Source: a virus
Direction: 5' to 3' (one strand)
Length of the DNA: 64,000 bases
IMG/VR virus record: IMGVR_UViG_3300034105_002260
Position 1 is the first letter of the stretch; each line of letters begins with the position of its first letter. Shown here in pieces: positions 1 to 64,000 of this stretch. The notes beneath the pieces were generated by a model. It searched no databases, had not been told where the DNA came from, and worked only from the letters and a program-made list of their open reading frames with translations. Position numbers and translations under genes: made by a program.

Positions 1-519
1 TGATTGTTGTTCGTATACGATTTGTCCTGTTGAAGTTGTTGGATCAACAGTTAACATATGCATTAAATCTATTTCCTCTGGCTTAATTTTCACACTAATA
101 CCCGTTAATGTAAGGTTAGCACCACAAATACCCTCACCAGCGAAGAATGCCTTCTTAACGCTACTTGTAACAATTTCTTTACTAGCGTCTAACGTTTTTT
201 TAGCTGCGGTTAAACCGTGTTGTTTTAGTTTACCCTTCGATAACAACTTATCTGACGATTCTACCTTTTTACCTGAACTTAAAAATCCCTCAGCAATTTC
301 AATTAAATCACCAAAAATATCTTTTTTGTTTTCTTTCTTACGTTTAGCCTTATTTAAGAAATCGTCTAATTTTTTACCAAAAAGTTGGTCTGTGGATGGT
401 AAATCTTTAAGAAGTTTATCGGAAAGGCTATCCATTAAACTATTAGGGTCATCATTTATTTTTTTGATGACCTCTAGTTTTGATTGTAACCTAGCCTTAG
501 TATCTTTAAGTTTACTCAT
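1..519 (-). CDS. Hypothetical protein, 3' end outside window (MSKLKDTKARLQSKLEVIKK...)
   Basis: ATG at 519-517 overlaps the TAA of the upstream gene (TAATG); frame open to the window edge; not in ORF track. Confidence 0.8.
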   Translation of the reverse strand, partial: MSKLKDTKARLQSKLEVIKKINDDPNSLMDSLSDKLLKDLPSTDQLFGKKLDDFLNKAKRKKENKKDIFGDLIEIAEGFLSSGKKVESSDKLLSKGKLKQHGLTAAKKTLDASKEIVTSSVKKAFFAGEGICGANLTLTGISVKIKPEEIDLMHMLTVDPTTSTGQIVYEQQS

Positions 520-899
520 TATATTTTATAGTTATTGTTTTTAGATTCATTACCGTCGTTGACCAATTTATCTAAAAGTTCTCTATCTTCATCGGTTAAT
601 TCTAATTTACCCATAGGTCCACCACCTTTTTGTCCAGATCCTTGTGTTTGTTTTAACATAACACTTTGAAGTTTAACTAGTGATATTTTCTTTTCGGTAC
701 ACTCATTAAGGATTTTTTGTTGTTCCTTGATAACCGGACCAATTACACTCATATCTTCGGCGTCTTTCATAAAAGAAAGCATCTTTTTCATAATTAAAGA
801 CGCGGTGTTTCTGTTCTCAACAACATCATTGTATATTTCTTGCATTAAGGATAATGCCGAATCTACATCTAGCGTAATATTATTTTTTCTCTCTCTCAT
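519..899 (-). CDS. Hypothetical helical protein
   Basis: 126-aa ORF preceded by the TATTTATA motif at 903-910. Confidence 0.75.
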   Translation of the reverse strand: MRERKNNITLDVDSALSLMQEIYNDVVENRNTASLIMKKMLSFMKDAEDMSVIGPVIKEQQKILNECTEKKISLVKLQSVMLKQTQGSGQKGGGPMGKLELTDEDRELLDKLVNDGNESKNNNYKI

Positions 900-913
900 A
901 CCTATAAATAGAT

Positions 914-1612
914 TTATTCTAAAAACCCTATCATTATTCCACTATATAGTTTTTTAAACCTTTTAAGGGAAATACGGATTTCTTTGGTTGATAGTGAGGT
1001 CATCTCCCTCAATGAAAGTAGGATGAGGTTTTTGTTAAACTTATTACCATCACCAACCTGAAATATTTTATCAAAATTGCTGAAAATCTCAAGTAAGGCA
1101 TAACCTAATTTTCGTTCATTTTCGGTTAAATCCTCGTTTTCAACAAATTCCTCTAATTCGTTGGTTAACTTAATGATAACATCTCTATAATCTAATTGAA
1201 ACGCATCTATAGTGTAGGATAAATCTGGTCTATCTTCAATTGATGAGGATATGTCGTCATAAGAGACACTACGGTTTTGTTCCTTAGTGTCTTTTTGAAT
1301 GGCACCCATAAGGTAGTTTTTACAAATTGTACCAAAATACGAATATGCCTTATGGTTTTTAGTGTGGTCGAATTTACTAATTTTAGTAATAAGAAAAGAC
1401 AAAGTGTCATTGTGAATTTCTTCAAATTCCATATCTTTTCTGTAAAGTTTATAACGTCGAATAATTGATTCGACCATTATAATTAGGGGTTCACGTAAAT
1501 ATTCATTGAATATCTTATTTCTTTCTGTTTCATCAGTACTTTCTAAGTAATTGACTACCGCCTTCTCTTGATCCTCCCCAAAGTATATTTTTTGGGTTCT
1601 TGGTCTTGGCAT
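914..1612 (-). CDS. Phage RNA polymerase sigma factor, T4 gp55 (late sigma)-like
   Basis: Region-2-like segment KFDHTKNHKAYSYFGTICKNYL resembles gp55 FDPxKSxNxFAYFTQI; C-terminal helical HTH-like part. Confidence 0.75.
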   Translation of the reverse strand: MPRPRTQKIYFGEDQEKAVVNYLESTDETERNKIFNEYLREPLIIMVESIIRRYKLYRKDMEFEEIHNDTLSFLITKISKFDHTKNHKAYSYFGTICKNYLMGAIQKDTKEQNRSVSYDDISSSIEDRPDLSYTIDAFQLDYRDVIIKLTNELEEFVENEDLTENERKLGYALLEIFSNFDKIFQVGDGNKFNKNLILLSLREMTSLSTKEIRISLKRFKKLYSGIMIGFLE

Positions 1613-2397
1613 TAAGCTTCCGCATATTTAACATCTCGTTTATTTTTAAAGAAAAATTCCTTTTTAGCTGTTTCTAACCAAAATTTAACTTCGTTTTCTT
1701 CTAACTTTACAGATTCGTCATTTTTATAAGCCCAGAATAGTGAATCTTCTCTAAAATTAACGTGTTGGTACCCAATTCTTGGGATTGACATAACTTTAAC
1801 ACCATTATGTGTTAATCTTAATAATAATTCGTAGTTAAATGTCAATTTAATATTGTCTTTTAATCCTCCATTATCTTTAACGACTTGAGTTTTAAATAAA
1901 CCACCACTAGTTTGATAATTTTGATATTCCAATAGTGTTTCGTTGTCTAAAAATCCTTGTTTTTCAACAAAACCATATGCCCAAGTTGATTCATTGGTAA
2001 AACTTAAAAATTTACCGTCAACATTTATATCTTTTACTATTGGTAGGAATACATCAACGTCACTATATTCTTTAATGTATTCATTTACAGATTTTAACCA
2101 TATAGATTTAAATTCGTCATCTATTTCTAAAATTGTGAACCAAGTTGTCTCACATTTTTCTAAACCTAAGTTTATTTGTGAACAGAAATCTGTTTTACCT
2201 TTATTTTCAATTACGTTAACTTCGATTTTATCTGATAATTGACCTAAGTCTTTTTTTACTGACGATGGACATACAACGGAAACCACAACATCGTTATGGA
2301 ATGATTCCAAAGATGATAATGCGTTTATTAACATTTCTCTATAGTCTCCGTCAATTCTATGAACGGGAATTAATACTGTGATATCTTTTTTATACAT
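1612..2397 (-). CDS. Glycosyltransferase, GT-A fold (GT2-like)
   Basis: N-terminal ITVLIPVH, INLGL, DxD-like ILEIDD. Confidence 0.75.
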   Translation of the reverse strand: MYKKDITVLIPVHRIDGDYREMLINALSSLESFHNDVVVSVVCPSSVKKDLGQLSDKIEVNVIENKGKTDFCSQINLGLEKCETTWFTILEIDDEFKSIWLKSVNEYIKEYSDVDVFLPIVKDINVDGKFLSFTNESTWAYGFVEKQGFLDNETLLEYQNYQTSGGLFKTQVVKDNGGLKDNIKLTFNYELLLRLTHNGVKVMSIPRIGYQHVNFREDSLFWAYKNDESVKLEENEVKFWLETAKKEFFFKNKRDVKYAEA

Positions 2398-3460
2398 TTT
2401 CTTCTACTTTTAATTTATCTAACGCTTTTTGTATTGTTTCAACTCTTTTATTTCTAAATGAATTGAAGATTGACAAAATATTATTTTTAGTTATTGATTC
2501 TTCATATGGTAATAAAGTTTCGGCCATTTTTTGTTTAACCTCATCTTTTAATTCCACTCCCTCTAACCAGGCTAAAACATATGTTCCTAAAATTTCAACA
2601 ATTTTATTTGAATCATATGTCCACATACCATTTTCATCTAACCAATCTGGTTCAACATTAGGAATTTTTCCAATAACTGGTATTCCACATTTTATTGATT
2701 CTAATGGGAACGTACCAAATGTTGATTCATCATCAACCCAAACAGAAACCATACATTCGTTTATTGCTCCTGCAAATTCACTATATGATAATTGAACCAT
2801 ATCCTTAAATGTTATCCATCTAAGTTGTGGGAATTTTAAATAGAATTCGGAAATTATTCTTCTATGAATAACTCGATCTCTACAACTAATTGCAATAAAA
2901 GGTTTTAATGGTTTTTCAGAAGGTTTAAAGTGATCCCCAATAATTGGAGGTATAATGTGTACAATCGCCTCCGGAAAAAACTCTAAGATATATCTTTTAG
3001 ATGCTTCTGTTGTAGTTATAGCTTTATCAAAACCATAATCCGACCATCTACTACCAACTGGTAACGTATCAAATATGTAATCTTTCTGTTGCACTAACAT
3101 AATTTTAACACATTTAATACTCGATAATTGTTGAAGTACATTTGAATAATATTCAGGTACCACTAACACATCGTCGATTTTTATTTCAACCTTATCGTCT
3201 TTAATAGATACGACAGGTATATCGTTATACTCACCCTCTAACCAATGAGATACTCCACCATATGTGTTATCCTCAACTAAAATTTTAGAAGTATAACCAT
3301 TTTGGTTTAAGGTCAACGCCATATCGTAGATATGTTTTACCGCTGCCCTTGGATTATTTTTTGTATCGTATGTTAAAAAATATACGACGTTTTCATTTTT
3401 GTCTAACCTACCTAGGGCTGACTCTAGTTTTTCTATGTTTTCTTTATTCATCATCTTCAA
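2390..3460 (-). CDS. Glycosyltransferase, GT-B fold (GT4-like)
   Basis: C-terminal ESTFGTFPLESIKCGIPVIG resembles the EGFGLPxLEAMACG motif. Confidence 0.75.
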   Translation of the reverse strand: MKMMNKENIEKLESALGRLDKNENVVYFLTYDTKNNPRAAVKHIYDMALTLNQNGYTSKILVEDNTYGGVSHWLEGEYNDIPVVSIKDDKVEIKIDDVLVVPEYYSNVLQQLSSIKCVKIMLVQQKDYIFDTLPVGSRWSDYGFDKAITTTEASKRYILEFFPEAIVHIIPPIIGDHFKPSEKPLKPFIAISCRDRVIHRRIISEFYLKFPQLRWITFKDMVQLSYSEFAGAINECMVSVWVDDESTFGTFPLESIKCGIPVIGKIPNVEPDWLDENGMWTYDSNKIVEILGTYVLAWLEGVELKDEVKQKMAETLLPYEESITKNNILSIFNSFRNKRVETIQKALDKLKVEENV

Positions 3461-3722
3461 TTAATATTCCGTATTTTATTAGTGTGTTAAATGCAATCTT
3501 TAATGATACATTTACATTATTAGAGGCAAAGACCCCCATTTCTTCATCAACATCTTCATAATCATTTAAAACTCTATCTAAACACATTTTAATGATTTCA
3601 TATTTAAAGATGTTAATTTCTAAGGTTTCGCCTTCATCATCTTTTATTGTATTTCCGGTTCTACATTTTTCGGTGATTCCGTCAATGTCAATGTAGTAGG
3701 ATTTTCCAAAGAGTTCGACCAT
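3444..3722 (-). CDS. Hypothetical protein
   Basis: 92-aa ORF within the operon. Confidence 0.65.
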   Translation of the reverse strand: MVELFGKSYYIDIDGITEKCRTGNTIKDDEGETLEINIFKYEIIKMCLDRVLNDYEDVDEEMGVFASNNVNVSLKIAFNTLIKYGILIEDDE

Positions 3723-4294
3723 AATTCTTTTATTTCTGTTAATTTAGTTATTTCTTTTTCATTTGTAAAGTGTTCATTATAAGTGGTTTGAAATTTAATA
3801 ACACTCTTCCCTTCAGGTTTTAAATCGATAATTTTCTTATTATCTGTAACCCACATATCACATTTCTCCCATTCATTTTCAATATCATTAGATTTTATGA
3901 ATTTAATGTTATTACCTAAGAAACCATTTTTTGAAAGAAAGAATAATGTTGCAGGTTTTGATTTACCAACTTCATCAACACCAATCACTGTGATGTTATG
4001 TTGTGGATTATCAAAAATAATTTTATTTAAATCTGAGATTGAGGTTGGGTAACTGATGCCCGCGTGACCAAAAATTTCAATGGGATATTCTATGTAAGTG
4101 AAAAACTCAAACTCTTCCAATGATTGAAATTTGTATGAGTTAAGTAAGTTGTCGTTTTGGATTGGATATACGATATTGTATTCGAAATCATTTTCATTTT
4201 CGAATTCAGATTGTAAAAACGCATCTTTGTAGTGGTAGTTAAATTTTTGAATGAGGTTTCTTAAAACTCCATCTATGCTAATGTATATTTCCAT
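3644..4294 (-). CDS. HAD-superfamily 5'(3')-deoxyribonucleotidase-like protein with degenerate motif I
   Basis: Likely start MEIYISIDGVLRN at 4294 (DxDGV appears as SxDGV); DMWVTDN in the motif IV region. Confidence 0.6.
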   Translation of the reverse strand: MEIYISIDGVLRNLIQKFNYHYKDAFLQSEFENENDFEYNIVYPIQNDNLLNSYKFQSLEEFEFFTYIEYPIEIFGHAGISYPTSISDLNKIIFDNPQHNITVIGVDEVGKSKPATLFFLSKNGFLGNNIKFIKSNDIENEWEKCDMWVTDNKKIIDLKPEGKSVIKFQTTYNEHFTNEKEITKLTEIKELWSNSLENPTTLTLTESPKNVEPEIQ

Positions 4295-4299
4295 ATGGA

Positions 4300-4345
4300 A
4301 AAAGATAATGCGAATAAGGTTATAAGTAAACCCTATTCGCATTAT
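4300..4345 (-). promoter_or_regulatory. Inverted repeat ATAATGCGAATA-N17-TATTCGCATTAT: terminator after phoH and/or operator over a promoter
   Basis: Perfect 12-bp arms at 4305-4316 and 4334-4345, followed on the minus strand by CTTTTT. Confidence 0.6.
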
Positions 4346-4375
4346 TATATGGAGTCAAATTGTAATATTTTACAA

Positions 4376-5104
4376 TTAATCGTATCTATTTAAAATTTCT
4401 CCAATGATTGGATTTCTAACTATATCTTCCATACCAAATTCAAAAATTCCAATTCCTTTTAAATCTTGTAATCTTTTTTTAGCGTCATATAAACCTGACT
4501 TAGTTTTGTCTCTAAATTTATCTGATTGTTCAAGGTCACCAGATAAGAAAAATTTAGAACTAAATCCAATACGAGTAAGTAATAATTTAATCTGTGAGGG
4601 ACTTGCGTTTTGAGCTTCTTCAAAAACAAGTATGGTATTATCCACGTTCCAACCTCTCATATACGCTAAAGCGGCAACTTCAATATAACCCTCATCTTTT
4701 AAACGTTCTCTTGCTTCTTTACCTATAATTTTATTTAATAGATAATATGACGGGTAAATGTATGGGTCTAATTTTTCTTCTAATCCACCTGGTAATGAAC
4801 CCAATTTTTCTTCAGCTTCAACCGCTGGTCTAACTATGATGATTTTTTCATATTTGTTAGAATCGTCGTGTAATAAATCTATTGCCCTTTTCATTGCAAT
4901 ATATGACTTACCAACACCCGCAGGTCCAAAACATAATGTTATTTGGTTTTCACCAAGAATATTCCAATAAATTTCTTGGTTTTTGGTTAAAAATTTCTCC
5001 TTTGGCTTCTTTATTATCTGTCTGATTCTTTCCTTATGTGATGTTTTTCTTTCTTCCACTAATACAGGTGGTTGGGGTTTACTAGATCTAGGTTTTACTG
5101 CCAA
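4376..5104 (-). CDS. phoH: PhoH-family ATPase
   Basis: GPAGVGKS Walker A, RPAVEAEEKLGSLPG, AYMRG, EEAQN, GDLEQSD; TTG start. Confidence 0.95.
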   Translation of the reverse strand: MAVKPRSSKPQPPVLVEERKTSHKERIRQIIKKPKEKFLTKNQEIYWNILGENQITLCFGPAGVGKSYIAMKRAIDLLHDDSNKYEKIIIVRPAVEAEEKLGSLPGGLEEKLDPYIYPSYYLLNKIIGKEARERLKDEGYIEVAALAYMRGWNVDNTILVFEEAQNASPSQIKLLLTRIGFSSKFFLSGDLEQSDKFRDKTKSGLYDAKKRLQDLKGIGIFEFGMEDIVRNPIIGEILNRYD

Positions 5105-5148
5105 AATATTTTGTTTTTAAATTCTAATTTATTATTAATAAATATCAC

Positions 5149-5739
5149 CTATTTCCCCGTACTACCAAATCCACCCTCACCTCTATCGGTTTCGGAAAGA
5201 CTGTCAGAATTGACAAAATTAATCTTTGGGTAAGGTAAAATAATGATTTGAGCTCCTCTTTCACCTATTTCATAAATAACTGACGAATCTCCCTGTGTTT
5301 TTTTGAATGTTGCTTGAAGTTCACCTCTATAACCACTATCAATTACCCCCACTGAGTTTGTTAATAATAGGTCCGTTTTACGAACCGATGATCTTGGGAA
5401 AACTAACCCAACAAACCCAACAGGAATCTCTAATGCAATACCAAATCCATAAGAAATGTCTTCGGTTGTGTTTTTAATAACTTCGGTTATTGTTAAGTCC
5501 ATTCCCGCATCACCAGACTTAGAATATGTTGGAATGATTGCGTTCGGGTTTAATTTTTTAATTTTAACATCGGTGGTAAATCCTGCCGCGGCGTAATTGT
5601 CTTGTACGTCTGTTGTTAATTGTTTTAGTAGTGAATCTAATTCACCAATAAAAGATAGGTCTTCTCCATCCTCATCGGACATTTCTTTTTCTAAATCCTT
5701 TAATTTACTTATGTAATCTTCTAAATCTCCCTTTTCCAT
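5149..5739 (-). CDS. dut: Trimeric dUTPase with acidic N-terminal extension
   Basis: AGMDL, PRSS, GVIDSGYRGE, RGAQ, RGEGGFGSTG; start taken at 5739 (TAATG overlap). Confidence 0.95.
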   Translation of the reverse strand: MEKGDLEDYISKLKDLEKEMSDEDGEDLSFIGELDSLLKQLTTDVQDNYAAAGFTTDVKIKKLNPNAIIPTYSKSGDAGMDLTITEVIKNTTEDISYGFGIALEIPVGFVGLVFPRSSVRKTDLLLTNSVGVIDSGYRGELQATFKKTQGDSSVIYEIGERGAQIIILPYPKINFVNSDSLSETDRGEGGFGSTGK

Positions 5740-5957
5740 TATGAATTGGTTTTCTTTTCTATTATCCATTTATCTAATGCCTTAATTCTTTTTTTAAGGT
5801 CATCATCTTGAGGTCTTAAACAAATTTCTACAAATAAATCTGTTATTCTTGTTAACTCTTCAACAGTAACCAAAACACCTACTGATGTAATGTACTCTAG
5901 CGCCATTTTACTTTGTGATTGACGCATAATTTGTATTTCTCTACTATAGAATTCCAT
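5739..5957 (-). CDS. Hypothetical protein
   Basis: 72-aa ORF translationally coupled to dut. Confidence 0.7.
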   Translation of the reverse strand: MEFYSREIQIMRQSQSKMALEYITSVGVLVTVEELTRITDLFVEICLRPQDDDLKKRIKALDKWIIEKKTNS

Positions 5958-5983
5958 AATTCAGTTGGTGTTTTGGTTTAATA

Positions 5984-6214
5984 TTATTTGTAGTATTCTG
6001 GTGTGTTTTTATTATCGATTACACATTCGATTGCCATTTTGGCTACGGAAATACTTTCACTTGAGCGAGTATCACCTGATCTGTACTTAGATGCCACAAT
6101 TGTTGCTTCTTCTACTGATTCAGCTTCGATAATGTACTTGTACTTCTTAACACGAGCGTTTCCTTCTCTGTCCATTTGTTCGGTTTCATAACCGATAGTT
6201 ACTAGATAATGCAT
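5984..6214 (-). CDS. DUF4494-like small protein
   Basis: Pattern YxxxxxxEGxxRVKKYKYIIEAESVEEA resembles the Bacteroidota DUF4494 N-domain. Confidence 0.5.
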   Translation of the reverse strand: MHYLVTIGYETEQMDREGNARVKKYKYIIEAESVEEATIVASKYRSGDTRSSESISVAKMAIECVIDNKNTPEYYK

Positions 6215-6226
6215 AGTTGTTTTTAT

Positions 6227-7456
6227 TTACTTGTTTATAATTGATTTAAAAAATTGAACTCTATCTTTCGATACATTCTTTAATGAATATTTGTCTTTAA
6301 CTGTTTCATAAAGTTTATTACCTAAATCCTCAATCATATTTGGATTGTCAATAAGTTTCTTCATATATTTCGCCCATAATTTATGATTCTTAGATGGAGG
6401 TATTACTAACGCATTTCCTTTACTGTTGAATTCACTTGAGCCACTATCAATTGCCGATATTAAATCTAACGTGTAAGGTTTAACATCACTTGCAATTAAC
6501 GCTTTCTTATGGAATCCTGCTTCAATTACTTTTAACTGTGATTTATTTGAATTAAATTCAGTGTCAACTAACGGAGCTAAAGATACATCAAAAGAATTAT
6601 AGTTGTTAGCATATTTGTTAATTTCTTGTGTCCATTTTCTAATGTATGGTTTATTCGAATCATCATATGGAATATCGGAAAATTTTAATAAATAATTTCT
6701 ATATTCTTCATCAATAGCTTTATATTTTTCAGTAAAAATACTTTCATAACGGAACCATATTGTTTCGTAGGGTAATATGTTACGTTTTTTAGATTGACCA
6801 TCTGGAGTCATTTCTGTAACGGTACCTCTTAAATCAAAACCACATAATACGAATTGTGATTTGTCTTTAAATGAACTATGAATAGATGCGATGCCTGATG
6901 ACATTAATTCGATGTCGTGTAGATGAGATGACCCACCTAACCATCCAAAACGAACTTTATCTGATTTAGTTGGGTTGGATTGAAACTGAGGTTCATCTGG
7001 ATTTACTGCGTTAGGAAATATTTCAACATTCTTTACACCAAGTCTATTTTTAATAGTTTGTGCAAATATTGGAGTTGTTGTGGTTACGTAATCAGCTAAT
7101 TTTAAAAGTTCTACTTTTTTCTCAGCGATTTTTTGTCCTTTAATTTGATGATACATTGGATGTCTTTGATCTACAGCCCACAAGTCATCAATGTCAACAA
7201 CAACCTTAATCCCTTTTGATTTTAACCAGTTGATTCTCTTTACGTTATCTTCGTGAGGTAATTGATGGATGAAACTATGTAGAACAACTACATCATAATT
7301 TAGAAACGCTTCATCGTTATTTTCAACATTAAACGCGATATCCACGTGAAGATCATCAGAATGATTTTCCGCTAGATATTTGTATGGGTCTAATATTCTA
7401 AATTTCCCAACACCGTGTTGGTCAGATGGGATTGCTAAGATTCTTATTTTTGACAT
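6227..7456 (-). CDS. Glycosyltransferase, GT-B fold
   Basis: VVVDIDDLW, RFGWLGGSSH, SLAPLVDTEFNSNKSQLKVIEAG. Confidence 0.85.
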   Translation of the reverse strand: MSKIRILAIPSDQHGVGKFRILDPYKYLAENHSDDLHVDIAFNVENNDEAFLNYDVVVLHSFIHQLPHEDNVKRINWLKSKGIKVVVDIDDLWAVDQRHPMYHQIKGQKIAEKKVELLKLADYVTTTTPIFAQTIKNRLGVKNVEIFPNAVNPDEPQFQSNPTKSDKVRFGWLGGSSHLHDIELMSSGIASIHSSFKDKSQFVLCGFDLRGTVTEMTPDGQSKKRNILPYETIWFRYESIFTEKYKAIDEEYRNYLLKFSDIPYDDSNKPYIRKWTQEINKYANNYNSFDVSLAPLVDTEFNSNKSQLKVIEAGFHKKALIASDVKPYTLDLISAIDSGSSEFNSKGNALVIPPSKNHKLWAKYMKKLIDNPNMIEDLGNKLYETVKDKYSLKNVSKDRVQFFKSIINK

Positions 7457-7510
7457 TTACATTAAGTTATATGTCTAAATAATAAACAAAAAAATCGATA
7501 AAACAAAACG

Positions 7511-8077
7511 TTACTTCGCTTTATTTACTCCAGTAATTTTACCTTTGAAGATTGAATCACCTACTTTGAGTACTAGGTTTTCATTAATTGATGAGGTTGT
7601 AGAAGCGGTTAGGATTTGATTTAGTTTCTCATCCATAACCTTACGAACCGTGTTTTCGATAAGAACCGCAATCGCGTTCATATCTATATTGTTATTGACA
7701 ATAGTTTGTTTTGGTTGAGCAGACGGTCTAGTTGATACACCTTCTTGTTCCATTAATCTTTTAGCCCCTTTGATAAAATCCATATCTAAGGTATCATTTA
7801 AAGATATTTGAGATATTGGATTTTCAATCATTGCTCGTTTAATTGCATCAGGTAGTTTTGAGTTGTTAATTTTATCGATAGATGGAGAACCTTGAGCTTC
7901 TCTTTTTGCTGGAGAAATATTTTGATTTTTCATAAGCTCTTCTGGGTCAGATAATAACATAGCTTCATTTATGTGACCTCTTTCAAAATTTCCACCGTCC
8001 ACTTTATTCATCACTTTCTTAGCGTTTACTAATCTTGACATTAAATCGTTTTGTGATATTACTCCTTGACCTGACAT
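7511..8077 (-). CDS. Hypothetical protein, possibly head-associated
   Basis: 188-aa ORF at the end of a late operon. Confidence 0.7.
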   Translation of the reverse strand: MSGQGVISQNDLMSRLVNAKKVMNKVDGGNFERGHINEAMLLSDPEELMKNQNISPAKREAQGSPSIDKINNSKLPDAIKRAMIENPISQISLNDTLDMDFIKGAKRLMEQEGVSTRPSAQPKQTIVNNNIDMNAIAVLIENTVRKVMDEKLNQILTASTTSSINENLVLKVGDSIFKGKITGVNKAK

Positions 8078-8110
8078 AATAATAAGTATTTTATATAATG
8101 ATAATTAAAA

Positions 8111-9004
8111 TTACCCGAACATTAAAGTTTTAATTCTTTTTATTGATTCTTGTAAATCTGTTGTGTCTTCCACATCGTTGTTTACTTCATCTGAAACTTT
8201 AATATTGTTTTTAGATAATAAATTTGATAAATCTGATTTAGAAGACATTTCAAATCTTCTTCTTGTACCTTCACCAGCGTTAACGTTTTTACCAATTTGT
8301 TTTTGAGAATCAATCCACTCTTTCTCTTTCATTTTATATAACTCAGTGCTAGCATTTTCAAAATCTTGGGTGGTAACAACTTTCTCACCATTAACATCTT
8401 TAGCATTACCCTGTAGTTTATTGAAAACTTCACCTGAAAAATCTTTAGGTTGTTCTTGAGGTACTGCAGATGGTTTTTCATCTGTCTTAGGTTGTGGTAA
8501 TGGTTCCTTAGATGGTTTAACTGTTGGTTTGGGTTGTGGGGTTGCCGATGGAGGTGGAGTTTCTTGTTTTTTAACTTCAGGAGTTTCAGTCCAATTTGTT
8601 GTAACATAAGTTGTAATCATTGGACCTTTGTCCGATTCTGCACCTTGTTTGTAACCAGGTCTTGTAACGTCAAAAGTCTCGTCTTGTTGAATTTTTAAAT
8701 TACTCATTCTATCAACACGATACGTTCTCCAATTTGTTTTACTATAACCTTTTTTTGATACTGAAGGTGGTTGAACATAAGCTCTAATAATAACATTCCC
8801 ACCCTTACTTAATCCCATTGCAACCGCCTCAGCTCTTACCCTAACACCAGACTTAACACTATCCTTACCTGGTTCTTTTGGTCCCGTATAATAAAATGTA
8901 ATAGGATTCCTATTGGTAATAGCACTTACCAAGGTATTTGATTTTTTACCCTTTGGAACCTCTTGTTCTCCTATAATTTTAGAGAATATTTTATTTAACT
9001 CCAT
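8111..9004 (-). CDS. WYL-domain protein with Pro-rich linker and C-terminal LQESIKRIKTLM motif
   Basis: AITNRNPITFYY...VIIRAY...WRTYRVDRMSNLKI matches the WYL signature (R.FR.DRI). Confidence 0.75.
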   Translation of the reverse strand: MELNKIFSKIIGEQEVPKGKKSNTLVSAITNRNPITFYYTGPKEPGKDSVKSGVRVRAEAVAMGLSKGGNVIIRAYVQPPSVSKKGYSKTNWRTYRVDRMSNLKIQQDETFDVTRPGYKQGAESDKGPMITTYVTTNWTETPEVKKQETPPPSATPQPKPTVKPSKEPLPQPKTDEKPSAVPQEQPKDFSGEVFNKLQGNAKDVNGEKVVTTQDFENASTELYKMKEKEWIDSQKQIGKNVNAGEGTRRRFEMSSKSDLSNLLSKNNIKVSDEVNNDVEDTTDLQESIKRIKTLMFG

Positions 9005-9005
9005 A

Positions 9006-9665
9006 TTAAAAATCTGGATATGTTTTTGTCAATCCGTATTTGTTTCTCGCCGCGGTTTCTATTCTAGCGTTAATATCAGTTAATGAACCAACATTATTAG
9101 AATTTTCACCTTTTCCTTTATCGTCACCGTTAGATAACGCATTCACGTGTACACTTGAATAACCGTTATCCTTATTGTAAATATTCCTTGCTGTGTTATC
9201 TATTCTATTTTGTATATCTACAGATGAACCCACACTGTTATTGTACTCTCCCTTACCTTTTTCATCACCGTTTGATAATGCATTAAGATTATTAATACCG
9301 TAACCGTTATTATCTTTATATTGGTTTCTACCTAATAATTCCAATCTATTTTGTATATCCACAGATGATCCGACACTATTACCACTTTCTCCCTTACCTT
9401 TTTCATCACCATCAGATAATGCGTTGGGATTGTTTGAGTTATATGTATTATTATCTGTATAGATATTTCTACCTAAATTAGTTATCCTATTTTGAATATC
9501 GATTGACGAACCAATATTATTACTATTTTCACCTTTACCCTTTTCATCTCCATCAGACATCGCATTCTTATGGTTAGAACTATATTGACCATTATCGTTA
9601 TACGAATTTCTAGTTAATAAATCTTTTCTAAATTTTTCGGATAGTGTTTCTAATTGTGTTGCCAT
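9006..9665 (-). CDS. Tandem-repeat protein (4 x 47 aa, NALS[DN]GD[ED]KGKGE core)
   Basis: Translated ORF shows four 47-aa units. Confidence 0.85.
   Translation of the reverse strand: MATQLETLSEKFRKDLLTRNSYNDNGQYSSNHKNAMSDGDEKGKGENSNNIGSSIDIQNRITNLGRNIYTDNNTYNSNNPNALSDGDEKGKGESGNSVGSSVDIQNRLELLGRNQYKDNNGYGINNLNALSNGDEKGKGEYNNSVGSSVDIQNRIDNTARNIYNKDNGYSSVHVNALSNGDDKGKGENSNNVGSLTDINARIETAARNKYGLTKTYPDF
9030..9610 (-). repeat. 141-bp coding tandem repeat, about 4 copies (boundaries approximate)
   Basis: ccatcaga at 9550 and 9409 (141 bp apart); further degenerate copies near 9268 and 9127. Confidence 0.85.
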
Positions 9666-9666
9666 A

Positions 9667-10161
9667 TTATTCCATTAATTTTTTAATTCTTTCAACTTCC
9701 TCAAATAATCCCGTTAATTTGATTGATGATATTGAGTTTTTATGTGAATTACTTTTAATAAGGTTAGTTGGTGGTAACCATCCTGCCTTTTTAGTGTGTT
9801 TTTTTAAGTGACTATTTCTTCTCTCTCCCGTCATTGACGAAATATCGTCAGCACGTTTTCTACCATCTTTAATGTTACTTACTAAATCTCTTTCACCTTG
9901 TAAATGTTGGTTTGCCCATTTTTCCATTAAATCACCACCACATAAGTCGTATTTTAATTTATCTTGAACTTTATCTATAGTCTTAAGGTCGTGAATTATT
10001 GACTTTAATTGACCGTATTTTACTTTTTTGTCATTAAGAATTTTTTTAGCTCTATCAATACCACGTGCGTGTTCTCCATTAAGACTAACTATTGTGTGAT
10101 TAATCTTATCTAAGATATTTTGTGGTACATCAAAAATTCTACCTTTTAATTCTTTATTCAT
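9667..10161 (-). CDS. Hypothetical basic protein with C-terminal LFEEVERIKKLM motif
   Basis: 164-aa ORF in the late operon. Confidence 0.7.
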   Translation of the reverse strand: MNKELKGRIFDVPQNILDKINHTIVSLNGEHARGIDRAKKILNDKKVKYGQLKSIIHDLKTIDKVQDKLKYDLCGGDLMEKWANQHLQGERDLVSNIKDGRKRADDISSMTGERRNSHLKKHTKKAGWLPPTNLIKSNSHKNSISSIKLTGLFEEVERIKKLME

Positions 10162-10903
10162 TATCTTTAAGATGTTTGATTAAATCCTCAATAGATAAGT
10201 TGTGACTATCCATTGTATTTTTTAATGATTTAATTTGTTTTTTTACGATTGGACTAATTTCTTTGACATCATTTGTCACAATATCATTCTCATTGGATTT
10301 TTTACCCATTAAAGATTCAATATATTCCTCAATGAATTTTTTTGGATTTTCAACTAACCTAACTTTATCTTCTGGAAGTTTTGGGTCGTATCCAATAGCA
10401 CTTAATCTATCTTCAGCCTCACTACCATCCATTCCTAATTCTTTTTCAAAATATTCCTCAGCATCTTCTAAGTCGGCGTCTTGTCCTAAAGTTTTTTCAT
10501 ACCCAAGAGCTTTACTCATATCTGATTCACCCCAATATCTTCTATATGGTTGAGCACCTGCACCACCAAACGAACCCATTTGACCCGTACCTGTTTTCGC
10601 CACCTGATCAGTTGTTTTCTTTTGAGTTATTCCCTTAGCAGCCCCAACTGGATTTTTCTTACTTCTTTGAATGTTTCCTTTTGCGTCAACTATTTCATCA
10701 ACTTCGGTCTCAACTTCCTTTTTTTCTACCTTATTAGGTATTTTATCATAATCCGTGTCGTCAGAGAATTCTTTAGCCCATTTACCCCATTTCTTCTTTT
10801 CTTTCTTAGGTTTATCCTTCTCATTAGCCTTAGCAAAGAAGAATCTTTGTTGTGCTTTTGAAGCAAATTTCTCTTCAATTACCTGTTTTATAAAATTATT
10901 CAT
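10154..10903 (-). CDS. Hypothetical protein (FASKAQQRFFFA motif), possibly an internal head protein
   Basis: 249-aa ORF directly behind TATTTATA at 10920-10927. Confidence 0.7.
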   Translation of the reverse strand: MNNFIKQVIEEKFASKAQQRFFFAKANEKDKPKKEKKKWGKWAKEFSDDTDYDKIPNKVEKKEVETEVDEIVDAKGNIQRSKKNPVGAAKGITQKKTTDQVAKTGTGQMGSFGGAGAQPYRRYWGESDMSKALGYEKTLGQDADLEDAEEYFEKELGMDGSEAEDRLSAIGYDPKLPEDKVRLVENPKKFIEEYIESLMGKKSNENDIVTNDVKEISPIVKKQIKSLKNTMDSHNLSIEDLIKHLKDNE

Positions 10904-10919
10904 CTAAATACACTTTTTA

Positions 10920-10952
10920 TATAAATATCAAATCTTATGAAAGATATTTATA
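10920..10952. promoter_or_regulatory. Divergent pair of TATTTATA late-promoter motifs
   Basis: Minus-strand copy at 10920-10927 and plus-strand copy at 10945-10952. Confidence 0.7.
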
Positions 10953-10957
10953 AACGT

Positions 10958-12466
10958 ATGAATACTCAAAATATTTTAAATTTTTATGGTACAAAGTTAG
11001 ACGTTAGGTTGGATAGTTCGGAGTATTACGACTACGAAATGACCAAATTGGATGACGACTATAACAAAGATGTCTTAGATTTAACCACCCCTATAACATA
11101 TACGGGTCTAACAATTAACACCAACTTGACTAATTTTGACTGCGTAAAGTCAACAATTCGACTTATTGAGGATAATGTAAGTGATTTATTAAGTTCTTAC
11201 ATATATTCTGGATTATCAATGACATTGCCATATAATAATTTTGTATCACGTTTTGGAACGGGATTTACTTATACAATTTTAGACAATAATATATTTAAAT
11301 TTACACTTATTAATAATGAAACCCATTATTTTAAAATTTTAGGATATAATCAAACTGGGATAACGTCCTCTATTTTAACGGGATATACTGAATCTCAACT
11401 TATTTCTGGATTTACAACAAACGTTTATAATTGTAGAAAAAATATTATCAATCCATTAGCTTGTTGTCCTCAATCGCCAAGAATTGGTACAAAACCTTGG
11501 GCATTTAAATTTAATGAAGGTTTAGGAACCGACAATTGTTCTCCAATATTAAAAAGAAGAACAGAAAAAGGTTGGACTTTGGATTTTATCTTTAATAGAA
11601 ATAATCTTCCTTGGAGTGCGGGTAGTACATTTTACTATATTGGAGTAAGAGGTGAAAACGATACATATGACTACGCCGATAACAATCTTTCTTTTCAGTT
11701 TACCTCAGATAGAAGAATTAAATGGGTTGCACATCACTATTCTGGTTATTGTGGAACTAGTACATACCAAGAAAGTTTTTACGTTGCTAGTGGACAAACA
11801 CCTCAATTATGTACAATAGACCCCGTAAAAGACTTTAATGTTACAATTGTTTTTGACCGTTATAAAAGATATACCGATTGTAATTTAGAGAATGATGGTG
11901 GTTGGAATGATATGATAGGTTATAGAATTAACCCATATCAAGATATTGTTTATACTGCGGTTACGTCAACTCAACTAGCGATTTGGGATGAAAATGAAGT
12001 ATTATCCAAACAATGGGCAGACGAACAACAAAGAAGGTTGGGGATATTAAAAATATACATTAATGGACGACCAATTTACAAATTAGAAAATTGGGAGGAG
12101 GTTATACCATCTGAAAGAGGGGTTCAACCGTTTATACAATCTTGGGGTGGGGGAACAGGATTAATGAATAACATTCACAATGGTGTTTGTTGTTTTAATA
12201 TGAAATCAATAAAATATTATGAGGAACCGTTAGATTTTGTTCACGTTAGACATAATTTTTTAATGAGATTAAATAACTATGATTTTTCAATATGTGGAGA
12301 TGTGTGTTATGATAATGTTTCAGGTATGACTATTACACCAACACCTACACCAATAGCAACTAGTACCCCAACACCAACTCCTACATCAACCACCACTTCC
12401 ACTAATACACCAACACCTTTACCGACTAGTACACCAACTATAACGCCTACACCGACACCTATATAA
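10958..12466 (+). CDS. Virion protein with LamG/concanavalin-like domain and C-terminal Thr-Pro tail
   Basis: LKIYING..., IKYYEEPL pattern, (TP)n C-terminus; start moved to 10958, behind the promoter motif. Confidence 0.6.
   Translation: MNTQNILNFYGTKLDVRLDSSEYYDYEMTKLDDDYNKDVLDLTTPITYTGLTINTNLTNFDCVKSTIRLIEDNVSDLLSSYIYSGLSMTLPYNNFVSRFGTGFTYTILDNNIFKFTLINNETHYFKILGYNQTGITSSILTGYTESQLISGFTTNVYNCRKNIINPLACCPQSPRIGTKPWAFKFNEGLGTDNCSPILKRRTEKGWTLDFIFNRNNLPWSAGSTFYYIGVRGENDTYDYADNNLSFQFTSDRRIKWVAHHYSGYCGTSTYQESFYVASGQTPQLCTIDPVKDFNVTIVFDRYKRYTDCNLENDGGWNDMIGYRINPYQDIVYTAVTSTQLAIWDENEVLSKQWADEQQRRLGILKIYINGRPIYKLENWEEVIPSERGVQPFIQSWGGGTGLMNNIHNGVCCFNMKSIKYYEEPLDFVHVRHNFLMRLNNYDFSICGDVCYDNVSGMTITPTPTPIATSTPTPTPTSTTTSTNTPTPLPTSTPTITPTPTPI
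12330..12463 (+). repeat. Low-complexity Thr-Pro repeat
   Basis: TITPTPTPIATSTPTPTPTSTTTSTNTPTPLPTSTPTITPTPTPI. Confidence 0.9.
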
Positions 12467-12486
12467 GTTTAAACTATTTATAACAT

Positions 12487-12855
12487 ATGGAATTTTTTAT
12501 AAGACAAGGAGCAACAGAACCAATCCTTAAAATGAGATTGATTGATGACGGTAAAAACGACAAGTCGTCCTTTAATGATATGCTAGAGAATTCAGACATT
12601 ACATTTGAAATGTTTGATGTTACAACGGAAGAATATCATATTTTAAACGGTTCTTGTATATTAACAACAAGGACCAAAAAGTATGACCAAACAACTGACG
12701 AATACTACATTACCTATCGTTTTACAGAAGAGGGTACGTCAGTTAAAGGTCGTTTCGAGGGAATTATTAGTGTACAATTCTTAGATACCAATAGTAACCC
12801 AACAACAAAGTTAATTACCCCAATTTCCGAAAAATTATTTATCAACGTAATTTGA
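12487..12855 (+). CDS. BppU-like Ig-fold virion/baseplate adaptor protein
   Basis: FFIRQGATEPILKMRL...YRFTEEGTSVKGRFEG...KLITP pattern; late motif at 12475-12482. Confidence 0.55.
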   Translation: MEFFIRQGATEPILKMRLIDDGKNDKSSFNDMLENSDITFEMFDVTTEEYHILNGSCILTTRTKKYDQTTDEYYITYRFTEEGTSVKGRFEGIISVQFLDTNSNPTTKLITPISEKLFINVI

Positions 12856-12882
12856 TAAACTAACCTTTTTTTGTTATATTTG
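12851..12882 (+). promoter_or_regulatory. Bacteroidota-type primary-sigma promoter for DNA polymerase
   Basis: TTTG (12851-12854), 20-nt spacer, TATATTTG (12875-12882), matching the -33/-7 consensus. Confidence 0.75.
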
Positions 12883-12941
12883 TATTGAACAAGACAAATT
12901 GTGAATTCTTCACAAGATAATACGTCACAAAATATAAAATA

Positions 12942-15839
12942 ATGAAAGAAGTTATCTCACAGGAAATCATCGAGAGTTTCCTGAACGGGGCAGACCCCGA
13001 AGAATTCATTGTTGGTGTCGAGTATGATTATCCAACCAACAAAATCTACAAAATTATTCAAGACCCTGAATTGGGTAAAATTGTTAAACCTGATAGTTTT
13101 ACACCATTTTTATGGGTAGGTGACTTGATTGGGTTGGGATTTTACAATGACTCCAAGACCGATCAAAAGAAGGCAATGACTAAACACGGTATTCTTATTG
13201 AAAAATTAGAGACCGGCGATAATGTCAGACTTGAGAATGGATTAAAGTATTTGGTTAAGAGTCTAAAAAGTTATACGAGTTTAGTTTCTTTCTTTAAAGA
13301 GGGTGGACTTGATCCTTGGGGTGAAACAACTAGACAGAATTTTATAATTTTAACTCCGGTAGAACAATACCTTGTTCAAACAAAGAAAAGATTATTTAAA
13401 GGTATTGATGAATATAGTGGTGTTAATAGATTTGTATTTGATATTGAGACCACTGGTCTTGACCCTGAAACTTGTGTTATCATATTAATCGGGGTTAAAG
13501 ATAATCGTGGTTTAAATGAAACAATTGCGGCATTTGGTGAAGACGGTGAAAAGAATTGTATTGAAAGATTTTTCAAATATATTAAAGATTTAAAACCAAC
13601 AATCGTTAGTGGATATAACTCAGCGTTTTTTGACTGGCCCTTTATATTAAAAAGAGCTGAAATACTTGGTGTTGATGTCAATGGACTCACTCAGATATTC
13701 ACTAAACAAGGGATGAAAGAGAAAGAGGGTATGTTGAAATTAGCTAACGAAATAGAAACATATAAACAACACGTTATATGGGGGTTCAATATTATTGACA
13801 TTGCACACGCAGTACGTAGAGCTCAGGCAATTAATTCTGAAATTAAATCTTGGGGATTGAAATACATCACCACTTACTTAGAGAAAGAAAAAGAAAATCG
13901 TATCTATGTGGATGGTGGTAAAATTTCTAAAATTTATTTAGAGAATGAGAGTTACTATGTTAATCCAAAGACAGGTGGATATAAACAAATTGGGGAACCC
14001 GGTACTGATGGTTTATTGGAAAAATATCCAGGTAAGTTTGAAATATGGACGGGAAGAAAAATTGTAGAACAATATCTCGATGATGACTTGTATGAAACTA
14101 TGGTCGTAGATGATAGTTTCTCTCAATCAACGTTCTTACTTTCTAAATTAGTACCAACGACATATGAAAGAGCAGCAACAATGGGTACTGCAACATTATG
14201 GAAATTAATAATGTTAGCGTGGTCATATGAAAATAAATTAGCCATTCCATCTAAAGATGAGAAACGTGCATTTACGGGAGGATTATCTCGTTTATTAAAT
14301 GTAGGATACGCAAGGAACATTGTTAAGTTTGACTACTCGTCACTTTATCCATCTATTCAACTTGTATATGATGTATTCCCTGATTGTGATATTATGGGGG
14401 TACAAAAATCAATGTTAAAATATTTCCGTAATATTCGTATTAAATATAAACTTCTCGCTGGTGAATTAAAAGACAGTGATCCTATATTATCGGAAATGTA
14501 TGACCGTAAACAATTACCAATTAAGATTTTTATTAATGCATATTTCGGTAGTTTATCCGCACCTCACGTATTCCCTTGGGGTGAAATGAATTCAGGTGAA
14601 ACCATTACCTGTATTGGTCGTCAGTGTTTAAGAATGATGATTATGTTCTATATGAAAAAAGGATATAAACCTCTTGTAATGGATACGGATGGTGTTAACT
14701 TTGAAACGCCTGAAACCGCTAAAGATTCTGTTTATATTGGTAAAGGTTTAAATGAATTAGTAATTGAAGGTAAAGAATATCACGGAATTGAAGCTGACAC
14801 CGCTGAATTCAATGATATCTTTATGAGAAATGAAATGGGATTAGATATTGATTACACAGCACCTGCTTGTATCAACGTATCTCGTAAGAATTATATTATT
14901 AAGTTGATTAAGAAGGGTAAAGAGAAAATTAAATTAACAGGTAACACAATTAAATCTAAAAAACTACAAACATATGTTGTAGAATTCTTAGATGAAGGAT
15001 TAAAATATTTGTTAAATGGTGATGGATTGTCGTTCGTAGAATTGTATTATGATTATGTGGAAAAGATTTATAATAAAGAAATTCCATTATCAAAAATAGC
15101 AAACAAGGCTCGTGTTAAACAATCTATTAACGATTATAAAAAACACATACAAAAGACAACAAAGGCGGGTTCATTAATGTCACGTCAAGCACATATGGAG
15201 TTGATATTACAAAATAACCACTCCGCAGGTTTAGGTGATACAATTTATTACATTAATAATGGTGATAAAAAATCATCTGGTGATGTAACTAAAATTAATA
15301 AACCAACTAAGAAACAACAACAGGAGTATATTGATAAGCACGGTGAATCAATGCCAAGTGATTATGTTCAAGTTAACTGTTATATGATTCCAGAAAAAGA
15401 TATTGTAGATAATCCCGATTTAAGAGGGGACTATAATGTTCCTCGTTATTTAACAAACTTTAATAAAAGAGTGGAACCATTATTGGTTGCCTTTAACCCT
15501 TCAATTCGTGAGGATATTTTAATTGAAGACCCAATAGATCGTCAATACTTTACTAAATTACAATGTGAGTTAGTAAACGGTTTTCCACTTAAAGAAGATG
15601 GTCAGGATAAGTTTGATGAAGTAATGACTTTATCTGAAGGGGAAGTTATCTTTTGGAATAGAGTTGGTCGTGATCCGTATTTTATGTATGTGGAAGATAG
15701 TTTACAATTAGTTGACCAATATTGGGTTGACCATAATCGTAAGGTTCTTAAAAACCAAGCTCAAAGTATTAAAAGTAATGAAGACGAAATCATTTTATCA
15801 AATACCAACGATTTCGCTCTACACGCAATTGAAATTTAG
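12942..15839 (+). CDS. Family B DNA polymerase with 3'-5' exonuclease
   Basis: FDIETTG, GYNSAFFDW, FDYSSLYPS, KIFINAYFG, MDTDG. Confidence 0.95.
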   Translation: MKEVISQEIIESFLNGADPEEFIVGVEYDYPTNKIYKIIQDPELGKIVKPDSFTPFLWVGDLIGLGFYNDSKTDQKKAMTKHGILIEKLETGDNVRLENGLKYLVKSLKSYTSLVSFFKEGGLDPWGETTRQNFIILTPVEQYLVQTKKRLFKGIDEYSGVNRFVFDIETTGLDPETCVIILIGVKDNRGLNETIAAFGEDGEKNCIERFFKYIKDLKPTIVSGYNSAFFDWPFILKRAEILGVDVNGLTQIFTKQGMKEKEGMLKLANEIETYKQHVIWGFNIIDIAHAVRRAQAINSEIKSWGLKYITTYLEKEKENRIYVDGGKISKIYLENESYYVNPKTGGYKQIGEPGTDGLLEKYPGKFEIWTGRKIVEQYLDDDLYETMVVDDSFSQSTFLLSKLVPTTYERAATMGTATLWKLIMLAWSYENKLAIPSKDEKRAFTGGLSRLLNVGYARNIVKFDYSSLYPSIQLVYDVFPDCDIMGVQKSMLKYFRNIRIKYKLLAGELKDSDPILSEMYDRKQLPIKIFINAYFGSLSAPHVFPWGEMNSGETITCIGRQCLRMMIMFYMKKGYKPLVMDTDGVNFETPETAKDSVYIGKGLNELVIEGKEYHGIEADTAEFNDIFMRNEMGLDIDYTAPACINVSRKNYIIKLIKKGKEKIKLTGNTIKSKKLQTYVVEFLDEGLKYLLNGDGLSFVELYYDYVEKIYNKEIPLSKIANKARVKQSINDYKKHIQKTTKAGSLMSRQAHMELILQNNHSAGLGDTIYYINNGDKKSSGDVTKINKPTKKQQQEYIDKHGESMPSDYVQVNCYMIPEKDIVDNPDLRGDYNVPRYLTNFNKRVEPLLVAFNPSIREDILIEDPIDRQYFTKLQCELVNGFPLKEDGQDKFDEVMTLSEGEVIFWNRVGRDPYFMYVEDSLQLVDQYWVDHNRKVLKNQAQSIKSNEDEIILSNTNDFALHAIEI

Positions 15840-16945
15840 ATTACATTAAATGGTGATACCATTGGTCTGTATTTCAAAGACTTATTAAGATTCTCCGCTT
15901 CGTTACCTTTCCTTTCTAGGATTTTTTCGGGGCGGAGTCTTTCTAATCTGGCCATAAGTTCTTCAACCAATTTAGATTTTTCATCTTTGGCTTCGGTTAA
16001 TAATGATGAGTAGTCCAATTTAACTGAACTATCAGGAACTTGTAAGTCACCCGAGAATTTACCCCAAATTCTTGCTAAACCTTCTTTAGCAAATGCTATC
16101 AAATATTTTCTAACCCAGTTTTGTGCGGGTTTGTTTAATGCGTCCCAAGTAAGTTGTTCGGTTTCAACGTCTGATGGTAATTTTACAACATCTTTGTTTT
16201 TATCTAAACAAGTGTCTCTGTCCATAGTGTCATAATACCAATACCAAACGTTATAATTACGTTTAACATTTGAGAAATCAAATCTACCTCCTGGTACGTT
16301 ATATAAGTGAATAATTTTTGTTCCGTCTGGACCTGCAGTGATTCTGTATGTTAAGTCACCACCAATTAATCGGTTTTTGATACTTCTATCTTGCATTCTC
16401 AATAACAAGTCAAACGCTGGCATCATAAAATATGAACCTCCGTTGGCCATTTGAGCGAAACCACCAGATCCTGCGATACCTCCTAATCCACCAAAACCAC
16501 CTAAGAACGGGTCGATGATAGAATCAGATAATTCTGAACGAGAAAACCATAAAAGTTCATTTATTTCTCTACCCGCTGGAATTGAATACATTTGTTGACC
16601 GTCAACAAGTTCAATGTAATCCTTTTTAAGTTCAGAATCCCCACCAGCTTGTAATCCTACAATTTTAGAATATGAATGTGAGTATTGAGTTTCGTAATCT
16701 AAACTTCTAGTTGTAAACGCTCTTGTTAATGATTGAGTATCTACGTCTAGACCCGCTAAAGCTGACCATTGTGACTCAATTAACCAATCACTTACATATT
16801 GTTCGTATTCAGATAATGATAATTCGATAAATGTGTCCATTTGTTCCTCTGTAAGTTCGATACCTCTAACAGGCATACCCAACAAATGGAATACCTGAGT
16901 ATATAATTTTTCCTTCTCCGGTTGTGAAATAATTGTTGCGCTCAT
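15836..16945 (-). CDS. Neck/head-tail adaptor (T4 gp13-like)
   Basis: LLGMPVRGIELTEEQ, WVRKYLIAFAKEGLARIWGKF; late motif at 16961-16968. Confidence 0.75.
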   Translation of the reverse strand: MSATIISQPEKEKLYTQVFHLLGMPVRGIELTEEQMDTFIELSLSEYEQYVSDWLIESQWSALAGLDVDTQSLTRAFTTRSLDYETQYSHSYSKIVGLQAGGDSELKKDYIELVDGQQMYSIPAGREINELLWFSRSELSDSIIDPFLGGFGGLGGIAGSGGFAQMANGGSYFMMPAFDLLLRMQDRSIKNRLIGGDLTYRITAGPDGTKIIHLYNVPGGRFDFSNVKRNYNVWYWYYDTMDRDTCLDKNKDVVKLPSDVETEQLTWDALNKPAQNWVRKYLIAFAKEGLARIWGKFSGDLQVPDSSVKLDYSSLLTEAKDEKSKLVEELMARLERLRPEKILERKGNEAENLNKSLKYRPMVSPFNVI

Positions 16946-16947
16946 TG

Positions 16948-16979
16948 TTTGATTTATTCATATAAATAGTTTATATTTC
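16948..16979 (+). promoter_or_regulatory. Bacteroidota-type promoter for the nuclease, overlapping the opposite-strand late motif
   Basis: TTTG (16948-16951)-N20-TATATTTC (16972-16979). Confidence 0.55.
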
Positions 16980-16987
16980 AAAAGAAA

Positions 16988-18010
16988 ATGTACAATAATA
17001 TGGACAAAAAATTAAAATATAACGATTTTAAGTCCTTGTTTGACGAAGGTTGGGATGGTTTTAAGGGGTTTTATTTCAATGAGGCTCAACGTAATTTTGA
17101 AATGGAATACCGTAAAATAGGAAAGTGGGGGTGGTGTCAATCTAGAGAAAAAGAAGGAATTTTAACGGAGGACGGGGATTGGGATGATGCAAATAGAATT
17201 AACACGCACCCAAATTTGTGTAAATTCTTTTATGAGGAATGTATAAAAGACAATCCAAATATTTTTGTGGAGTTTGGTAATCCTCAATATCATAGAGAGA
17301 ATGTAATTGTATTATGGAATTTCATAATTGGTAATTTCGACCTATATTTTACAAAAAAAATTACAAACAAATATTACGATTTAATTTATGGGTTATTAAA
17401 CCAATCTTGGCAGAGAGGTAATATATCAGTTATAATTGCCGTTATTTATCTTAAGAAATTCTATCCTAATATTAAAAATATTAAATTTGGGTTTAAGACT
17501 GGTGATAAAGATGATATGGATGGTATTGATATTGAAGCAACTTTAGAGGATGATTCAATAATTAGGATTCAAGTAAAAGGTGGTAGATATACAGATAAAA
17601 ATTACGGTGGGAAGTATTATATAAATGGTTCCACTAATGATTTAAAATACGATAGATGTGACCACTATATCTACACACAAACAAAGTATGGTGATAAGCC
17701 ATCTTCGTTTATTATGTTTAAAAATACAGACCAAATAGGTAGGAAAGATAAAAGTATTATTGTCCCTGTTGATGATATAAAATTTAAAATACAAGAAAAT
17801 ATGCCAATGCCCGAAAACTTAACCGACTTAATGAAAATTTGTGGTGAGAATAACATCCAATTTCAAATTAAAAAAGAAGAAGAGTCAAACTACATTAAGT
17901 TAGATGAAGAAAATAAAACATTAACTATCAATTTCAGTGACTATGAAGATAATTCATTAGAAAAGGATTCAATAGAAATGTTAGATAAATTAAAAGAGAT
18001 GTTTAAGTAA
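16988..18010 (+). CDS. PD-(D/E)XK-like nuclease
   Basis: DDMDGIDI...IRIQVKG motif. Confidence 0.55.
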   Translation: MYNNMDKKLKYNDFKSLFDEGWDGFKGFYFNEAQRNFEMEYRKIGKWGWCQSREKEGILTEDGDWDDANRINTHPNLCKFFYEECIKDNPNIFVEFGNPQYHRENVIVLWNFIIGNFDLYFTKKITNKYYDLIYGLLNQSWQRGNISVIIAVIYLKKFYPNIKNIKFGFKTGDKDDMDGIDIEATLEDDSIIRIQVKGGRYTDKNYGGKYYINGSTNDLKYDRCDHYIYTQTKYGDKPSSFIMFKNTDQIGRKDKSIIVPVDDIKFKIQENMPMPENLTDLMKICGENNIQFQIKKEEESNYIKLDEENKTLTINFSDYEDNSLEKDSIEMLDKLKEMFK

Positions 18011-19744
18011 ATCTTTACTAAACGATTCGGAATATTCTCCATCTCCCATTACTTGGTCAATAATATTTTTCTTCTTTTGTAAGATATTATAGATAATTTT
18101 TTCAACGGTGTTCTCAAATACAGGATAGTATACGAGAACACTATTTTTTTGTCCATATCTATAAGCCCTATCTTCTCCTTGAGAGTGGTCTGCAGGAACA
18201 AATGATAAGTCATTCATAATAACAACCTCAGCGGCGGTTAATGTAATACCAACACCCGCAGCTTTAATGTTACCAATAAACACTTTTATTTTATCATCAG
18301 TTTGAAACCTATCAACGTTCTCTTGTCTCTTATCTTTATTCATACGACCATCAAGAGTAACGGAGTTCTTTTTATATTTCTCGTGAATCATATCAAGACT
18401 CATTGTAAAGTTTGTAAAAACGATTACCTTCTTACCTTGTTCTAAACACTTATCAATTAGTTCACAAGTATAAGGAATTTTTTCATACGCAATGAGTTGT
18501 CTAATCTTCATCAAACGATTAAGTGTTACACTTATAGTTTCGTTATCCTTTTTGTCGGTACTAATACGTGTAAACTCTTCTAATTCCTCATCATACATCT
18601 TGCTTGTCAATTCAACAAACACTGGTGTTACAATTTTTTCAGGTAAATCAAGAATATCTGTTTTCATTCTACGTAAAACAAGATTTTTCGTTCGTTCACG
18701 AAGTTCATCTAAATTAGATGCTCCACTTGTGTTCCACACTCTACGATTACCAACGTTGAATTGATATCCTTTACAGTATCTACGAACATATGATTGCCAA
18801 TTTAATGTTAATGGTGATTCAACAATCTTTAATAGATTAAAATAGTTAATAGGTCTTGAGGTCATTGGCGTTCCTGTTAATAACCATACTTTGGGTATAG
18901 TTTCAAGAACATCATTTAATAGTCGAGTTCTATTTGCGGTAGCGTTAGAGATATAATGTGCTTCATCTACGATTGCCAAGTCAAAATTGGCATTAACCAA
19001 TAATTTATAATCGTCACTATCCTCACTCTTGTCTGTGGTGTGGTAGTTCTTAATAATATCATAATTAATAATATAGTAGTCATACGTTGATCCCCATTTA
19101 CGTCCTTCGACAATTAAAACTTTTCTATTTGAATAGTTTCTTATTTCCCTCTCCCAATTTATTTTTAAAGATGCGGGACACACTATAAGTATTTTTCTTG
19201 CTTTACTTTCTAACGACGCGATTACTGCGGATGTTGTTTTACCAAGACCCATATCATCCGCCAATATGAATTTGTTATTTGCTAATAACTTTTCAACTGC
19301 AATTTTTTGGTGATCCATTGGAGGTCTTGAGTCGTACTTGCTATAATCAATCACCCTATCCAATTTTTTCTCTTCTTGAACCACGGCAGCCTTTGGTAAC
19401 CAAAAGGATGACATTTGTTCGTGATTCAGAATTTTACCCCAAATGTGAAACGCCTTATCTGATTCACATAATAATTTCTCACACCAAATTGATTCGGGTG
19501 CGGTTGTTAATAGTTTATCTTCTTGTAGTTTTTCACCAAAAGTTGAAACGATATTAATATATTTTCTTGCAACCTTTGGAGTTGTTTCTTTATATTTTAT
19601 AACATATTCAGCCTGAGGTCTTGTTAATTTAAAATTTTTAACGTCCTTAAATTTACGTTTCCATTCCAATAGTTGGTTGTTCGAACCATCATAAGACGAT
19701 AAAACATTTCTAGCCTCTATCTCAGGAATATTAATACTTTCCAT
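17990..19744 (-). CDS. SNF2-family (SMARCAL1/HARP-like) helicase
   Basis: ILADDMGLGKT, DEAH, LTGTP, GVGITLT, QGEDRAYRYGQ; start taken at 19744. Confidence 0.92.
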   Translation of the reverse strand: MESINIPEIEARNVLSSYDGSNNQLLEWKRKFKDVKNFKLTRPQAEYVIKYKETTPKVARKYINIVSTFGEKLQEDKLLTTAPESIWCEKLLCESDKAFHIWGKILNHEQMSSFWLPKAAVVQEEKKLDRVIDYSKYDSRPPMDHQKIAVEKLLANNKFILADDMGLGKTTSAVIASLESKARKILIVCPASLKINWEREIRNYSNRKVLIVEGRKWGSTYDYYIINYDIIKNYHTTDKSEDSDDYKLLVNANFDLAIVDEAHYISNATANRTRLLNDVLETIPKVWLLTGTPMTSRPINYFNLLKIVESPLTLNWQSYVRRYCKGYQFNVGNRRVWNTSGASNLDELRERTKNLVLRRMKTDILDLPEKIVTPVFVELTSKMYDEELEEFTRISTDKKDNETISVTLNRLMKIRQLIAYEKIPYTCELIDKCLEQGKKVIVFTNFTMSLDMIHEKYKKNSVTLDGRMNKDKRQENVDRFQTDDKIKVFIGNIKAAGVGITLTAAEVVIMNDLSFVPADHSQGEDRAYRYGQKNSVLVYYPVFENTVEKIIYNILQKKKNIIDQVMGDGEYSESFSKDLLKHLF

Positions 19745-19797
19745 ATATTGTAGAATATACATAAATAGAATGGAAGATTAAACTATTTATAGAGGAT

Positions 19798-20310
19798 ATG
19801 GATAATAAACTACCAATTACAAGATTAGGAAAATTCTTCTCAAAAGATGATTTTGACATCAATATTCAAATGGGTCAAGAGTATCTTCACGGAGATTTGA
19901 ATATGAAATTAGTACTTTATCGTGTAGATAGAGCAAACACAGACATTGATTCGGTTTACGCTGAAGTGGGTAAGGACGAAATAAAATATTTTCCCCCTGT
20001 TGAGTTTAATGCTTTAGTCAAAATTGACGAACCAAAAAATAACTCATACAAAACAGGGTTAATAAGATACGCCGAACCTGGTAATTTAACATTATCGGTT
20101 TATATCAGTCATTTGGAGGAATTAAAGATAGATATAAGATATGGTGATTATGTTGGTTATGCGGATTCTGAAGAGAAAATAAGATTCTACACTGTCACAA
20201 ATGACGGTAAGGTTACTTCGGACAATAAACATAAAATGTTTGGTTACAAACCACATTATAGAACAATAACTTGTGTTCCGGCACAGGAAGTAGAATTTAG
20301 AGGAGTATAA
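19798..20310 (+). CDS. Head-closure/neck protein (gp14-like)
   Basis: Size, position before the tail terminator, late motif at 19784-19791. Confidence 0.55.
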   Translation: MDNKLPITRLGKFFSKDDFDINIQMGQEYLHGDLNMKLVLYRVDRANTDIDSVYAEVGKDEIKYFPPVEFNALVKIDEPKNNSYKTGLIRYAEPGNLTLSVYISHLEELKIDIRYGDYVGYADSEEKIRFYTVTNDGKVTSDNKHKMFGYKPHYRTITCVPAQEVEFRGV

Positions 20311-20311
20311 A

Positions 20312-21565
20312 ATGGGAATACCTAAAAGAAAAAACAATATTGATGTTTATGGAGGTAAAGAAATTTACCAAGGTAAACAGGTTATGGATAGAAGACAAGA
20401 GTTATTAGATAGAATAACCAAGTCTGATTCATATATGCCCGATTCAATATTACACGATGATTTGGATGGTGGAATGTTAGATTTCATAAAGACCCATTTC
20501 AAAGTGGTATCGGATGGTTCGGCCATCCCAATTATACCAAAAATATTAACAATCCAAAGATGGGGTGAATTTACAAATAATTGGCAGTTCTCAGATGATG
20601 ATGGTAATATGAAGTTACCGTTTATTGCAGTTATTAGAAAACCAGACGTTCAACCAGGAACAAACCCATCAATTCAAAGAACAATACCTGATAGACAATC
20701 TTTCCATTATGCAACGGTTCCAACTTGGAACGGGTCTCAAATGGGTGCGGATGTATATAAGATGCCTCAACCTGTGGCAATCGACATTAGTTTTGAGGTT
20801 ACAATAGTTTGTACAAAATTTAGAGACTTAAATCGTTTTAATAAGATTGTTCTACAAAAATTCTCAGCTAGACAATCATATACAACCGTAAAAGGTCATT
20901 ATATACCCATTGTACTCGATTCTATCGATGATAATACTCCGATGGACTCAGTTGATGGTCGTAGATTCTACATCCAAAATTATAAGTTCACAATGTTAGG
21001 GTTCCTTATTGATAGTGAGGAGTTTGAGGTTAAACCCGCAGTGAGTAGAATGTTCCTTATGAATGAATTCATCCAATCAAAAGGGTATCAGAAGAAATAC
21101 ATTAACAAAACAATTGATATAACCGTTGCAACATTTACCGCTGATGGTATGCAGACTGCATTTAGTGTTGGTGAAAGTATTGGTATGTTGTTTAATGTTA
21201 CAATTAACGGTCTTCTTCAGGAAAGAGATGTTGACTATTTCCATATTCCAGGAACATCTAAAATTACTTTCGTAAGTCCTCCACTAGAAGGGTCAAGTGT
21301 GACTGTTACATATTATAAGGGTAGAAATAGTGTATTCATTGATTCGTACGGTAAACCAATTCAAGTTACCACCGAATATTTTACTTACAATGGAACAACC
21401 ATATCGTTTACAGTACAAAATACTATTGATAGTGTTGTGACTTTAGATATCAACGGTCTTGTTGAAGATGAGGGTGTTGGTTTTGAAATTACAGAATCGA
21501 ACGAAATTACATTACAGGGAACACCAGTATTAGGGTCAGTAATTGGTATTACTTATTTGTATTAA
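20312..21565 (+). CDS. Tail terminator (gp15-like) with C-terminal beta-rich extensions
   Basis: LPFIAV, PQPVAIDISFEVTI, FTMLGFL motifs; two repeated DG..T.F beta domains. Confidence 0.65.
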   Translation: MGIPKRKNNIDVYGGKEIYQGKQVMDRRQELLDRITKSDSYMPDSILHDDLDGGMLDFIKTHFKVVSDGSAIPIIPKILTIQRWGEFTNNWQFSDDDGNMKLPFIAVIRKPDVQPGTNPSIQRTIPDRQSFHYATVPTWNGSQMGADVYKMPQPVAIDISFEVTIVCTKFRDLNRFNKIVLQKFSARQSYTTVKGHYIPIVLDSIDDNTPMDSVDGRRFYIQNYKFTMLGFLIDSEEFEVKPAVSRMFLMNEFIQSKGYQKKYINKTIDITVATFTADGMQTAFSVGESIGMLFNVTINGLLQERDVDYFHIPGTSKITFVSPPLEGSSVTVTYYKGRNSVFIDSYGKPIQVTTEYFTYNGTTISFTVQNTIDSVVTLDINGLVEDEGVGFEITESNEITLQGTPVLGSVIGITYLY

Positions 21566-21720
21566 TCGTCACCATAGATATCTTTCTTTTTCGGTTTACA
21601 ATAATCCTCAATCCATTTTTCTAACACTTTATAGATTTTAAGACCATTCTTATCACAATAAGTTTTTAACATTTCGTGGTGTTTATCACCTATTTTAACG
21701 TTTTTCTGAGTGTTTTCCAT
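21562..21720 (-). CDS. Small ribbon-helix-helix DNA-binding protein (52 aa; not in ORF track)
   Basis: MENTQKNVKIGDKHHEMLKTYCDKNGLKIYKVLEKWIEDYCKPKKKDIYGDD: beta-strand KNVKI, helix, G, helix. Confidence 0.75.
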   Translation of the reverse strand: MENTQKNVKIGDKHHEMLKTYCDKNGLKIYKVLEKWIEDYCKPKKKDIYGDD

Positions 21721-21725
21721 AGTAT

Positions 21726-21803
21726 AAGATATTAAAAGATATATTAAGATAAATAACTATCTTTTTAAAGAAAGTACGGAAATCTTTGCTAAAAACAAAG
21801 ATA
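21726..21803. repeat. Phased AAGATA direct repeats (candidate RHH operator)
   Basis: AAGATA at 21726, 21736 and 21746; inverted copy at 21758; another copy at 21798. Confidence 0.6.
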
Positions 21804-21809
21804 TTTATA
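21802..21809 (+). promoter_or_regulatory. Late-promoter motif TATTTATA for the tail sheath
   Basis: Same motif precedes most virion genes. Confidence 0.7.
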
Positions 21810-21845
21810 GAATAAGTAATAAAAATATTAACCAAACATTAATCG

Positions 21846-24686
21846 ATGGCAAATTCAAACAGAGTATTTGTTTCTCCAGGTGTCTACACATCAGAGAAAG
21901 ATCTAACATTCGTAGCTCAAAGCGTCGGGGTAACAACTCTTGGTTTAGTCGGTGAAACCTTAAAGGGTCCAGCCTTCGAACCAGTTCTAATAAGTAGTTT
22001 CGACGAATTCAAAACATATTTTGGACCAACTTCACCTTCAAAAGACGGTGTTGGTAACCCGAAATATGAATTACCGTATGTAGCTAAGTCGTACTTGCAA
22101 GAGTCAAACCAATTATTCGTAACAAGAGTATTGGGTCTTACAGGATACAAACCTTTCAAAACATTCGGTATTAAGACATTAGGTGGTATCACAGTAAATA
22201 AGAGTCAAACTCCTACTTCTACTGGGTTCACATTAACTCCAACCGTAACAGGTATTACAGGAAGTACAGTTTATACTGAACTTTCCACTAAAACATCTGT
22301 GGATGGTACAACAATAACAAGTTATATCACAGATAATTTCGCTGGATTTGGTACAGGACAAACAGGACAATGGTTTGTTATCGGTCTTGTTCCAAGTTCA
22401 AGTGTTTCTGGATTAAGTGGTACTGAGGTTTCTTCTCCATTAAATGGTACAAATAGAGCCAATTCATATAACAATAAAGAATGGTTCAACGTATTTTACA
22501 ACGATGGAGCAACTATAAACAGTGTTTATTCATATCTTTTTGTTTGGAATGGTACAGCTTTTACTGGAACTAAATTTATATGGACAGCAACTTTAAATAC
22601 TGACTATGATAATATAGTAGTGGCCGCTTTAAGGTCAAGAGGTAAATACGTTGGTCAAACATTAACACACGAAGTAACAGCAAACACTGGTGTTACAATT
22701 TCAAGTGTTGGTACCTTGGCTAAAAATGTATTCTCAGAATTTACAATAACAACCGCAGGATTAAATAGTGGAACTAAATCATTCACTTGTTCATTAGATA
22801 CAACATCTTCAAAATACATTACAAAAGTATTAGGAAGTGACGTGTTTGATAAATCAACTGAAGATTACGCGGTTTATGTTCACGAGGTATATCCAAAATT
22901 ATTAAAACACGCTTACGAGAAAGGATTAGTAAGAGGTGTTAGTTCAACAATCGATTATAATCTTGACGGAACGAATTTCTTACATCAATGGGATACCACA
23001 ATTTCTCCAATGGTTGTATCTGAGGTTCGTGGTGGTAAAGTTACGGATTTATTCCAAGTTCAGACAATTTCTGACGGTGAAGCCGCTAACTTCCAAGTTA
23101 AAATAATGATTCAAAACATTAACATTGATTCTGGTGAGTTTGATTTAATCGTAAGAGATTTTAACGATACTGATGACAATATGGTAGTAATTGAAAAATT
23201 CACAAGATGTTCAATGAATCCAGATTTACCAGGTTACGTCGCAAGAAAAATAGGTACTTCTGATGGTGAGTTTGAATTACGTTCAAAATACATTATGTTA
23301 GTTATGGACGCAAATCACCCAACAGATGCTTTCCCTGCAGGTTTCAAAGGTTTCTTAACTGACAACGCGTTCTCAGGGTCAACTTTGGGAAGTACAATTT
23401 ATAAAACTGATTATCTTGCAGCTGGAGACGTAATTTATTACGAATCAGATGGTACACCAGTATTGTCTAACGGAGATAAAGTAAGAAAAGTATCTTTAGG
23501 TCTTTCTTCTCAAGTTGGTTTCGATAAAGATTTGTTTAAATTCAAAGGAGCGGACGCAAGTGGTGAGTCTTTTGGATTCCACTTATCTTCAAACGCGGCT
23601 GCGATAACTGGGACATCATTTAAATGTACTCCATATGATTTAGAAGGTACAGATAAAGGATTGTTAGAAACTAGTGCATATCGTAAATTTACATTCGCGG
23701 TATATGGTGGTAGAGATGGTTGGGATATCTATAGAGATGTTAGAACTAACGGAGACGCTTACATTTTTGGTAAAAGTACATATGTAAGTGGTTATACTAC
23801 TAATAGTGGTGTATTCAGTAATACAGTAGGAAACTCTGATTATTACGCTTACTTAGATGGTATTAATACCTTCTCAAACCCTGAAGCTGTGGATATTAAC
23901 GTATTTGCGACTCCAGGTATTAACTTCTCAGATCACAGTTCTTTAACTACTCAAGCAATTGATATGGTTGAAAACGAAAGAGCGGATTCTCTATATATTA
24001 TTGGAGCTCCGAACAACCCAACAACAGAAGGTGTTATTGGTGATCTTGATACAGTTTCTTTAGATACAAACTACTCAGCAACATATTGGCCTTGGATTCA
24101 AGTAAGAGATACAGATAATGCAACTCAATTATACATCCCACCAACAGGTGAGGTTGTTAAGAACATTGCTTTAACTGATAATGTGTCTTACCCTTGGTTC
24201 GCAGTCGCTGGTTATTCAAGAGGTTTAGTAAATGCAATCAAAGCATCTAAGAAATTAACTTTAGATGAGAGAGATGACCTATATGCTAACAGAATTAACC
24301 CAATTGCGACATTCTCTGATACTGGTACTATAATTTGGGGTAACAAAACTCTTCAAGTTAGAGAATCAGCTTTAGATAGAATCAACGTAAGAAGATTACT
24401 ATTAAGAGCAAGAAAATTAATATCTGCCGTAGCGGTTAGATTATTGTTCGAGCAAAACGATGAACAAGTTAGAAACGAATTCTTAAGATTGGTTAACCCA
24501 ATTCTTGAGTCAATTAAAAAGGAAAGAGGTTTATATGAATTCCGTGTAACGGTTTCAAATGACCCAGAGGATATCGATGCTAACACATTGAGAGGTAAGA
24601 TTTACGTTAAACCTACTCGTTCTCTTGAATTTATTGATTTAGAATTCATAATTACCCCAACAGGGGCTTCATTTGAGAATATCTAA
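21846..24686 (+). CDS. Contractile tail sheath protein
   Basis: VSPGVYTSEKD, GPAFEP, PWFAVAGYSRG, RINPIATF, WGNKTL, RINVRRLL, KPTRSLEFI. Confidence 0.97.
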   Translation: MANSNRVFVSPGVYTSEKDLTFVAQSVGVTTLGLVGETLKGPAFEPVLISSFDEFKTYFGPTSPSKDGVGNPKYELPYVAKSYLQESNQLFVTRVLGLTGYKPFKTFGIKTLGGITVNKSQTPTSTGFTLTPTVTGITGSTVYTELSTKTSVDGTTITSYITDNFAGFGTGQTGQWFVIGLVPSSSVSGLSGTEVSSPLNGTNRANSYNNKEWFNVFYNDGATINSVYSYLFVWNGTAFTGTKFIWTATLNTDYDNIVVAALRSRGKYVGQTLTHEVTANTGVTISSVGTLAKNVFSEFTITTAGLNSGTKSFTCSLDTTSSKYITKVLGSDVFDKSTEDYAVYVHEVYPKLLKHAYEKGLVRGVSSTIDYNLDGTNFLHQWDTTISPMVVSEVRGGKVTDLFQVQTISDGEAANFQVKIMIQNINIDSGEFDLIVRDFNDTDDNMVVIEKFTRCSMNPDLPGYVARKIGTSDGEFELRSKYIMLVMDANHPTDAFPAGFKGFLTDNAFSGSTLGSTIYKTDYLAAGDVIYYESDGTPVLSNGDKVRKVSLGLSSQVGFDKDLFKFKGADASGESFGFHLSSNAAAITGTSFKCTPYDLEGTDKGLLETSAYRKFTFAVYGGRDGWDIYRDVRTNGDAYIFGKSTYVSGYTTNSGVFSNTVGNSDYYAYLDGINTFSNPEAVDINVFATPGINFSDHSSLTTQAIDMVENERADSLYIIGAPNNPTTEGVIGDLDTVSLDTNYSATYWPWIQVRDTDNATQLYIPPTGEVVKNIALTDNVSYPWFAVAGYSRGLVNAIKASKKLTLDERDDLYANRINPIATFSDTGTIIWGNKTLQVRESALDRINVRRLLLRARKLISAVAVRLLFEQNDEQVRNEFLRLVNPILESIKKERGLYEFRVTVSNDPEDIDANTLRGKIYVKPTRSLEFIDLEFIITPTGASFENI

Positions 24687-24705
24687 TCTAAAAGGAGATA
24701 TAAAC

Positions 24706-24738
24706 AGAAAGGGGTTCCATTTACGGGACCCCTTTTCT
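24706..24738 (+). terminator. Intrinsic terminator after the sheath gene
   Basis: agaaaggggttcc-attta-cgggaccccttttct hairpin. Confidence 0.75.
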
Positions 24739-24752
24739 ATTAAAAATGTATA

Positions 24753-24768
24753 TGTTCCACAAGGAACC
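24753..24768. other. parS-like palindrome TGTTCCACAAGGAACC
   Basis: 13/16 match to TGTTCCACGTGGAACA. Confidence 0.4.
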
Positions 24769-25021
24769 ATTTTTTATAATAATTATACTTTTTTGCTTAT
24801 ATTAGTACTGTGGAAGTGTATATTCTAGTATTTATTAATAATATTTTAATTATTTTATTAATTAAGTAATTTATTCTAGAGCTTTTTATAGTGGTATTGT
24901 AAAAAACTACGAAAAATAATTGACATAATCAAGCCCAAGACAATAATAAACCAAAAAAAGATTATTTTCCATTTGGCTTATATTTATATGAAAGATAAAC
25001 TAAAAACTTAACAAATACAAA

Positions 25022-25510
25022 ATGGCAGATTTACTAATGAAAATGCCGGTTCCTTACGAACCGAAAAGAGTTAACCGATTCATTGTTAGATTCCCTTCAT
25101 CATTGGGTATCAACGAATGGTATGTTACTTCAGCTAAAAGACCTAGTGCTAAAATTAACTCGGTTGAGATTCCTTTCTTAAACACTTCAACTTACGTTGC
25201 AGGTAGATTTACTTGGGAAGCTCTTCAAGTTACATTTAAAGACCCAATTGGTCCTTCAGCATCACAAGCTTTAATGGAATGGTTCCGTTTACACGCAGAA
25301 TCAGTAACAGGTAGAATGGGATATGCTGCTGGATATAAAAAAGACATTGAATTGGAAATGTTAGACCCAACAGGAGTTGTGGTTGAAAAATGGATTCTTC
25401 AAGGTACATTCATCACCGACTTAAACTTTGGTGATTTGGATTACAACAACGATGCAATCGCAACTATCCAATGTACATTGAGAATGGATAGATGTATTCA
25501 AGTATACTAA
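25022..25510 (+). CDS. Tail tube protein (gp19-like)
   Basis: EPKRVNRF, YVAGRFTW, YKKDIELEMLDPTGVVVEKW; follows the sheath gene; late motif at 24981-24988. Confidence 0.93.
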   Translation: MADLLMKMPVPYEPKRVNRFIVRFPSSLGINEWYVTSAKRPSAKINSVEIPFLNTSTYVAGRFTWEALQVTFKDPIGPSASQALMEWFRLHAESVTGRMGYAAGYKKDIELEMLDPTGVVVEKWILQGTFITDLNFGDLDYNNDAIATIQCTLRMDRCIQVY

Positions 25511-25533
25511 TACCATTTTCTACATAATATTAT

Positions 25534-25582
25534 TAAACCAACAACCGAATTAGTAAATCTGTCTAATGGGTTGTTGGTTTTT
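25534..25582 (+). terminator. Intrinsic terminator after the tube gene
   Basis: aaaccaacaacc...gggttgttggtttttt. Confidence 0.75.
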
Positions 25583-25628
25583 TATTTTAAATCTTTACTT
25601 TCACATAGTTATTAAGTAAATTAACACT

Positions 25629-26378
25629 ATGGAACAATTTGCAATAGACCCAACAATCGCATATGATGTAGTTGAACTTCCTTCTAAAGGTATTCATTAC
25701 ACAAACAAGAAAAAATCGGTTCGAGTGGCTTACTTAACCGCTACCGATGAGAATATTTTATCCGCTCAAAACTTACTTAAAACCAATACAGTTATTGAGG
25801 AGTTATTGAAAAGAAAAATATTAGATAAAGACCTACCAATAGACGAACTATCAGATGAAGATAGAAGTGCAATTCTTATATTTTTAAGAAACACATCTTT
25901 TGGTCCAGAATACACATTTTATTTACGAGATCCGAAAAATGATGAAGAATTCACTGCAGTAGTGGATTTAAGTGAAATAACATTTAAAGACTTCACATTG
26001 GCTCCAGATGAAATGGGAGAATTTAAATTCCATTTCCCAAAATCAAATGTCGACATTACTTTTAAATTTTTAACTAAAAAACAACTTAAAGAAATTGAAA
26101 AAATTGAAGAGAGTTGGAACGGTATTGGTGTTGCACCGATTGTTACCAAACAGTTAGAAATGATGATTAAATCCATCGCTGGTAATAGAGACCTGATGAA
26201 CATCCACAATTTTGTTGAACAGATGCCAATCAAAGATTCTCAAGACTTCAGAAAATTCGTAAAAGAACATAAACCAAATTTAGATTTAGTAAAATCAGTA
26301 ACCGCCCCGTCAGGAGAACTTGTCAATGTAGAAATTGGCTTTGGGGTGGAGTTTTTTCGCCCTTTCTACGGAGTATAA
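25629..26378 (+). CDS. Tail assembly chaperone / T4 gp26-like hub assembly protein
   Basis: VELPSKG, LTATDENIL, ends EFFRP; lies between tube and tape measure. Confidence 0.8.
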   Translation: MEQFAIDPTIAYDVVELPSKGIHYTNKKKSVRVAYLTATDENILSAQNLLKTNTVIEELLKRKILDKDLPIDELSDEDRSAILIFLRNTSFGPEYTFYLRDPKNDEEFTAVVDLSEITFKDFTLAPDEMGEFKFHFPKSNVDITFKFLTKKQLKEIEKIEESWNGIGVAPIVTKQLEMMIKSIAGNRDLMNIHNFVEQMPIKDSQDFRKFVKEHKPNLDLVKSVTAPSGELVNVEIGFGVEFFRPFYGV

Positions 26379-26508
26379 GAAGGGACAATTAGACGAGATT
26401 TTATTCTTGGTTAAAAGAGGGTTTTCCTATGGGGATGTTATGTCTATGCCAATATACATAAGGAGGTACTATATCAATTATTTAATTGAATTAGAAACCA
26501 CAACTTAA
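26356..26508 (+). CDS. +1-frame extension of the chaperone (gp51/GT-like), reached by frameshift
   Basis: FALSTEYKKGQLDEILFLVKRGFSYGDVMSMPIYIRRYYINYLIELETTT*; no early ATG; begins at GAG TTT TTT CGC. Confidence 0.7.
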   Translation, partial: FALSTEYKKGQLDEILFLVKRGFSYGDVMSMPIYIRRYYINYLIELETTT

Positions 26509-26521
26509 TCTATTTATATGT

Positions 26522-28408
26522 ATGAATGCATCAGATATAGAATTAGCTAAAGCAGCTAGAAAAGGTTCCGACGAGTTTGAAAAAGTGTACGTTAGAAAAT
26601 TTGGCAAAACGGACGGAGCTACTTTAGGAAATAAATTTCAATTCTATCTTAGTATAGACCCTAACGCTAAAACTAATGATGGTGGAGGTGGTGGAGGAAA
26701 TTCAAATAGCGATGCGGGTAAATTAGTTAATGGTATAGGTGGAATACAAGACTTCAGTAGTAAATTAACTATGGGTCCTAGTACTGATATTACTGATTTA
26801 AAAACTTTCTTAGGTGCGGGAGTAGAAACACTAGAAAAGTTCTTTGGTAAAAATGGTGGAATTATTGACGGAACCGCCGCTTTGATTAAAAATTTAGCGG
26901 GAGCAGCAATGGTGGGTGCTGAAGATATTCTAAAAAAAGAAGTAGAACTTAGAGCTCAAATCAATTCCCAATTAGGGGTTGCGGGAGATTTATCAAAAAA
27001 TTATAGACAAGAAATTGTTGCGTCATTACCTGGAGTTGTTTCAATGGGTTATGGTTTTCAACAAGTAAGTGATTTAATGGTTGGTCTTGCTGAAGAAACA
27101 GGAAGATTTACAACATTAAACGCAACCGTAGTGGCGGATACCGCCAAAACATCAAGAGCTTTCGTTGGGGACTTAACGGAAATGTCAAAAGTTTTCTCAA
27201 CATTTGAACAAGTTGGTATTGGAGCAGAAAAATCATTAGAAGCAATTAATCAAGCGGGTAAGAGTTCGATAGAGTTAGGATTAAACGGTAAAAAAACTGT
27301 TAATGAAATTCGAGCAAATATTGGTAAGTTAAATGAATATGGTTTTCAAAACGGTATACAAGGTTTAACTAGAATGGTACAAAAGGCAACCGAATTCAGA
27401 ATGAGTATGAATGAAGTGTTTACCATTGCAGATAAGGTTATGGACCCAGAAGGTGCAATATCATTATCCGCTAATTTACAAGTGTTAGGTGGTGCAATTG
27501 GTGATTTTGGTGACCCACTTAAGATGATGTATGACGCAACTAATAATGTTGAAGGGTTACAAGATGCTTTAATTGGTGCTGCGGGGTCTTTATCCACATA
27601 TAATAGTGAACAAGGTAGATTTGAAATTACTGGTGTAAATTTAAGAAGGGCTAAAGCAATGGCTGCCGAATTGGGAATCAGTTATCAAGAATTATCGAAA
27701 GGGGCAATTGCCGCCGCTGAGAGATCATCAGCGGCTTCGGCATTAATGAGTAGAGGTTTAAAATTAGATGACAAACAAACAGAATTTATTACTAACCTTG
27801 CTAGAATGAAAGATGGTACAATGACAATTGATGTTTCATCTATTTCAAAAGAATTTGGTGGAGCTCAATCTATTGCGTTAGATAAGTTAACACAAGAACA
27901 AGCAAATATATTAAAAGAAAACGCGAAGAAATTAGAGGGAATGAGTATTGAGGAAGTTGCAAGAGATCAATTTACCGAAACCCAAAACTTAGTTTTAAAG
28001 ACAAATGAAATTTTAACAATATTAAAAGTTCAATTCGCTAAAGCTATGGTTGGACCAGGAGAAACTGCGGATAGTTACATAAAAGAAGCTAATAAGTATC
28101 TTAGTGGGGCGCTTAAAGGTGAAAAAGGAAACAAAGCGGGTGAAATGGTGGAGACAGTTAGAAACCAAGGTTTATCGGGAATATTAAAGGGTAGTGCCTC
28201 TAACAAAAAACAAGAAGCGTTAAAGGTTGATAATAAACCAAAAACGGCAACAAAAGAAGATAAAACGACTAGTACTGATAAACCTATGACCGCGGCCGAA
28301 TATCTTCAAATCCAAAATAGTACAAAATATGACAAGAATAAACAAATTATAATCAACAATAATTTGGAACCTATGAACCCGAACGATTATCTATCCCTAC
28401 AGATTTAA
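26522..28408 (+). CDS. Tape measure protein
   Basis: Ala/Gly-rich helical 628 aa directly after the chaperone; late motif at 26511-26518. Confidence 0.8.
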   Translation: MNASDIELAKAARKGSDEFEKVYVRKFGKTDGATLGNKFQFYLSIDPNAKTNDGGGGGGNSNSDAGKLVNGIGGIQDFSSKLTMGPSTDITDLKTFLGAGVETLEKFFGKNGGIIDGTAALIKNLAGAAMVGAEDILKKEVELRAQINSQLGVAGDLSKNYRQEIVASLPGVVSMGYGFQQVSDLMVGLAEETGRFTTLNATVVADTAKTSRAFVGDLTEMSKVFSTFEQVGIGAEKSLEAINQAGKSSIELGLNGKKTVNEIRANIGKLNEYGFQNGIQGLTRMVQKATEFRMSMNEVFTIADKVMDPEGAISLSANLQVLGGAIGDFGDPLKMMYDATNNVEGLQDALIGAAGSLSTYNSEQGRFEITGVNLRRAKAMAAELGISYQELSKGAIAAAERSSAASALMSRGLKLDDKQTEFITNLARMKDGTMTIDVSSISKEFGGAQSIALDKLTQEQANILKENAKKLEGMSIEEVARDQFTETQNLVLKTNEILTILKVQFAKAMVGPGETADSYIKEANKYLSGALKGEKGNKAGEMVETVRNQGLSGILKGSASNKKQEALKVDNKPKTATKEDKTTSTDKPMTAAEYLQIQNSTKYDKNKQIIINNNLEPMNPNDYLSLQI

Positions 28409-28447
28409 TATTTCGTATAAACCTCTATTTATTAGAAAAGCGATATA

Positions 28448-31400
28448 ATGCCAAGCTACTTAGATTTTGATTCTACAAAAAGATTTAGAGATTACATCTT
28501 AAGTAAAACGTTGAATAGACCTAACGGTCCTCAAACGTTTACTCAAAGCTCGTATACAATTCAAACTCTAAGTGAAATGGCTAACCCAGATTTACCTGAA
28601 GTTGACCAAAACAGAGCAACAGACCTATTACAGACCCAAAATACGAACATATTCAAACCGTTGGAGTACTTTGTCACAGAGACATTAGATACACTCCCAA
28701 GACGAGCAAATTTACAACTATACCCATATTTCAATTCGGGTAACTATAACTTTATCAGTATTATGTCAACAGACAATTATGATACTGAATCAGAGTTAAT
28801 GAAGTTTGCCGCTTTGAATATGAGATTGAACCAAAGTGGTCCAGTTTTTTCAAGAATTAATAGAAATATTGAGGCGGCAACAAATGGTAGATTAAGAATT
28901 TTAGATGCGTTAAATGGTAATACAGCAACCGCAATTAATTTAATTACAGGTAGAGAACCATTAATTGAATCGAACAATAAAATTACTGTTGCTAAAACCC
29001 TTCCAGGTAAAGCGATTGACTTTTTACAAACAGTTGCAGGGGTAGAATTCCCTTGGTCTGAAATACCTGGAGATTATTTAAGTAACCCAAGAAACCCAAT
29101 TAACGTTAGACCACAAGCTAAAACCGAATTAGGTAAAGTTTGGCAAGATGTCACAGGAGCATTAGGTTCATTAATAGGAATACAAAGAAGACCAAAATTA
29201 GATAGGAAACCATCAGATTTGATGATTGAATATTTGGGAGAAGGTCAAAAGAATGTATTATATGATAATTTATCATATTCAAAATACGCACCAAATTATA
29301 CCACAACAGCAAGATCACAAAACTCATCGAAAGTGTTTAGTTTTGTTGATAAAATTGCTCAAGGAATTAAAAATATATTAGGTGTTGAAGCACCTAAAGG
29401 AGTTGCCTACATTGGTGATGACAGAGGAGACGATGTCAAATATGCGATGGGGGATTTTAACGATAGACAAGTTAGAAGTAGTTACTATTTGAGTTTAATG
29501 TTTGATCCCGTTCAAGCGGAGTTATTTCAAAGAGATAAGAACATATCTCAAGGAGGTAAAATTACAGGTAACTTAACTTGGATTAGTAAAAATTCTAAAA
29601 ACAAAATTGGTACACATAATAAAGAATGGGGTACAGAACAATCAACATACTCAGATACTTTATCTACAAAATTTGATTTTAGAGAAGATTCAATATTAGG
29701 ATATACCCAAGAAATATTAGATACCTTACCAAATAATGGAGGGTCAGCAAGATCTCACGTTGCAAATGTTATTGACCAAACAAGTCGTTTCTTTAAAGAA
29801 GGTGACGTTATGATGTCAAGAGGATCTGCAGTGAAATATATTAAGAACAATTCTGGTGAAGAAAGTGGAATTGAATTTTGTAGAGTATGGACAAAAGATA
29901 GGTCATATATGAATTACTCGGATACTATGAAAAGAACGGGTAATATTAGAAAATATGATGATAGTGTAATGTCCACACCCTGGAATTTAAACATCGCACC
30001 AATGTCAAATGGTAAAAAATCATTTGACCAATCTACAAACATATTCAAAAGTGAAAAGGGTAAAGACCTTTACGGAGGTGAAGGGTTTTATGCTAAAAAA
30101 TATATGTTTTCAATTGAAAACTTAGCTTGGAAATCTTCAACACTACCAGGGTTTACAGTTTTAGATTTACCATATTGTGAAAGAGGACCAAACGGAGGTC
30201 GAGTTATGTGGTTCCCACCATATGATTTAAAGGTATCAGAACAAAATAGTGCTAAATGGGAAGAAAATAGTTTTTTAGGAAGACCAGAACCAATTTACAC
30301 ATATCAAAATACATCAAGAAGTGGTCAAATATCATTTAAAGTTGTTGTAGACCACCCAAGTATCTTAAACTTATTAGTTAGAGAACATTTTGAAGGAATG
30401 TCAGATGAAGATTCTGATAACTACATTAATGCATTTTTCGCTGGTTGTGAAGAAATTGATTTTTATGATTTAATTAAAAGATACACAACAATTACCTCGG
30501 ACGACGCTAAAAAAATAAAAGAATATCTTGAAGGTGGATCTGATCCAATATCAATTAAAAAATTTAGAGTTGAATCCGATCCTATACCAACTGAAACACC
30601 TAAGACTGAACCAACTAAAATTGAAGGGGTTAAATTAAAAACTTCATTATTGTTTGCAAATGACAGGCCAAGTGGTGATGGAGATTATACTTCAGCTGCG
30701 GATTATACAACATTATACAATCAATCAATTGGTCAATCAGGTGGTACATATAAAGATAAAGCTAAGGCAGAATTAGAGGAAACTTTAAATACATTATTAC
30801 CTTTAGCGTTTAATGGAACAACAGGACCTGCGGATAATGCGAGAAAAGATATAAAAACATTAATAGGAACACCAGATGGTAAAATAGACCCATCACTTCA
30901 CGCGGCAAAGATTACCGAACAAAAAGATTTATTACAAAAACAAATAGATAAAGGTGTTACAAATTATAACGAATATAAAACAAAAATTGCAACACTAAAA
31001 GAAGATATAACAAAAGGTAAAGTACAAGAAATTACAATTACTGCGTTATCGTCTTGTTCTGCGGTTGCTGATGATACCTACAATTATAAATTATCAATAA
31101 GAAGAAGTCACAGTATTTTTAAAGATATTGTTAGAGAGTTAGGTGGTGACGTTAGTAAAGCTAATTGGGTGAATATACCAAAAGGTTCACCAACCACGGC
31201 AACTAAATTAGAAAGGGTTGTATCATTTAAAGATTTAGGATTCGCAGATAAAGAAGGTAATTTAATATTCAAAGCAACTAACGCAGGAGAAAAAGTTGCA
31301 AACGAAGAAAATAAAAGTTGTAGTGATAATGAATTTAAATCAAAATCATTAAAAGTTAATAGTGCAATTGCTTTCGGTTGTAGACAATCTAAAGTAGAAT

Positions 31401-33211
31401 TCAATTATACTAAAGCTGTTGTACCTCAAGAACCTCAAAAACCAAACCCCGATGTTATTCCACCAAGAACTAGATTAGTTCCTGACGGAGAAGAGAAACT
31501 ACCTTCAGGTAGAAAAAAACCACAAATAGACCCAATGAAGAGAATAATAATGAAGACATTGTCTGAATGTTATTATTTTAAAATATTGGAAGAAAAAGAC
31601 CCAGTTGTTTTTGGTTCATTAAAAGAAAAATTAAAATATTTTCACCCAGGGTTTCACTCGATGACACCTGAAGGATTAAACGCACGTTTAACATTTTTAC
31701 AACAATGTCTTAGACCTGGAGATACTATACCAATTAAAGGTTTATCTGAGGCTTTGGATTTAAACGCAAGAAATACAACATTCGGACCACCACCAATTTG
31801 TGTACTAAGAGTTGGTGATTTTTACCACTCTAAAATTATTATTAGAGATATCAGTATAACATTTGAAGATAGTACCTGGGATTTAAATCCAGAAGGTATT
31901 GGTGTACAACCAATGTTAGCCAACGTATCGTTACAAGTTAACTTTATTGGAGGTCAAGGATTGGCTAAACCTGTTGAAAGATTACAAAACGCATTATCGT
32001 CTAACTTCTATGCTAATACGGAAATGTACGATGAGAGATCAACCGTAACTGTAGGTAGTATAAGTGGAAGAACAGTACAAGAATTTACTAAGTGGTTCTT
32101 AGAAGGTTTACAGGTGGCGGAAGAACCTGCGGTGGATTCAAGTAACACTACTGAAGGTGTAAAACCACAATTAGGAACATACATTGGAAAGGGTACAACA
32201 ACATTAACATATGATGATTTAGTTAATGATGTTTTCACTAAGACAAAAGTTTATTTCGAATCATTTGAACCCGCTTACAATCTTTTAAATAAAGAATTCG
32301 GGCCGTTAATAATGAAATTATTATTAAGTTCAGATTATAGAAAAATAAAAAATTACGATATATTCACGTCAACATCTTTAACTCCAGGAACCACAATTGA
32401 AATGATTGGTAAGTACCCTGACGGTACCCCATACTCAAGATTTGTTTCTTTATTAAAAAAGAATCTACTTGATTTTACAAAAACAATAGACTTATGTTCG
32501 GTGTTTGCATTCGATAAAGTACTAACCGCTCCTAAAATAATAAAGGCTAATGAATTATTAAGACCTTATATTACTAAATTAATTGAAGATAAAATTAGTT
32601 CGTTATCATCTAATAAACAAGTAGATGGGTTTGAAGAAAGAAGAAATAATTTAATAATCGCATTAGATAAGGTTAATTTCTTAGTAAAATATGGATATGA
32701 CGCTCAGTTAGAATCCCAGGATAAAGCAATGAAAGCAACTTTATCTGGTTATACGTCTAATTTAATTTATGATGAATATAAAACTTGTATTGATTACATA
32801 AAAGATAATACAGGTAAGTTTTATGAAAATATAGATAACACGATAGATTACACCAACCCAACAATAACATCTCAAATTTTAGGTTCTATATTGTCGGTAT
32901 TGTTAAGTTCGGGAGGAATGTATAGTAAAGAAACATTAATGAAGGTATTCGATGCGGATAAAACCATATTTGATGAAAATACTATTGAAAAATTAAACAA
33001 AAAAATAACATCGTTCGTTGAATCTCCGAAAGATATTAAATTTAAATTTAAAACGATGAAAGAAAGAAAAAATAGTAACCCAATTTCTTTCAATGTCACA
33101 GCAACAGAAGAAATAACTGACCCTGCGGTAAAAGAACAAGTTACTAATTTAAATTCTAAAAAAGTTGATAGCATAAGTGGTAAATTAAATTATTATAGAA
33201 ATGTCCCGTAG
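28448..33211 (+). CDS. Baseplate/tube-initiator protein with inserted OmpA-like domain
   Basis: WFPPYDL..FLGRPEPIYTY and PPPICVLRVGDF tube-initiator halves; YNYKLSIRRSHSI OmpA-like motif. Confidence 0.65.
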   Translation: MPSYLDFDSTKRFRDYILSKTLNRPNGPQTFTQSSYTIQTLSEMANPDLPEVDQNRATDLLQTQNTNIFKPLEYFVTETLDTLPRRANLQLYPYFNSGNYNFISIMSTDNYDTESELMKFAALNMRLNQSGPVFSRINRNIEAATNGRLRILDALNGNTATAINLITGREPLIESNNKITVAKTLPGKAIDFLQTVAGVEFPWSEIPGDYLSNPRNPINVRPQAKTELGKVWQDVTGALGSLIGIQRRPKLDRKPSDLMIEYLGEGQKNVLYDNLSYSKYAPNYTTTARSQNSSKVFSFVDKIAQGIKNILGVEAPKGVAYIGDDRGDDVKYAMGDFNDRQVRSSYYLSLMFDPVQAELFQRDKNISQGGKITGNLTWISKNSKNKIGTHNKEWGTEQSTYSDTLSTKFDFREDSILGYTQEILDTLPNNGGSARSHVANVIDQTSRFFKEGDVMMSRGSAVKYIKNNSGEESGIEFCRVWTKDRSYMNYSDTMKRTGNIRKYDDSVMSTPWNLNIAPMSNGKKSFDQSTNIFKSEKGKDLYGGEGFYAKKYMFSIENLAWKSSTLPGFTVLDLPYCERGPNGGRVMWFPPYDLKVSEQNSAKWEENSFLGRPEPIYTYQNTSRSGQISFKVVVDHPSILNLLVREHFEGMSDEDSDNYINAFFAGCEEIDFYDLIKRYTTITSDDAKKIKEYLEGGSDPISIKKFRVESDPIPTETPKTEPTKIEGVKLKTSLLFANDRPSGDGDYTSAADYTTLYNQSIGQSGGTYKDKAKAELEETLNTLLPLAFNGTTGPADNARKDIKTLIGTPDGKIDPSLHAAKITEQKDLLQKQIDKGVTNYNEYKTKIATLKEDITKGKVQEITITALSSCSAVADDTYNYKLSIRRSHSIFKDIVRELGGDVSKANWVNIPKGSPTTATKLERVVSFKDLGFADKEGNLIFKATNAGEKVANEENKSCSDNEFKSKSLKVNSAIAFGCRQSKVEFNYTKAVVPQEPQKPNPDVIPPRTRLVPDGEEKLPSGRKKPQIDPMKRIIMKTLSECYYFKILEEKDPVVFGSLKEKLKYFHPGFHSMTPEGLNARLTFLQQCLRPGDTIPIKGLSEALDLNARNTTFGPPPICVLRVGDFYHSKIIIRDISITFEDSTWDLNPEGIGVQPMLANVSLQVNFIGGQGLAKPVERLQNALSSNFYANTEMYDERSTVTVGSISGRTVQEFTKWFLEGLQVAEEPAVDSSNTTEGVKPQLGTYIGKGTTTLTYDDLVNDVFTKTKVYFESFEPAYNLLNKEFGPLIMKLLLSSDYRKIKNYDIFTSTSLTPGTTIEMIGKYPDGTPYSRFVSLLKKNLLDFTKTIDLCSVFAFDKVLTAPKIIKANELLRPYITKLIEDKISSLSSNKQVDGFEERRNNLIIALDKVNFLVKYGYDAQLESQDKAMKATLSGYTSNLIYDEYKTCIDYIKDNTGKFYENIDNTIDYTNPTITSQILGSILSVLLSSGGMYSKETLMKVFDADKTIFDENTIEKLNKKITSFVESPKDIKFKFKTMKERKNSNPISFNVTATEEITDPAVKEQVTNLNSKKVDSISGKLNYYRNVP

Positions 33212-33527
33212 TTATTTTAACAGATATGAACTTTTTATGGAAGATGGTAGCTTTAGAATAGTACCAGGTATTGAACTCCCAATCAAGGGTTCGGACAAAT
33301 ACCACCAATATAAAAATGGAAAAGATAGATTAGATAAATTATCGCAAGAGTTTTACGGAACACCAATTTTTGGGTGGTTAATTATGAATGCCAACGCTTT
33401 AGCGGGAACAAATGAATTTGAAATCCCCGATAATTTTATCCTTAGAATTCCTTTTCCTTTGGTTACCTCTTTACAAGATTATAAAAGAGGTGTAGAATTG
33501 TATAATTTATATTATGGGGAACAATGA
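33201..33527 (+). CDS. LysM-like baseplate wedge protein (gp53/tail X-like)
   Basis: DRLDKLSQEFYGTPIFGWLIMNAN...LRIP. Confidence 0.85.
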   Translation: MSRSYFNRYELFMEDGSFRIVPGIELPIKGSDKYHQYKNGKDRLDKLSQEFYGTPIFGWLIMNANALAGTNEFEIPDNFILRIPFPLVTSLQDYKRGVELYNLYYGEQ

Positions 33528-36500
33528 TTTATCGAATAGTGAGAAAATATTAGTTAAGGTCGATCAGAACAATCTGATGTACATCGACCCTAATAGTGTC
33601 GTGATTAATGGTGAAATAGAACCAAGAGGAATAAAACAGGAAAACTTGGTTATGTTTGTTAATCTTGAAGCTGATATTGTTCCTAGGTCAACACTTGTTT
33701 CAAACGACGACAAGAATACATTAAAAAACATTGCCAAAGGAACTCTGAACTTTTTAAGTAGTGCAACTACTGATAGAGATTACACAACTCAATGGACCGA
33801 TTCTTATTTTGAAAGTAAACCTAAAAAAGTTACAAAAGATGAAAATGGTAACCTTCACGGTGTAGATGAGTTTTATCAAAGTGACGAAACTGGGCAATCA
33901 TTTGGTATTGATAACATTAGTATATTAGTAAAAGGAGCAAATTTTATACCTCAAATCAATATTAACTTTATTGATGTTAGAGGTAAGACTCTTTTTGAAT
34001 CTCCAGAGAATTCACCATATCAAGCTTTCTTTCATTTACCTTGGCCAATATTTTATTTAACGGTTAAAGGATTTTATGGTAAGGCAATTAGATATAGATT
34101 ACACTTAGTAAAATTTAACTCAAGATATAACGAATCAAATGGTAATTTTGAAATTGCCACATCATTTGTCGGTTCATCGTTTGCGTTTATGAATGACATA
34201 CCGTTAAAAGGTGTTCTAAATGCTCCATATATGTTTCTTAAGGAGTCAACAAAACCCGTTGAGTTTAACGAAAGTACGGGTAAATCGACTCAAAAAGTTT
34301 TCAAATCATCAAAGGGTTATGCGATGCTCAATTCCGTTTACTCGGAAATGAAAAGAAAAAAATTAATACCACAAGACTTTCCAGTAAAAACGGTTAGAGA
34401 AATTGGTGCAATTGCGGAGACGTTAGATAAAATATTAGAACAAACAATATTCAGTGAAGTAATAGACACCAAAGTCTTGGCTGGATTACAAGACTATGAT
34501 AAAGATTTAACAAATTTTGAATCAGAAATAAAAAATTGGGCATCTATACATTTAAATAAAAGTTCATACGAAGATACGATTACAGGAAAAGATATTAATG
34601 GTTTGAACACCTATATTAGATATTATGGTCTTAGTGATAAGAACAAATCTGATTTGAAAAATATTGAAGGTAAAGAAAATTATAAAACTTTAGAGGGTTT
34701 GTTAGTACTATACAACGAAAAATTAAAAAATAGTGCAGCTTTAAATAATAATTTACAAAAGAAAACAGATAAATCAATAAATGTAACCATTTCTTTTCTA
34801 TCAAAAAATATAAGTAATGCAGGTAATTACTATAAGAAAAATGAAAGAGGGGAATATGTTGTTGCAATTGATAAATTAGTACAGGATGTTGGTGAAATTA
34901 GAGGAACGTTTTTTGAACAAAAACAAAAAATAGAAAAAGAGGTAGAAAGAAAAATGAATGAAGTGGTTAAAAATCCAAAATTAGGAATTGGATTTGAACC
35001 TACCGTTAGAAATCTATTCGCCGTTTTATTAGCTAACGCGGAAGTGTACGTCAGATTAATGAAAGAAGTACATCAAGATGCATTTAAAGTTGCTAACGAT
35101 AGAAAAGGAAAATTAAAAGGTTTTTCTGATGAAAGTATTGGAGAAACAATTTACCCTTGGCCAGAAATTAAAAGAACATTACCAACAGATAAGAAAAAAG
35201 TTATTGCATACCCAGGAGAACCCGAACTTAGGGAGAAGTTACAATCTAACAACCCATTGTTATGGCCTGAGGTTGCATTTGTTGAGGAATACATTGCGGT
35301 ATCAACCAATAAGAGTGACCCCAACTCCGAAAAAGAAGGTGGTGTGAATAACATTAATTATATATTTGAAAGTGATTTAGACGATTCCAAAGTCAACCAA
35401 GTAAGTTCATTATTTGAAGTTTCAAATAGTATTCCATATAGTGATAGAAGTTTAGTTTCATTTTTATATGAACTACACGAAAGAGCTAAAATTATGACTT
35501 TCGTTGATTCATTTGATGCAACAATAATTAAAGAATTGGTTAATATTGAATATGAAACAATTAATGAAGTAATAAGTGAGGAGCCAGATCTTATTGACAT
35601 TTTAAATACAAATATTAAAACTGTTGAGAACTTAACAACATATATGCAAGGACTATCTCCATTTGAAAGAAGTCCATATTATAGAGACAGTATACCAACT
35701 CAACCGTACATTAAGGATTTGTTAGATGCTCCATTTGATATTAAACAATATGACAATAGTATAACCAAAAAACCTAAAAACGAAAAATTATATAATACAA
35801 TTAATGATCAATTATTAAAATATACTCCAGAACCATATAGAAAAAATATTTATCCGTTTAATTCACCAACATATACGACTTATCTTGATAAACCATTCTC
35901 AGAAAATGATTTGAATTTTAAAGGAGTATTAAAAGTTAGACCAGATAAGGGTTTTATTACAACACCAGTTGGAACATATAATTGGGTTAAAGAAGGATAT
36001 AAAAAGAATGAGAAATACGCTAACTTATTTACTCAATCTATGTCTTTTGCCACACATACTGAAAATGTATTAAACACACCTTACTTTCATAGACAATTAT
36101 TTAGTGATTTTACAAAAACCAACCCATATTCAAAATATGTTGGTTCGGCGTATTTGTTATTAAACTCATTACCATTTGTAGAATTAACCGATAAGATATC
36201 GTTTATTGAATTGGACGGTAAACAAGATACACCAACCTCAGTACTTTTACCACCCGTTAGAGTATCGTCATTATTTAGAGAAATCAGTTCAACACATTAT
36301 GTACCATATCATTTAATTGTGAAATGGGGTTCGATATATCACAGATATAAAAAGAAAATATTAGATGGTGTTGATATTTTAGATGGTTTCCTTGATTCAA
36401 CAGGAACAACTAAAAATATTAACGCTAATTTATTTTTTAACTCAGGTAGAACATCCAATGAGTTTACTGTATTTCCAAATGGATTTAATTTTGTGGGAGG

Positions 36501-39372
36501 ATTCCCAATACCAACAGGGGCAACATTTAGTGACTCAAAAGATATTGGTATACATCCATTTTATGATGCAATATTTCATCAAGTGGTAAATGGATACAAT
36601 CATTATGAGGTACTTTCAGGTAACACCTCATATTTTAGTAATGTTATAAATGGTGGAATTAAAACAAGAGGTACAATCAAATCAAACGGATTAAGATATT
36701 GGACATCCTTTGTTGATAATTCCAAATTTAATCCAGCTGATTTAAGATATACACCATTACCTTGTGATGGTGATAACAAATACGCCGATTTTAATAATAC
36801 GGCGGAAATGGTTATTAATACAGATTCATTTGATAGAGGTAATCAAATTTACTATAGTACGATGTGGGAAGATAACTACATCAACGGAGATTATAGTGGA
36901 AGCACATTTTTTAAATACAATGAATATAATACAAACACAAATGGAGATTATACCGCTGAAGGTAACACAAAAAAAGTTATTGATTTAATTGCAACATTTA
37001 GTCCGGCAATATTAGACCAGTTTGAAGATATATTTTTACAGTTCGCAACTGAAAAATTAAATGAGGAGACCCCTTATAAGAAATTCTCCAAAGTAAAATA
37101 CGATAATTTTCAAGATTTACTAAAAGGACTTCTTTCGGTTAAGAAAGAAACATCTGATGAAGGTAAAACATTTGAAGAACTTGTAAGTCTCATAAAAGAT
37201 AGACAATCTGAAAACAAAATTAAGTTAACAGATGAAATTATAGATTATAGTAACTTATTAGAAATTAAATTAGGAAACCCAAAAGAACTTGACCCTTATA
37301 TAATTGAAGGGTTTGTAGGTATTTCGGGTAACTCTTTAAAATATGACAAGTATAGTTCATCACAATCTGGAAATTTAAAATACATTGAACTTTATGTTGG
37401 TGAAGATATTGGTGGATATTATTTAGATTTTTTTGTAAAAAATAATATTGAACTATCCGAAGAGAACGTTCTTAAGTTTAGACCGTTAATATTGATTTAT
37501 GCAGGATATAGACAATCAGGAGGTTCCGATGTTAAAAAGATATTTCAAGATTATATAAGTACTACTATATTAAATGGTTTACCTTTAACATTCTTATCTA
37601 TAGTACCTCCATTTGCTATTCCAGCAACACCAGGAGCAAATTCAAGATATCAACTATTCATCACCTTATTGATTGGTAAGTTGGGAAGTATAAAAAATAA
37701 AGACCACGTCCACGCGATTGATTTTGTTGATGGATATAACAATAGAAACCTAAAAGTAGAAATATATAATTTCTTTAAATCATTTAACGATAAATGGTCC
37801 TCCGGTAATTCAATTGGACAAAGGTTGTTAATGGAGGAATTTTTATTTTTAGATAAAGCGAATAAAGATATTGGAGATAAAGCTTATTTAAATTTAGAAA
37901 GGTTTGTTTCAATAATTGACCCTAAAAACGATAAGGCAAGTTTATATAGTGCAATCTCAATGTTAATACAGGGAAGTGGTTTCGATATGAGAACACTACC
38001 CGCGTATGTTAACTTTTATGGTAATGGATTAACAACAAGAAGTAAAATTACTCCATCACATACAGTTGCGAATAATTTATTTGGAACATTTTTAGAAGTT
38101 GATTACCAAGAGTCGTCACCTAAAACAGTTATTCAATTTGCGGGACCAACATCCAAGCGTCCTTCGGATATGAATAAAAATTATAGATTTAGTGATGATA
38201 GTTTTAATATATCAGATGTTAATAACAACCCACTAATTGTAACGTTACCTAAAATTTTTGATACGGAGAATTTATCCAAATCAAATAAGGTGGTTGCGTT
38301 TGAGGTTAGTTTTGGTGACCAAAATCAAAGTATGTTTAAAGGTGTTAGTTTAGATCAATCCACAATTAAAAACACATCAGAATCTTTTGTTGTATTAGAA
38401 AACTTGGCAAGATCTGAATCTGGAGCGGGAACGTATAATGTTGACATTGGATTATTTGATTATTACAGACAAGCTTCATATCAATGTGAAGTTACTTGTA
38501 TGGGTAATGTTATGATTCAACCAACAATGTTCTTTTATTTGAAAAACATCCCTATGTTCCGTGGTTCATATTGGATTACTGAAGTTAGTCATAGTATTAG
38601 AAATAATTCAATTACAACAACATTTAAAGGAAGTAGAATACCTCAGGCAAGTTTACCTGATCCAGAAGATTCGTTTGTGTCAAGTTATAAATCATTATTT
38701 GATAGATTACTAACAAAGGCGAAAGCAAAAACAGCAGCAGAAAATTCTGGAAAAGTAACCACAGAAGAATCATTAAAGATTCCAGGTAAAGGTGACTTTG
38801 TTATTGATAAAGGTACAATTAAAATACCTGGAGAAGAACAAGTATTGGAATCGGGGGTTACATCATTCGGTATTCCGTATAATGGATTTAATGGTGAGAA
38901 ATATATTCAAAAAGTTAAATATAAAGGTGGAGACTGGTTTAGAGCGGTTGTTGCGAGAATGGGATCAGAAGCGTATCCAATTGCAGAAGATACCCATATG
39001 GCTATTGTTAGTAGATTTAAAAATCAAGTTGTTACTGATAAAGATGGTAACGGTGGATTATCTTGGAAAGAACTTAAGAATTATTCAAAAACAGAAAATT
39101 TCTATTCAACCAAATTTATACTACAAAGTAACATCACACCTGACCATATTGGAACAGGGACAACTACGTTTTTAAACCCAAATAATGGTACTGAAAAGAT
39201 GATAACCCCATCCTATTCTTTAAATAGGACACTAACAAACGTACCATTTAAAGCACAAGGACCAGTTAATATAGGACCAAGTGTGAATGGTTATGGTATA
39301 GCTCTATCGGAATCACTTATGAAATTATTAGATACCCACGAAGGACAAGTTATCTATTTTAGTATTAAATAG
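33514..39372 (+). CDS. Large baseplate hub protein (gp27/GpD-like)
   Basis: INFIDVRG near the N-terminus; CEVTCMGNVMIQP...GSYWITEVSHSI...TTTFKG hub motif; follows the LysM gene. Confidence 0.65.
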   Translation: MGNNDLSNSEKILVKVDQNNLMYIDPNSVVINGEIEPRGIKQENLVMFVNLEADIVPRSTLVSNDDKNTLKNIAKGTLNFLSSATTDRDYTTQWTDSYFESKPKKVTKDENGNLHGVDEFYQSDETGQSFGIDNISILVKGANFIPQININFIDVRGKTLFESPENSPYQAFFHLPWPIFYLTVKGFYGKAIRYRLHLVKFNSRYNESNGNFEIATSFVGSSFAFMNDIPLKGVLNAPYMFLKESTKPVEFNESTGKSTQKVFKSSKGYAMLNSVYSEMKRKKLIPQDFPVKTVREIGAIAETLDKILEQTIFSEVIDTKVLAGLQDYDKDLTNFESEIKNWASIHLNKSSYEDTITGKDINGLNTYIRYYGLSDKNKSDLKNIEGKENYKTLEGLLVLYNEKLKNSAALNNNLQKKTDKSINVTISFLSKNISNAGNYYKKNERGEYVVAIDKLVQDVGEIRGTFFEQKQKIEKEVERKMNEVVKNPKLGIGFEPTVRNLFAVLLANAEVYVRLMKEVHQDAFKVANDRKGKLKGFSDESIGETIYPWPEIKRTLPTDKKKVIAYPGEPELREKLQSNNPLLWPEVAFVEEYIAVSTNKSDPNSEKEGGVNNINYIFESDLDDSKVNQVSSLFEVSNSIPYSDRSLVSFLYELHERAKIMTFVDSFDATIIKELVNIEYETINEVISEEPDLIDILNTNIKTVENLTTYMQGLSPFERSPYYRDSIPTQPYIKDLLDAPFDIKQYDNSITKKPKNEKLYNTINDQLLKYTPEPYRKNIYPFNSPTYTTYLDKPFSENDLNFKGVLKVRPDKGFITTPVGTYNWVKEGYKKNEKYANLFTQSMSFATHTENVLNTPYFHRQLFSDFTKTNPYSKYVGSAYLLLNSLPFVELTDKISFIELDGKQDTPTSVLLPPVRVSSLFREISSTHYVPYHLIVKWGSIYHRYKKKILDGVDILDGFLDSTGTTKNINANLFFNSGRTSNEFTVFPNGFNFVGGFPIPTGATFSDSKDIGIHPFYDAIFHQVVNGYNHYEVLSGNTSYFSNVINGGIKTRGTIKSNGLRYWTSFVDNSKFNPADLRYTPLPCDGDNKYADFNNTAEMVINTDSFDRGNQIYYSTMWEDNYINGDYSGSTFFKYNEYNTNTNGDYTAEGNTKKVIDLIATFSPAILDQFEDIFLQFATEKLNEETPYKKFSKVKYDNFQDLLKGLLSVKKETSDEGKTFEELVSLIKDRQSENKIKLTDEIIDYSNLLEIKLGNPKELDPYIIEGFVGISGNSLKYDKYSSSQSGNLKYIELYVGEDIGGYYLDFFVKNNIELSEENVLKFRPLILIYAGYRQSGGSDVKKIFQDYISTTILNGLPLTFLSIVPPFAIPATPGANSRYQLFITLLIGKLGSIKNKDHVHAIDFVDGYNNRNLKVEIYNFFKSFNDKWSSGNSIGQRLLMEEFLFLDKANKDIGDKAYLNLERFVSIIDPKNDKASLYSAISMLIQGSGFDMRTLPAYVNFYGNGLTTRSKITPSHTVANNLFGTFLEVDYQESSPKTVIQFAGPTSKRPSDMNKNYRFSDDSFNISDVNNNPLIVTLPKIFDTENLSKSNKVVAFEVSFGDQNQSMFKGVSLDQSTIKNTSESFVVLENLARSESGAGTYNVDIGLFDYYRQASYQCEVTCMGNVMIQPTMFFYLKNIPMFRGSYWITEVSHSIRNNSITTTFKGSRIPQASLPDPEDSFVSSYKSLFDRLLTKAKAKTAAENSGKVTTEESLKIPGKGDFVIDKGTIKIPGEEQVLESGVTSFGIPYNGFNGEKYIQKVKYKGGDWFRAVVARMGSEAYPIAEDTHMAIVSRFKNQVVTDKDGNGGLSWKELKNYSKTENFYSTKFILQSNITPDHIGTGTTTFLNPNNGTEKMITPSYSLNRTLTNVPFKAQGPVNIGPSVNGYGIALSESLMKLLDTHEGQVIYFSIK

Positions 39373-39417
39373 GAATATTAAGAATTATGGGATATTTATA
39401 TGTATATCTTAAAAATT

Positions 39418-39621
39418 ATGGAAAATAATAAAATGAACGACAGTATTAATCAATTCTTAAACCCAAAACAAGTTAGAAATGTTTCTAATGATGGAATGGA
39501 AAGAGAAGAATGTGATATGTTAACAGGAGAGTGTTATACTATCAGAGAAAAAGACGGTATAGTTGAAAGAATAAATAAAAAATATATTACCAACGACGGT
39601 AGACAATTATTACAAGATTAA
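39418..39621 (+). CDS. Hypothetical protein
   Basis: CDMLTGEC motif; late motif at 39393-39400. Confidence 0.7.
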   Translation: MENNKMNDSINQFLNPKQVRNVSNDGMEREECDMLTGECYTIREKDGIVERINKKYITNDGRQLLQD

Positions 39622-39625
39622 AACT

Positions 39626-40261
39626 ATGTTAGAGAAAAAATTACACGACGAGTTGAAGCGTTATAGACAAATCAACAAATATGGTTCTAAGATGATTATG
39701 GAACAAGAAGTTCCAGAACCGCCTATTGACCCAGCTGCCCCAGTTGATCCTGCGGCACCTATTGACCCAGCTGCTCCGATTGATCCTGCGGCACCACCAA
39801 TGGACGCACCAGTAGGAGATGCACCAGCGGACGGAGGTACTGAAGAAATTGATATTACTGATTTAGTTAATATGACTAAAAGTATCAAAAACAACATCGA
39901 TGACAATAAAGCGGATCACGTATCTGTTTTGAACAAAATGGATGATGTATTTAGTAAATTAACAGACCTTGAAGCTAAATTAGGTGAAATGGACCAAGTG
40001 GTTGCTAAAATCGACCAATTAGGTGCACAAGTACAACAAATGAAACCAGAAACACCTCAAGAAAAACTTGAGATGCGTTCTTTGGATTCATATCCGTTTA
40101 ACCAAAGACCAAACGAATTCTTTAATCAAAAACAAGGTGAAATGAGAGCTTCTGGTAAAAATGAGTATGTTTTAACTAAACAAGACGTTCAAGATTACTC
40201 ACCAGATACCATAAAATCATCTTTTAACCCAGACGAAGAAGAAAATGAATTTAAGTTCTAA
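39626..40261 (+). CDS. Hypothetical acidic coiled-coil protein, scaffold/core-like
   Basis: N-terminal LHDELKRYRQI, PIDPAA repeats, coiled coil. Confidence 0.65.
   Translation: MLEKKLHDELKRYRQINKYGSKMIMEQEVPEPPIDPAAPVDPAAPIDPAAPIDPAAPPMDAPVGDAPADGGTEEIDITDLVNMTKSIKNNIDDNKADHVSVLNKMDDVFSKLTDLEAKLGEMDQVVAKIDQLGAQVQQMKPETPQEKLEMRSLDSYPFNQRPNEFFNQKQGEMRASGKNEYVLTKQDVQDYSPDTIKSSFNPDEEENEFKF
39722..39793 (+). repeat. 18-bp x4 coding repeat (P[IV]DPAA)
   Basis: cctattgacccagctgc[ct] alternating with cc[ag][ga]ttgatcctgcggca. Confidence 0.9.
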
Positions 40262-40616
40262 TGTAAACTTTTTATTAGGTTTACAAATACAAATGAAGAT
40301 TAACCATTGGCAAACCAAAGGGTTTGCTAGACACAACGCGTTTGGTGGATTTTATGATTCATTAAGTGACTTAATCGACACCTTTGTTGAATCTGCAATG
40401 GGAAAATATGGTAGATTTACATTGGACGAAGAAACTAAAACCATTCAATTGAGTAACCTTTCAGAATTAGATATGAAGGGATTAGTTAATACTGTTAGAG
40501 AATCTTTAGTCCAAATGTCAGAACAATTGGAACCATCAGATACCGATTTATTAAACATCCGTGACGAAATGTTAGGAGAATTAAATAAATTATCTTATCT
40601 TTTAACATTGGAATAA
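40245..40616 (+). CDS. Ferritin/Dps-like protein (DUF5856-like)
   Basis: HWQTKGFARHNAFGGFYDSLSDLIDTFVE; YLLTL C-terminus. Confidence 0.8.
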   Translation: MNLSSNVNFLLGLQIQMKINHWQTKGFARHNAFGGFYDSLSDLIDTFVESAMGKYGRFTLDEETKTIQLSNLSELDMKGLVNTVRESLVQMSEQLEPSDTDLLNIRDEMLGELNKLSYLLTLE

Positions 40617-40646
40617 AAAACCAAAAAACTTTTTTTAAAAAACTTT

Positions 40647-40675
40647 AAGCTGGATTTCGTAATCCGGCTTTTTTT
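40647..40675 (+). terminator. Intrinsic terminator
   Basis: aagctggatt-tcgt-aatccggctt followed by a T-run. Confidence 0.8.
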
Positions 40676-40719
40676 ATCTATATTTTATCTATAACAGTTT
40701 ATAACTTAAATTAACAATT

Positions 40720-41562
40720 ATGTCAACATTTGATGCAGTACTAGCACAGTACGAAAAAAACAAGAACGCCACAAGTGGCAATGCAAACAGAGTATCCCAA
40801 GAGGATAGAATGAAGAAGTACTTCGTAACGATACTTCCTAAAGGTTCAAAAGGTGAAGAGAGAAGAATTCGTATTCTTCCTACACCAGACGGTTCATCTC
40901 CATTTAAAGAGGTGTACTTCCACGAAGTTCAGGTGGATGGAAAATGGGTTAAATTATATGACCCAAAACAAGAAGGTAAACGTTCCCCATTAAATGAGGT
41001 TCACGAAGGATTGATGATGACAGGTGTTGAGTCAGACAGAGAATTGGCTCGTCAATACCGTTCACGTAAATTCTACATCGTAAAAGTTATCGACCGTGAT
41101 CAAGAACAAGATGGTCCAAAATTCTGGAGATTTAAACACAACGCTAAAGGCGATGGTATTTTAGACAAAATCTTCCCAATCTTTAAAAACAAAGGTGATG
41201 TTACCGACACTCAAAAAGGACGTGATTTAATCATTTCTTTGACCTTAACTAAGGCGGGTACAGGTAAAGAGTACACTTCTATCAATTCGGTAATTCCTGA
41301 AGATATGGGTCCTTTACACGAAGATGAAAACATATCTAAAACTTGGTTAGAAGACGAATTGACTTGGTCAGACGTTTATTCTAAGAAAAGTGAAGACTAC
41401 TTAGAAATGGTTGCTAAAGGTGAAATTCCACGTTGGGATAATGAAACAAAAAAATGGACTTCTAATTCTTCAAATGAAGAAACTATAGGTACACAAAAAG
41501 TTTCAACACCAGTGGTTGATCCACAAGATGAGGCTGAAGTAGACGAAGATTTACCGTTCTAA
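40720..41562 (+). CDS. Single-stranded DNA-binding protein (gp32-like)
   Basis: RIRILP, YFH, VKVIDRD, KGRDL, acidic tail DEDLPF. Confidence 0.88.
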   Translation: MSTFDAVLAQYEKNKNATSGNANRVSQEDRMKKYFVTILPKGSKGEERRIRILPTPDGSSPFKEVYFHEVQVDGKWVKLYDPKQEGKRSPLNEVHEGLMMTGVESDRELARQYRSRKFYIVKVIDRDQEQDGPKFWRFKHNAKGDGILDKIFPIFKNKGDVTDTQKGRDLIISLTLTKAGTGKEYTSINSVIPEDMGPLHEDENISKTWLEDELTWSDVYSKKSEDYLEMVAKGEIPRWDNETKKWTSNSSNEETIGTQKVSTPVVDPQDEAEVDEDLPF

Positions 41563-41571
41563 ATTATTCAC

Positions 41572-41599
41572 GGGGTGGTGAAATATCCACCCCATTTTT
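41572..41599 (+). terminator. Hairpin/terminator after the SSB gene
   Basis: ggggtgg-N8-ccacccc followed by attttt. Confidence 0.65.
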
Positions 41600-41613
41600 A
41601 AAAAAACAACATT

Positions 41614-42606
41614 ATGGCAGGAATTAAAAAAAACGACTTCTCTTCTATGAAGAAGAAATTCTCTAAAGAAGCGGAGTACAAACCAGATCGTTTCTTAGAT
41701 TTGGGAGACGCGTTTTTAGATGCTACAGGAATACCAGGTCCAGCAATTGGACACATTAATATGTTCTTAGGACATAGTGATACTGGTAAAACTACGGCAC
41801 TTGTGAAAGCGGCAGTTGATGCGCAAAAGAAAGGAATTCTACCTGTGTTCATTATTACAGAACAAAAATGGAATTGGGATCACGCGGTGTTAATGGGATT
41901 CAATAAAGAAGATGATTTCTATCTCTTCAATAGTGACTTTGATTATATCGAACAGATTACTGATTTTATTAATGAAGTATTAGTGGCACAAGAAAAAGGA
42001 GAAATTCCTCACGATATTTTATTCTTATGGGATTCAGTTGGTTCTGTTCCTTGTAAGATGACATTCGAAGGTAAAGGTGGTAAACAACACAATGCTTCGG
42101 TTCTTGCTGATAAAATAGGTATGGGTATTAACCAACGTATTTCAGGTTCAAGAAGAACAGATAAGCCTCATACAAACACCCTTATCATTGTTAACCAACC
42201 TTGGGTTGAGTTACCTGACAATCCTTTCGGACAACCAAAGATTAAAGCAAAAGGTGGAGAGGCCATTTGGTTAAACTCAACTTTAGTATTTTTATTTGGT
42301 AACCAAAAAGGAGCGGGCACAACAAAAATCAAAATCACAAGAAATAAACGTGATGTAAACTTCGCAAGTAGAACTAAAATTTCTATTATGAAGAACCACG
42401 TTAATGGTATTGGATTTGCGGATGGAAAGATAATGGTAACTCCTCACGGATTTATGAAAGCAAAAGAACCCGCTGAAGAAAAAATATCTATCCAAGAATA
42501 CGCAAAAGAAAATTTAGACTATATCAGTAAACTATTCGGAGAGAAAGTTGCTGATGTTAGCGAACTAGGATTCAAAGCAGAAATCTCGTCAGATGATGAC
42601 GAATAA
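41614..42606 (+). CDS. recA: RecA/UvsX recombinase
   Basis: GHSDTGKTT Walker A, LWDSVG, IIVNQ, KGGEA, KNHV. Confidence 0.9.
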   Translation: MAGIKKNDFSSMKKKFSKEAEYKPDRFLDLGDAFLDATGIPGPAIGHINMFLGHSDTGKTTALVKAAVDAQKKGILPVFIITEQKWNWDHAVLMGFNKEDDFYLFNSDFDYIEQITDFINEVLVAQEKGEIPHDILFLWDSVGSVPCKMTFEGKGGKQHNASVLADKIGMGINQRISGSRRTDKPHTNTLIIVNQPWVELPDNPFGQPKIKAKGGEAIWLNSTLVFLFGNQKGAGTTKIKITRNKRDVNFASRTKISIMKNHVNGIGFADGKIMVTPHGFMKAKEPAEEKISIQEYAKENLDYISKLFGEKVADVSELGFKAEISSDDDE

Positions 42607-42616
42607 ATTATACTAA

Positions 42617-43639
42617 ATGTCGGTTTTACTCGTTGATGGAGACAATTTACTTACGATTGGTTTTTATGGTCTCAAAAACCATTTCTACAAAGGAAAACAT
42701 ATTGGAGCAATATACCATTTTGTTAATACTCTTAGGAGATCATTTGAGACGTACCATTTAGACAAAATTGTAGTATTTTGGGATGGAGAAAATGGTTCAG
42801 ACTCAAGAAAGAAGTTCTACTCTCAATACAAAGAGAATAGAAAATCTCGATTAAGAAGTGATGAAGAAATTAATTCATACCAATATCAAAAGCAACGAGT
42901 AAAACAGTATTTAGAAGAAGTCTTTGTTAGACAAGGAGAATTTGAATTTTGTGAAGCAGACGATTGTATTGCATTTTACACTCAAAATTCACCAACCGAA
43001 AACAAAACAATTTATTCTGGAGACGGAGATTTAACACAACTGGTTTCTGAACAAACTCAAATTTACAACCCCTCACATCAAAAAGTATACAAAAAAAACG
43101 ACACCATCGTTTACAATCACGAAGAAATTCTAATTGAAAACGTAATCTTGGTTAAGATGTTATGCGGTGACCCATCAGATAATATTGCAGGAATTAAGAA
43201 TATGGGAATTAAAAGACTTATTACCCTTTTTCCTGAAATTAAAAACTTACCCCTTACTATTGAAGATATTAGAAGTAAAACTAATGTTCTATTTGAAGAA
43301 GATAAGGATAATTGGTTAATTAAAAATCTTCTAACAGGTGTAACCAAACACGGTGTATTTGGTGAGGAGTTCTATGAAGTAAATAAAAAGATAGTTAGCT
43401 TGGATGAACCGTTCTTAACTGATGAGGCGAGAGAGACAATTATGTCACTAATAAATGAAAATTTGGACCCAGAAGGAAGGTCTTATAAAAATACTATGAA
43501 AATGATGATGGAGGATGGACTATTCCAACTGTTACCTAAATCGGATGACGCTTGGATAAAATTCTTTAACCCATTTCTTAGATTAACAAGAAAAGAAAAA
43601 AATAAAAGGACGATTAAAATTAAAAACAATTATGAGTAA
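42617..43639 (+). CDS. 5'-3' exonuclease / RNase H (FEN-like)
   Basis: LLVDGDN, FWDG, YKENR, EADD, SGDGDLTQL, GDPSDNIAGI. Confidence 0.92.
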   Translation: MSVLLVDGDNLLTIGFYGLKNHFYKGKHIGAIYHFVNTLRRSFETYHLDKIVVFWDGENGSDSRKKFYSQYKENRKSRLRSDEEINSYQYQKQRVKQYLEEVFVRQGEFEFCEADDCIAFYTQNSPTENKTIYSGDGDLTQLVSEQTQIYNPSHQKVYKKNDTIVYNHEEILIENVILVKMLCGDPSDNIAGIKNMGIKRLITLFPEIKNLPLTIEDIRSKTNVLFEEDKDNWLIKNLLTGVTKHGVFGEEFYEVNKKIVSLDEPFLTDEARETIMSLINENLDPEGRSYKNTMKMMMEDGLFQLLPKSDDAWIKFFNPFLRLTRKEKNKRTIKIKNNYE

Positions 43640-44081
43640 CTATCAACAAGAAATCACAAAATTTGAGTTTTTGCTTAGTTTAGGTGGAAACATCGTATGT
43701 CAAAGATTCTTCAACGTAAAAGACCACGTTGAGCAAGCACGTAGATCAATGGATCTTCACTATTATGTAAAAAATATTTGTGAAGAAATAAGTGAAGATT
43801 TGAAAATGAAAACTTCCGACTATCTATGTGAAAATCAAAATTATTTCCTCAATTCCGAGTTTGTGGAAGATGAGAATGAGAAAGAAAAAGAGCACTTTTT
43901 ATTGGAAATTAAACTCGGAGACGACGTATTTATTTCTAGAATATTTCCCGCATATTTCTTCCATCCAAAGGTTAGATATACGGTTGATATTCGCCCAAAA
44001 CTAAAGAGAGTTTTGTCAGATTTAACTGACATCTTGTCTTCGGAAGAATTGGAAACAGTATATTTGCAATATCAACTTTAA
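43632..44081 (+). CDS. Hypothetical protein in the replication operon
   Basis: 149-aa ORF coupled between the exonuclease and helicase. Confidence 0.75.
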   Translation: MSNYQQEITKFEFLLSLGGNIVCQRFFNVKDHVEQARRSMDLHYYVKNICEEISEDLKMKTSDYLCENQNYFLNSEFVEDENEKEKEHFLLEIKLGDDVFISRIFPAYFFHPKVRYTVDIRPKLKRVLSDLTDILSSEELETVYLQYQL

Positions 44082-44100
44082 TAAACTTATATCATAAATT

Positions 44101-45480
44101 ATGCAGCAGGAGAAAAATTTCGGTTTTCTTGGATTTTCTTTTCAACAATCACTCATTAGAGCGGTTATCGAAGACAAAAAATTTGGAGAAGCAATCATAG
44201 ACTTTCTAGACAGTAAATATTTTGACAACAATTCATTTAGATACATTGTAGAAAATATCAAAGAATTATACGTTACGTATAATAAACTACCAGATTACCA
44301 CACTCTATCACAGAAAATAATGACAGAGTCGGGTACTAAGGACACAAATAGAGTACATTTAGATACTTTACAGAACATCAAAGACGATGATAAAGACACA
44401 TCATTTGTTAGAGATACCGCTCTTAATTTTTGTAAACAACAGAACTTAAAAAAGGAACTTAAGAACGTTCATAACATTATCGAAAGTGGTGAATTTGAAT
44501 CGTATAATAAGATTGAGGAAATCATTAAAAGGGCGTTACAAGTCGGTATTAATGATGATCAAGCGGTTGACGTATTTCATAATATTGACCAAGCTTTAGA
44601 AGATAATTTTAGACTACCAATCCCAACAGGAATTGCGGGTATCGACCAACTATTAAAAGGTGGTTTAGGTCGTGGAGAATTAGGTGTTGTATTAGCACCA
44701 ACTGGTACAGGTAAGACAACCTTACTTACTAAATTTGCGAACACGGCATATAACCAAGGGATGAATGTTGTTCAAATTTTCTTTGAAGACAACCCTGGTA
44801 ATATAAAAAGAAAACATTATACGATTTGGTCAGGAATTACTCCTGATGACCAACCCGCAAACGCTGAAGAGGTTAAGAGATTGGTTAAAGAGGCGGAAGA
44901 GAGATCTTCAGGTTCATTAAAATTAATGAAATTTCCTTCAGATAGTGTGACCGTTTCACAAATAAAAAACATCGTTAGAAAGATGAAATCTGACGGATTT
45001 AAAATGGATTTGTTACTTATCGACTACGTTGATTGTATTTCAACAGATAAGAGTACAAATGGTGAAGAGTGGAAAGGTGAAGGTTCCGTTATGAGGTCTT
45101 TAGAGGCTATGACAAGTGAATTTGATATTGCAATATGGACCGCAACACAAGGTAATAGAGAGTCAATTTCATCAGAAGTAGTAACGGGTGACCAAATGGG
45201 TGGTTCTATTAAGAAGGCTCAAATTGCTCACGTTATTTTGTCAATAGGTAAGACATTAGAACAGAAAGAACAAAACTTGGCAACCCTATCACTTTTAAAA
45301 TCTCGTATTGGTAAAGATGGTGTTGTATTTAGTAACTGTAAATTCAATAATGAATATCTTGTTATTGATACAGAATCACAAAGTACCTTACTTGGTATGG
45401 AACAACAAAAAACTCAAAACAACGCAAATAGAGCAGCGGAAGCGTTTAAGAAGAGACAAGAATTACTTAACAATAAATAA
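44101..45480 (+). CDS. dnaB: Replicative DnaB/gp41-like helicase
   Basis: [28 protein letters not shown]. Confidence 0.92.
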
Positions 45481-45487
45481 TAAAATT

Positions 45488-46465
45488 ATGACGGAAAGAA
45501 TCTTACAAGACAATCCAGGACGTTTTGTCCTTTTTCCAATCGAACATCACGATTTATGGAAATTTTACAAACAATCTGAAGCGTCTTTTTGGACAGCTGA
45601 GGAAATTGATTTAGGTCAAGATGTTACAGATTGGGAGAATAAATTAAATGATGACGAAAAACATTTTATTAAACACGTATTAGCATTCTTTGCTGCGTCT
45701 GATGGAATTGTAAATGAAAATCTAGCAATGAACTTTGTTAATGAAGTTCAATATACAGAAGCTAAATTCTTCTACGGATTCCAAATAATGATGGAAAATA
45801 TTCATAGTGAAACATATTCTTTATTAATCGATACGTTGGTTAAAGATAAGGATGAACAACATTACTTGTTCAATGCGGTTGATACAATTCCTGCCGTTAA
45901 GAAAAAAGCGGATTGGGCTCTTAAATATATTAATTCAGAATCTTTTGTTGAGAGATTATTGGCATTTGCGGCCGTAGAGGGAATCTTCTTCTCTGGTTCA
46001 TTTTGTTCAATTTTTTGGTTAAAGAAAAGAGGATTAATGCCTGGTTTAACATTTTCAAACGAATTAATTTCTCGTGATGAAGGTGTACACTGTGATTTTG
46101 CTTGTCACATTTACAATAACCATATTGAAAAGAAACTAAGTGAAAAGAAAATAAAAGATATTATCTGTGGAGCATTGGAAATTGAGAAAGAATTTATTCT
46201 TGAAGCATTACCAGTTCGTTTAATTGGTATGAATTCCGATTTAATGGCTCAATATCTTGAATTTGTTACTGATAGATTATTAATGGCGTTGGGTTGTTCT
46301 AAAGTTTACAATTCAGAAAACCCATTTGATTTTATGCAGAACATCGCATTACAAGGTAAAACTAATTTCTTTGAGAAAAGAGTTGCCGAATATCAAAAGG
46401 CGGGAGTTAATAATGTTGCAACCGAAGATTTAGAATCCGCGTTTGACGAGGATATGGACTTCTAA
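45488..46465 (+). CDS. nrdB: Ribonucleotide reductase class Ia beta subunit
   Basis: [45 protein letters not shown]; start MTERILQ at 45488. Confidence 0.97.
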
Positions 46466-46477
46466 AAATAGTATAAG

Positions 46478-48910
46478 ATGAAAGTAAAAAAAAGAGATGG
46501 TTCCCTAGAGGAAATGAGATATGATAAAATAACACGTAGAATAAGTGTTTTTTGTAGTGATTTAAATTTAGAATACATTGATCCAACATTTGTTACATTA
46601 AAAGTAACACAAGGTATATATGATGGAATAACAACAACTGAGTTAGATGTATTAGCGGCGGAAACAGCTGCGGCAATGGTTACCACTCATCCTGATTATG
46701 CTAAATTATCGGGTCGATTGGCGGTATCTAATTTACATAAGACAACACATAAAAAGTTTTCTCAATGTATTAAAGAATTATATTCTTTTGTTGAACCAAA
46801 AACAGGTAAAGAATCTTCATTAATTGATGAAGGTGTTTACAAATTTGTAATTGAAAATAGAGAGTCTTTAGATGGTGCAATTCATCAAGAAAGAGATTTT
46901 GAATTTGATTACTTTGGATATAAAACATTAGAACGTTCTTATCTTTTAAAGATTGGAGATAGAGTAGTTGAAAGGCCACAGTATCTTTATATGAGAGTTG
47001 CCGTTGGTATTTGTAAAGGTAATTTAGATATGGCGTTAAGAATTTATGACGACTTATCACAACATTTTTATACTCACGCAACTCCAACATTATTTAATGC
47101 AGGTACACGTAGAGCACAAATGTCCTCTTGTTTCTTAATTGGTAATAAGGGTGACGATATTGATGGTCTATTTGATACGATTAAAGATGTTGCCAAAATT
47201 TCTAAATGGGCGGGAGGTATTGGACTTCACGTTCACGATGTTCGAGCTAAAGGTTCTTATATAAAAGGTACAGGTGGACAGTCGGATGGTTTATTACCTA
47301 TGATGAAAACATATAACGAAGTTGCTCGTTGGATTAACCAAGGAGGAAAACGTAAGGGATCTTTTGCGGTTTATCTTGAACCTTGGCATTCGGATATTTT
47401 TGAATTTATTGATTTAAGAAAGAATCACGGTAAAGAAGAAATGAGAGCAAGAGATTTATTCTTGGCAATGTGGACTCCAGGTTTATTTATGGAGAGAGTT
47501 GAACAAGATGGTGATTGGTCTTTATTTTCACCTGATGAAGCACCTGGATTATCAGATGTATACGATTCACCAGAAGATAAGAAATTTACTCGTTTGTATG
47601 AACAGTACGAAAAAGAAGGCAAGGCAAGAAAAGTAATCAAGGCGAGAAAGTTAATGGATGCAATCCTTACTGCTCAAATTGAAACGGGAACACCATATAT
47701 GTTATATAAGGACCCAGCTAACTACAAATCAAACCAAAAGAATTTAGGTACAATCAAATCTTCAAACTTATGTACTGAAATTATTGAATATAGTTCACCA
47801 ACAGAGCAAGCAGTTTGTAATTTAGCGTCAATAGCTTTACCAAAGTATATTATTAATGGTGAATTTAATCACGATTTATTATACGAGTACACATATCAAG
47901 TTGTTAAGAATTTAAATAATGTAATTGATTTAAACTATTATCCAACTCAAGAAACCAAACTTTCAAATTTTAAACATCGTCCAGTTGGGCTTGGTGTTCA
48001 AGGATTGGCAGATGTGTTCTGTATGTTGGGTTTACCGTTCGAAAGTGAAGATGCGGATAAATTACAAACAGATATTTTTGAAACAATATATTTTGCGGCA
48101 ATGACATCTTCTAAAGATTTATCTAAAGAGTTTGGACCATATGAATCAATAGCAGGATCACCAATTGAAAAAGGTGTTTTCCAATTTGAAATGTGGGGTA
48201 AAAAAGATAAAGATTTATCAGGTCGTTGGGATTGGAAATCTCTAAGAAAAGAAGTGGTAAACTATGGTGTTAGAAATTCATTATTAGTCGCACCAATGCC
48301 AACAGCATCAACTGCACAAATTTTAGGAAACAATGAAGCGTTCGAACCATTCACAACCAACTTATATTCTCGTAGAACATTAAGTGGAGAGTTCATTATG
48401 ATTAATAAACATCTAGTTAATGATTTATTAAAAATAGGATTGTGGAGTGATACCATTAAGAATAAGTTAATTATGGAGAATGGGTCAGTTCAAAACATTC
48501 CTGAAATTCCTACTGAAATGAAAGAGGTTTATAAAACAGTTTGGGAAATGTCTCAAAAACGTGTTTTACAAATGGCAGCAAATAGAAGTATATTTATTGA
48601 CCAATCACAATCTTTAAACCTATTTGTTGATAATGCAACTAAACCTAAATTATTGGCGGCTCATTTATTTGGTTGGAAATTAGGGTTAAAAACGGGTATG
48701 TACTATTTGAGAACAAGGGCGGCGGTAGACGCAATTAAAGGTTTAGGAGTTGATACGTCAGTGTCGAAACCAATTGAACAAACGTCATCTATAAACAATG
48801 TGGAAGTACCAACTAATAATACATTAATTAGTGAAAGAACACCTGAAGTCGTAATGACATCAGATAAACCAATAGACTCTCCGTTTGACTGTGAGGGTTG
48901 TGGTTCGTAA
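46478..48910 (+). CDS. nrdA: Ribonucleotide reductase class Ia alpha subunit with ATP cone
   Basis: VKKRDG ATP cone, SSCFL, SNLCTEI, VCNLAS, PTAST, KTGMYY, C-terminal CEGC. Confidence 0.97.
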   Translation: MKVKKRDGSLEEMRYDKITRRISVFCSDLNLEYIDPTFVTLKVTQGIYDGITTTELDVLAAETAAAMVTTHPDYAKLSGRLAVSNLHKTTHKKFSQCIKELYSFVEPKTGKESSLIDEGVYKFVIENRESLDGAIHQERDFEFDYFGYKTLERSYLLKIGDRVVERPQYLYMRVAVGICKGNLDMALRIYDDLSQHFYTHATPTLFNAGTRRAQMSSCFLIGNKGDDIDGLFDTIKDVAKISKWAGGIGLHVHDVRAKGSYIKGTGGQSDGLLPMMKTYNEVARWINQGGKRKGSFAVYLEPWHSDIFEFIDLRKNHGKEEMRARDLFLAMWTPGLFMERVEQDGDWSLFSPDEAPGLSDVYDSPEDKKFTRLYEQYEKEGKARKVIKARKLMDAILTAQIETGTPYMLYKDPANYKSNQKNLGTIKSSNLCTEIIEYSSPTEQAVCNLASIALPKYIINGEFNHDLLYEYTYQVVKNLNNVIDLNYYPTQETKLSNFKHRPVGLGVQGLADVFCMLGLPFESEDADKLQTDIFETIYFAAMTSSKDLSKEFGPYESIAGSPIEKGVFQFEMWGKKDKDLSGRWDWKSLRKEVVNYGVRNSLLVAPMPTASTAQILGNNEAFEPFTTNLYSRRTLSGEFIMINKHLVNDLLKIGLWSDTIKNKLIMENGSVQNIPEIPTEMKEVYKTVWEMSQKRVLQMAANRSIFIDQSQSLNLFVDNATKPKLLAAHLFGWKLGLKTGMYYLRTRAAVDAIKGLGVDTSVSKPIEQTSSINNVEVPTNNTLISERTPEVVMTSDKPIDSPFDCEGCGS

Positions 48911-48929
48911 AATTATAGGAAACTACATT

Positions 48930-48954
48930 AAATCCAGCTTCGGCTGGATTTTTT
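48930..48954 (+). terminator. Intrinsic terminator with cUUCGg tetraloop
   Basis: aaatccagc-ttcg-gctggattt followed by a T-run. Confidence 0.85.
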
Positions 48955-48992
48955 ATTTATTACCATTTTAGATTAGTTTATATTTATTTGAT

Positions 48993-49445
48993 ATGGCAGC
49001 AACTTACGGTATAGATTTTCCATTTAGGAATAGTTTAAAAGGTGACTTCTTAAGGATGACAGAATCACCTGAAAGAGAAGTTCGTGCGAATTTGATTCAT
49101 TTATTATTAACAAGAAAGGGTAGTAGATATTATTTACCCGATTTTGGAACTAGATTGTACGAATACATCTTTGACCAAAATGACGTTGTTACCTTTGGTT
49201 TAATTGAAGACGAAATAAGAGAAAGCGTTAAAAAATACATTCCAAATTTAGATATTAACTCAATCAATATCGTATCAGCAGAAAATGACCCTGAAGAGAC
49301 TAAATTATATTCACAACAAGAGGATGAAAGGTTATTTAGGGTATCAGACGCTACAAGTAAACCATACACCGCAAAAGTAAAAATAGACTACACGGTTAAT
49401 AACGGATCATTTACGTCATCCGACTTTGTAATTATAAACATATAA
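48993..49445 (+). CDS. Baseplate wedge gp25-like protein
   Basis: GIDFPF, NLIHLLLTRKGSRYYLPDFGT. Confidence 0.92.
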   Translation: MAATYGIDFPFRNSLKGDFLRMTESPEREVRANLIHLLLTRKGSRYYLPDFGTRLYEYIFDQNDVVTFGLIEDEIRESVKKYIPNLDINSINIVSAENDPEETKLYSQQEDERLFRVSDATSKPYTAKVKIDYTVNNGSFTSSDFVIINI

Positions 49446-49446
49446 A

Positions 49447-51279
49447 ATGGCTAAAAAAATATCATACGCAACTAGAGATTTTGCGGGATTAAGACAAGAG
49501 TTAGTAAATCTAACAAATGATTACTATCCAGATTTAATAAAAAATACTAATGACGCATCTATATTTTCTGTGTTATTAGACTTGAACGCGGCTGTGGCGG
49601 ATAATCTACACTTCCATATTGATAGAGTATGGCAAGAAACAATGTTAGATTTCGCTCAACAGAGACAATCTCTTTTTCATATTGCCAAAACATATGGTTT
49701 AAGAATACCTGGAAACAGACCCTCAGTTGCCTTATGTGACTTTTCAATAAATGTACCAGTGGCGGGTGATAAGGAGAAAACTGAATACTTGGGTCTATTA
49801 AAGGCGGGAGCTCAGATATCAGGAGGAGGTCAGATTTTTGAAACATTAGAAGATATTGATTTCTCTAATCCATTTAACAATAAAGGTGAACCAAATCGTT
49901 TAAAGATACCTAATTTCGACGGTAACAATAAATTAGTGTCATATACCATTACTAAGAGAGAAGCGGTCGTAAACGGAGTCTCAAGGATATATAGAAGAGT
50001 TGTAACTGAATTAGATCAGAAACCTTTCTTGAAACTTTATTTACCTGAACAAAACGTATTAGGTATTGTGTCGGTTATACATAAAGAAGGTACATCGTTC
50101 GGGTCAAATCCAACATCATCAGAATTTACATCATCAACTAATAAATGGTATGAAGTTAAATCTTTAATGGAAGATAAAGTATTCATTAAAGACTCAACAA
50201 AAATATCAGATAAAGATAATTTCATACCAGGAACATACCTTTCAGTTAGTAATAAATTTATGACTGAATATACCCCAGAAGGATATTATTCGATGACATT
50301 TGGTTCTGGAACTGTGGACCCAATGGCTAATTTAGATAATTTCATAACGGGTAATTTAAAAGTTAGTTTAGGTTCTTATTTGAATAACGTATCGTTAGGT
50401 GCGGTACCTAAGTCAAACAGTACAATGTTTGTAAAATATAGAATTGGTGGAGGTAAAAACTCAAATCTAGGGGTTAATGTTATTAATAGTATTGACAACA
50501 TTGAGTTTAATGTAAATGGTCCAGTTTCAACTGTAAATTCACAAGTTATTCAATCGTTAAGAGTATCAAATGTAACTCCGGCAATAGGTGGGGCAGATCA
50601 ACCAACAATTGATGAAATTAGAAATATGATTTCTTACAATTTTGCGGCACAAAATAGAGCAGTAACGTTAAATGATTACAAATCGGTAATTGAAAATATG
50701 CCACCCACATTTGGCGCTGCGGCTAAGGTTAATGTGATGGAGGAAGATAATAAGGTGAAGATTAAATTATTGTCTTACGATTCCGACGGAAACCTAACTG
50801 ACGTAGTTTCTAACACTTTAAAAGATAATGTAACCGAATATATTTCACAATATAGAATGATTAATGACTTTGTTGAGATTCAAAGTGGTGAGGTTATTGA
50901 CCTTGGATTGGAGATTGATGTTGTAATTGATAGAAACGAATTAGAGTCAGATGTCATTAAATCAATAATTGAAAAAACAATTTCATATTTTGCAATTGAA
51001 AAAAGAAAAATGGGAGACCCATTGTTTACGGGTGAATTGTTAAAAGAAATTGGATCAACAAGTGGAGTAGTTAATGCGGTTGATGTTAGAGTTTTTAATA
51101 AAACAGGTGGTGAATATTCACAAGCTGAGGTGTCACAATCATACAAAACACCAGAAACAAAAGAGATTCTACAAGCGGATATGACCGTTTATATGAAGTC
51201 AAATCAGATATTCCAAATTAGATTTCCAAATAAAGATATTAAAGTTAGGGTTAAACCTCTCACTTCGACTACATTTTAA
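49447..51279 (+). CDS. Baseplate wedge gp6/J-like protein
   Basis: RDFAGLRQEL, GGADQPTIDEIR, AQNRAVTLNDY. Confidence 0.92.
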   Translation: MAKKISYATRDFAGLRQELVNLTNDYYPDLIKNTNDASIFSVLLDLNAAVADNLHFHIDRVWQETMLDFAQQRQSLFHIAKTYGLRIPGNRPSVALCDFSINVPVAGDKEKTEYLGLLKAGAQISGGGQIFETLEDIDFSNPFNNKGEPNRLKIPNFDGNNKLVSYTITKREAVVNGVSRIYRRVVTELDQKPFLKLYLPEQNVLGIVSVIHKEGTSFGSNPTSSEFTSSTNKWYEVKSLMEDKVFIKDSTKISDKDNFIPGTYLSVSNKFMTEYTPEGYYSMTFGSGTVDPMANLDNFITGNLKVSLGSYLNNVSLGAVPKSNSTMFVKYRIGGGKNSNLGVNVINSIDNIEFNVNGPVSTVNSQVIQSLRVSNVTPAIGGADQPTIDEIRNMISYNFAAQNRAVTLNDYKSVIENMPPTFGAAAKVNVMEEDNKVKIKLLSYDSDGNLTDVVSNTLKDNVTEYISQYRMINDFVEIQSGEVIDLGLEIDVVIDRNELESDVIKSIIEKTISYFAIEKRKMGDPLFTGELLKEIGSTSGVVNAVDVRVFNKTGGEYSQAEVSQSYKTPETKEILQADMTVYMKSNQIFQIRFPNKDIKVRVKPLTSTTF

Positions 51280-51333
51280 TTTAATTTTTTCTTATTATAA
51301 TAGAAAGTAGTCTGCTTTCTATTTATTATAAGA

Positions 51334-54300
51334 ATGATACAAAAACATAGAATTTCAACGAATATTGGTCAAGACCAAATTGTAAAAGTCGAACTTAAAC
51401 AAGATTTCGATTTATTAGAGATTTTGTCTTTAAAATTTACACAAAAAGAGATATACACATCTCTTTGTGCTGATTATGGTGTGGTTTGTGGTAGAGTTAG
51501 TGTAAATAACGGTTTTGGTGTACCAAACGCAAGAGTTTCCATTTTTATCCCCTTATCCTCAGAAGACGAATCGGACCCCGTAATTTCCGCTTTATATCCA
51601 TATAAAGAGATTGGTGACCAGAACGATGATGGATATCGTTACAATCTATTACCATCAAGAAAACAACATTCAGGACATTCCCCAACAGGAACATTCCCCG
51701 ACCAACGAGATATTCTTACTAGAGAAGAAGTTTTAGAGGTGTATGAGAAATATTACAAATACACAGTTAAAACAAACGACGCAGGTGATTTTATGATTTG
51801 GGGAGTTGGTTTAGGTGAACAAAGAATTCACGTAGATGTTGACTTATCCGATATGGGATGTCAATCATTGTCACCATACGATTTAATGTACGAAGGAATT
51901 TCCGCGGAAAAATTTCAAAACGCATATACATATATGTCTTCTAACAATTTGGAGAGTCTTCCTCAAGTTGTTTCTTTTGATAAAACAATTGAAGTTTATC
52001 CATTTTGGGGTAATGAAGACTTATGTCAAATTGGTTTAACAAGAACAGATTTCGATTTAAAAGATAAAGGAATTAGAATTGAACCATACGCGGTGGTGAT
52101 GGGAGGTACATTTACCGATTCAGGTAAAGACGCACTAAGAGTTCAATGTAATGTTGATAATCAACAAGGTGAGAAATGTCGTCTAACGACAATGAAAGGA
52201 GACATCGAAGCAATTAGATTTACGGGAGAATTTGAAAAAGACACCAATGATAACCCAGATTTCAATAGACCAATTTTAGAAAAATTAGAAATTGACCAAA
52301 CTATTGATGAATTTGGTAGATTCTTTTTTAGGGTGCCGATGAACACTTACTACATAACAACAAATGAATTTGGTGAAGTTGTGGAATCTAAAAATAAAAA
52401 CGTAGGTATCCCAACAGAATCGACTTATCGTTTTAGACTTTCATTAAATGAAGATACGGGAGGAAGAAATAGATTTACAGGTAAAATATTAGTACCAAAT
52501 ATTAGAGAATATCACATTAGTGACACGGCGTATAATGGATTATATAGTACTATCGACCCAAAATCATATTCATTTAGTACATCTATTAATGATTACCCAT
52601 CTGCGGCGATTAATGAAATATTAGGAAAAAGTACCGACGCAATTGCTGATGGTAAAAGAGGAGTACCACAAGATTATTTTTATAAATTTAGATATGGTAG
52701 AACATATACTGTTGGACAATTTATTAACAAATATTATAATGACGGAGCTTTAGGTAAATTATTTAGTTTCTTTAAAAGAGATAGAAGAGAATCGTTCCTC
52801 GGCATCAAAGAAATTTGGCCATCTGAAAGTAGTGATTGCTCAAGTACTATTAATTATTTCCCAATAAACGATGCTGTTAGAAATCATAGATTTAATTTCT
52901 TTGTTTTAACAATTTTAAGTTACGTTGATTTTATTGGATTAAGAATTCAATTATTTTTTAAAGAATTAAACTGTTTAATACAATTTGGAGCCGCTGGTGT
53001 ATTTGGTATTTTTAATAATTCAGCTGCCGCTAAACAATTTGCAAGAGCGAAAGAAACACAATTCAAAAGTATTTTTAAAGTTAATTTAATTATATACCCA
53101 GATTGTTATGATTGTGAAGAAGATAATACAAATGGTGAAGTTGTAATTAACGCGGACCCAGTCAATATTGCGGCAGTAACTGGAGGTACCGCTGGTGTTA
53201 ATTACATTTCCGCAACAAGTTCACCATTTAGTGTTTCAGAAAGATGGTCAGCAACAAGAACCAATTGTGACAAATATGATTTAGTTAATACAAGTGCCAC
53301 ATCACAAGTAGTAACATATACTGATTGTGATGGGGCTACAGGTCAAACGGCAACACTTGCTGCGGGATCTTCATTATCTTTATGTGTTAAAAACGGAACC
53401 ACCCCAACAATACCAGTTTCAGTAACTTCAACATTCACATCGTTAGGATGTTCAGGTGCTGCTGGGTATCAACCAAATGACTCACTATATTTCTACCTAA
53501 CAGTAAACGGGCAACCAGGATATGAAATTACGAATGTCCCAACATATAACTCATCACCAAAAGATGGTGATTATCTCTATCAACGATATGTGATGGAAAT
53601 TGACGTATTAGGTGGTGCGAGTGAATACATAGCAATTGGAGTTGGTCAATCATATACAATTATGTATGATGGTTCAACTAGTAGGTGGAAAATTAAAGAT
53701 GCGTACAAATCTATTGCCGATACGATAGCTGCGGCGTACAACCTACCATATGATCAACCAGTAAGTGGAACTGCACATCCTGAACAAGGTAGAGTTGTGA
53801 TTAAAAAATTATGGTATGTTGATAACGTACCTATTAGTGCAACAACCATAAATGAAAATGAAGAAGGTTGTGCAAAATATGATTACATAATTGAAGATAA
53901 ATTAGGTAGATGGGGTACTAGTATGAGTCTCCAAGGTTTAAAATTACCATTAACTGGTGCAACCGCAACATATGAAACATATGCTGAAGCTTATAATGCT
54001 ATGAATGGTATAAGAGCACCAAGAAATTCATTTTACGGTACTCCACCATTTTATGATCAATTAGATTTAAACTATAACACTACAATTATCGCCGCTAATG
54101 TACCAGATTGTGAAACGCCACCAAATTATAATATTGGTGCGGTTGCTTCGGTGTACGCTAAATGGCCAACTAGTGATAGTAGAAATTTTAGAAATGGAGA
54201 TTCAAGATGCGTTTATCGTGGAGAATATGCGGGACAAGTTAAAAAGAAAGGACCATATTTTGTTGATGAGTTTTTAACGAGAGACGGAACATTAAGTGGT

Positions 54301-55563
54301 TGGTCTGAATTTAGAGATGGTGTTTATACCATTGTACCGTTAGCAGGAAGAACTGGAGAACTATTGTCTTCATATAGAAGAAGAAAATTATTTGGCAAGT
54401 TAATGTGTGGTGGAGTAATATCATACACATTCGCCAACTCTTGGTTAAATGGAGCACTTTACTTTTTTCAATTTATGAGAAGGGGTGCGAATAGATTCTG
54501 TAAAGATTGTTTATTTAAGAAAACAGATTTAGACGGAAGTATTCATTATTATTATAGATCAACACCGTATAACTCTTCTTTTAGTGGATACGAGTCACAA
54601 TATAATGGTTCACAATTAGATGATGAGGGTAGGACATATAACGCAGTTTATAGTGGTAAAACAAAAGGATTTTACGGTAGTGTAAGAGTGGGTAATAGTA
54701 GAAGAGAAATTAATTTCCCAACTACAATTATTGATTTAGGACCAAGAACAACTTGGATAGATGAAGTTTGTGTTGACCCCGCTTTAGATGTTAATTGTTC
54801 AATAACAAGAAGTATTGGATCAACATCATATAAAGGTATTGACGACTTAATGGAGTATGTTATTCAATCAAAAGAATTAAAAGAAAGAGGTCGTTTAGAT
54901 ATTCAAGATTTGTTTGATAGTCGTGGAGATGGATTAATTGATGGAGACATTGCTCAATTATTAAACTTTAACACGCAAACAGGAATATATCCATTTGAAT
55001 ATGAAGAATTAGATTCACCATATAGTTCACTTTATGCCACTTATTTTGATGGTAAAGGTCCAGTGGGTATTGATTTTGTTTATAGTGAAGATGATCCCGA
55101 TACCGCCGTGGTTGAAGCAAATGGTTTATTAATTAGAAAATGTATTAATGAAAAAGGAAGATTGGGGGATTACTCTCAGAAAGTTCCTTATTATATGTGG
55201 GACACAAAAGGACACGGATTTGGTGAAAACGCAAATGGTGGAGAATCTCAAAATTATTACGTTGCTAAAATATATAACCAAAGAATACAAGAAATAAAAT
55301 CAAATTTAAATTTAGATTCAACACTTGCAACTTTAGATGATTTTTATCTTTCACCAGAGGCTTCTTACGTGTTACCTCCAATACGTGATTGCGTTGAGGT
55401 GTCAGGAGTAAAGTCAAAAAGTAACGATAACTATAAAGAATATACCGTAGGTGGAGTAACAAGACATTTAATGGAAATTGGGTCACCATTTCACTTTATG
55501 TTTGGATTAAAAAAAGGAAACACCGCTTGGGATAAATTTATTGAAAGCTTTGGACCAAAATAA
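51334..55563 (+). CDS. Large virion/baseplate protein with N-terminal carboxypeptidase-regulatory-like domain and Cys-rich modules
   Basis: GVVCGRVS...VPNARVSI, KTNDAGDFMI; late motif at 51320-51327. Confidence 0.6.
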   Translation: MIQKHRISTNIGQDQIVKVELKQDFDLLEILSLKFTQKEIYTSLCADYGVVCGRVSVNNGFGVPNARVSIFIPLSSEDESDPVISALYPYKEIGDQNDDGYRYNLLPSRKQHSGHSPTGTFPDQRDILTREEVLEVYEKYYKYTVKTNDAGDFMIWGVGLGEQRIHVDVDLSDMGCQSLSPYDLMYEGISAEKFQNAYTYMSSNNLESLPQVVSFDKTIEVYPFWGNEDLCQIGLTRTDFDLKDKGIRIEPYAVVMGGTFTDSGKDALRVQCNVDNQQGEKCRLTTMKGDIEAIRFTGEFEKDTNDNPDFNRPILEKLEIDQTIDEFGRFFFRVPMNTYYITTNEFGEVVESKNKNVGIPTESTYRFRLSLNEDTGGRNRFTGKILVPNIREYHISDTAYNGLYSTIDPKSYSFSTSINDYPSAAINEILGKSTDAIADGKRGVPQDYFYKFRYGRTYTVGQFINKYYNDGALGKLFSFFKRDRRESFLGIKEIWPSESSDCSSTINYFPINDAVRNHRFNFFVLTILSYVDFIGLRIQLFFKELNCLIQFGAAGVFGIFNNSAAAKQFARAKETQFKSIFKVNLIIYPDCYDCEEDNTNGEVVINADPVNIAAVTGGTAGVNYISATSSPFSVSERWSATRTNCDKYDLVNTSATSQVVTYTDCDGATGQTATLAAGSSLSLCVKNGTTPTIPVSVTSTFTSLGCSGAAGYQPNDSLYFYLTVNGQPGYEITNVPTYNSSPKDGDYLYQRYVMEIDVLGGASEYIAIGVGQSYTIMYDGSTSRWKIKDAYKSIADTIAAAYNLPYDQPVSGTAHPEQGRVVIKKLWYVDNVPISATTINENEEGCAKYDYIIEDKLGRWGTSMSLQGLKLPLTGATATYETYAEAYNAMNGIRAPRNSFYGTPPFYDQLDLNYNTTIIAANVPDCETPPNYNIGAVASVYAKWPTSDSRNFRNGDSRCVYRGEYAGQVKKKGPYFVDEFLTRDGTLSGWSEFRDGVYTIVPLAGRTGELLSSYRRRKLFGKLMCGGVISYTFANSWLNGALYFFQFMRRGANRFCKDCLFKKTDLDGSIHYYYRSTPYNSSFSGYESQYNGSQLDDEGRTYNAVYSGKTKGFYGSVRVGNSRREINFPTTIIDLGPRTTWIDEVCVDPALDVNCSITRSIGSTSYKGIDDLMEYVIQSKELKERGRLDIQDLFDSRGDGLIDGDIAQLLNFNTQTGIYPFEYEELDSPYSSLYATYFDGKGPVGIDFVYSEDDPDTAVVEANGLLIRKCINEKGRLGDYSQKVPYYMWDTKGHGFGENANGGESQNYYVAKIYNQRIQEIKSNLNLDSTLATLDDFYLSPEASYVLPPIRDCVEVSGVKSKSNDNYKEYTVGGVTRHLMEIGSPFHFMFGLKKGNTAWDKFIESFGPK

Positions 55564-55564
55564 T

Positions 55565-56254
55565 ATGTGGAAAGATTTATTTAAAAAAAGAAAACCGAAT
55601 CATTTAATTATATATGTTTTATATAATAAGGAAGAGTCATTGTTATATAAAATACTATCTAAATTAACATATAGCGTTGGACCATTCAATACTATCGAAG
55701 AATGTATTGAAGGTGTTAAATCGTTTATAAAAAAACATCCTGAAAAATTAAAACAAATGAACATTACAAGTTTTGGTTCAGGAAAAAATTTGGTACAAAC
55801 AAATAGTAATAAAGAAAAGATATATGAATTGGTCGATACTTTAAAACCATTAATGTCAGATGAAACTAAAATAATGTTTACAACTTGTTTTAGTGGGGTT
55901 TCACATAGAAAAGTGGTTGAGATGTCAGAATACTTAGATGGTATTGAAATTGCGGCAATGAATAAATCATATTCACTAAATGGTGATATGACAATTTGTA
56001 AATGTAAAGAAAAGGGATATAGTAAAAGTGTGGTTGAATCACTACCACAAAGTAGAGATGGTATTAGATATGATGAAAATCAAATTGTCAACATTGTAAG
56101 AAGAAATGTTGGGGAATTGGTTGATTGGAAAACATCGGGTATGGCATATGAATACAATAAAGTTGTAAGGGAAAATAATATCTGTAGAGTTGATAAACAA
56201 CCATACACATTATTAAAAAGTATAAGAAACTATATTTTTAATATTCAAAGTTAA
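55565..56254 (+). CDS. Hypothetical protein, weak DUF4347/caspase-fold resemblance
   Basis: MNITSFGSG...IMFTTCFSG; start taken at MWKDLF. Confidence 0.5.
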   Translation: MWKDLFKKRKPNHLIIYVLYNKEESLLYKILSKLTYSVGPFNTIEECIEGVKSFIKKHPEKLKQMNITSFGSGKNLVQTNSNKEKIYELVDTLKPLMSDETKIMFTTCFSGVSHRKVVEMSEYLDGIEIAAMNKSYSLNGDMTICKCKEKGYSKSVVESLPQSRDGIRYDENQIVNIVRRNVGELVDWKTSGMAYEYNKVVRENNICRVDKQPYTLLKSIRNYIFNIQS

Positions 56255-58068
56255 TGATAAAGAAAAAAATAATATTACCAACTAAGAAATTCTTCAAGGC
56301 AGATGAAGAAGACATTAACATTCGTGTTAATTTGGATGAAACCGAAGCATTACTTAGACAAGGTGATAAGGATATTATATTGGATATTGCTCAACTTTTT
56401 GATGATGAGAGAAATGATAGTAACAATTATAAAATTCACGGAAAATTAAAAATGGTTTTCAGGAATTTATATACTGGTACCACAACATATGCACCACTTA
56501 AAAGAAATCTTTATTTAAATGGTGATGGTACGGAAGCGTTAACAACTTATCCGGGTTCATTACCATATAACGAATTTGCGTTCCTTAGAAAAGATGTGTT
56601 AAGAGAAGTTAACATCCCACAAACAGGGTCAACTTTAACCACATTCACACAAAATATACAACTTACAGGTACCACATACACAGGACACACAACAACAACT
56701 TCAATAGATGCTCCATATAAAAATTGGAATGTTTATTTAAGTTATGCTTACGATAAAAATTCAGACCACCCAATGGCGTACACCTTAACTGGAGGTACAA
56801 CTGGATTAACGTATAATTTTACAGCAAAAGACGGTATCCCATTTAGGGTGGTGGATAATGGATCACAATATGTATTAACATCACCTGTGGAACACGGAAT
56901 GTCACAAGGTGAATATATCACCATTTCAACCACAGGTAATACTTTTTATTCAACAATTGGAACAGGAACAACAACAAACCTAACAGGTAGAACATTTTAT
57001 ATTGACTCCGTTGGTAACGAAGTACATAATTCAGAAAAATACGTTGTTAATTTAATAAAAACAGATTTTAAAACTGGATCAATATTAGGTAATGTTGTTT
57101 TTGGTAAAAGATGTATTGATAGGGATAATATAACGGGAACTACGTCAGAATATTATGTACACAAGTTAAAAACCTTAACAGATAACAACGATTATATTTT
57201 AGATAAACTTGGGTTTGAAACACCAATTTGGGAAGAAGAAAGAAAGTTAGTTTTTGAAACAAGTGCAGGTGATAATGATTATTTAGTGGAATTAAACAGA
57301 ATGGAATCTGTTTTATATGATTTTAAGGAACCATTAAATTTAACAGGAGTAACAAATAATTTAGGTTATACCCCAACAGAAGTTTTCTTATCTGTTATTT
57401 TTAGAAATGGAAACGGTTATTTTGATTACCCACCAAAGGTAGGTTACAAATTTCATTTTCATAACACTTGGATTGATAATCACTTCGTAGGATCAGGTTC
57501 AACCGAAACTGGAATACCAAGTACAGGTTTCACAAGTAATATTGGAACCACAGGTTTCACTAGAGGATTGGAATTACCAATTGGAACAGTATTAACTGGT
57601 GATTTTATTGAATATAACAGACAAGAATTAAAAGAAAGAATTGTTAGTCCCGCTTTTCATAAGTTCAATATTAAGTCCACAATTTTTAATCACGGACAAA
57701 ACACAGCATTAACATATGCGGGACAAAGCCCTGTAGGGTTATACTATCAACCATATTATAAAGTTAAATTAAGACAATTGTCACCATATATTGAAACATC
57801 AAATACTGATGACATTTACAATTTACCAGAGAACGCATCTTATTTTGAAGATGAAGGTTTATGGAAATGGAGAGATGTCTATGATATGGGATTTGTTGAT
57901 ATTGAGGGTAATGGTATAGATTATCCATTTATTAATAACATTCATTACGTAAAAAACGATATTAATTTCTATTTAAGGAATGAGGAGTATTATACCAATA
58001 AGGAAGATGGTATAACAAGTTTTAATAATAAAAACAACTTAAACGGAACAAATCTTACTGACTGTTAA
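56254..58068 (+). CDS. Virion structural protein (TGxT-rich)
   Basis: Position in the baseplate operon; Thr/Gly-rich. Confidence 0.65.
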   Translation: MIKKKIILPTKKFFKADEEDINIRVNLDETEALLRQGDKDIILDIAQLFDDERNDSNNYKIHGKLKMVFRNLYTGTTTYAPLKRNLYLNGDGTEALTTYPGSLPYNEFAFLRKDVLREVNIPQTGSTLTTFTQNIQLTGTTYTGHTTTTSIDAPYKNWNVYLSYAYDKNSDHPMAYTLTGGTTGLTYNFTAKDGIPFRVVDNGSQYVLTSPVEHGMSQGEYITISTTGNTFYSTIGTGTTTNLTGRTFYIDSVGNEVHNSEKYVVNLIKTDFKTGSILGNVVFGKRCIDRDNITGTTSEYYVHKLKTLTDNNDYILDKLGFETPIWEEERKLVFETSAGDNDYLVELNRMESVLYDFKEPLNLTGVTNNLGYTPTEVFLSVIFRNGNGYFDYPPKVGYKFHFHNTWIDNHFVGSGSTETGIPSTGFTSNIGTTGFTRGLELPIGTVLTGDFIEYNRQELKERIVSPAFHKFNIKSTIFNHGQNTALTYAGQSPVGLYYQPYYKVKLRQLSPYIETSNTDDIYNLPENASYFEDEGLWKWRDVYDMGFVDIEGNGIDYPFINNIHYVKNDINFYLRNEEYYTNKEDGITSFNNKNNLNGTNLTDC

Positions 58069-58862
58069 TGAAAATATTAAGAAACGATAGCGACATTAAA
58101 ATTCTTTTACAAAAAGAACAGAATTTCAGAACTGACGCTGGATGGGAAGGTGATTTGCAACAAATTGAAACTCAAACCCTTAAAAAGATTATTAACGTTA
58201 TTGAAAATTACGAAACAGTAAGATATGTGCACAACCCATATACTGGTTCAACGTTACCAACAGGGTTAAAACAAACAGACATTTGGTACCAATTTTATTT
58301 TTTAAGTGGAGGAACATATGTTCAAGATTATGACCCAACAGGTTTATCATCAAAAGAAAATGTAGAAATGTTAGCACAATTTAAAAATAGTTTTTTTAGG
58401 TTGGAATTTTTTAAAACACCCAACAACGTGGCTCCAGATAGAACAAATAGAAGATTAGTTTTTGCTAAGAATTTATCATTACCATTAGGTGAGAAATATT
58501 TTTATGAAGATTTAGGTAATTTAATCTTTAAACCAGTTTTTACTGGTTCAAACTACAGAAACTCAGAAAATATGTATCTATTTTGGTTTCAAGATGACAC
58601 CGCATTAAATGAGACGACATTAATAGGTAATACGTTTTGGATTTCTGCAAAATTCTATAATGCGGAAGACGCTTCTATTTTAGATTTTGTTAAAACCGAC
58701 ATCGGATCTGCTGAAGTTAAAGAATCAAACGATATGTACTATAAGATGATAATTGATAGAACAAATTATTCTTACGAAGTATATCGTTATAATAATGGAA
58801 CTCAAGGGTCTAGAATTGGAGAAAGTAATGACCCAATAAAATTCTATCAGAAAAAAGGATAA
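58068..58862 (+). CDS. Virion structural protein
   Basis: TAATG-coupled within the baseplate operon. Confidence 0.6.
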   Translation: MKILRNDSDIKILLQKEQNFRTDAGWEGDLQQIETQTLKKIINVIENYETVRYVHNPYTGSTLPTGLKQTDIWYQFYFLSGGTYVQDYDPTGLSSKENVEMLAQFKNSFFRLEFFKTPNNVAPDRTNRRLVFAKNLSLPLGEKYFYEDLGNLIFKPVFTGSNYRNSENMYLFWFQDDTALNETTLIGNTFWISAKFYNAEDASILDFVKTDIGSAEVKESNDMYYKMIIDRTNYSYEVYRYNNGTQGSRIGESNDPIKFYQKKG

Positions 58863-59782
58863 TGGAACCAAATAAATACGAAATATTAAAACAAACCGGA
58901 ATTACATTCAATATACCACTTTATTTAGAAAGTAGTGTGGATGAGATGGGTGTTATGGTTGGATTTGACGGGGAGATACAACAAGTGGACCAAATCGTTA
59001 ATTTTACCTATTCAGGTGCAACAGGGTCTAAAACAGTTACATTATATTCCACAACAAATCCAGATAAATTAAGAAAAATAGTTGACCAAGTGTATTCCAT
59101 CAATTGGGGGGACGGTTCGGTAAGTGTCCCATTTCCAGTTAATAAAAATATTCCAAACTCTTCTTTTCCCTCCACAGGACATACATATACTACAAATGGT
59201 ACATATGATGTTTCAATAACATTATCAGCTCCCTGGGGAACTCAAATAGTTAAAAAACAAATTACAGTACCAATTAACAATCCAAATACAATTAGTAATG
59301 AATTTGGATCATTTAGTGGGGTGACGATGCCAATTGAAATTGATTACATAAATAATTTAGACAATTCAACAGGATTAACGGGAAATGCCACCATTAAATT
59401 TATGGGTATAGGTAAAAGTAGAATTGAAGAATTAAGGAAGTACGGTCAAACAACTTTTAACGGGGTAACAACGGGTTCTACGGACGGTTCTAGTTGGAGT
59501 GGATATACTTTAGATAATCTTTATTATCGTGACTTTACAGATGGTTATACGATGATTACGGGTAGTACGTCTAGTTTTACCAAAGAAGAAGTGGTTAATA
59601 GAATGGTTACAAGAAATGAACATTTTTTAGGATTTATTGATGAGCCAACAATTTATTCTGACATTTTTGTTGAGAGAGGAAAACAAGGTGTGATGGAGAA
59701 AAATTTAAGATTAGGAGAAATTGACAACATAGGTGAAGTAGACATATACGGAAATGGATATTTTAATGTGAGAAAACAATAA
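58862..59782 (+). CDS. Virion protein with PKD domain
   Basis: INWGDGS...HTYTTNGTYDVSITL PKD signature. Confidence 0.75.
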   Translation: MEPNKYEILKQTGITFNIPLYLESSVDEMGVMVGFDGEIQQVDQIVNFTYSGATGSKTVTLYSTTNPDKLRKIVDQVYSINWGDGSVSVPFPVNKNIPNSSFPSTGHTYTTNGTYDVSITLSAPWGTQIVKKQITVPINNPNTISNEFGSFSGVTMPIEIDYINNLDNSTGLTGNATIKFMGIGKSRIEELRKYGQTTFNGVTTGSTDGSSWSGYTLDNLYYRDFTDGYTMITGSTSSFTKEEVVNRMVTRNEHFLGFIDEPTIYSDIFVERGKQGVMEKNLRLGEIDNIGEVDIYGNGYFNVRKQ

Positions 59783-59806
59783 AAATTATATTTATTATAA
59801 AAAGTT

Positions 59807-60724
59807 ATGGCAGTAGGAAGTTACGGAATAATTAGACCAGCAGATGTATCCCCAGCGGACGTAGATGTTTTTTATCACTACGTTCCAAATAGAACATCAA
59901 CTGCGGAGGTAACCTTAAAAAAGTTAAACTCACAAGAAGTCCTTGCTCCAGTTTTTCATAACGGAGATACCACAGAAAGTACGGACGCTCCAAATGTCGA
60001 AATTTTAGGTGGATTATACAACTTAACACTAACTTCAGATGATTTTAGTGATTTAGGAATATATACACTTCATATTAGACCAAAACAAATCAGAACCTCA
60101 ATTACGGATTGTGGTATTTTAGCTTCATTACCATCGGTTAGAGGGTTGGTTATCGATTTAAGTAACGTTCCATCTGCTGACAGAAACAAATTTACACCAC
60201 AAGGATTGGTTGGATATCGTATTGAGTATTTAAATTCAAACGATAACACCAAAGTTACAAATTTTTATAGAATAGTAACGTCATCTTTTTATTGTACACC
60301 AGTTGTTTCAAACTTAACTAGTACAACTCAAAAGGCGATTAGATACCAATATAGTGTTGCGGCTTCAAATTTATTATTTTTAACTGTAACACCATCTTCG
60401 GCACCATCAAGTAGACCAAATGTGGTTCCATTTATTGGTCAACCAGGACAAAACATCATTTTAACCAATACATTCTTTAACCCAACAACTGTTGAAGTGG
60501 AAATGGTTGAACACGATTCGTCAACATTAGCATACGCATTATACGGTAACCAAAGTAAGGCAGTGTCTTCAGGTATCTATACAATTTACGATAACAATAA
60601 CAATATCTTCAAACAATACAATCTTTATGAAGTTAAGGACGAGTTTAACGAAACCTTATTCGAGATTAGAGAAAACAAGACAGATATTGATGAGACATTA
60701 AATTTCGATGATATTACACAATAA
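59807..60724 (+). CDS. Virion structural protein
   Basis: 305-aa ORF with late motif at 59789-59796. Confidence 0.6.
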   Translation: MAVGSYGIIRPADVSPADVDVFYHYVPNRTSTAEVTLKKLNSQEVLAPVFHNGDTTESTDAPNVEILGGLYNLTLTSDDFSDLGIYTLHIRPKQIRTSITDCGILASLPSVRGLVIDLSNVPSADRNKFTPQGLVGYRIEYLNSNDNTKVTNFYRIVTSSFYCTPVVSNLTSTTQKAIRYQYSVAASNLLFLTVTPSSAPSSRPNVVPFIGQPGQNIILTNTFFNPTTVEVEMVEHDSSTLAYALYGNQSKAVSSGIYTIYDNNNNIFKQYNLYEVKDEFNETLFEIRENKTDIDETLNFDDITQ

Positions 60725-63700
60725 TGGCAAGAAGAAAAGTTCCAAGTCAAGTTGCGACAGGTGCAGAAACATTTAGCGATAGCTTAGTCGGTAGACAAAT
60801 TACCGACGGTACTAGTCAATTGACTAATACGAACTTTGCCATTGACCGTATCATACCAGAAAAAGATAGTAAGAAATTTAGAACTAGTCAATTTTCAGAT
60901 TTTTTAACGTTAGACGATTTAAAAGAGGAAACGGATTCCCCAACCACATCAACAAAAACCAAAGAAGAGAGAAAAAAAGAAATTAAATTTAAATCTTCTA
61001 AAACTAATGCTGCGGTTTCTACTTTCGGTTCATTAAGAAGTAGATTACTTGCATCGATTACACGAATTATTAAGAAATTCCCAGCGACATCACTTGTTGA
61101 TTCCGAGAGTTTAATTAAGAATTCAATTTATACTGCGTACAACATATCTTACGATTTTAATCAGAACACAACGGAATTTACTGTTGATTTTGCAATGATT
61201 TATAATCCGTTAGATGTTTCATTTATAAAACCAGAGAGTAATGTAATACCAACCACCGATAATGAGGTTAGAAATTTTTATTCATCATATAAAAAATATG
61301 TAATAGAAGTTTCAGGTACAACTTATCCTGTATTAACATATAGTGAACCAAATTCAAATAACGAAGTTTCATTTAAAGTTTTTGGTAAACCATTTGGAGT
61401 CTTATCAACTTACAATTTTAATTATTTAATTAGACCAAACGACGGTATAGTTGAAGAATTCTATATGGGGTTAGACGATTTGGAAGAAACACTCCTAAAC
61501 AGAGAATCTTCACCTAAATTCAAAACCTCATTCAAAGTACCAAGAGATAGTTTCGAAGGAGACAAAACAGAAATAACTGACGTTGAGGTTGCTTGGCCAA
61601 CATCTAAAGATGGTTGGAATATTAAAATTGTCGGTTTAGAATATGAAAATTATCTAACCCAATTAATTGATTTATCTGATGAAATAGACAATTACAAATC
61701 AAACCTTTTTATAAGGTTTATGAGTGCTCCTCAATTGTATGAGTTCGATAGTGACGATAAAAAAATAGAATCAATATTTCAATTATACGGTCAAAATTTT
61801 GACAAGGTAAAAAAATACATATCGAACATTGCAAATATGCGTAATGTTTCGTACGATGGTATTAATAACGTTCCTGACGTATTATTAAAAAACTTAGCAA
61901 ATACGTTAGGTCTATCAACAGTTAGTCTTTTAGATGAAAAACAAATTGATGAGTTATTATACGTTAGACAAGATTCCCAATACGAGGCGGTTAACCTTGG
62001 TACAAACATTGTTGACGCTGAATATGAATTTTACAGAAGATTATTAGTCAATTTAGTTGAATTATACAAATCAAAAGGTACAAGAAAATCTATTGAATTT
62101 TTCTTACAATTCTTAGGTGCTCCTGAACCAATGATTAAAATAAACGAATACGTTTATAAAGTAGTTGGGTTCCCTAAGTCTTTAGATTTAGAGTCGGATA
62201 TTTGGGATGTTATTGAAGGTACAAAAGTTAATACAACTCTAACCTTCGATGAAGACACATTTTCATATATAACAGGAACTACAACATCAAAAACAACTTA
62301 CGATAGAAAAGAATATCCAGTAATTGAAAACACAATCTTACCTAGACGAGCGTATGACGATGTAACTGATATGTTCTTCCAAAAAGGTGCGGGTTGGTAT
62401 GAGAAAACATTAGACCATAGATCTTCAATGATTTTGGATAAGGAATTGTCAAAAGGAACTTATGTTAATGGTGAATTCCAATTAACAGGTAGAACCAAAA
62501 CAATTAAAACCAAATCAAAAGATTTTACATATGGTGAGGATTATTTCGATGTATTCAGAACTTTACCTGGTTTAGATACGGGATTTGATATTGTTAATCA
62601 AATTGATAATAAGAAATCACACCCAACAGATGACGGTTCAGTTTATTTATTAAATAGAAAAAATATTAGTATTAACCTATCGGCAGCTCAAACTCTTGAT
62701 TATGACATTTATAGAAAATCTAGAGAATTAAGTTTGTCATTTGGTAGTGTAACGTTAACACCACAAACGGGGGTAACCTTTGCTGAATTTTTAAATAAAA
62801 CATTAAGTGAACAAATTAAAAATTCAAACACTGTAAAGTACAAAAAGAATTATATTATTCTTGAGGACATTTATAGGGATTATATTACAAATACAAGTTT
62901 CACACCATATAATCTTCCCGATATTACGGAGTTCATCAATAAGATGAGTCCATATTGGACACAAGTAATCGACCAATTTATACCTGCAACCACATTATGG
63001 ATGGGAGGTAATTTAATTGAGAATGGTTTATTTGGTCGTTCAAAATATCAATACAAATTCGGATGTCAACCAAGAGAATTTATCGAGGAGTTATATCCAG
63101 ATTTTGAAACGGCAATTGAAGAAGATTTAGAGACATTACTTGGAGATGAAGATAACTTTAGAGGATTATTAAATTCAACAGGAGTTACTTATTATCCAAT
63201 AATCGAAATAGATGGGGTAGTTTATACTGGTAACGCTGTTGTTGTTAGCGGAATTGTTAACACATCAACTAGCGCTAAATTATTTGATGAATGGATTTTA
63301 AATGACTGTACTTGTTACTTTAGTGGTACCGCTTTATTAAATGGACCAACAAGAACATATACACATAAGTTACCATTAATTTGTGACTATAAACAATATA
63401 TTAATCCAGATGTTACCAAAATAAAAGAACTTTGGAGACAATCATTAGTTACGTTAATTAATTTTATTAATTCGAACACTGATATAGATGAGGCTGGGTG
63501 TATTGACACATATGAACCATATGCTTTAGCCGCAAGATGGCCTTGTTATAGTGGATGTACTTTAAGTGGTACAACAAAATATGGTACATCACCAAACACA
63601 TTACCAGGACCATATCAATGTGTTGGGGTAGATAAGAAATTAATTGATCATCAGTTTTTTACTGATACTGACGGTGTTGAAAAAATTAAATTCACATCAA

Positions 63701-64000
63701 TAAAACACGGTCCAAACGACTGTTCGGTTGAGGAATATTTTGATTATAAATTTAAATCATTAAACGACCCACAATTAACAAATTGTGGAATTGAGTTGGA
63801 CTTTTCAAACGAATGCCCCAACGGTAAATTAACAACATATGTGTTGGGTAGTGAGGTTGATTGTAAAATCAAAGGTGATGTAACTATTAAAATTACAGGT
63901 ACCACCGTAACAGTACAAAGTGGGTCAACAACCAATTGGCCAGTCTATGTTCATAAAAATTGTGAGATTGGAGTTAATCCATTGTCAAATTATTCATTAT
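60724..64000 (+). CDS. Large baseplate wedge protein (gp7/P2 gpI-like domain), truncated by window edge
   Basis: ATG at 60724 (TAATG), MARRKVPSQ...; contains LKNLANTLG and ELYKSKGTRKSIEFFL motifs; absent from ORF track, consistent with no in-frame stop. Confidence 0.75.
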   Translation, partial: MARRKVPSQVATGAETFSDSLVGRQITDGTSQLTNTNFAIDRIIPEKDSKKFRTSQFSDFLTLDDLKEETDSPTTSTKTKEERKKEIKFKSSKTNAAVSTFGSLRSRLLASITRIIKKFPATSLVDSESLIKNSIYTAYNISYDFNQNTTEFTVDFAMIYNPLDVSFIKPESNVIPTTDNEVRNFYSSYKKYVIEVSGTTYPVLTYSEPNSNNEVSFKVFGKPFGVLSTYNFNYLIRPNDGIVEEFYMGLDDLEETLLNRESSPKFKTSFKVPRDSFEGDKTEITDVEVAWPTSKDGWNIKIVGLEYENYLTQLIDLSDEIDNYKSNLFIRFMSAPQLYEFDSDDKKIESIFQLYGQNFDKVKKYISNIANMRNVSYDGINNVPDVLLKNLANTLGLSTVSLLDEKQIDELLYVRQDSQYEAVNLGTNIVDAEYEFYRRLLVNLVELYKSKGTRKSIEFFLQFLGAPEPMIKINEYVYKVVGFPKSLDLESDIWDVIEGTKVNTTLTFDEDTFSYITGTTTSKTTYDRKEYPVIENTILPRRAYDDVTDMFFQKGAGWYEKTLDHRSSMILDKELSKGTYVNGEFQLTGRTKTIKTKSKDFTYGEDYFDVFRTLPGLDTGFDIVNQIDNKKSHPTDDGSVYLLNRKNISINLSAAQTLDYDIYRKSRELSLSFGSVTLTPQTGVTFAEFLNKTLSEQIKNSNTVKYKKNYIILEDIYRDYITNTSFTPYNLPDITEFINKMSPYWTQVIDQFIPATTLWMGGNLIENGLFGRSKYQYKFGCQPREFIEELYPDFETAIEEDLETLLGDEDNFRGLLNSTGVTYYPIIEIDGVVYTGNAVVVSGIVNTSTSAKLFDEWILNDCTCYFSGTALLNGPTRTYTHKLPLICDYKQYINPDVTKIKELWRQSLVTLINFINSNTDIDEAGCIDTYEPYALAARWPCYSGCTLSGTTKYGTSPNTLPGPYQCVGVDKKLIDHQFFTDTDGVEKIKFTSIKHGPNDCSVEEYFDYKFKSLNDPQLTNCGIELDFSNECPNGKLTTYVLGSEVDCKIKGDVTIKITGTTVTVQSGSTTNWPVYVHKNCEIGVNPLSNYSL

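Follow-up and report, generated by a model that had tools for sequence, protein, structure and literature searches.

Mycobacteriophages offer the closest described precedent, in which phage-encoded glycosyltransferases O-glycosylate the virion, the glycans lying, as the citing account has it, on C-terminal extensions of capsid and tail-tube subunits (Freeman et al. 2023, as cited in PMC12619734). In bacteria, the cytoplasmic O-glycosyltransferases TibC and Aah (BAHT) modify Ser, not Thr, in short loops of a beta-rich substrate, and the mapped site in TibA, Ser-313 within N-S-G-G-A, is a Ser followed by Gly (eLife 2014, PMC4358343). The NGT/Agt system of Actinobacillus and Haemophilus carries out soluble cytoplasmic N-glycosylation at the sequon N-x-S/T, in which one enzyme initiates and a glucosyltransferase then acts processively; glycopeptides are no substrate for AmGGT itself (PMC12159676). 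Virus-encoded enzymes glycosylate the capsid of chlorovirus PBCV-1 independently of host pathways (PMC5852040, PMC4691112), and the "Moraphages", large aquatic phages with predicted Flavobacteriia hosts, have four core glycosyltransferase orthologue groups (PMC12619734).

Here we describe a window, the whole 64,000-nucleotide stretch of DNA analysed (IMG/VR record IMGVR_UViG_3300034105_002260), from an uncultured aquatic jumbo phage in which the tetrapeptide [ST]-G-x-T reaches densities of up to ~14x chance in outward-facing tail, baseplate and fibre proteins. We tentatively propose, as a reading that is quite possible if somewhat short of probable, that this motif is an O-glycosylation acceptor or recognition site for the phage's own glycosyltransferases. 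Such a system would resemble that of the mycobacteriophages in that phage-encoded glycosyltransferases, shown there by the cited account and proposed here, coat virion proteins made in the cytoplasm. It would differ in host phylum and glycosyltransferase families, in being known from sequence alone, and in its sites, which are tetrapeptides in internal loops of sheath inserts, baseplate and fibres, dispersed through the proteins and missing from the tube. The loop context and the Ser-Gly pair match the TibA site. BAHT acceptors, however, are Ser residues in loops of beta-helix repeats, whereas position 0 here holds Thr as often as Ser, in proteins not built from repeats. As in the NGT/Agt system, a soluble cytoplasmic enzyme set would act on a short sequon, and ORF 2390 is distantly related to Agt/AmGGT (only E 1.8e-7), although glycans there are N-linked and the sequon is a different one. 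PBCV-1 likewise brings its own glycosylation machinery for structural proteins, but with unrelated enzymes. It is a eukaryotic virus, and its glycans are N-linked. General O-glycosylation in the Bacteroidota shares the host phylum and the Ser/Thr acceptor, yet it is periplasmic and places Asp at -1; here 56% of sites have a hydrophobic residue at -1 and 3% a charged one, and Gly is fixed at +1, in agreement with a preliminary description of this DNA that had set the motif apart from the host sequon D-[ST]-[AILMTV]. The likeness to the Moraphages is one of description, not of sequence: four glycosyltransferases (1612, 2390, 6227 and a GT60-like protein) are common to the related genomes G004, G001 and G007, and the name of one homologue traces it to the GOS ocean survey.

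A short linear motif on the outside of the virion

[ST]-G-x-T is a selected, protein-level short linear motif. In its densest carrier, the 604-aa product of ORF 56254, 14 of the 17 [ST]G dipeptides belong to it (z 13.7 against shuffles). The hand counts that first drew attention to the motif proved exact for this protein, for the 306-aa protein (8), for ORF 10937, the sheath and ORF 33514 (7 each), and for NrdA (0) and PolB (2), while the labels "PKD" and "LamG-like" given at the same time find no support in Pfam. The enrichment beyond composition proposed there survives both whole-protein and local shuffles. Within windows of 12 or 20 residues, p is below 0.001 for ORFs 56254, 58862, 10937, 60724 and 33514; the sheath (p 0.01) and ORFs 51334 and 58068 (see the table) give a weaker signal, and the excess in ORF 28448 is not significant. 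x-Thr follows 48% of the [ST]G dipeptides in carrier proteins versus 7% in other proteins, with Thr at +2 or +4 of the carriers in only 12-14%. Gly at +1 is required: Thr occupies +3 in 52% of cases with Gly versus 4-14% with other residues, Met (19%) and Thr (22%) being the exceptions to this baseline. An unbiased gapped-triplet scan places TG.T and SG.T at the top, (PT)n linkers aside, and the window as a whole holds 67 forward motifs versus 18 reversed (3.7x). Ser is encoded by AGT and TCN and Thr by every Thr codon, and because the codons are so mixed the signal must lie in the protein; a motif at the DNA level is thereby ruled out. Duplication or paralogy is ruled out as its origin as well, as the preliminary description had supposed, since BLASTP among the carriers returned no match at E 0.01 and revealed neither internal repeats nor paralogy linking them. 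Our literature searches found no description of an [ST]-G-x-T motif.

Table. Features of the window discussed in the text, with observed and expected numbers of [ST]-G-x-T.
Coordinates	Strand	Feature	Observed	Expected	Remarks
56254..58068	+	604-aa baseplate-block protein, no known family	14	0.99	densest carrier
58862..59782	+	306-aa baseplate-block protein	8	0.62	
60724..63999	+	distal protein, >1092 aa	9	1.03	extends past window end
10937..12466	+	509-aa protein	7	0.75	C-terminal (PT)n run
21846..24686	+	tail sheath	7	1.7	Pfam sheath domains at 660-936
33514..39372	+	1952-aa tail or baseplate protein	7	1.2	5/7 clustered at residues 963-1128
51334..55563	+	1409-aa protein in gp7 position	4		weak carrier, p 0.04
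58068..58862	+	264-aa protein	2		weak carrier, p 0.02
49447..51279	+	gp6-like inner baseplate wedge	0		internal negative control
25022-25510		tube	0		
48993-49445		gp25-like protein	0		
6227..7456	-	GT-B glycosyltransferase, GT4-like			core gene, candidate reader/initiating enzyme
2390..3460	-	glycosyltransferase related to Actinobacillus Agt/AmGGT			PDB 8xsg, E 1.8e-7
1612..2397	-	GT2-like GT-A glycosyltransferase			PF00535, E 1.6e-5, above cut-off

The motif is found on the outward-facing parts of the virion, namely sheath insertions, the peripheral baseplate and fibres, and more weakly on the capsid, where the major capsid protein has 3-4 motifs versus ~0.5 expected. All seven motifs of the sheath precede residue 660 and fall outside its conserved core. 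The original wording, that the motif saturates virion proteins, thus fits the outer proteins but not the virion at large: the tube, the gp6-like and gp25-like proteins and the products of ORFs 59807 and 20312 have no motif, and there is none in the portal, terminase or protease.

The same pattern extends to relatives. Some 1000 metagenomic homologues of the 604-aa protein, whose AF2 model has no match in a PDB fold search, carry 5-19 motifs each, and the family of the 306-aa protein averages 8.9 per protein, its G007 orthologue still having 9 of 12 at 32% identity. In G004 the orthologues of ORFs 60724, 10937 and 58068 have 18, 8 and 7 motifs, respectively, and those of ORF 51334 have 11 in G001 and 7 in G007. 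Across the complete 335-kb genome of G004, enrichment is limited to 8 of 400 ORFs, every one of them in the tail/baseplate block. The remaining 392 show no excess (110 motifs versus 104 expected), from which it follows that cytoplasmic proteins do not avoid the motif. These homologues point to a large clade of aquatic Bacteroidota jumbo phages that share the motif. No such signal is present in virion proteins of T4 (18 versus 13.9 expected), the T4-like Flavobacterium phage immuto, Microcystis phage Mel-JY01, XacN1 or phi92, and there is no excess in the Mel-JY01 sheath, the closest cultured sheath.

Residue preferences and structural context

Most sites conform to the extended pattern hydrophobic-[ST]-G-x-T-(hydrophobic/S)-(N/T), in which +4 is often hydrophobic and charged residues are depleted from -2 to +7. 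In alignments of homologues, position 0 alternates freely between Ser and Thr, and where +3 departs from Thr it does so mainly to Ser and rarely to an acidic residue. The Thr excess at +3 that accompanies Thr-Gly (39/73) is missing from Asp-Gly (6/47) and Asn-Gly (6/55), as it is when Val or Ile occupies position 0. The conserved feature of the sites is therefore their hydroxyls, and Asp and Asn are no substitute at position 0. Individual sites vary in their persistence. The alignment of the 604-aa family places the motif in 54 columns across 121 sequences, with 5-19 per protein, whereas sites 233, 152 and 213 of the 306-aa family are conserved at 88-100%, and one site, Q74, recurs in homologues of 25-35% identity. 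Sites in these alignments thus turn over quickly, alongside a few that are conserved. The preliminary description had predicted that the motifs would map to surface loops, and in the AF2 model of the 604-aa protein (pLDDT 75) they lie in loops or at strand edges; the model of the 306-aa protein (pLDDT 58) is too low in confidence for reliable site mapping. More generally, motifs in the predicted structures are placed where one strand passes through a loop into the next, or in a single helical turn immediately preceding a strand.

This placement, the hydrophobic residues at -1 and +4, the depletion of charge and the strong conservation of some sites also fit a structural micro-element, that is, a compact turn or cap joining beta strands, which this lineage would have propagated for its aid to the folding or stability of large beta-rich virion proteins and which would need no trans-acting reader. 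We consider this explanation less likely than a sequon, though a serious competitor. Homologous or analogous folds in T4, immuto, Mel-JY01, phi92 and XacN1 manage without an excess of the motif, as do this phage's own inner virion and cytoplasmic proteins; no surplus of Thr at +3 accompanies Asp, Asn, Val or Ile in position 0; Ser, and not Ile or Val, takes the place of Thr at +3; and sites turn over rapidly in variable loops. An Asx/ST-turn or a capping box with a hydrophobic staple allows Asp or Asn at the cap and, three residues further on, Glu, Asp or Gln. With Asp-Gly and Asn-Gly at baseline here, the hydroxyls retained and Thr at +3 yielding mainly to Ser, a plain turn or capping box of this kind is disfavoured.

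Glycosyltransferases and candidate readers of the motif

The three glycosyltransferases claimed for the window are real: ORF 1612 matches Pfam GT2, ORF 2390 matches PDB 8xsg, and ORF 6227 encodes a GT4-like GT-B enzyme. All three are core genes of the clade. ORFs 1612 and 2390 are conserved in G004, G001 and G007; the ends of ORF 1612 overlap those of ORFs 2390 and 914, and ORF 2390 has no homologue among 50,697 phage records. The GT-B enzyme retains 50-68% identity across the clade, where the 604-aa protein drops to 28%. It is absent from the motif-negative phages T4, immuto, Mel-JY01 and XacN1, and it has a 34% homologue in the 735-kb megaphage LR756501, where several large ORFs again show the motif in its usual context (examples are 25/46, 17/25, 15/21 and 7/8 of [ST]G dipeptides in the motif). 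Since LR756501 matches only five window proteins (PhoH, dUTPase, DnaB, NrdA and the GT-B enzyme), it represents an independent lineage. At the same time, phi92 encodes a 28% GT-B homologue yet is motif-negative. The expected co-occurrence of motif and glycosyltransferases is thus borne out in part: the motif does accompany conserved phage glycosyltransferases, LR756501 included, but otherwise the comparison is confounded by ancestry, with every clade member examined having the enzymes and only two independent lineages to compare. No relative lacking the glycosyltransferases was found among those clade members, and P0250 and P0282 as single queries found no motif-free relative on long viral contigs. 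Motif density varies at least 3-fold among relatives that all have glycosyltransferases; in G007 the 604-like protein has one motif and the 306-like protein nine.

The clade also has a gene resembling GT60 polypeptide-GlcNAc-transferases (E 1e-59) and, near a collagen-like fibre gene, one for a TibC-like protein heptosyltransferase (PDB 4rap, E 9.5e-51). The GT60 protein is unlikely to be the reader, for XacN1, a phage with reported glycoproteins (PMC5852040), has a GT60 homologue but no motif. The TibC-like enzyme is an unlikely reader too. Close TibC homologues are encoded by G004, G007 and LR756501, but there is no BAHT gene in the window or in G001, where the motif is strong; in G004 the gene lies ~7 kb upstream of the collagen-like fibre gene, and this position makes the fibre the enzyme's more likely substrate. 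A conserved role for the core enzymes in DNA glycosylation via hydroxymethyl-pyrimidines is unlikely because G004 has no thymidylate-synthase-like gene.

The pathway we envisage, the likeliest of the readings considered, can be set out as follows. [ST]-G-x-T would serve as a sequon, the acceptor or recognition site at which the phage's own conserved glycosyltransferases attach O-linked glycans in the cytoplasm. GT-B 6227 is the candidate initiating enzyme, and the Agt-like 2390 and GT2-like 1612 proteins are candidates for elongation; the outcome would be a glycan coat outside the tail and baseplate. The motif itself is established, as are its specificity, distribution, manner of conservation and association with the glycosyltransferases; in this pathway we infer the modification as such, its being a sugar, and the identity of the reading enzyme. 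Comparative evidence in its favour includes a motif specific to the lineage, confined to exposed parts and turning over rapidly while keeping its hydroxyls; a trio of enzymes in the clade core, with the GT-B enzyme shared with LR756501; and a clade otherwise equipped for protein glycosylation, as the GT60-like and TibC-like genes suggest. Weighing against it are the GT-B homologue of motif-negative phi92, the uneven motif density among glycosyltransferase-bearing relatives, and the hydrophobic flanks and strand-boundary placement that a structural element would share. Moreover, a promiscuous cytoplasmic enzyme would need further determinants, because cytoplasmic proteins do not avoid the motif, and the acceptors of GT-B 6227 could be glycans or lipids instead of proteins.

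Lineage specificity, restriction to the surface and dependence on hydroxyls are what any specific reader would demand, and within the clade motif density is uncoupled from the presence of glycosyltransferases. The reader might then be something else, either an enzyme of another modification (phosphorylation, nucleotidylation, a phospho-ligand) or the partner of a docking or adhesion motif, such as a decoration protein, a chaperone or an environmental polysaccharide. This we think less probable, though still a serious competitor: no candidate kinase or other such reader was identified in the window, and the one unusual gene that it shares with the second motif-bearing lineage is a glycosyltransferase. 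As for a compositional or low-complexity artefact of Thr-, Gly- and Ser-rich proteins, the carriers are indeed Thr-rich (10-12%) and immuto shows an apparent excess of just this kind (40 versus 24 by composition, vanishing once Thr frequencies at +2 and +4 serve as the baseline for +3), but the local shuffles, positional specificity, Gly requirement and reversed and permuted controls leave it next to no chance.

A glycan code for phage surfaces?

If the sequon reading is correct, a widespread and abundant clade, represented by hundreds of aquatic metagenomic contigs, coats its tails with self-made glycans at predictable sites, and the largest GenBank phage record is motif-bearing as well. A bolder form of the proposal, which we regard as rather doubtful, would make [ST]-G-x-T the first O-glycosylation sequon to be defined for a bacteriophage virion. 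Its cytoplasmic reader would be a virus-specific GT-B family (6227), and the sequon would be common to two very distant lineages of huge Bacteroidota phages, gained and lost on exposed loops in the manner of N-glycan sites on animal-virus glycoproteins. Even if glycosylation is not involved, a four-residue, hydroxyl-dependent, lineage-specific surface tag calls for a new reader or a structural rationale. As a sequon, the motif would be a marker of exposed virion surfaces that can be read from sequence, it would supply a testable enzyme-peptide pair for cytoplasmic glyco-engineering, and it would provide a new handle on how phages tune adsorption, stickiness and the evasion of recognition by hosts and grazers.

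The [ST]GxT signal and its controls

The preliminary description had counted [ST]GxT motifs by hand in virion proteins of the window and taken them for a glycosylation signal; the counts proved exact on recount, and in the motif-rich carriers the excess survives both whole-protein shuffles and shuffles within 12- or 20-residue windows, which preserve local composition. Whole-protein z-scores are 13.7 for the 604-aa protein, 9.7 for the 306-aa protein, 8.0 for ORF 60724, 7.3 for ORF 10937, 5.4 for ORF 33514 and 4.2 for the sheath. Under local shuffles five proteins still stand at p<0.001, the sheath and ORFs 51334 and 58068 lie at p 0.01-0.04, and the excess in ORF 28448 is not significant. The signal is positional. 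Counting Ser/Thr as position 0, Thr occupies +3 after [ST]G at a frequency of 48% in carriers vs 7% in other proteins, and +2 and +4 in carriers at 12-14%. Gly at +1 is required (52% vs 4-14% with other residues, the exceptions being Met at 19% and Thr at 22%). In an unbiased gapped-triplet scan, TG.T and SG.T are strongest once (PT)n linkers are left out; the window contains 67 copies of the forward motif and 18 of its reverse, and all permuted controls are rarer than the forward motif. Motif codons are mixed, and neither similarity of the carriers to one another nor internal repeats could be detected. The (PT)n tracts form another class of potential O-glycan acceptors; when carriers from the window and its relative G004 are pooled, no other triplets come close to their over-representation.

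The motif is a general trait neither of myovirus tail folds nor of Bacteroidota phages, because five control phages lack the signal: T4 virion proteins (18 motifs vs 13.9 expected; Thr at +3, 10%), Flavobacterium phage immuto (40 vs 24.2; +3 Thr no higher than +2 or +4, and zero ORFs at p<0.01), Microcystis phage Mel-JY01, which has the closest cultured sheath (8 vs 7.6), XacN1 (72 vs 70) and phi92 (34 vs 22.5, no positional signal).

Lineage, distribution and turnover

At 32% G+C, the window combines a tail and baseplate module of T4-like type (sheath, tube, hub, and wedge proteins resembling gp25 and gp6) with genes for replication (PolB, helicases, SSB, UvsX-like, NrdAB). Its minus strand has a block comprising three glycosyltransferases (GTs), PhoH, a dUTPase-like gene and two sigma-70-like genes. 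The majority of its distal baseplate proteins have no Pfam or PHROG family match. Metagenomic homologues of the 604-aa protein number about 1000, as do those of the 306-aa protein; their contigs reach 354 kb, and one homologue bears a name from the GOS ocean survey. G004, a complete relative of 335,630 bp, is syntenic with the window along its whole length; two window ORFs lacking homologues there, of which the 237-aa one is inside the baseplate operon, are thus lineage-specific insertions (Table). NrdB and NrdA share only 26-28% identity with the G004 genes in the same place, vs 73-79% for flanking genes, which suggests that one of the two lineages has swapped its ribonucleotide reductase for a different type. 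By description, not by sequence, the window lineage may belong to the aquatic 'moraphages', a group with Flavobacteriia as predicted hosts and four GT orthologue groups in its core (PMC12619734).

Genome-wide scans were run on three relatives. Eight of 400 G004 ORFs reach p<1e-3, where about 0.4 would be expected by chance, and all eight lie within the tail/baseplate block at 143-204 kb; the other ORFs together have 110 motifs against 104 expected. G001 (288 kb) carries 186 motifs vs 72 expected, with ten ORFs enriched. Motifs are absent from the tube, the gp25-like and gp6-like proteins, the tape-measure-position protein, portal, terminase and protease, and none of the seven sheath motifs falls within the conserved C-terminal core. 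The major capsid gene falls outside the window, and the motif may also mark the capsid surface, since the gp23-like capsid proteins of G004 and G001 carry 3-4 copies vs about 0.5 expected.

Around the motif, a hydrophobic residue stands at -1 in 56% of sites, +4 frequently has a hydrophobic residue or Ser, Asn and Thr are enriched at +5, and charged residues are scarce from -2 to +7. Among 121 homologues of the 604-aa protein, each with 5-19 motifs, the sites spread over 54 alignment columns, a few conserved at 80-95% and many variable; the 306-aa family averages 8.9 motifs, with one invariant site. Where sites are conserved, position 0 alternates freely between Ser and Thr and is occasionally Asn, the Thr at +3 mostly gives way to Ser, and x is free. 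The signal weakens in homologues of 25-35% identity (1.45 motifs per protein; Thr at +3, 25% vs 7-8% at flanking positions). Across 80 viral contigs of more remote kinship, the ratio over the whole module is typically 2-3; on one distant contig the 604-like protein has no motif and a distal 1712-aa protein has 12 vs 2.3 expected.

Glycosyltransferases and a second lineage

Features of the window, its relatives and megaphage LR756501
Feature	Genome	Coordinates	Strand	Remarks
ORF 1612	window		minus	Pfam GT2 match above cut-off
ORF 2390	window		minus	match to PDB 8xsg, Actinobacillus glucosyltransferase AmGGT
ORF 6227	window		minus	GT4-like GT-B; in virus-only clusters
Weak sigma-70-like ORFs	window	914-1612; 9667-10161		flank GT block on both sides
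Pro/Thr/Ser linker run	window	12359-12403		residues 475-489 of ORF 10937; C-terminal end of motif-rich protein
340-aa ORF	window	16988-18010		no homologue in G004
NrdB and NrdA	window	45308-48910
237-aa ORF	window	55541-56254		no homologue in G004
Glycan-synthesis clusters (two, large)	G004	L087:10561-16946 (70-77 kb); L098:5267-L099:6022 (285-306 kb)
Major capsid gene	G004	124971-126746		gp23-like
Major capsid gene	G001	30900-32663		gp23-like
Giant [ST]-G-T repeat ORFs	LR756501	399879-410342; 102894-111344; 411185-419344; 119293-124287		L142-L178; 1664-3487 aa

All three window GTs are conserved (67-72% identity in G004, 62-67% in G001, 39-51% in the distant G007), as is a GT60 polypeptide-GlcNAc-transferase-like gene in the same relatives, and GT-B 6227 keeps 50-52% identity where the 604-like protein is down to about 28%. 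Agt homologues of AmGGT elongate the glucose carried by glycopeptides (PMC12159676). A conserved role in hydroxymethyl-pyrimidine DNA glycosylation is disfavoured because G004 lacks a thymidylate-synthase-like gene. The ends of ORF 914 and the GT2-like gene meet at 1612, a hint of co-transcription.

In total, G004 has more than a dozen GT genes, and its two glycan-synthesis clusters include the GT60-like gene (E 1e-59), GT25, GT11, UDP-galactopyranose mutase, GT9, a GT1+FkbM fusion, several methyltransferases and a radical SAM gene. The clusters also contain a close homologue of the protein heptosyltransferase TibC (PDB 4rap, E 9.5e-51), situated some 7 kb upstream of the collagen-like fibre gene that carries an S74 chaperone domain and belongs to the second cluster; this TibC-like enzyme is absent from the motif-rich G001 and probably has its own substrate.

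The uncultured 735-kb megaphage LR756501, which was assigned a Bacteroidetes host, shares just five homologues with the window: PhoH, dUTPase, DnaB, NrdA and GT-B 6227 (34% identity, E 8e-61, full length). In several of its large ORFs, one with a weak minor-tail PHROG match, the motif recurs with the same hydrophobic surroundings; the motif accounts for 25/46, 17/25, 15/21, 12/21 and 7/8 of [ST]G dipeptides in example ORFs. Left out of these statistics were giant proteins in which [ST]-G-T repeats predominate (as many as 815 [ST]G per protein), which look like collagen-type fibre repeats.

Candidate readers of the motif

O-glycosylation of the motif by phage GTs, as the preliminary description proposed, is a tentative reading, somewhat short of even odds. 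GT-B 6227 is the only unusual gene common to both motif-bearing lineages, and a homologue is absent from four of the five motif-negative controls. The motif occurs together with the GTs in the clade and with the 6227 family in LR756501; every clade genome has the GTs, so only two independent lineages underlie the association. Against the reading, GT-positive genomes differ widely in motif density, non-virion proteins show no motif avoidance, and phi92 has a 28% homologue of 6227 without positional signal. XacN1, with a GT60 homologue and no excess, is a negative result for GT60.

That the motif is instead a structural turn or cap seems unlikely. In an AF2 model of the 604-aa protein (pLDDT 75), the 14 motifs fall in inter-strand loops, at strand edges or in a single helical turn entering a strand, and several sites are in lower-confidence regions. 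A turn fits both the strand-loop-strand setting and the hydrophobic residues on either side; such an element leaves unexplained why Asp, Asn, Val and Ile do not act as Ser/Thr do at position 0, why the motif is missing from the same folds in other phages, and why the phage's own inner and cytoplasmic proteins show no excess. Recognition by something other than phage GTs is a little less probable again, the conserved phage GTs being the sole candidate readers in view.

Overall, because the motif is lineage-specific, restricted to the virion surface, hydroxyl-dependent and rapidly turned over, it is best explained by a reader, a role that the conserved phage GTs would be candidates to fill.
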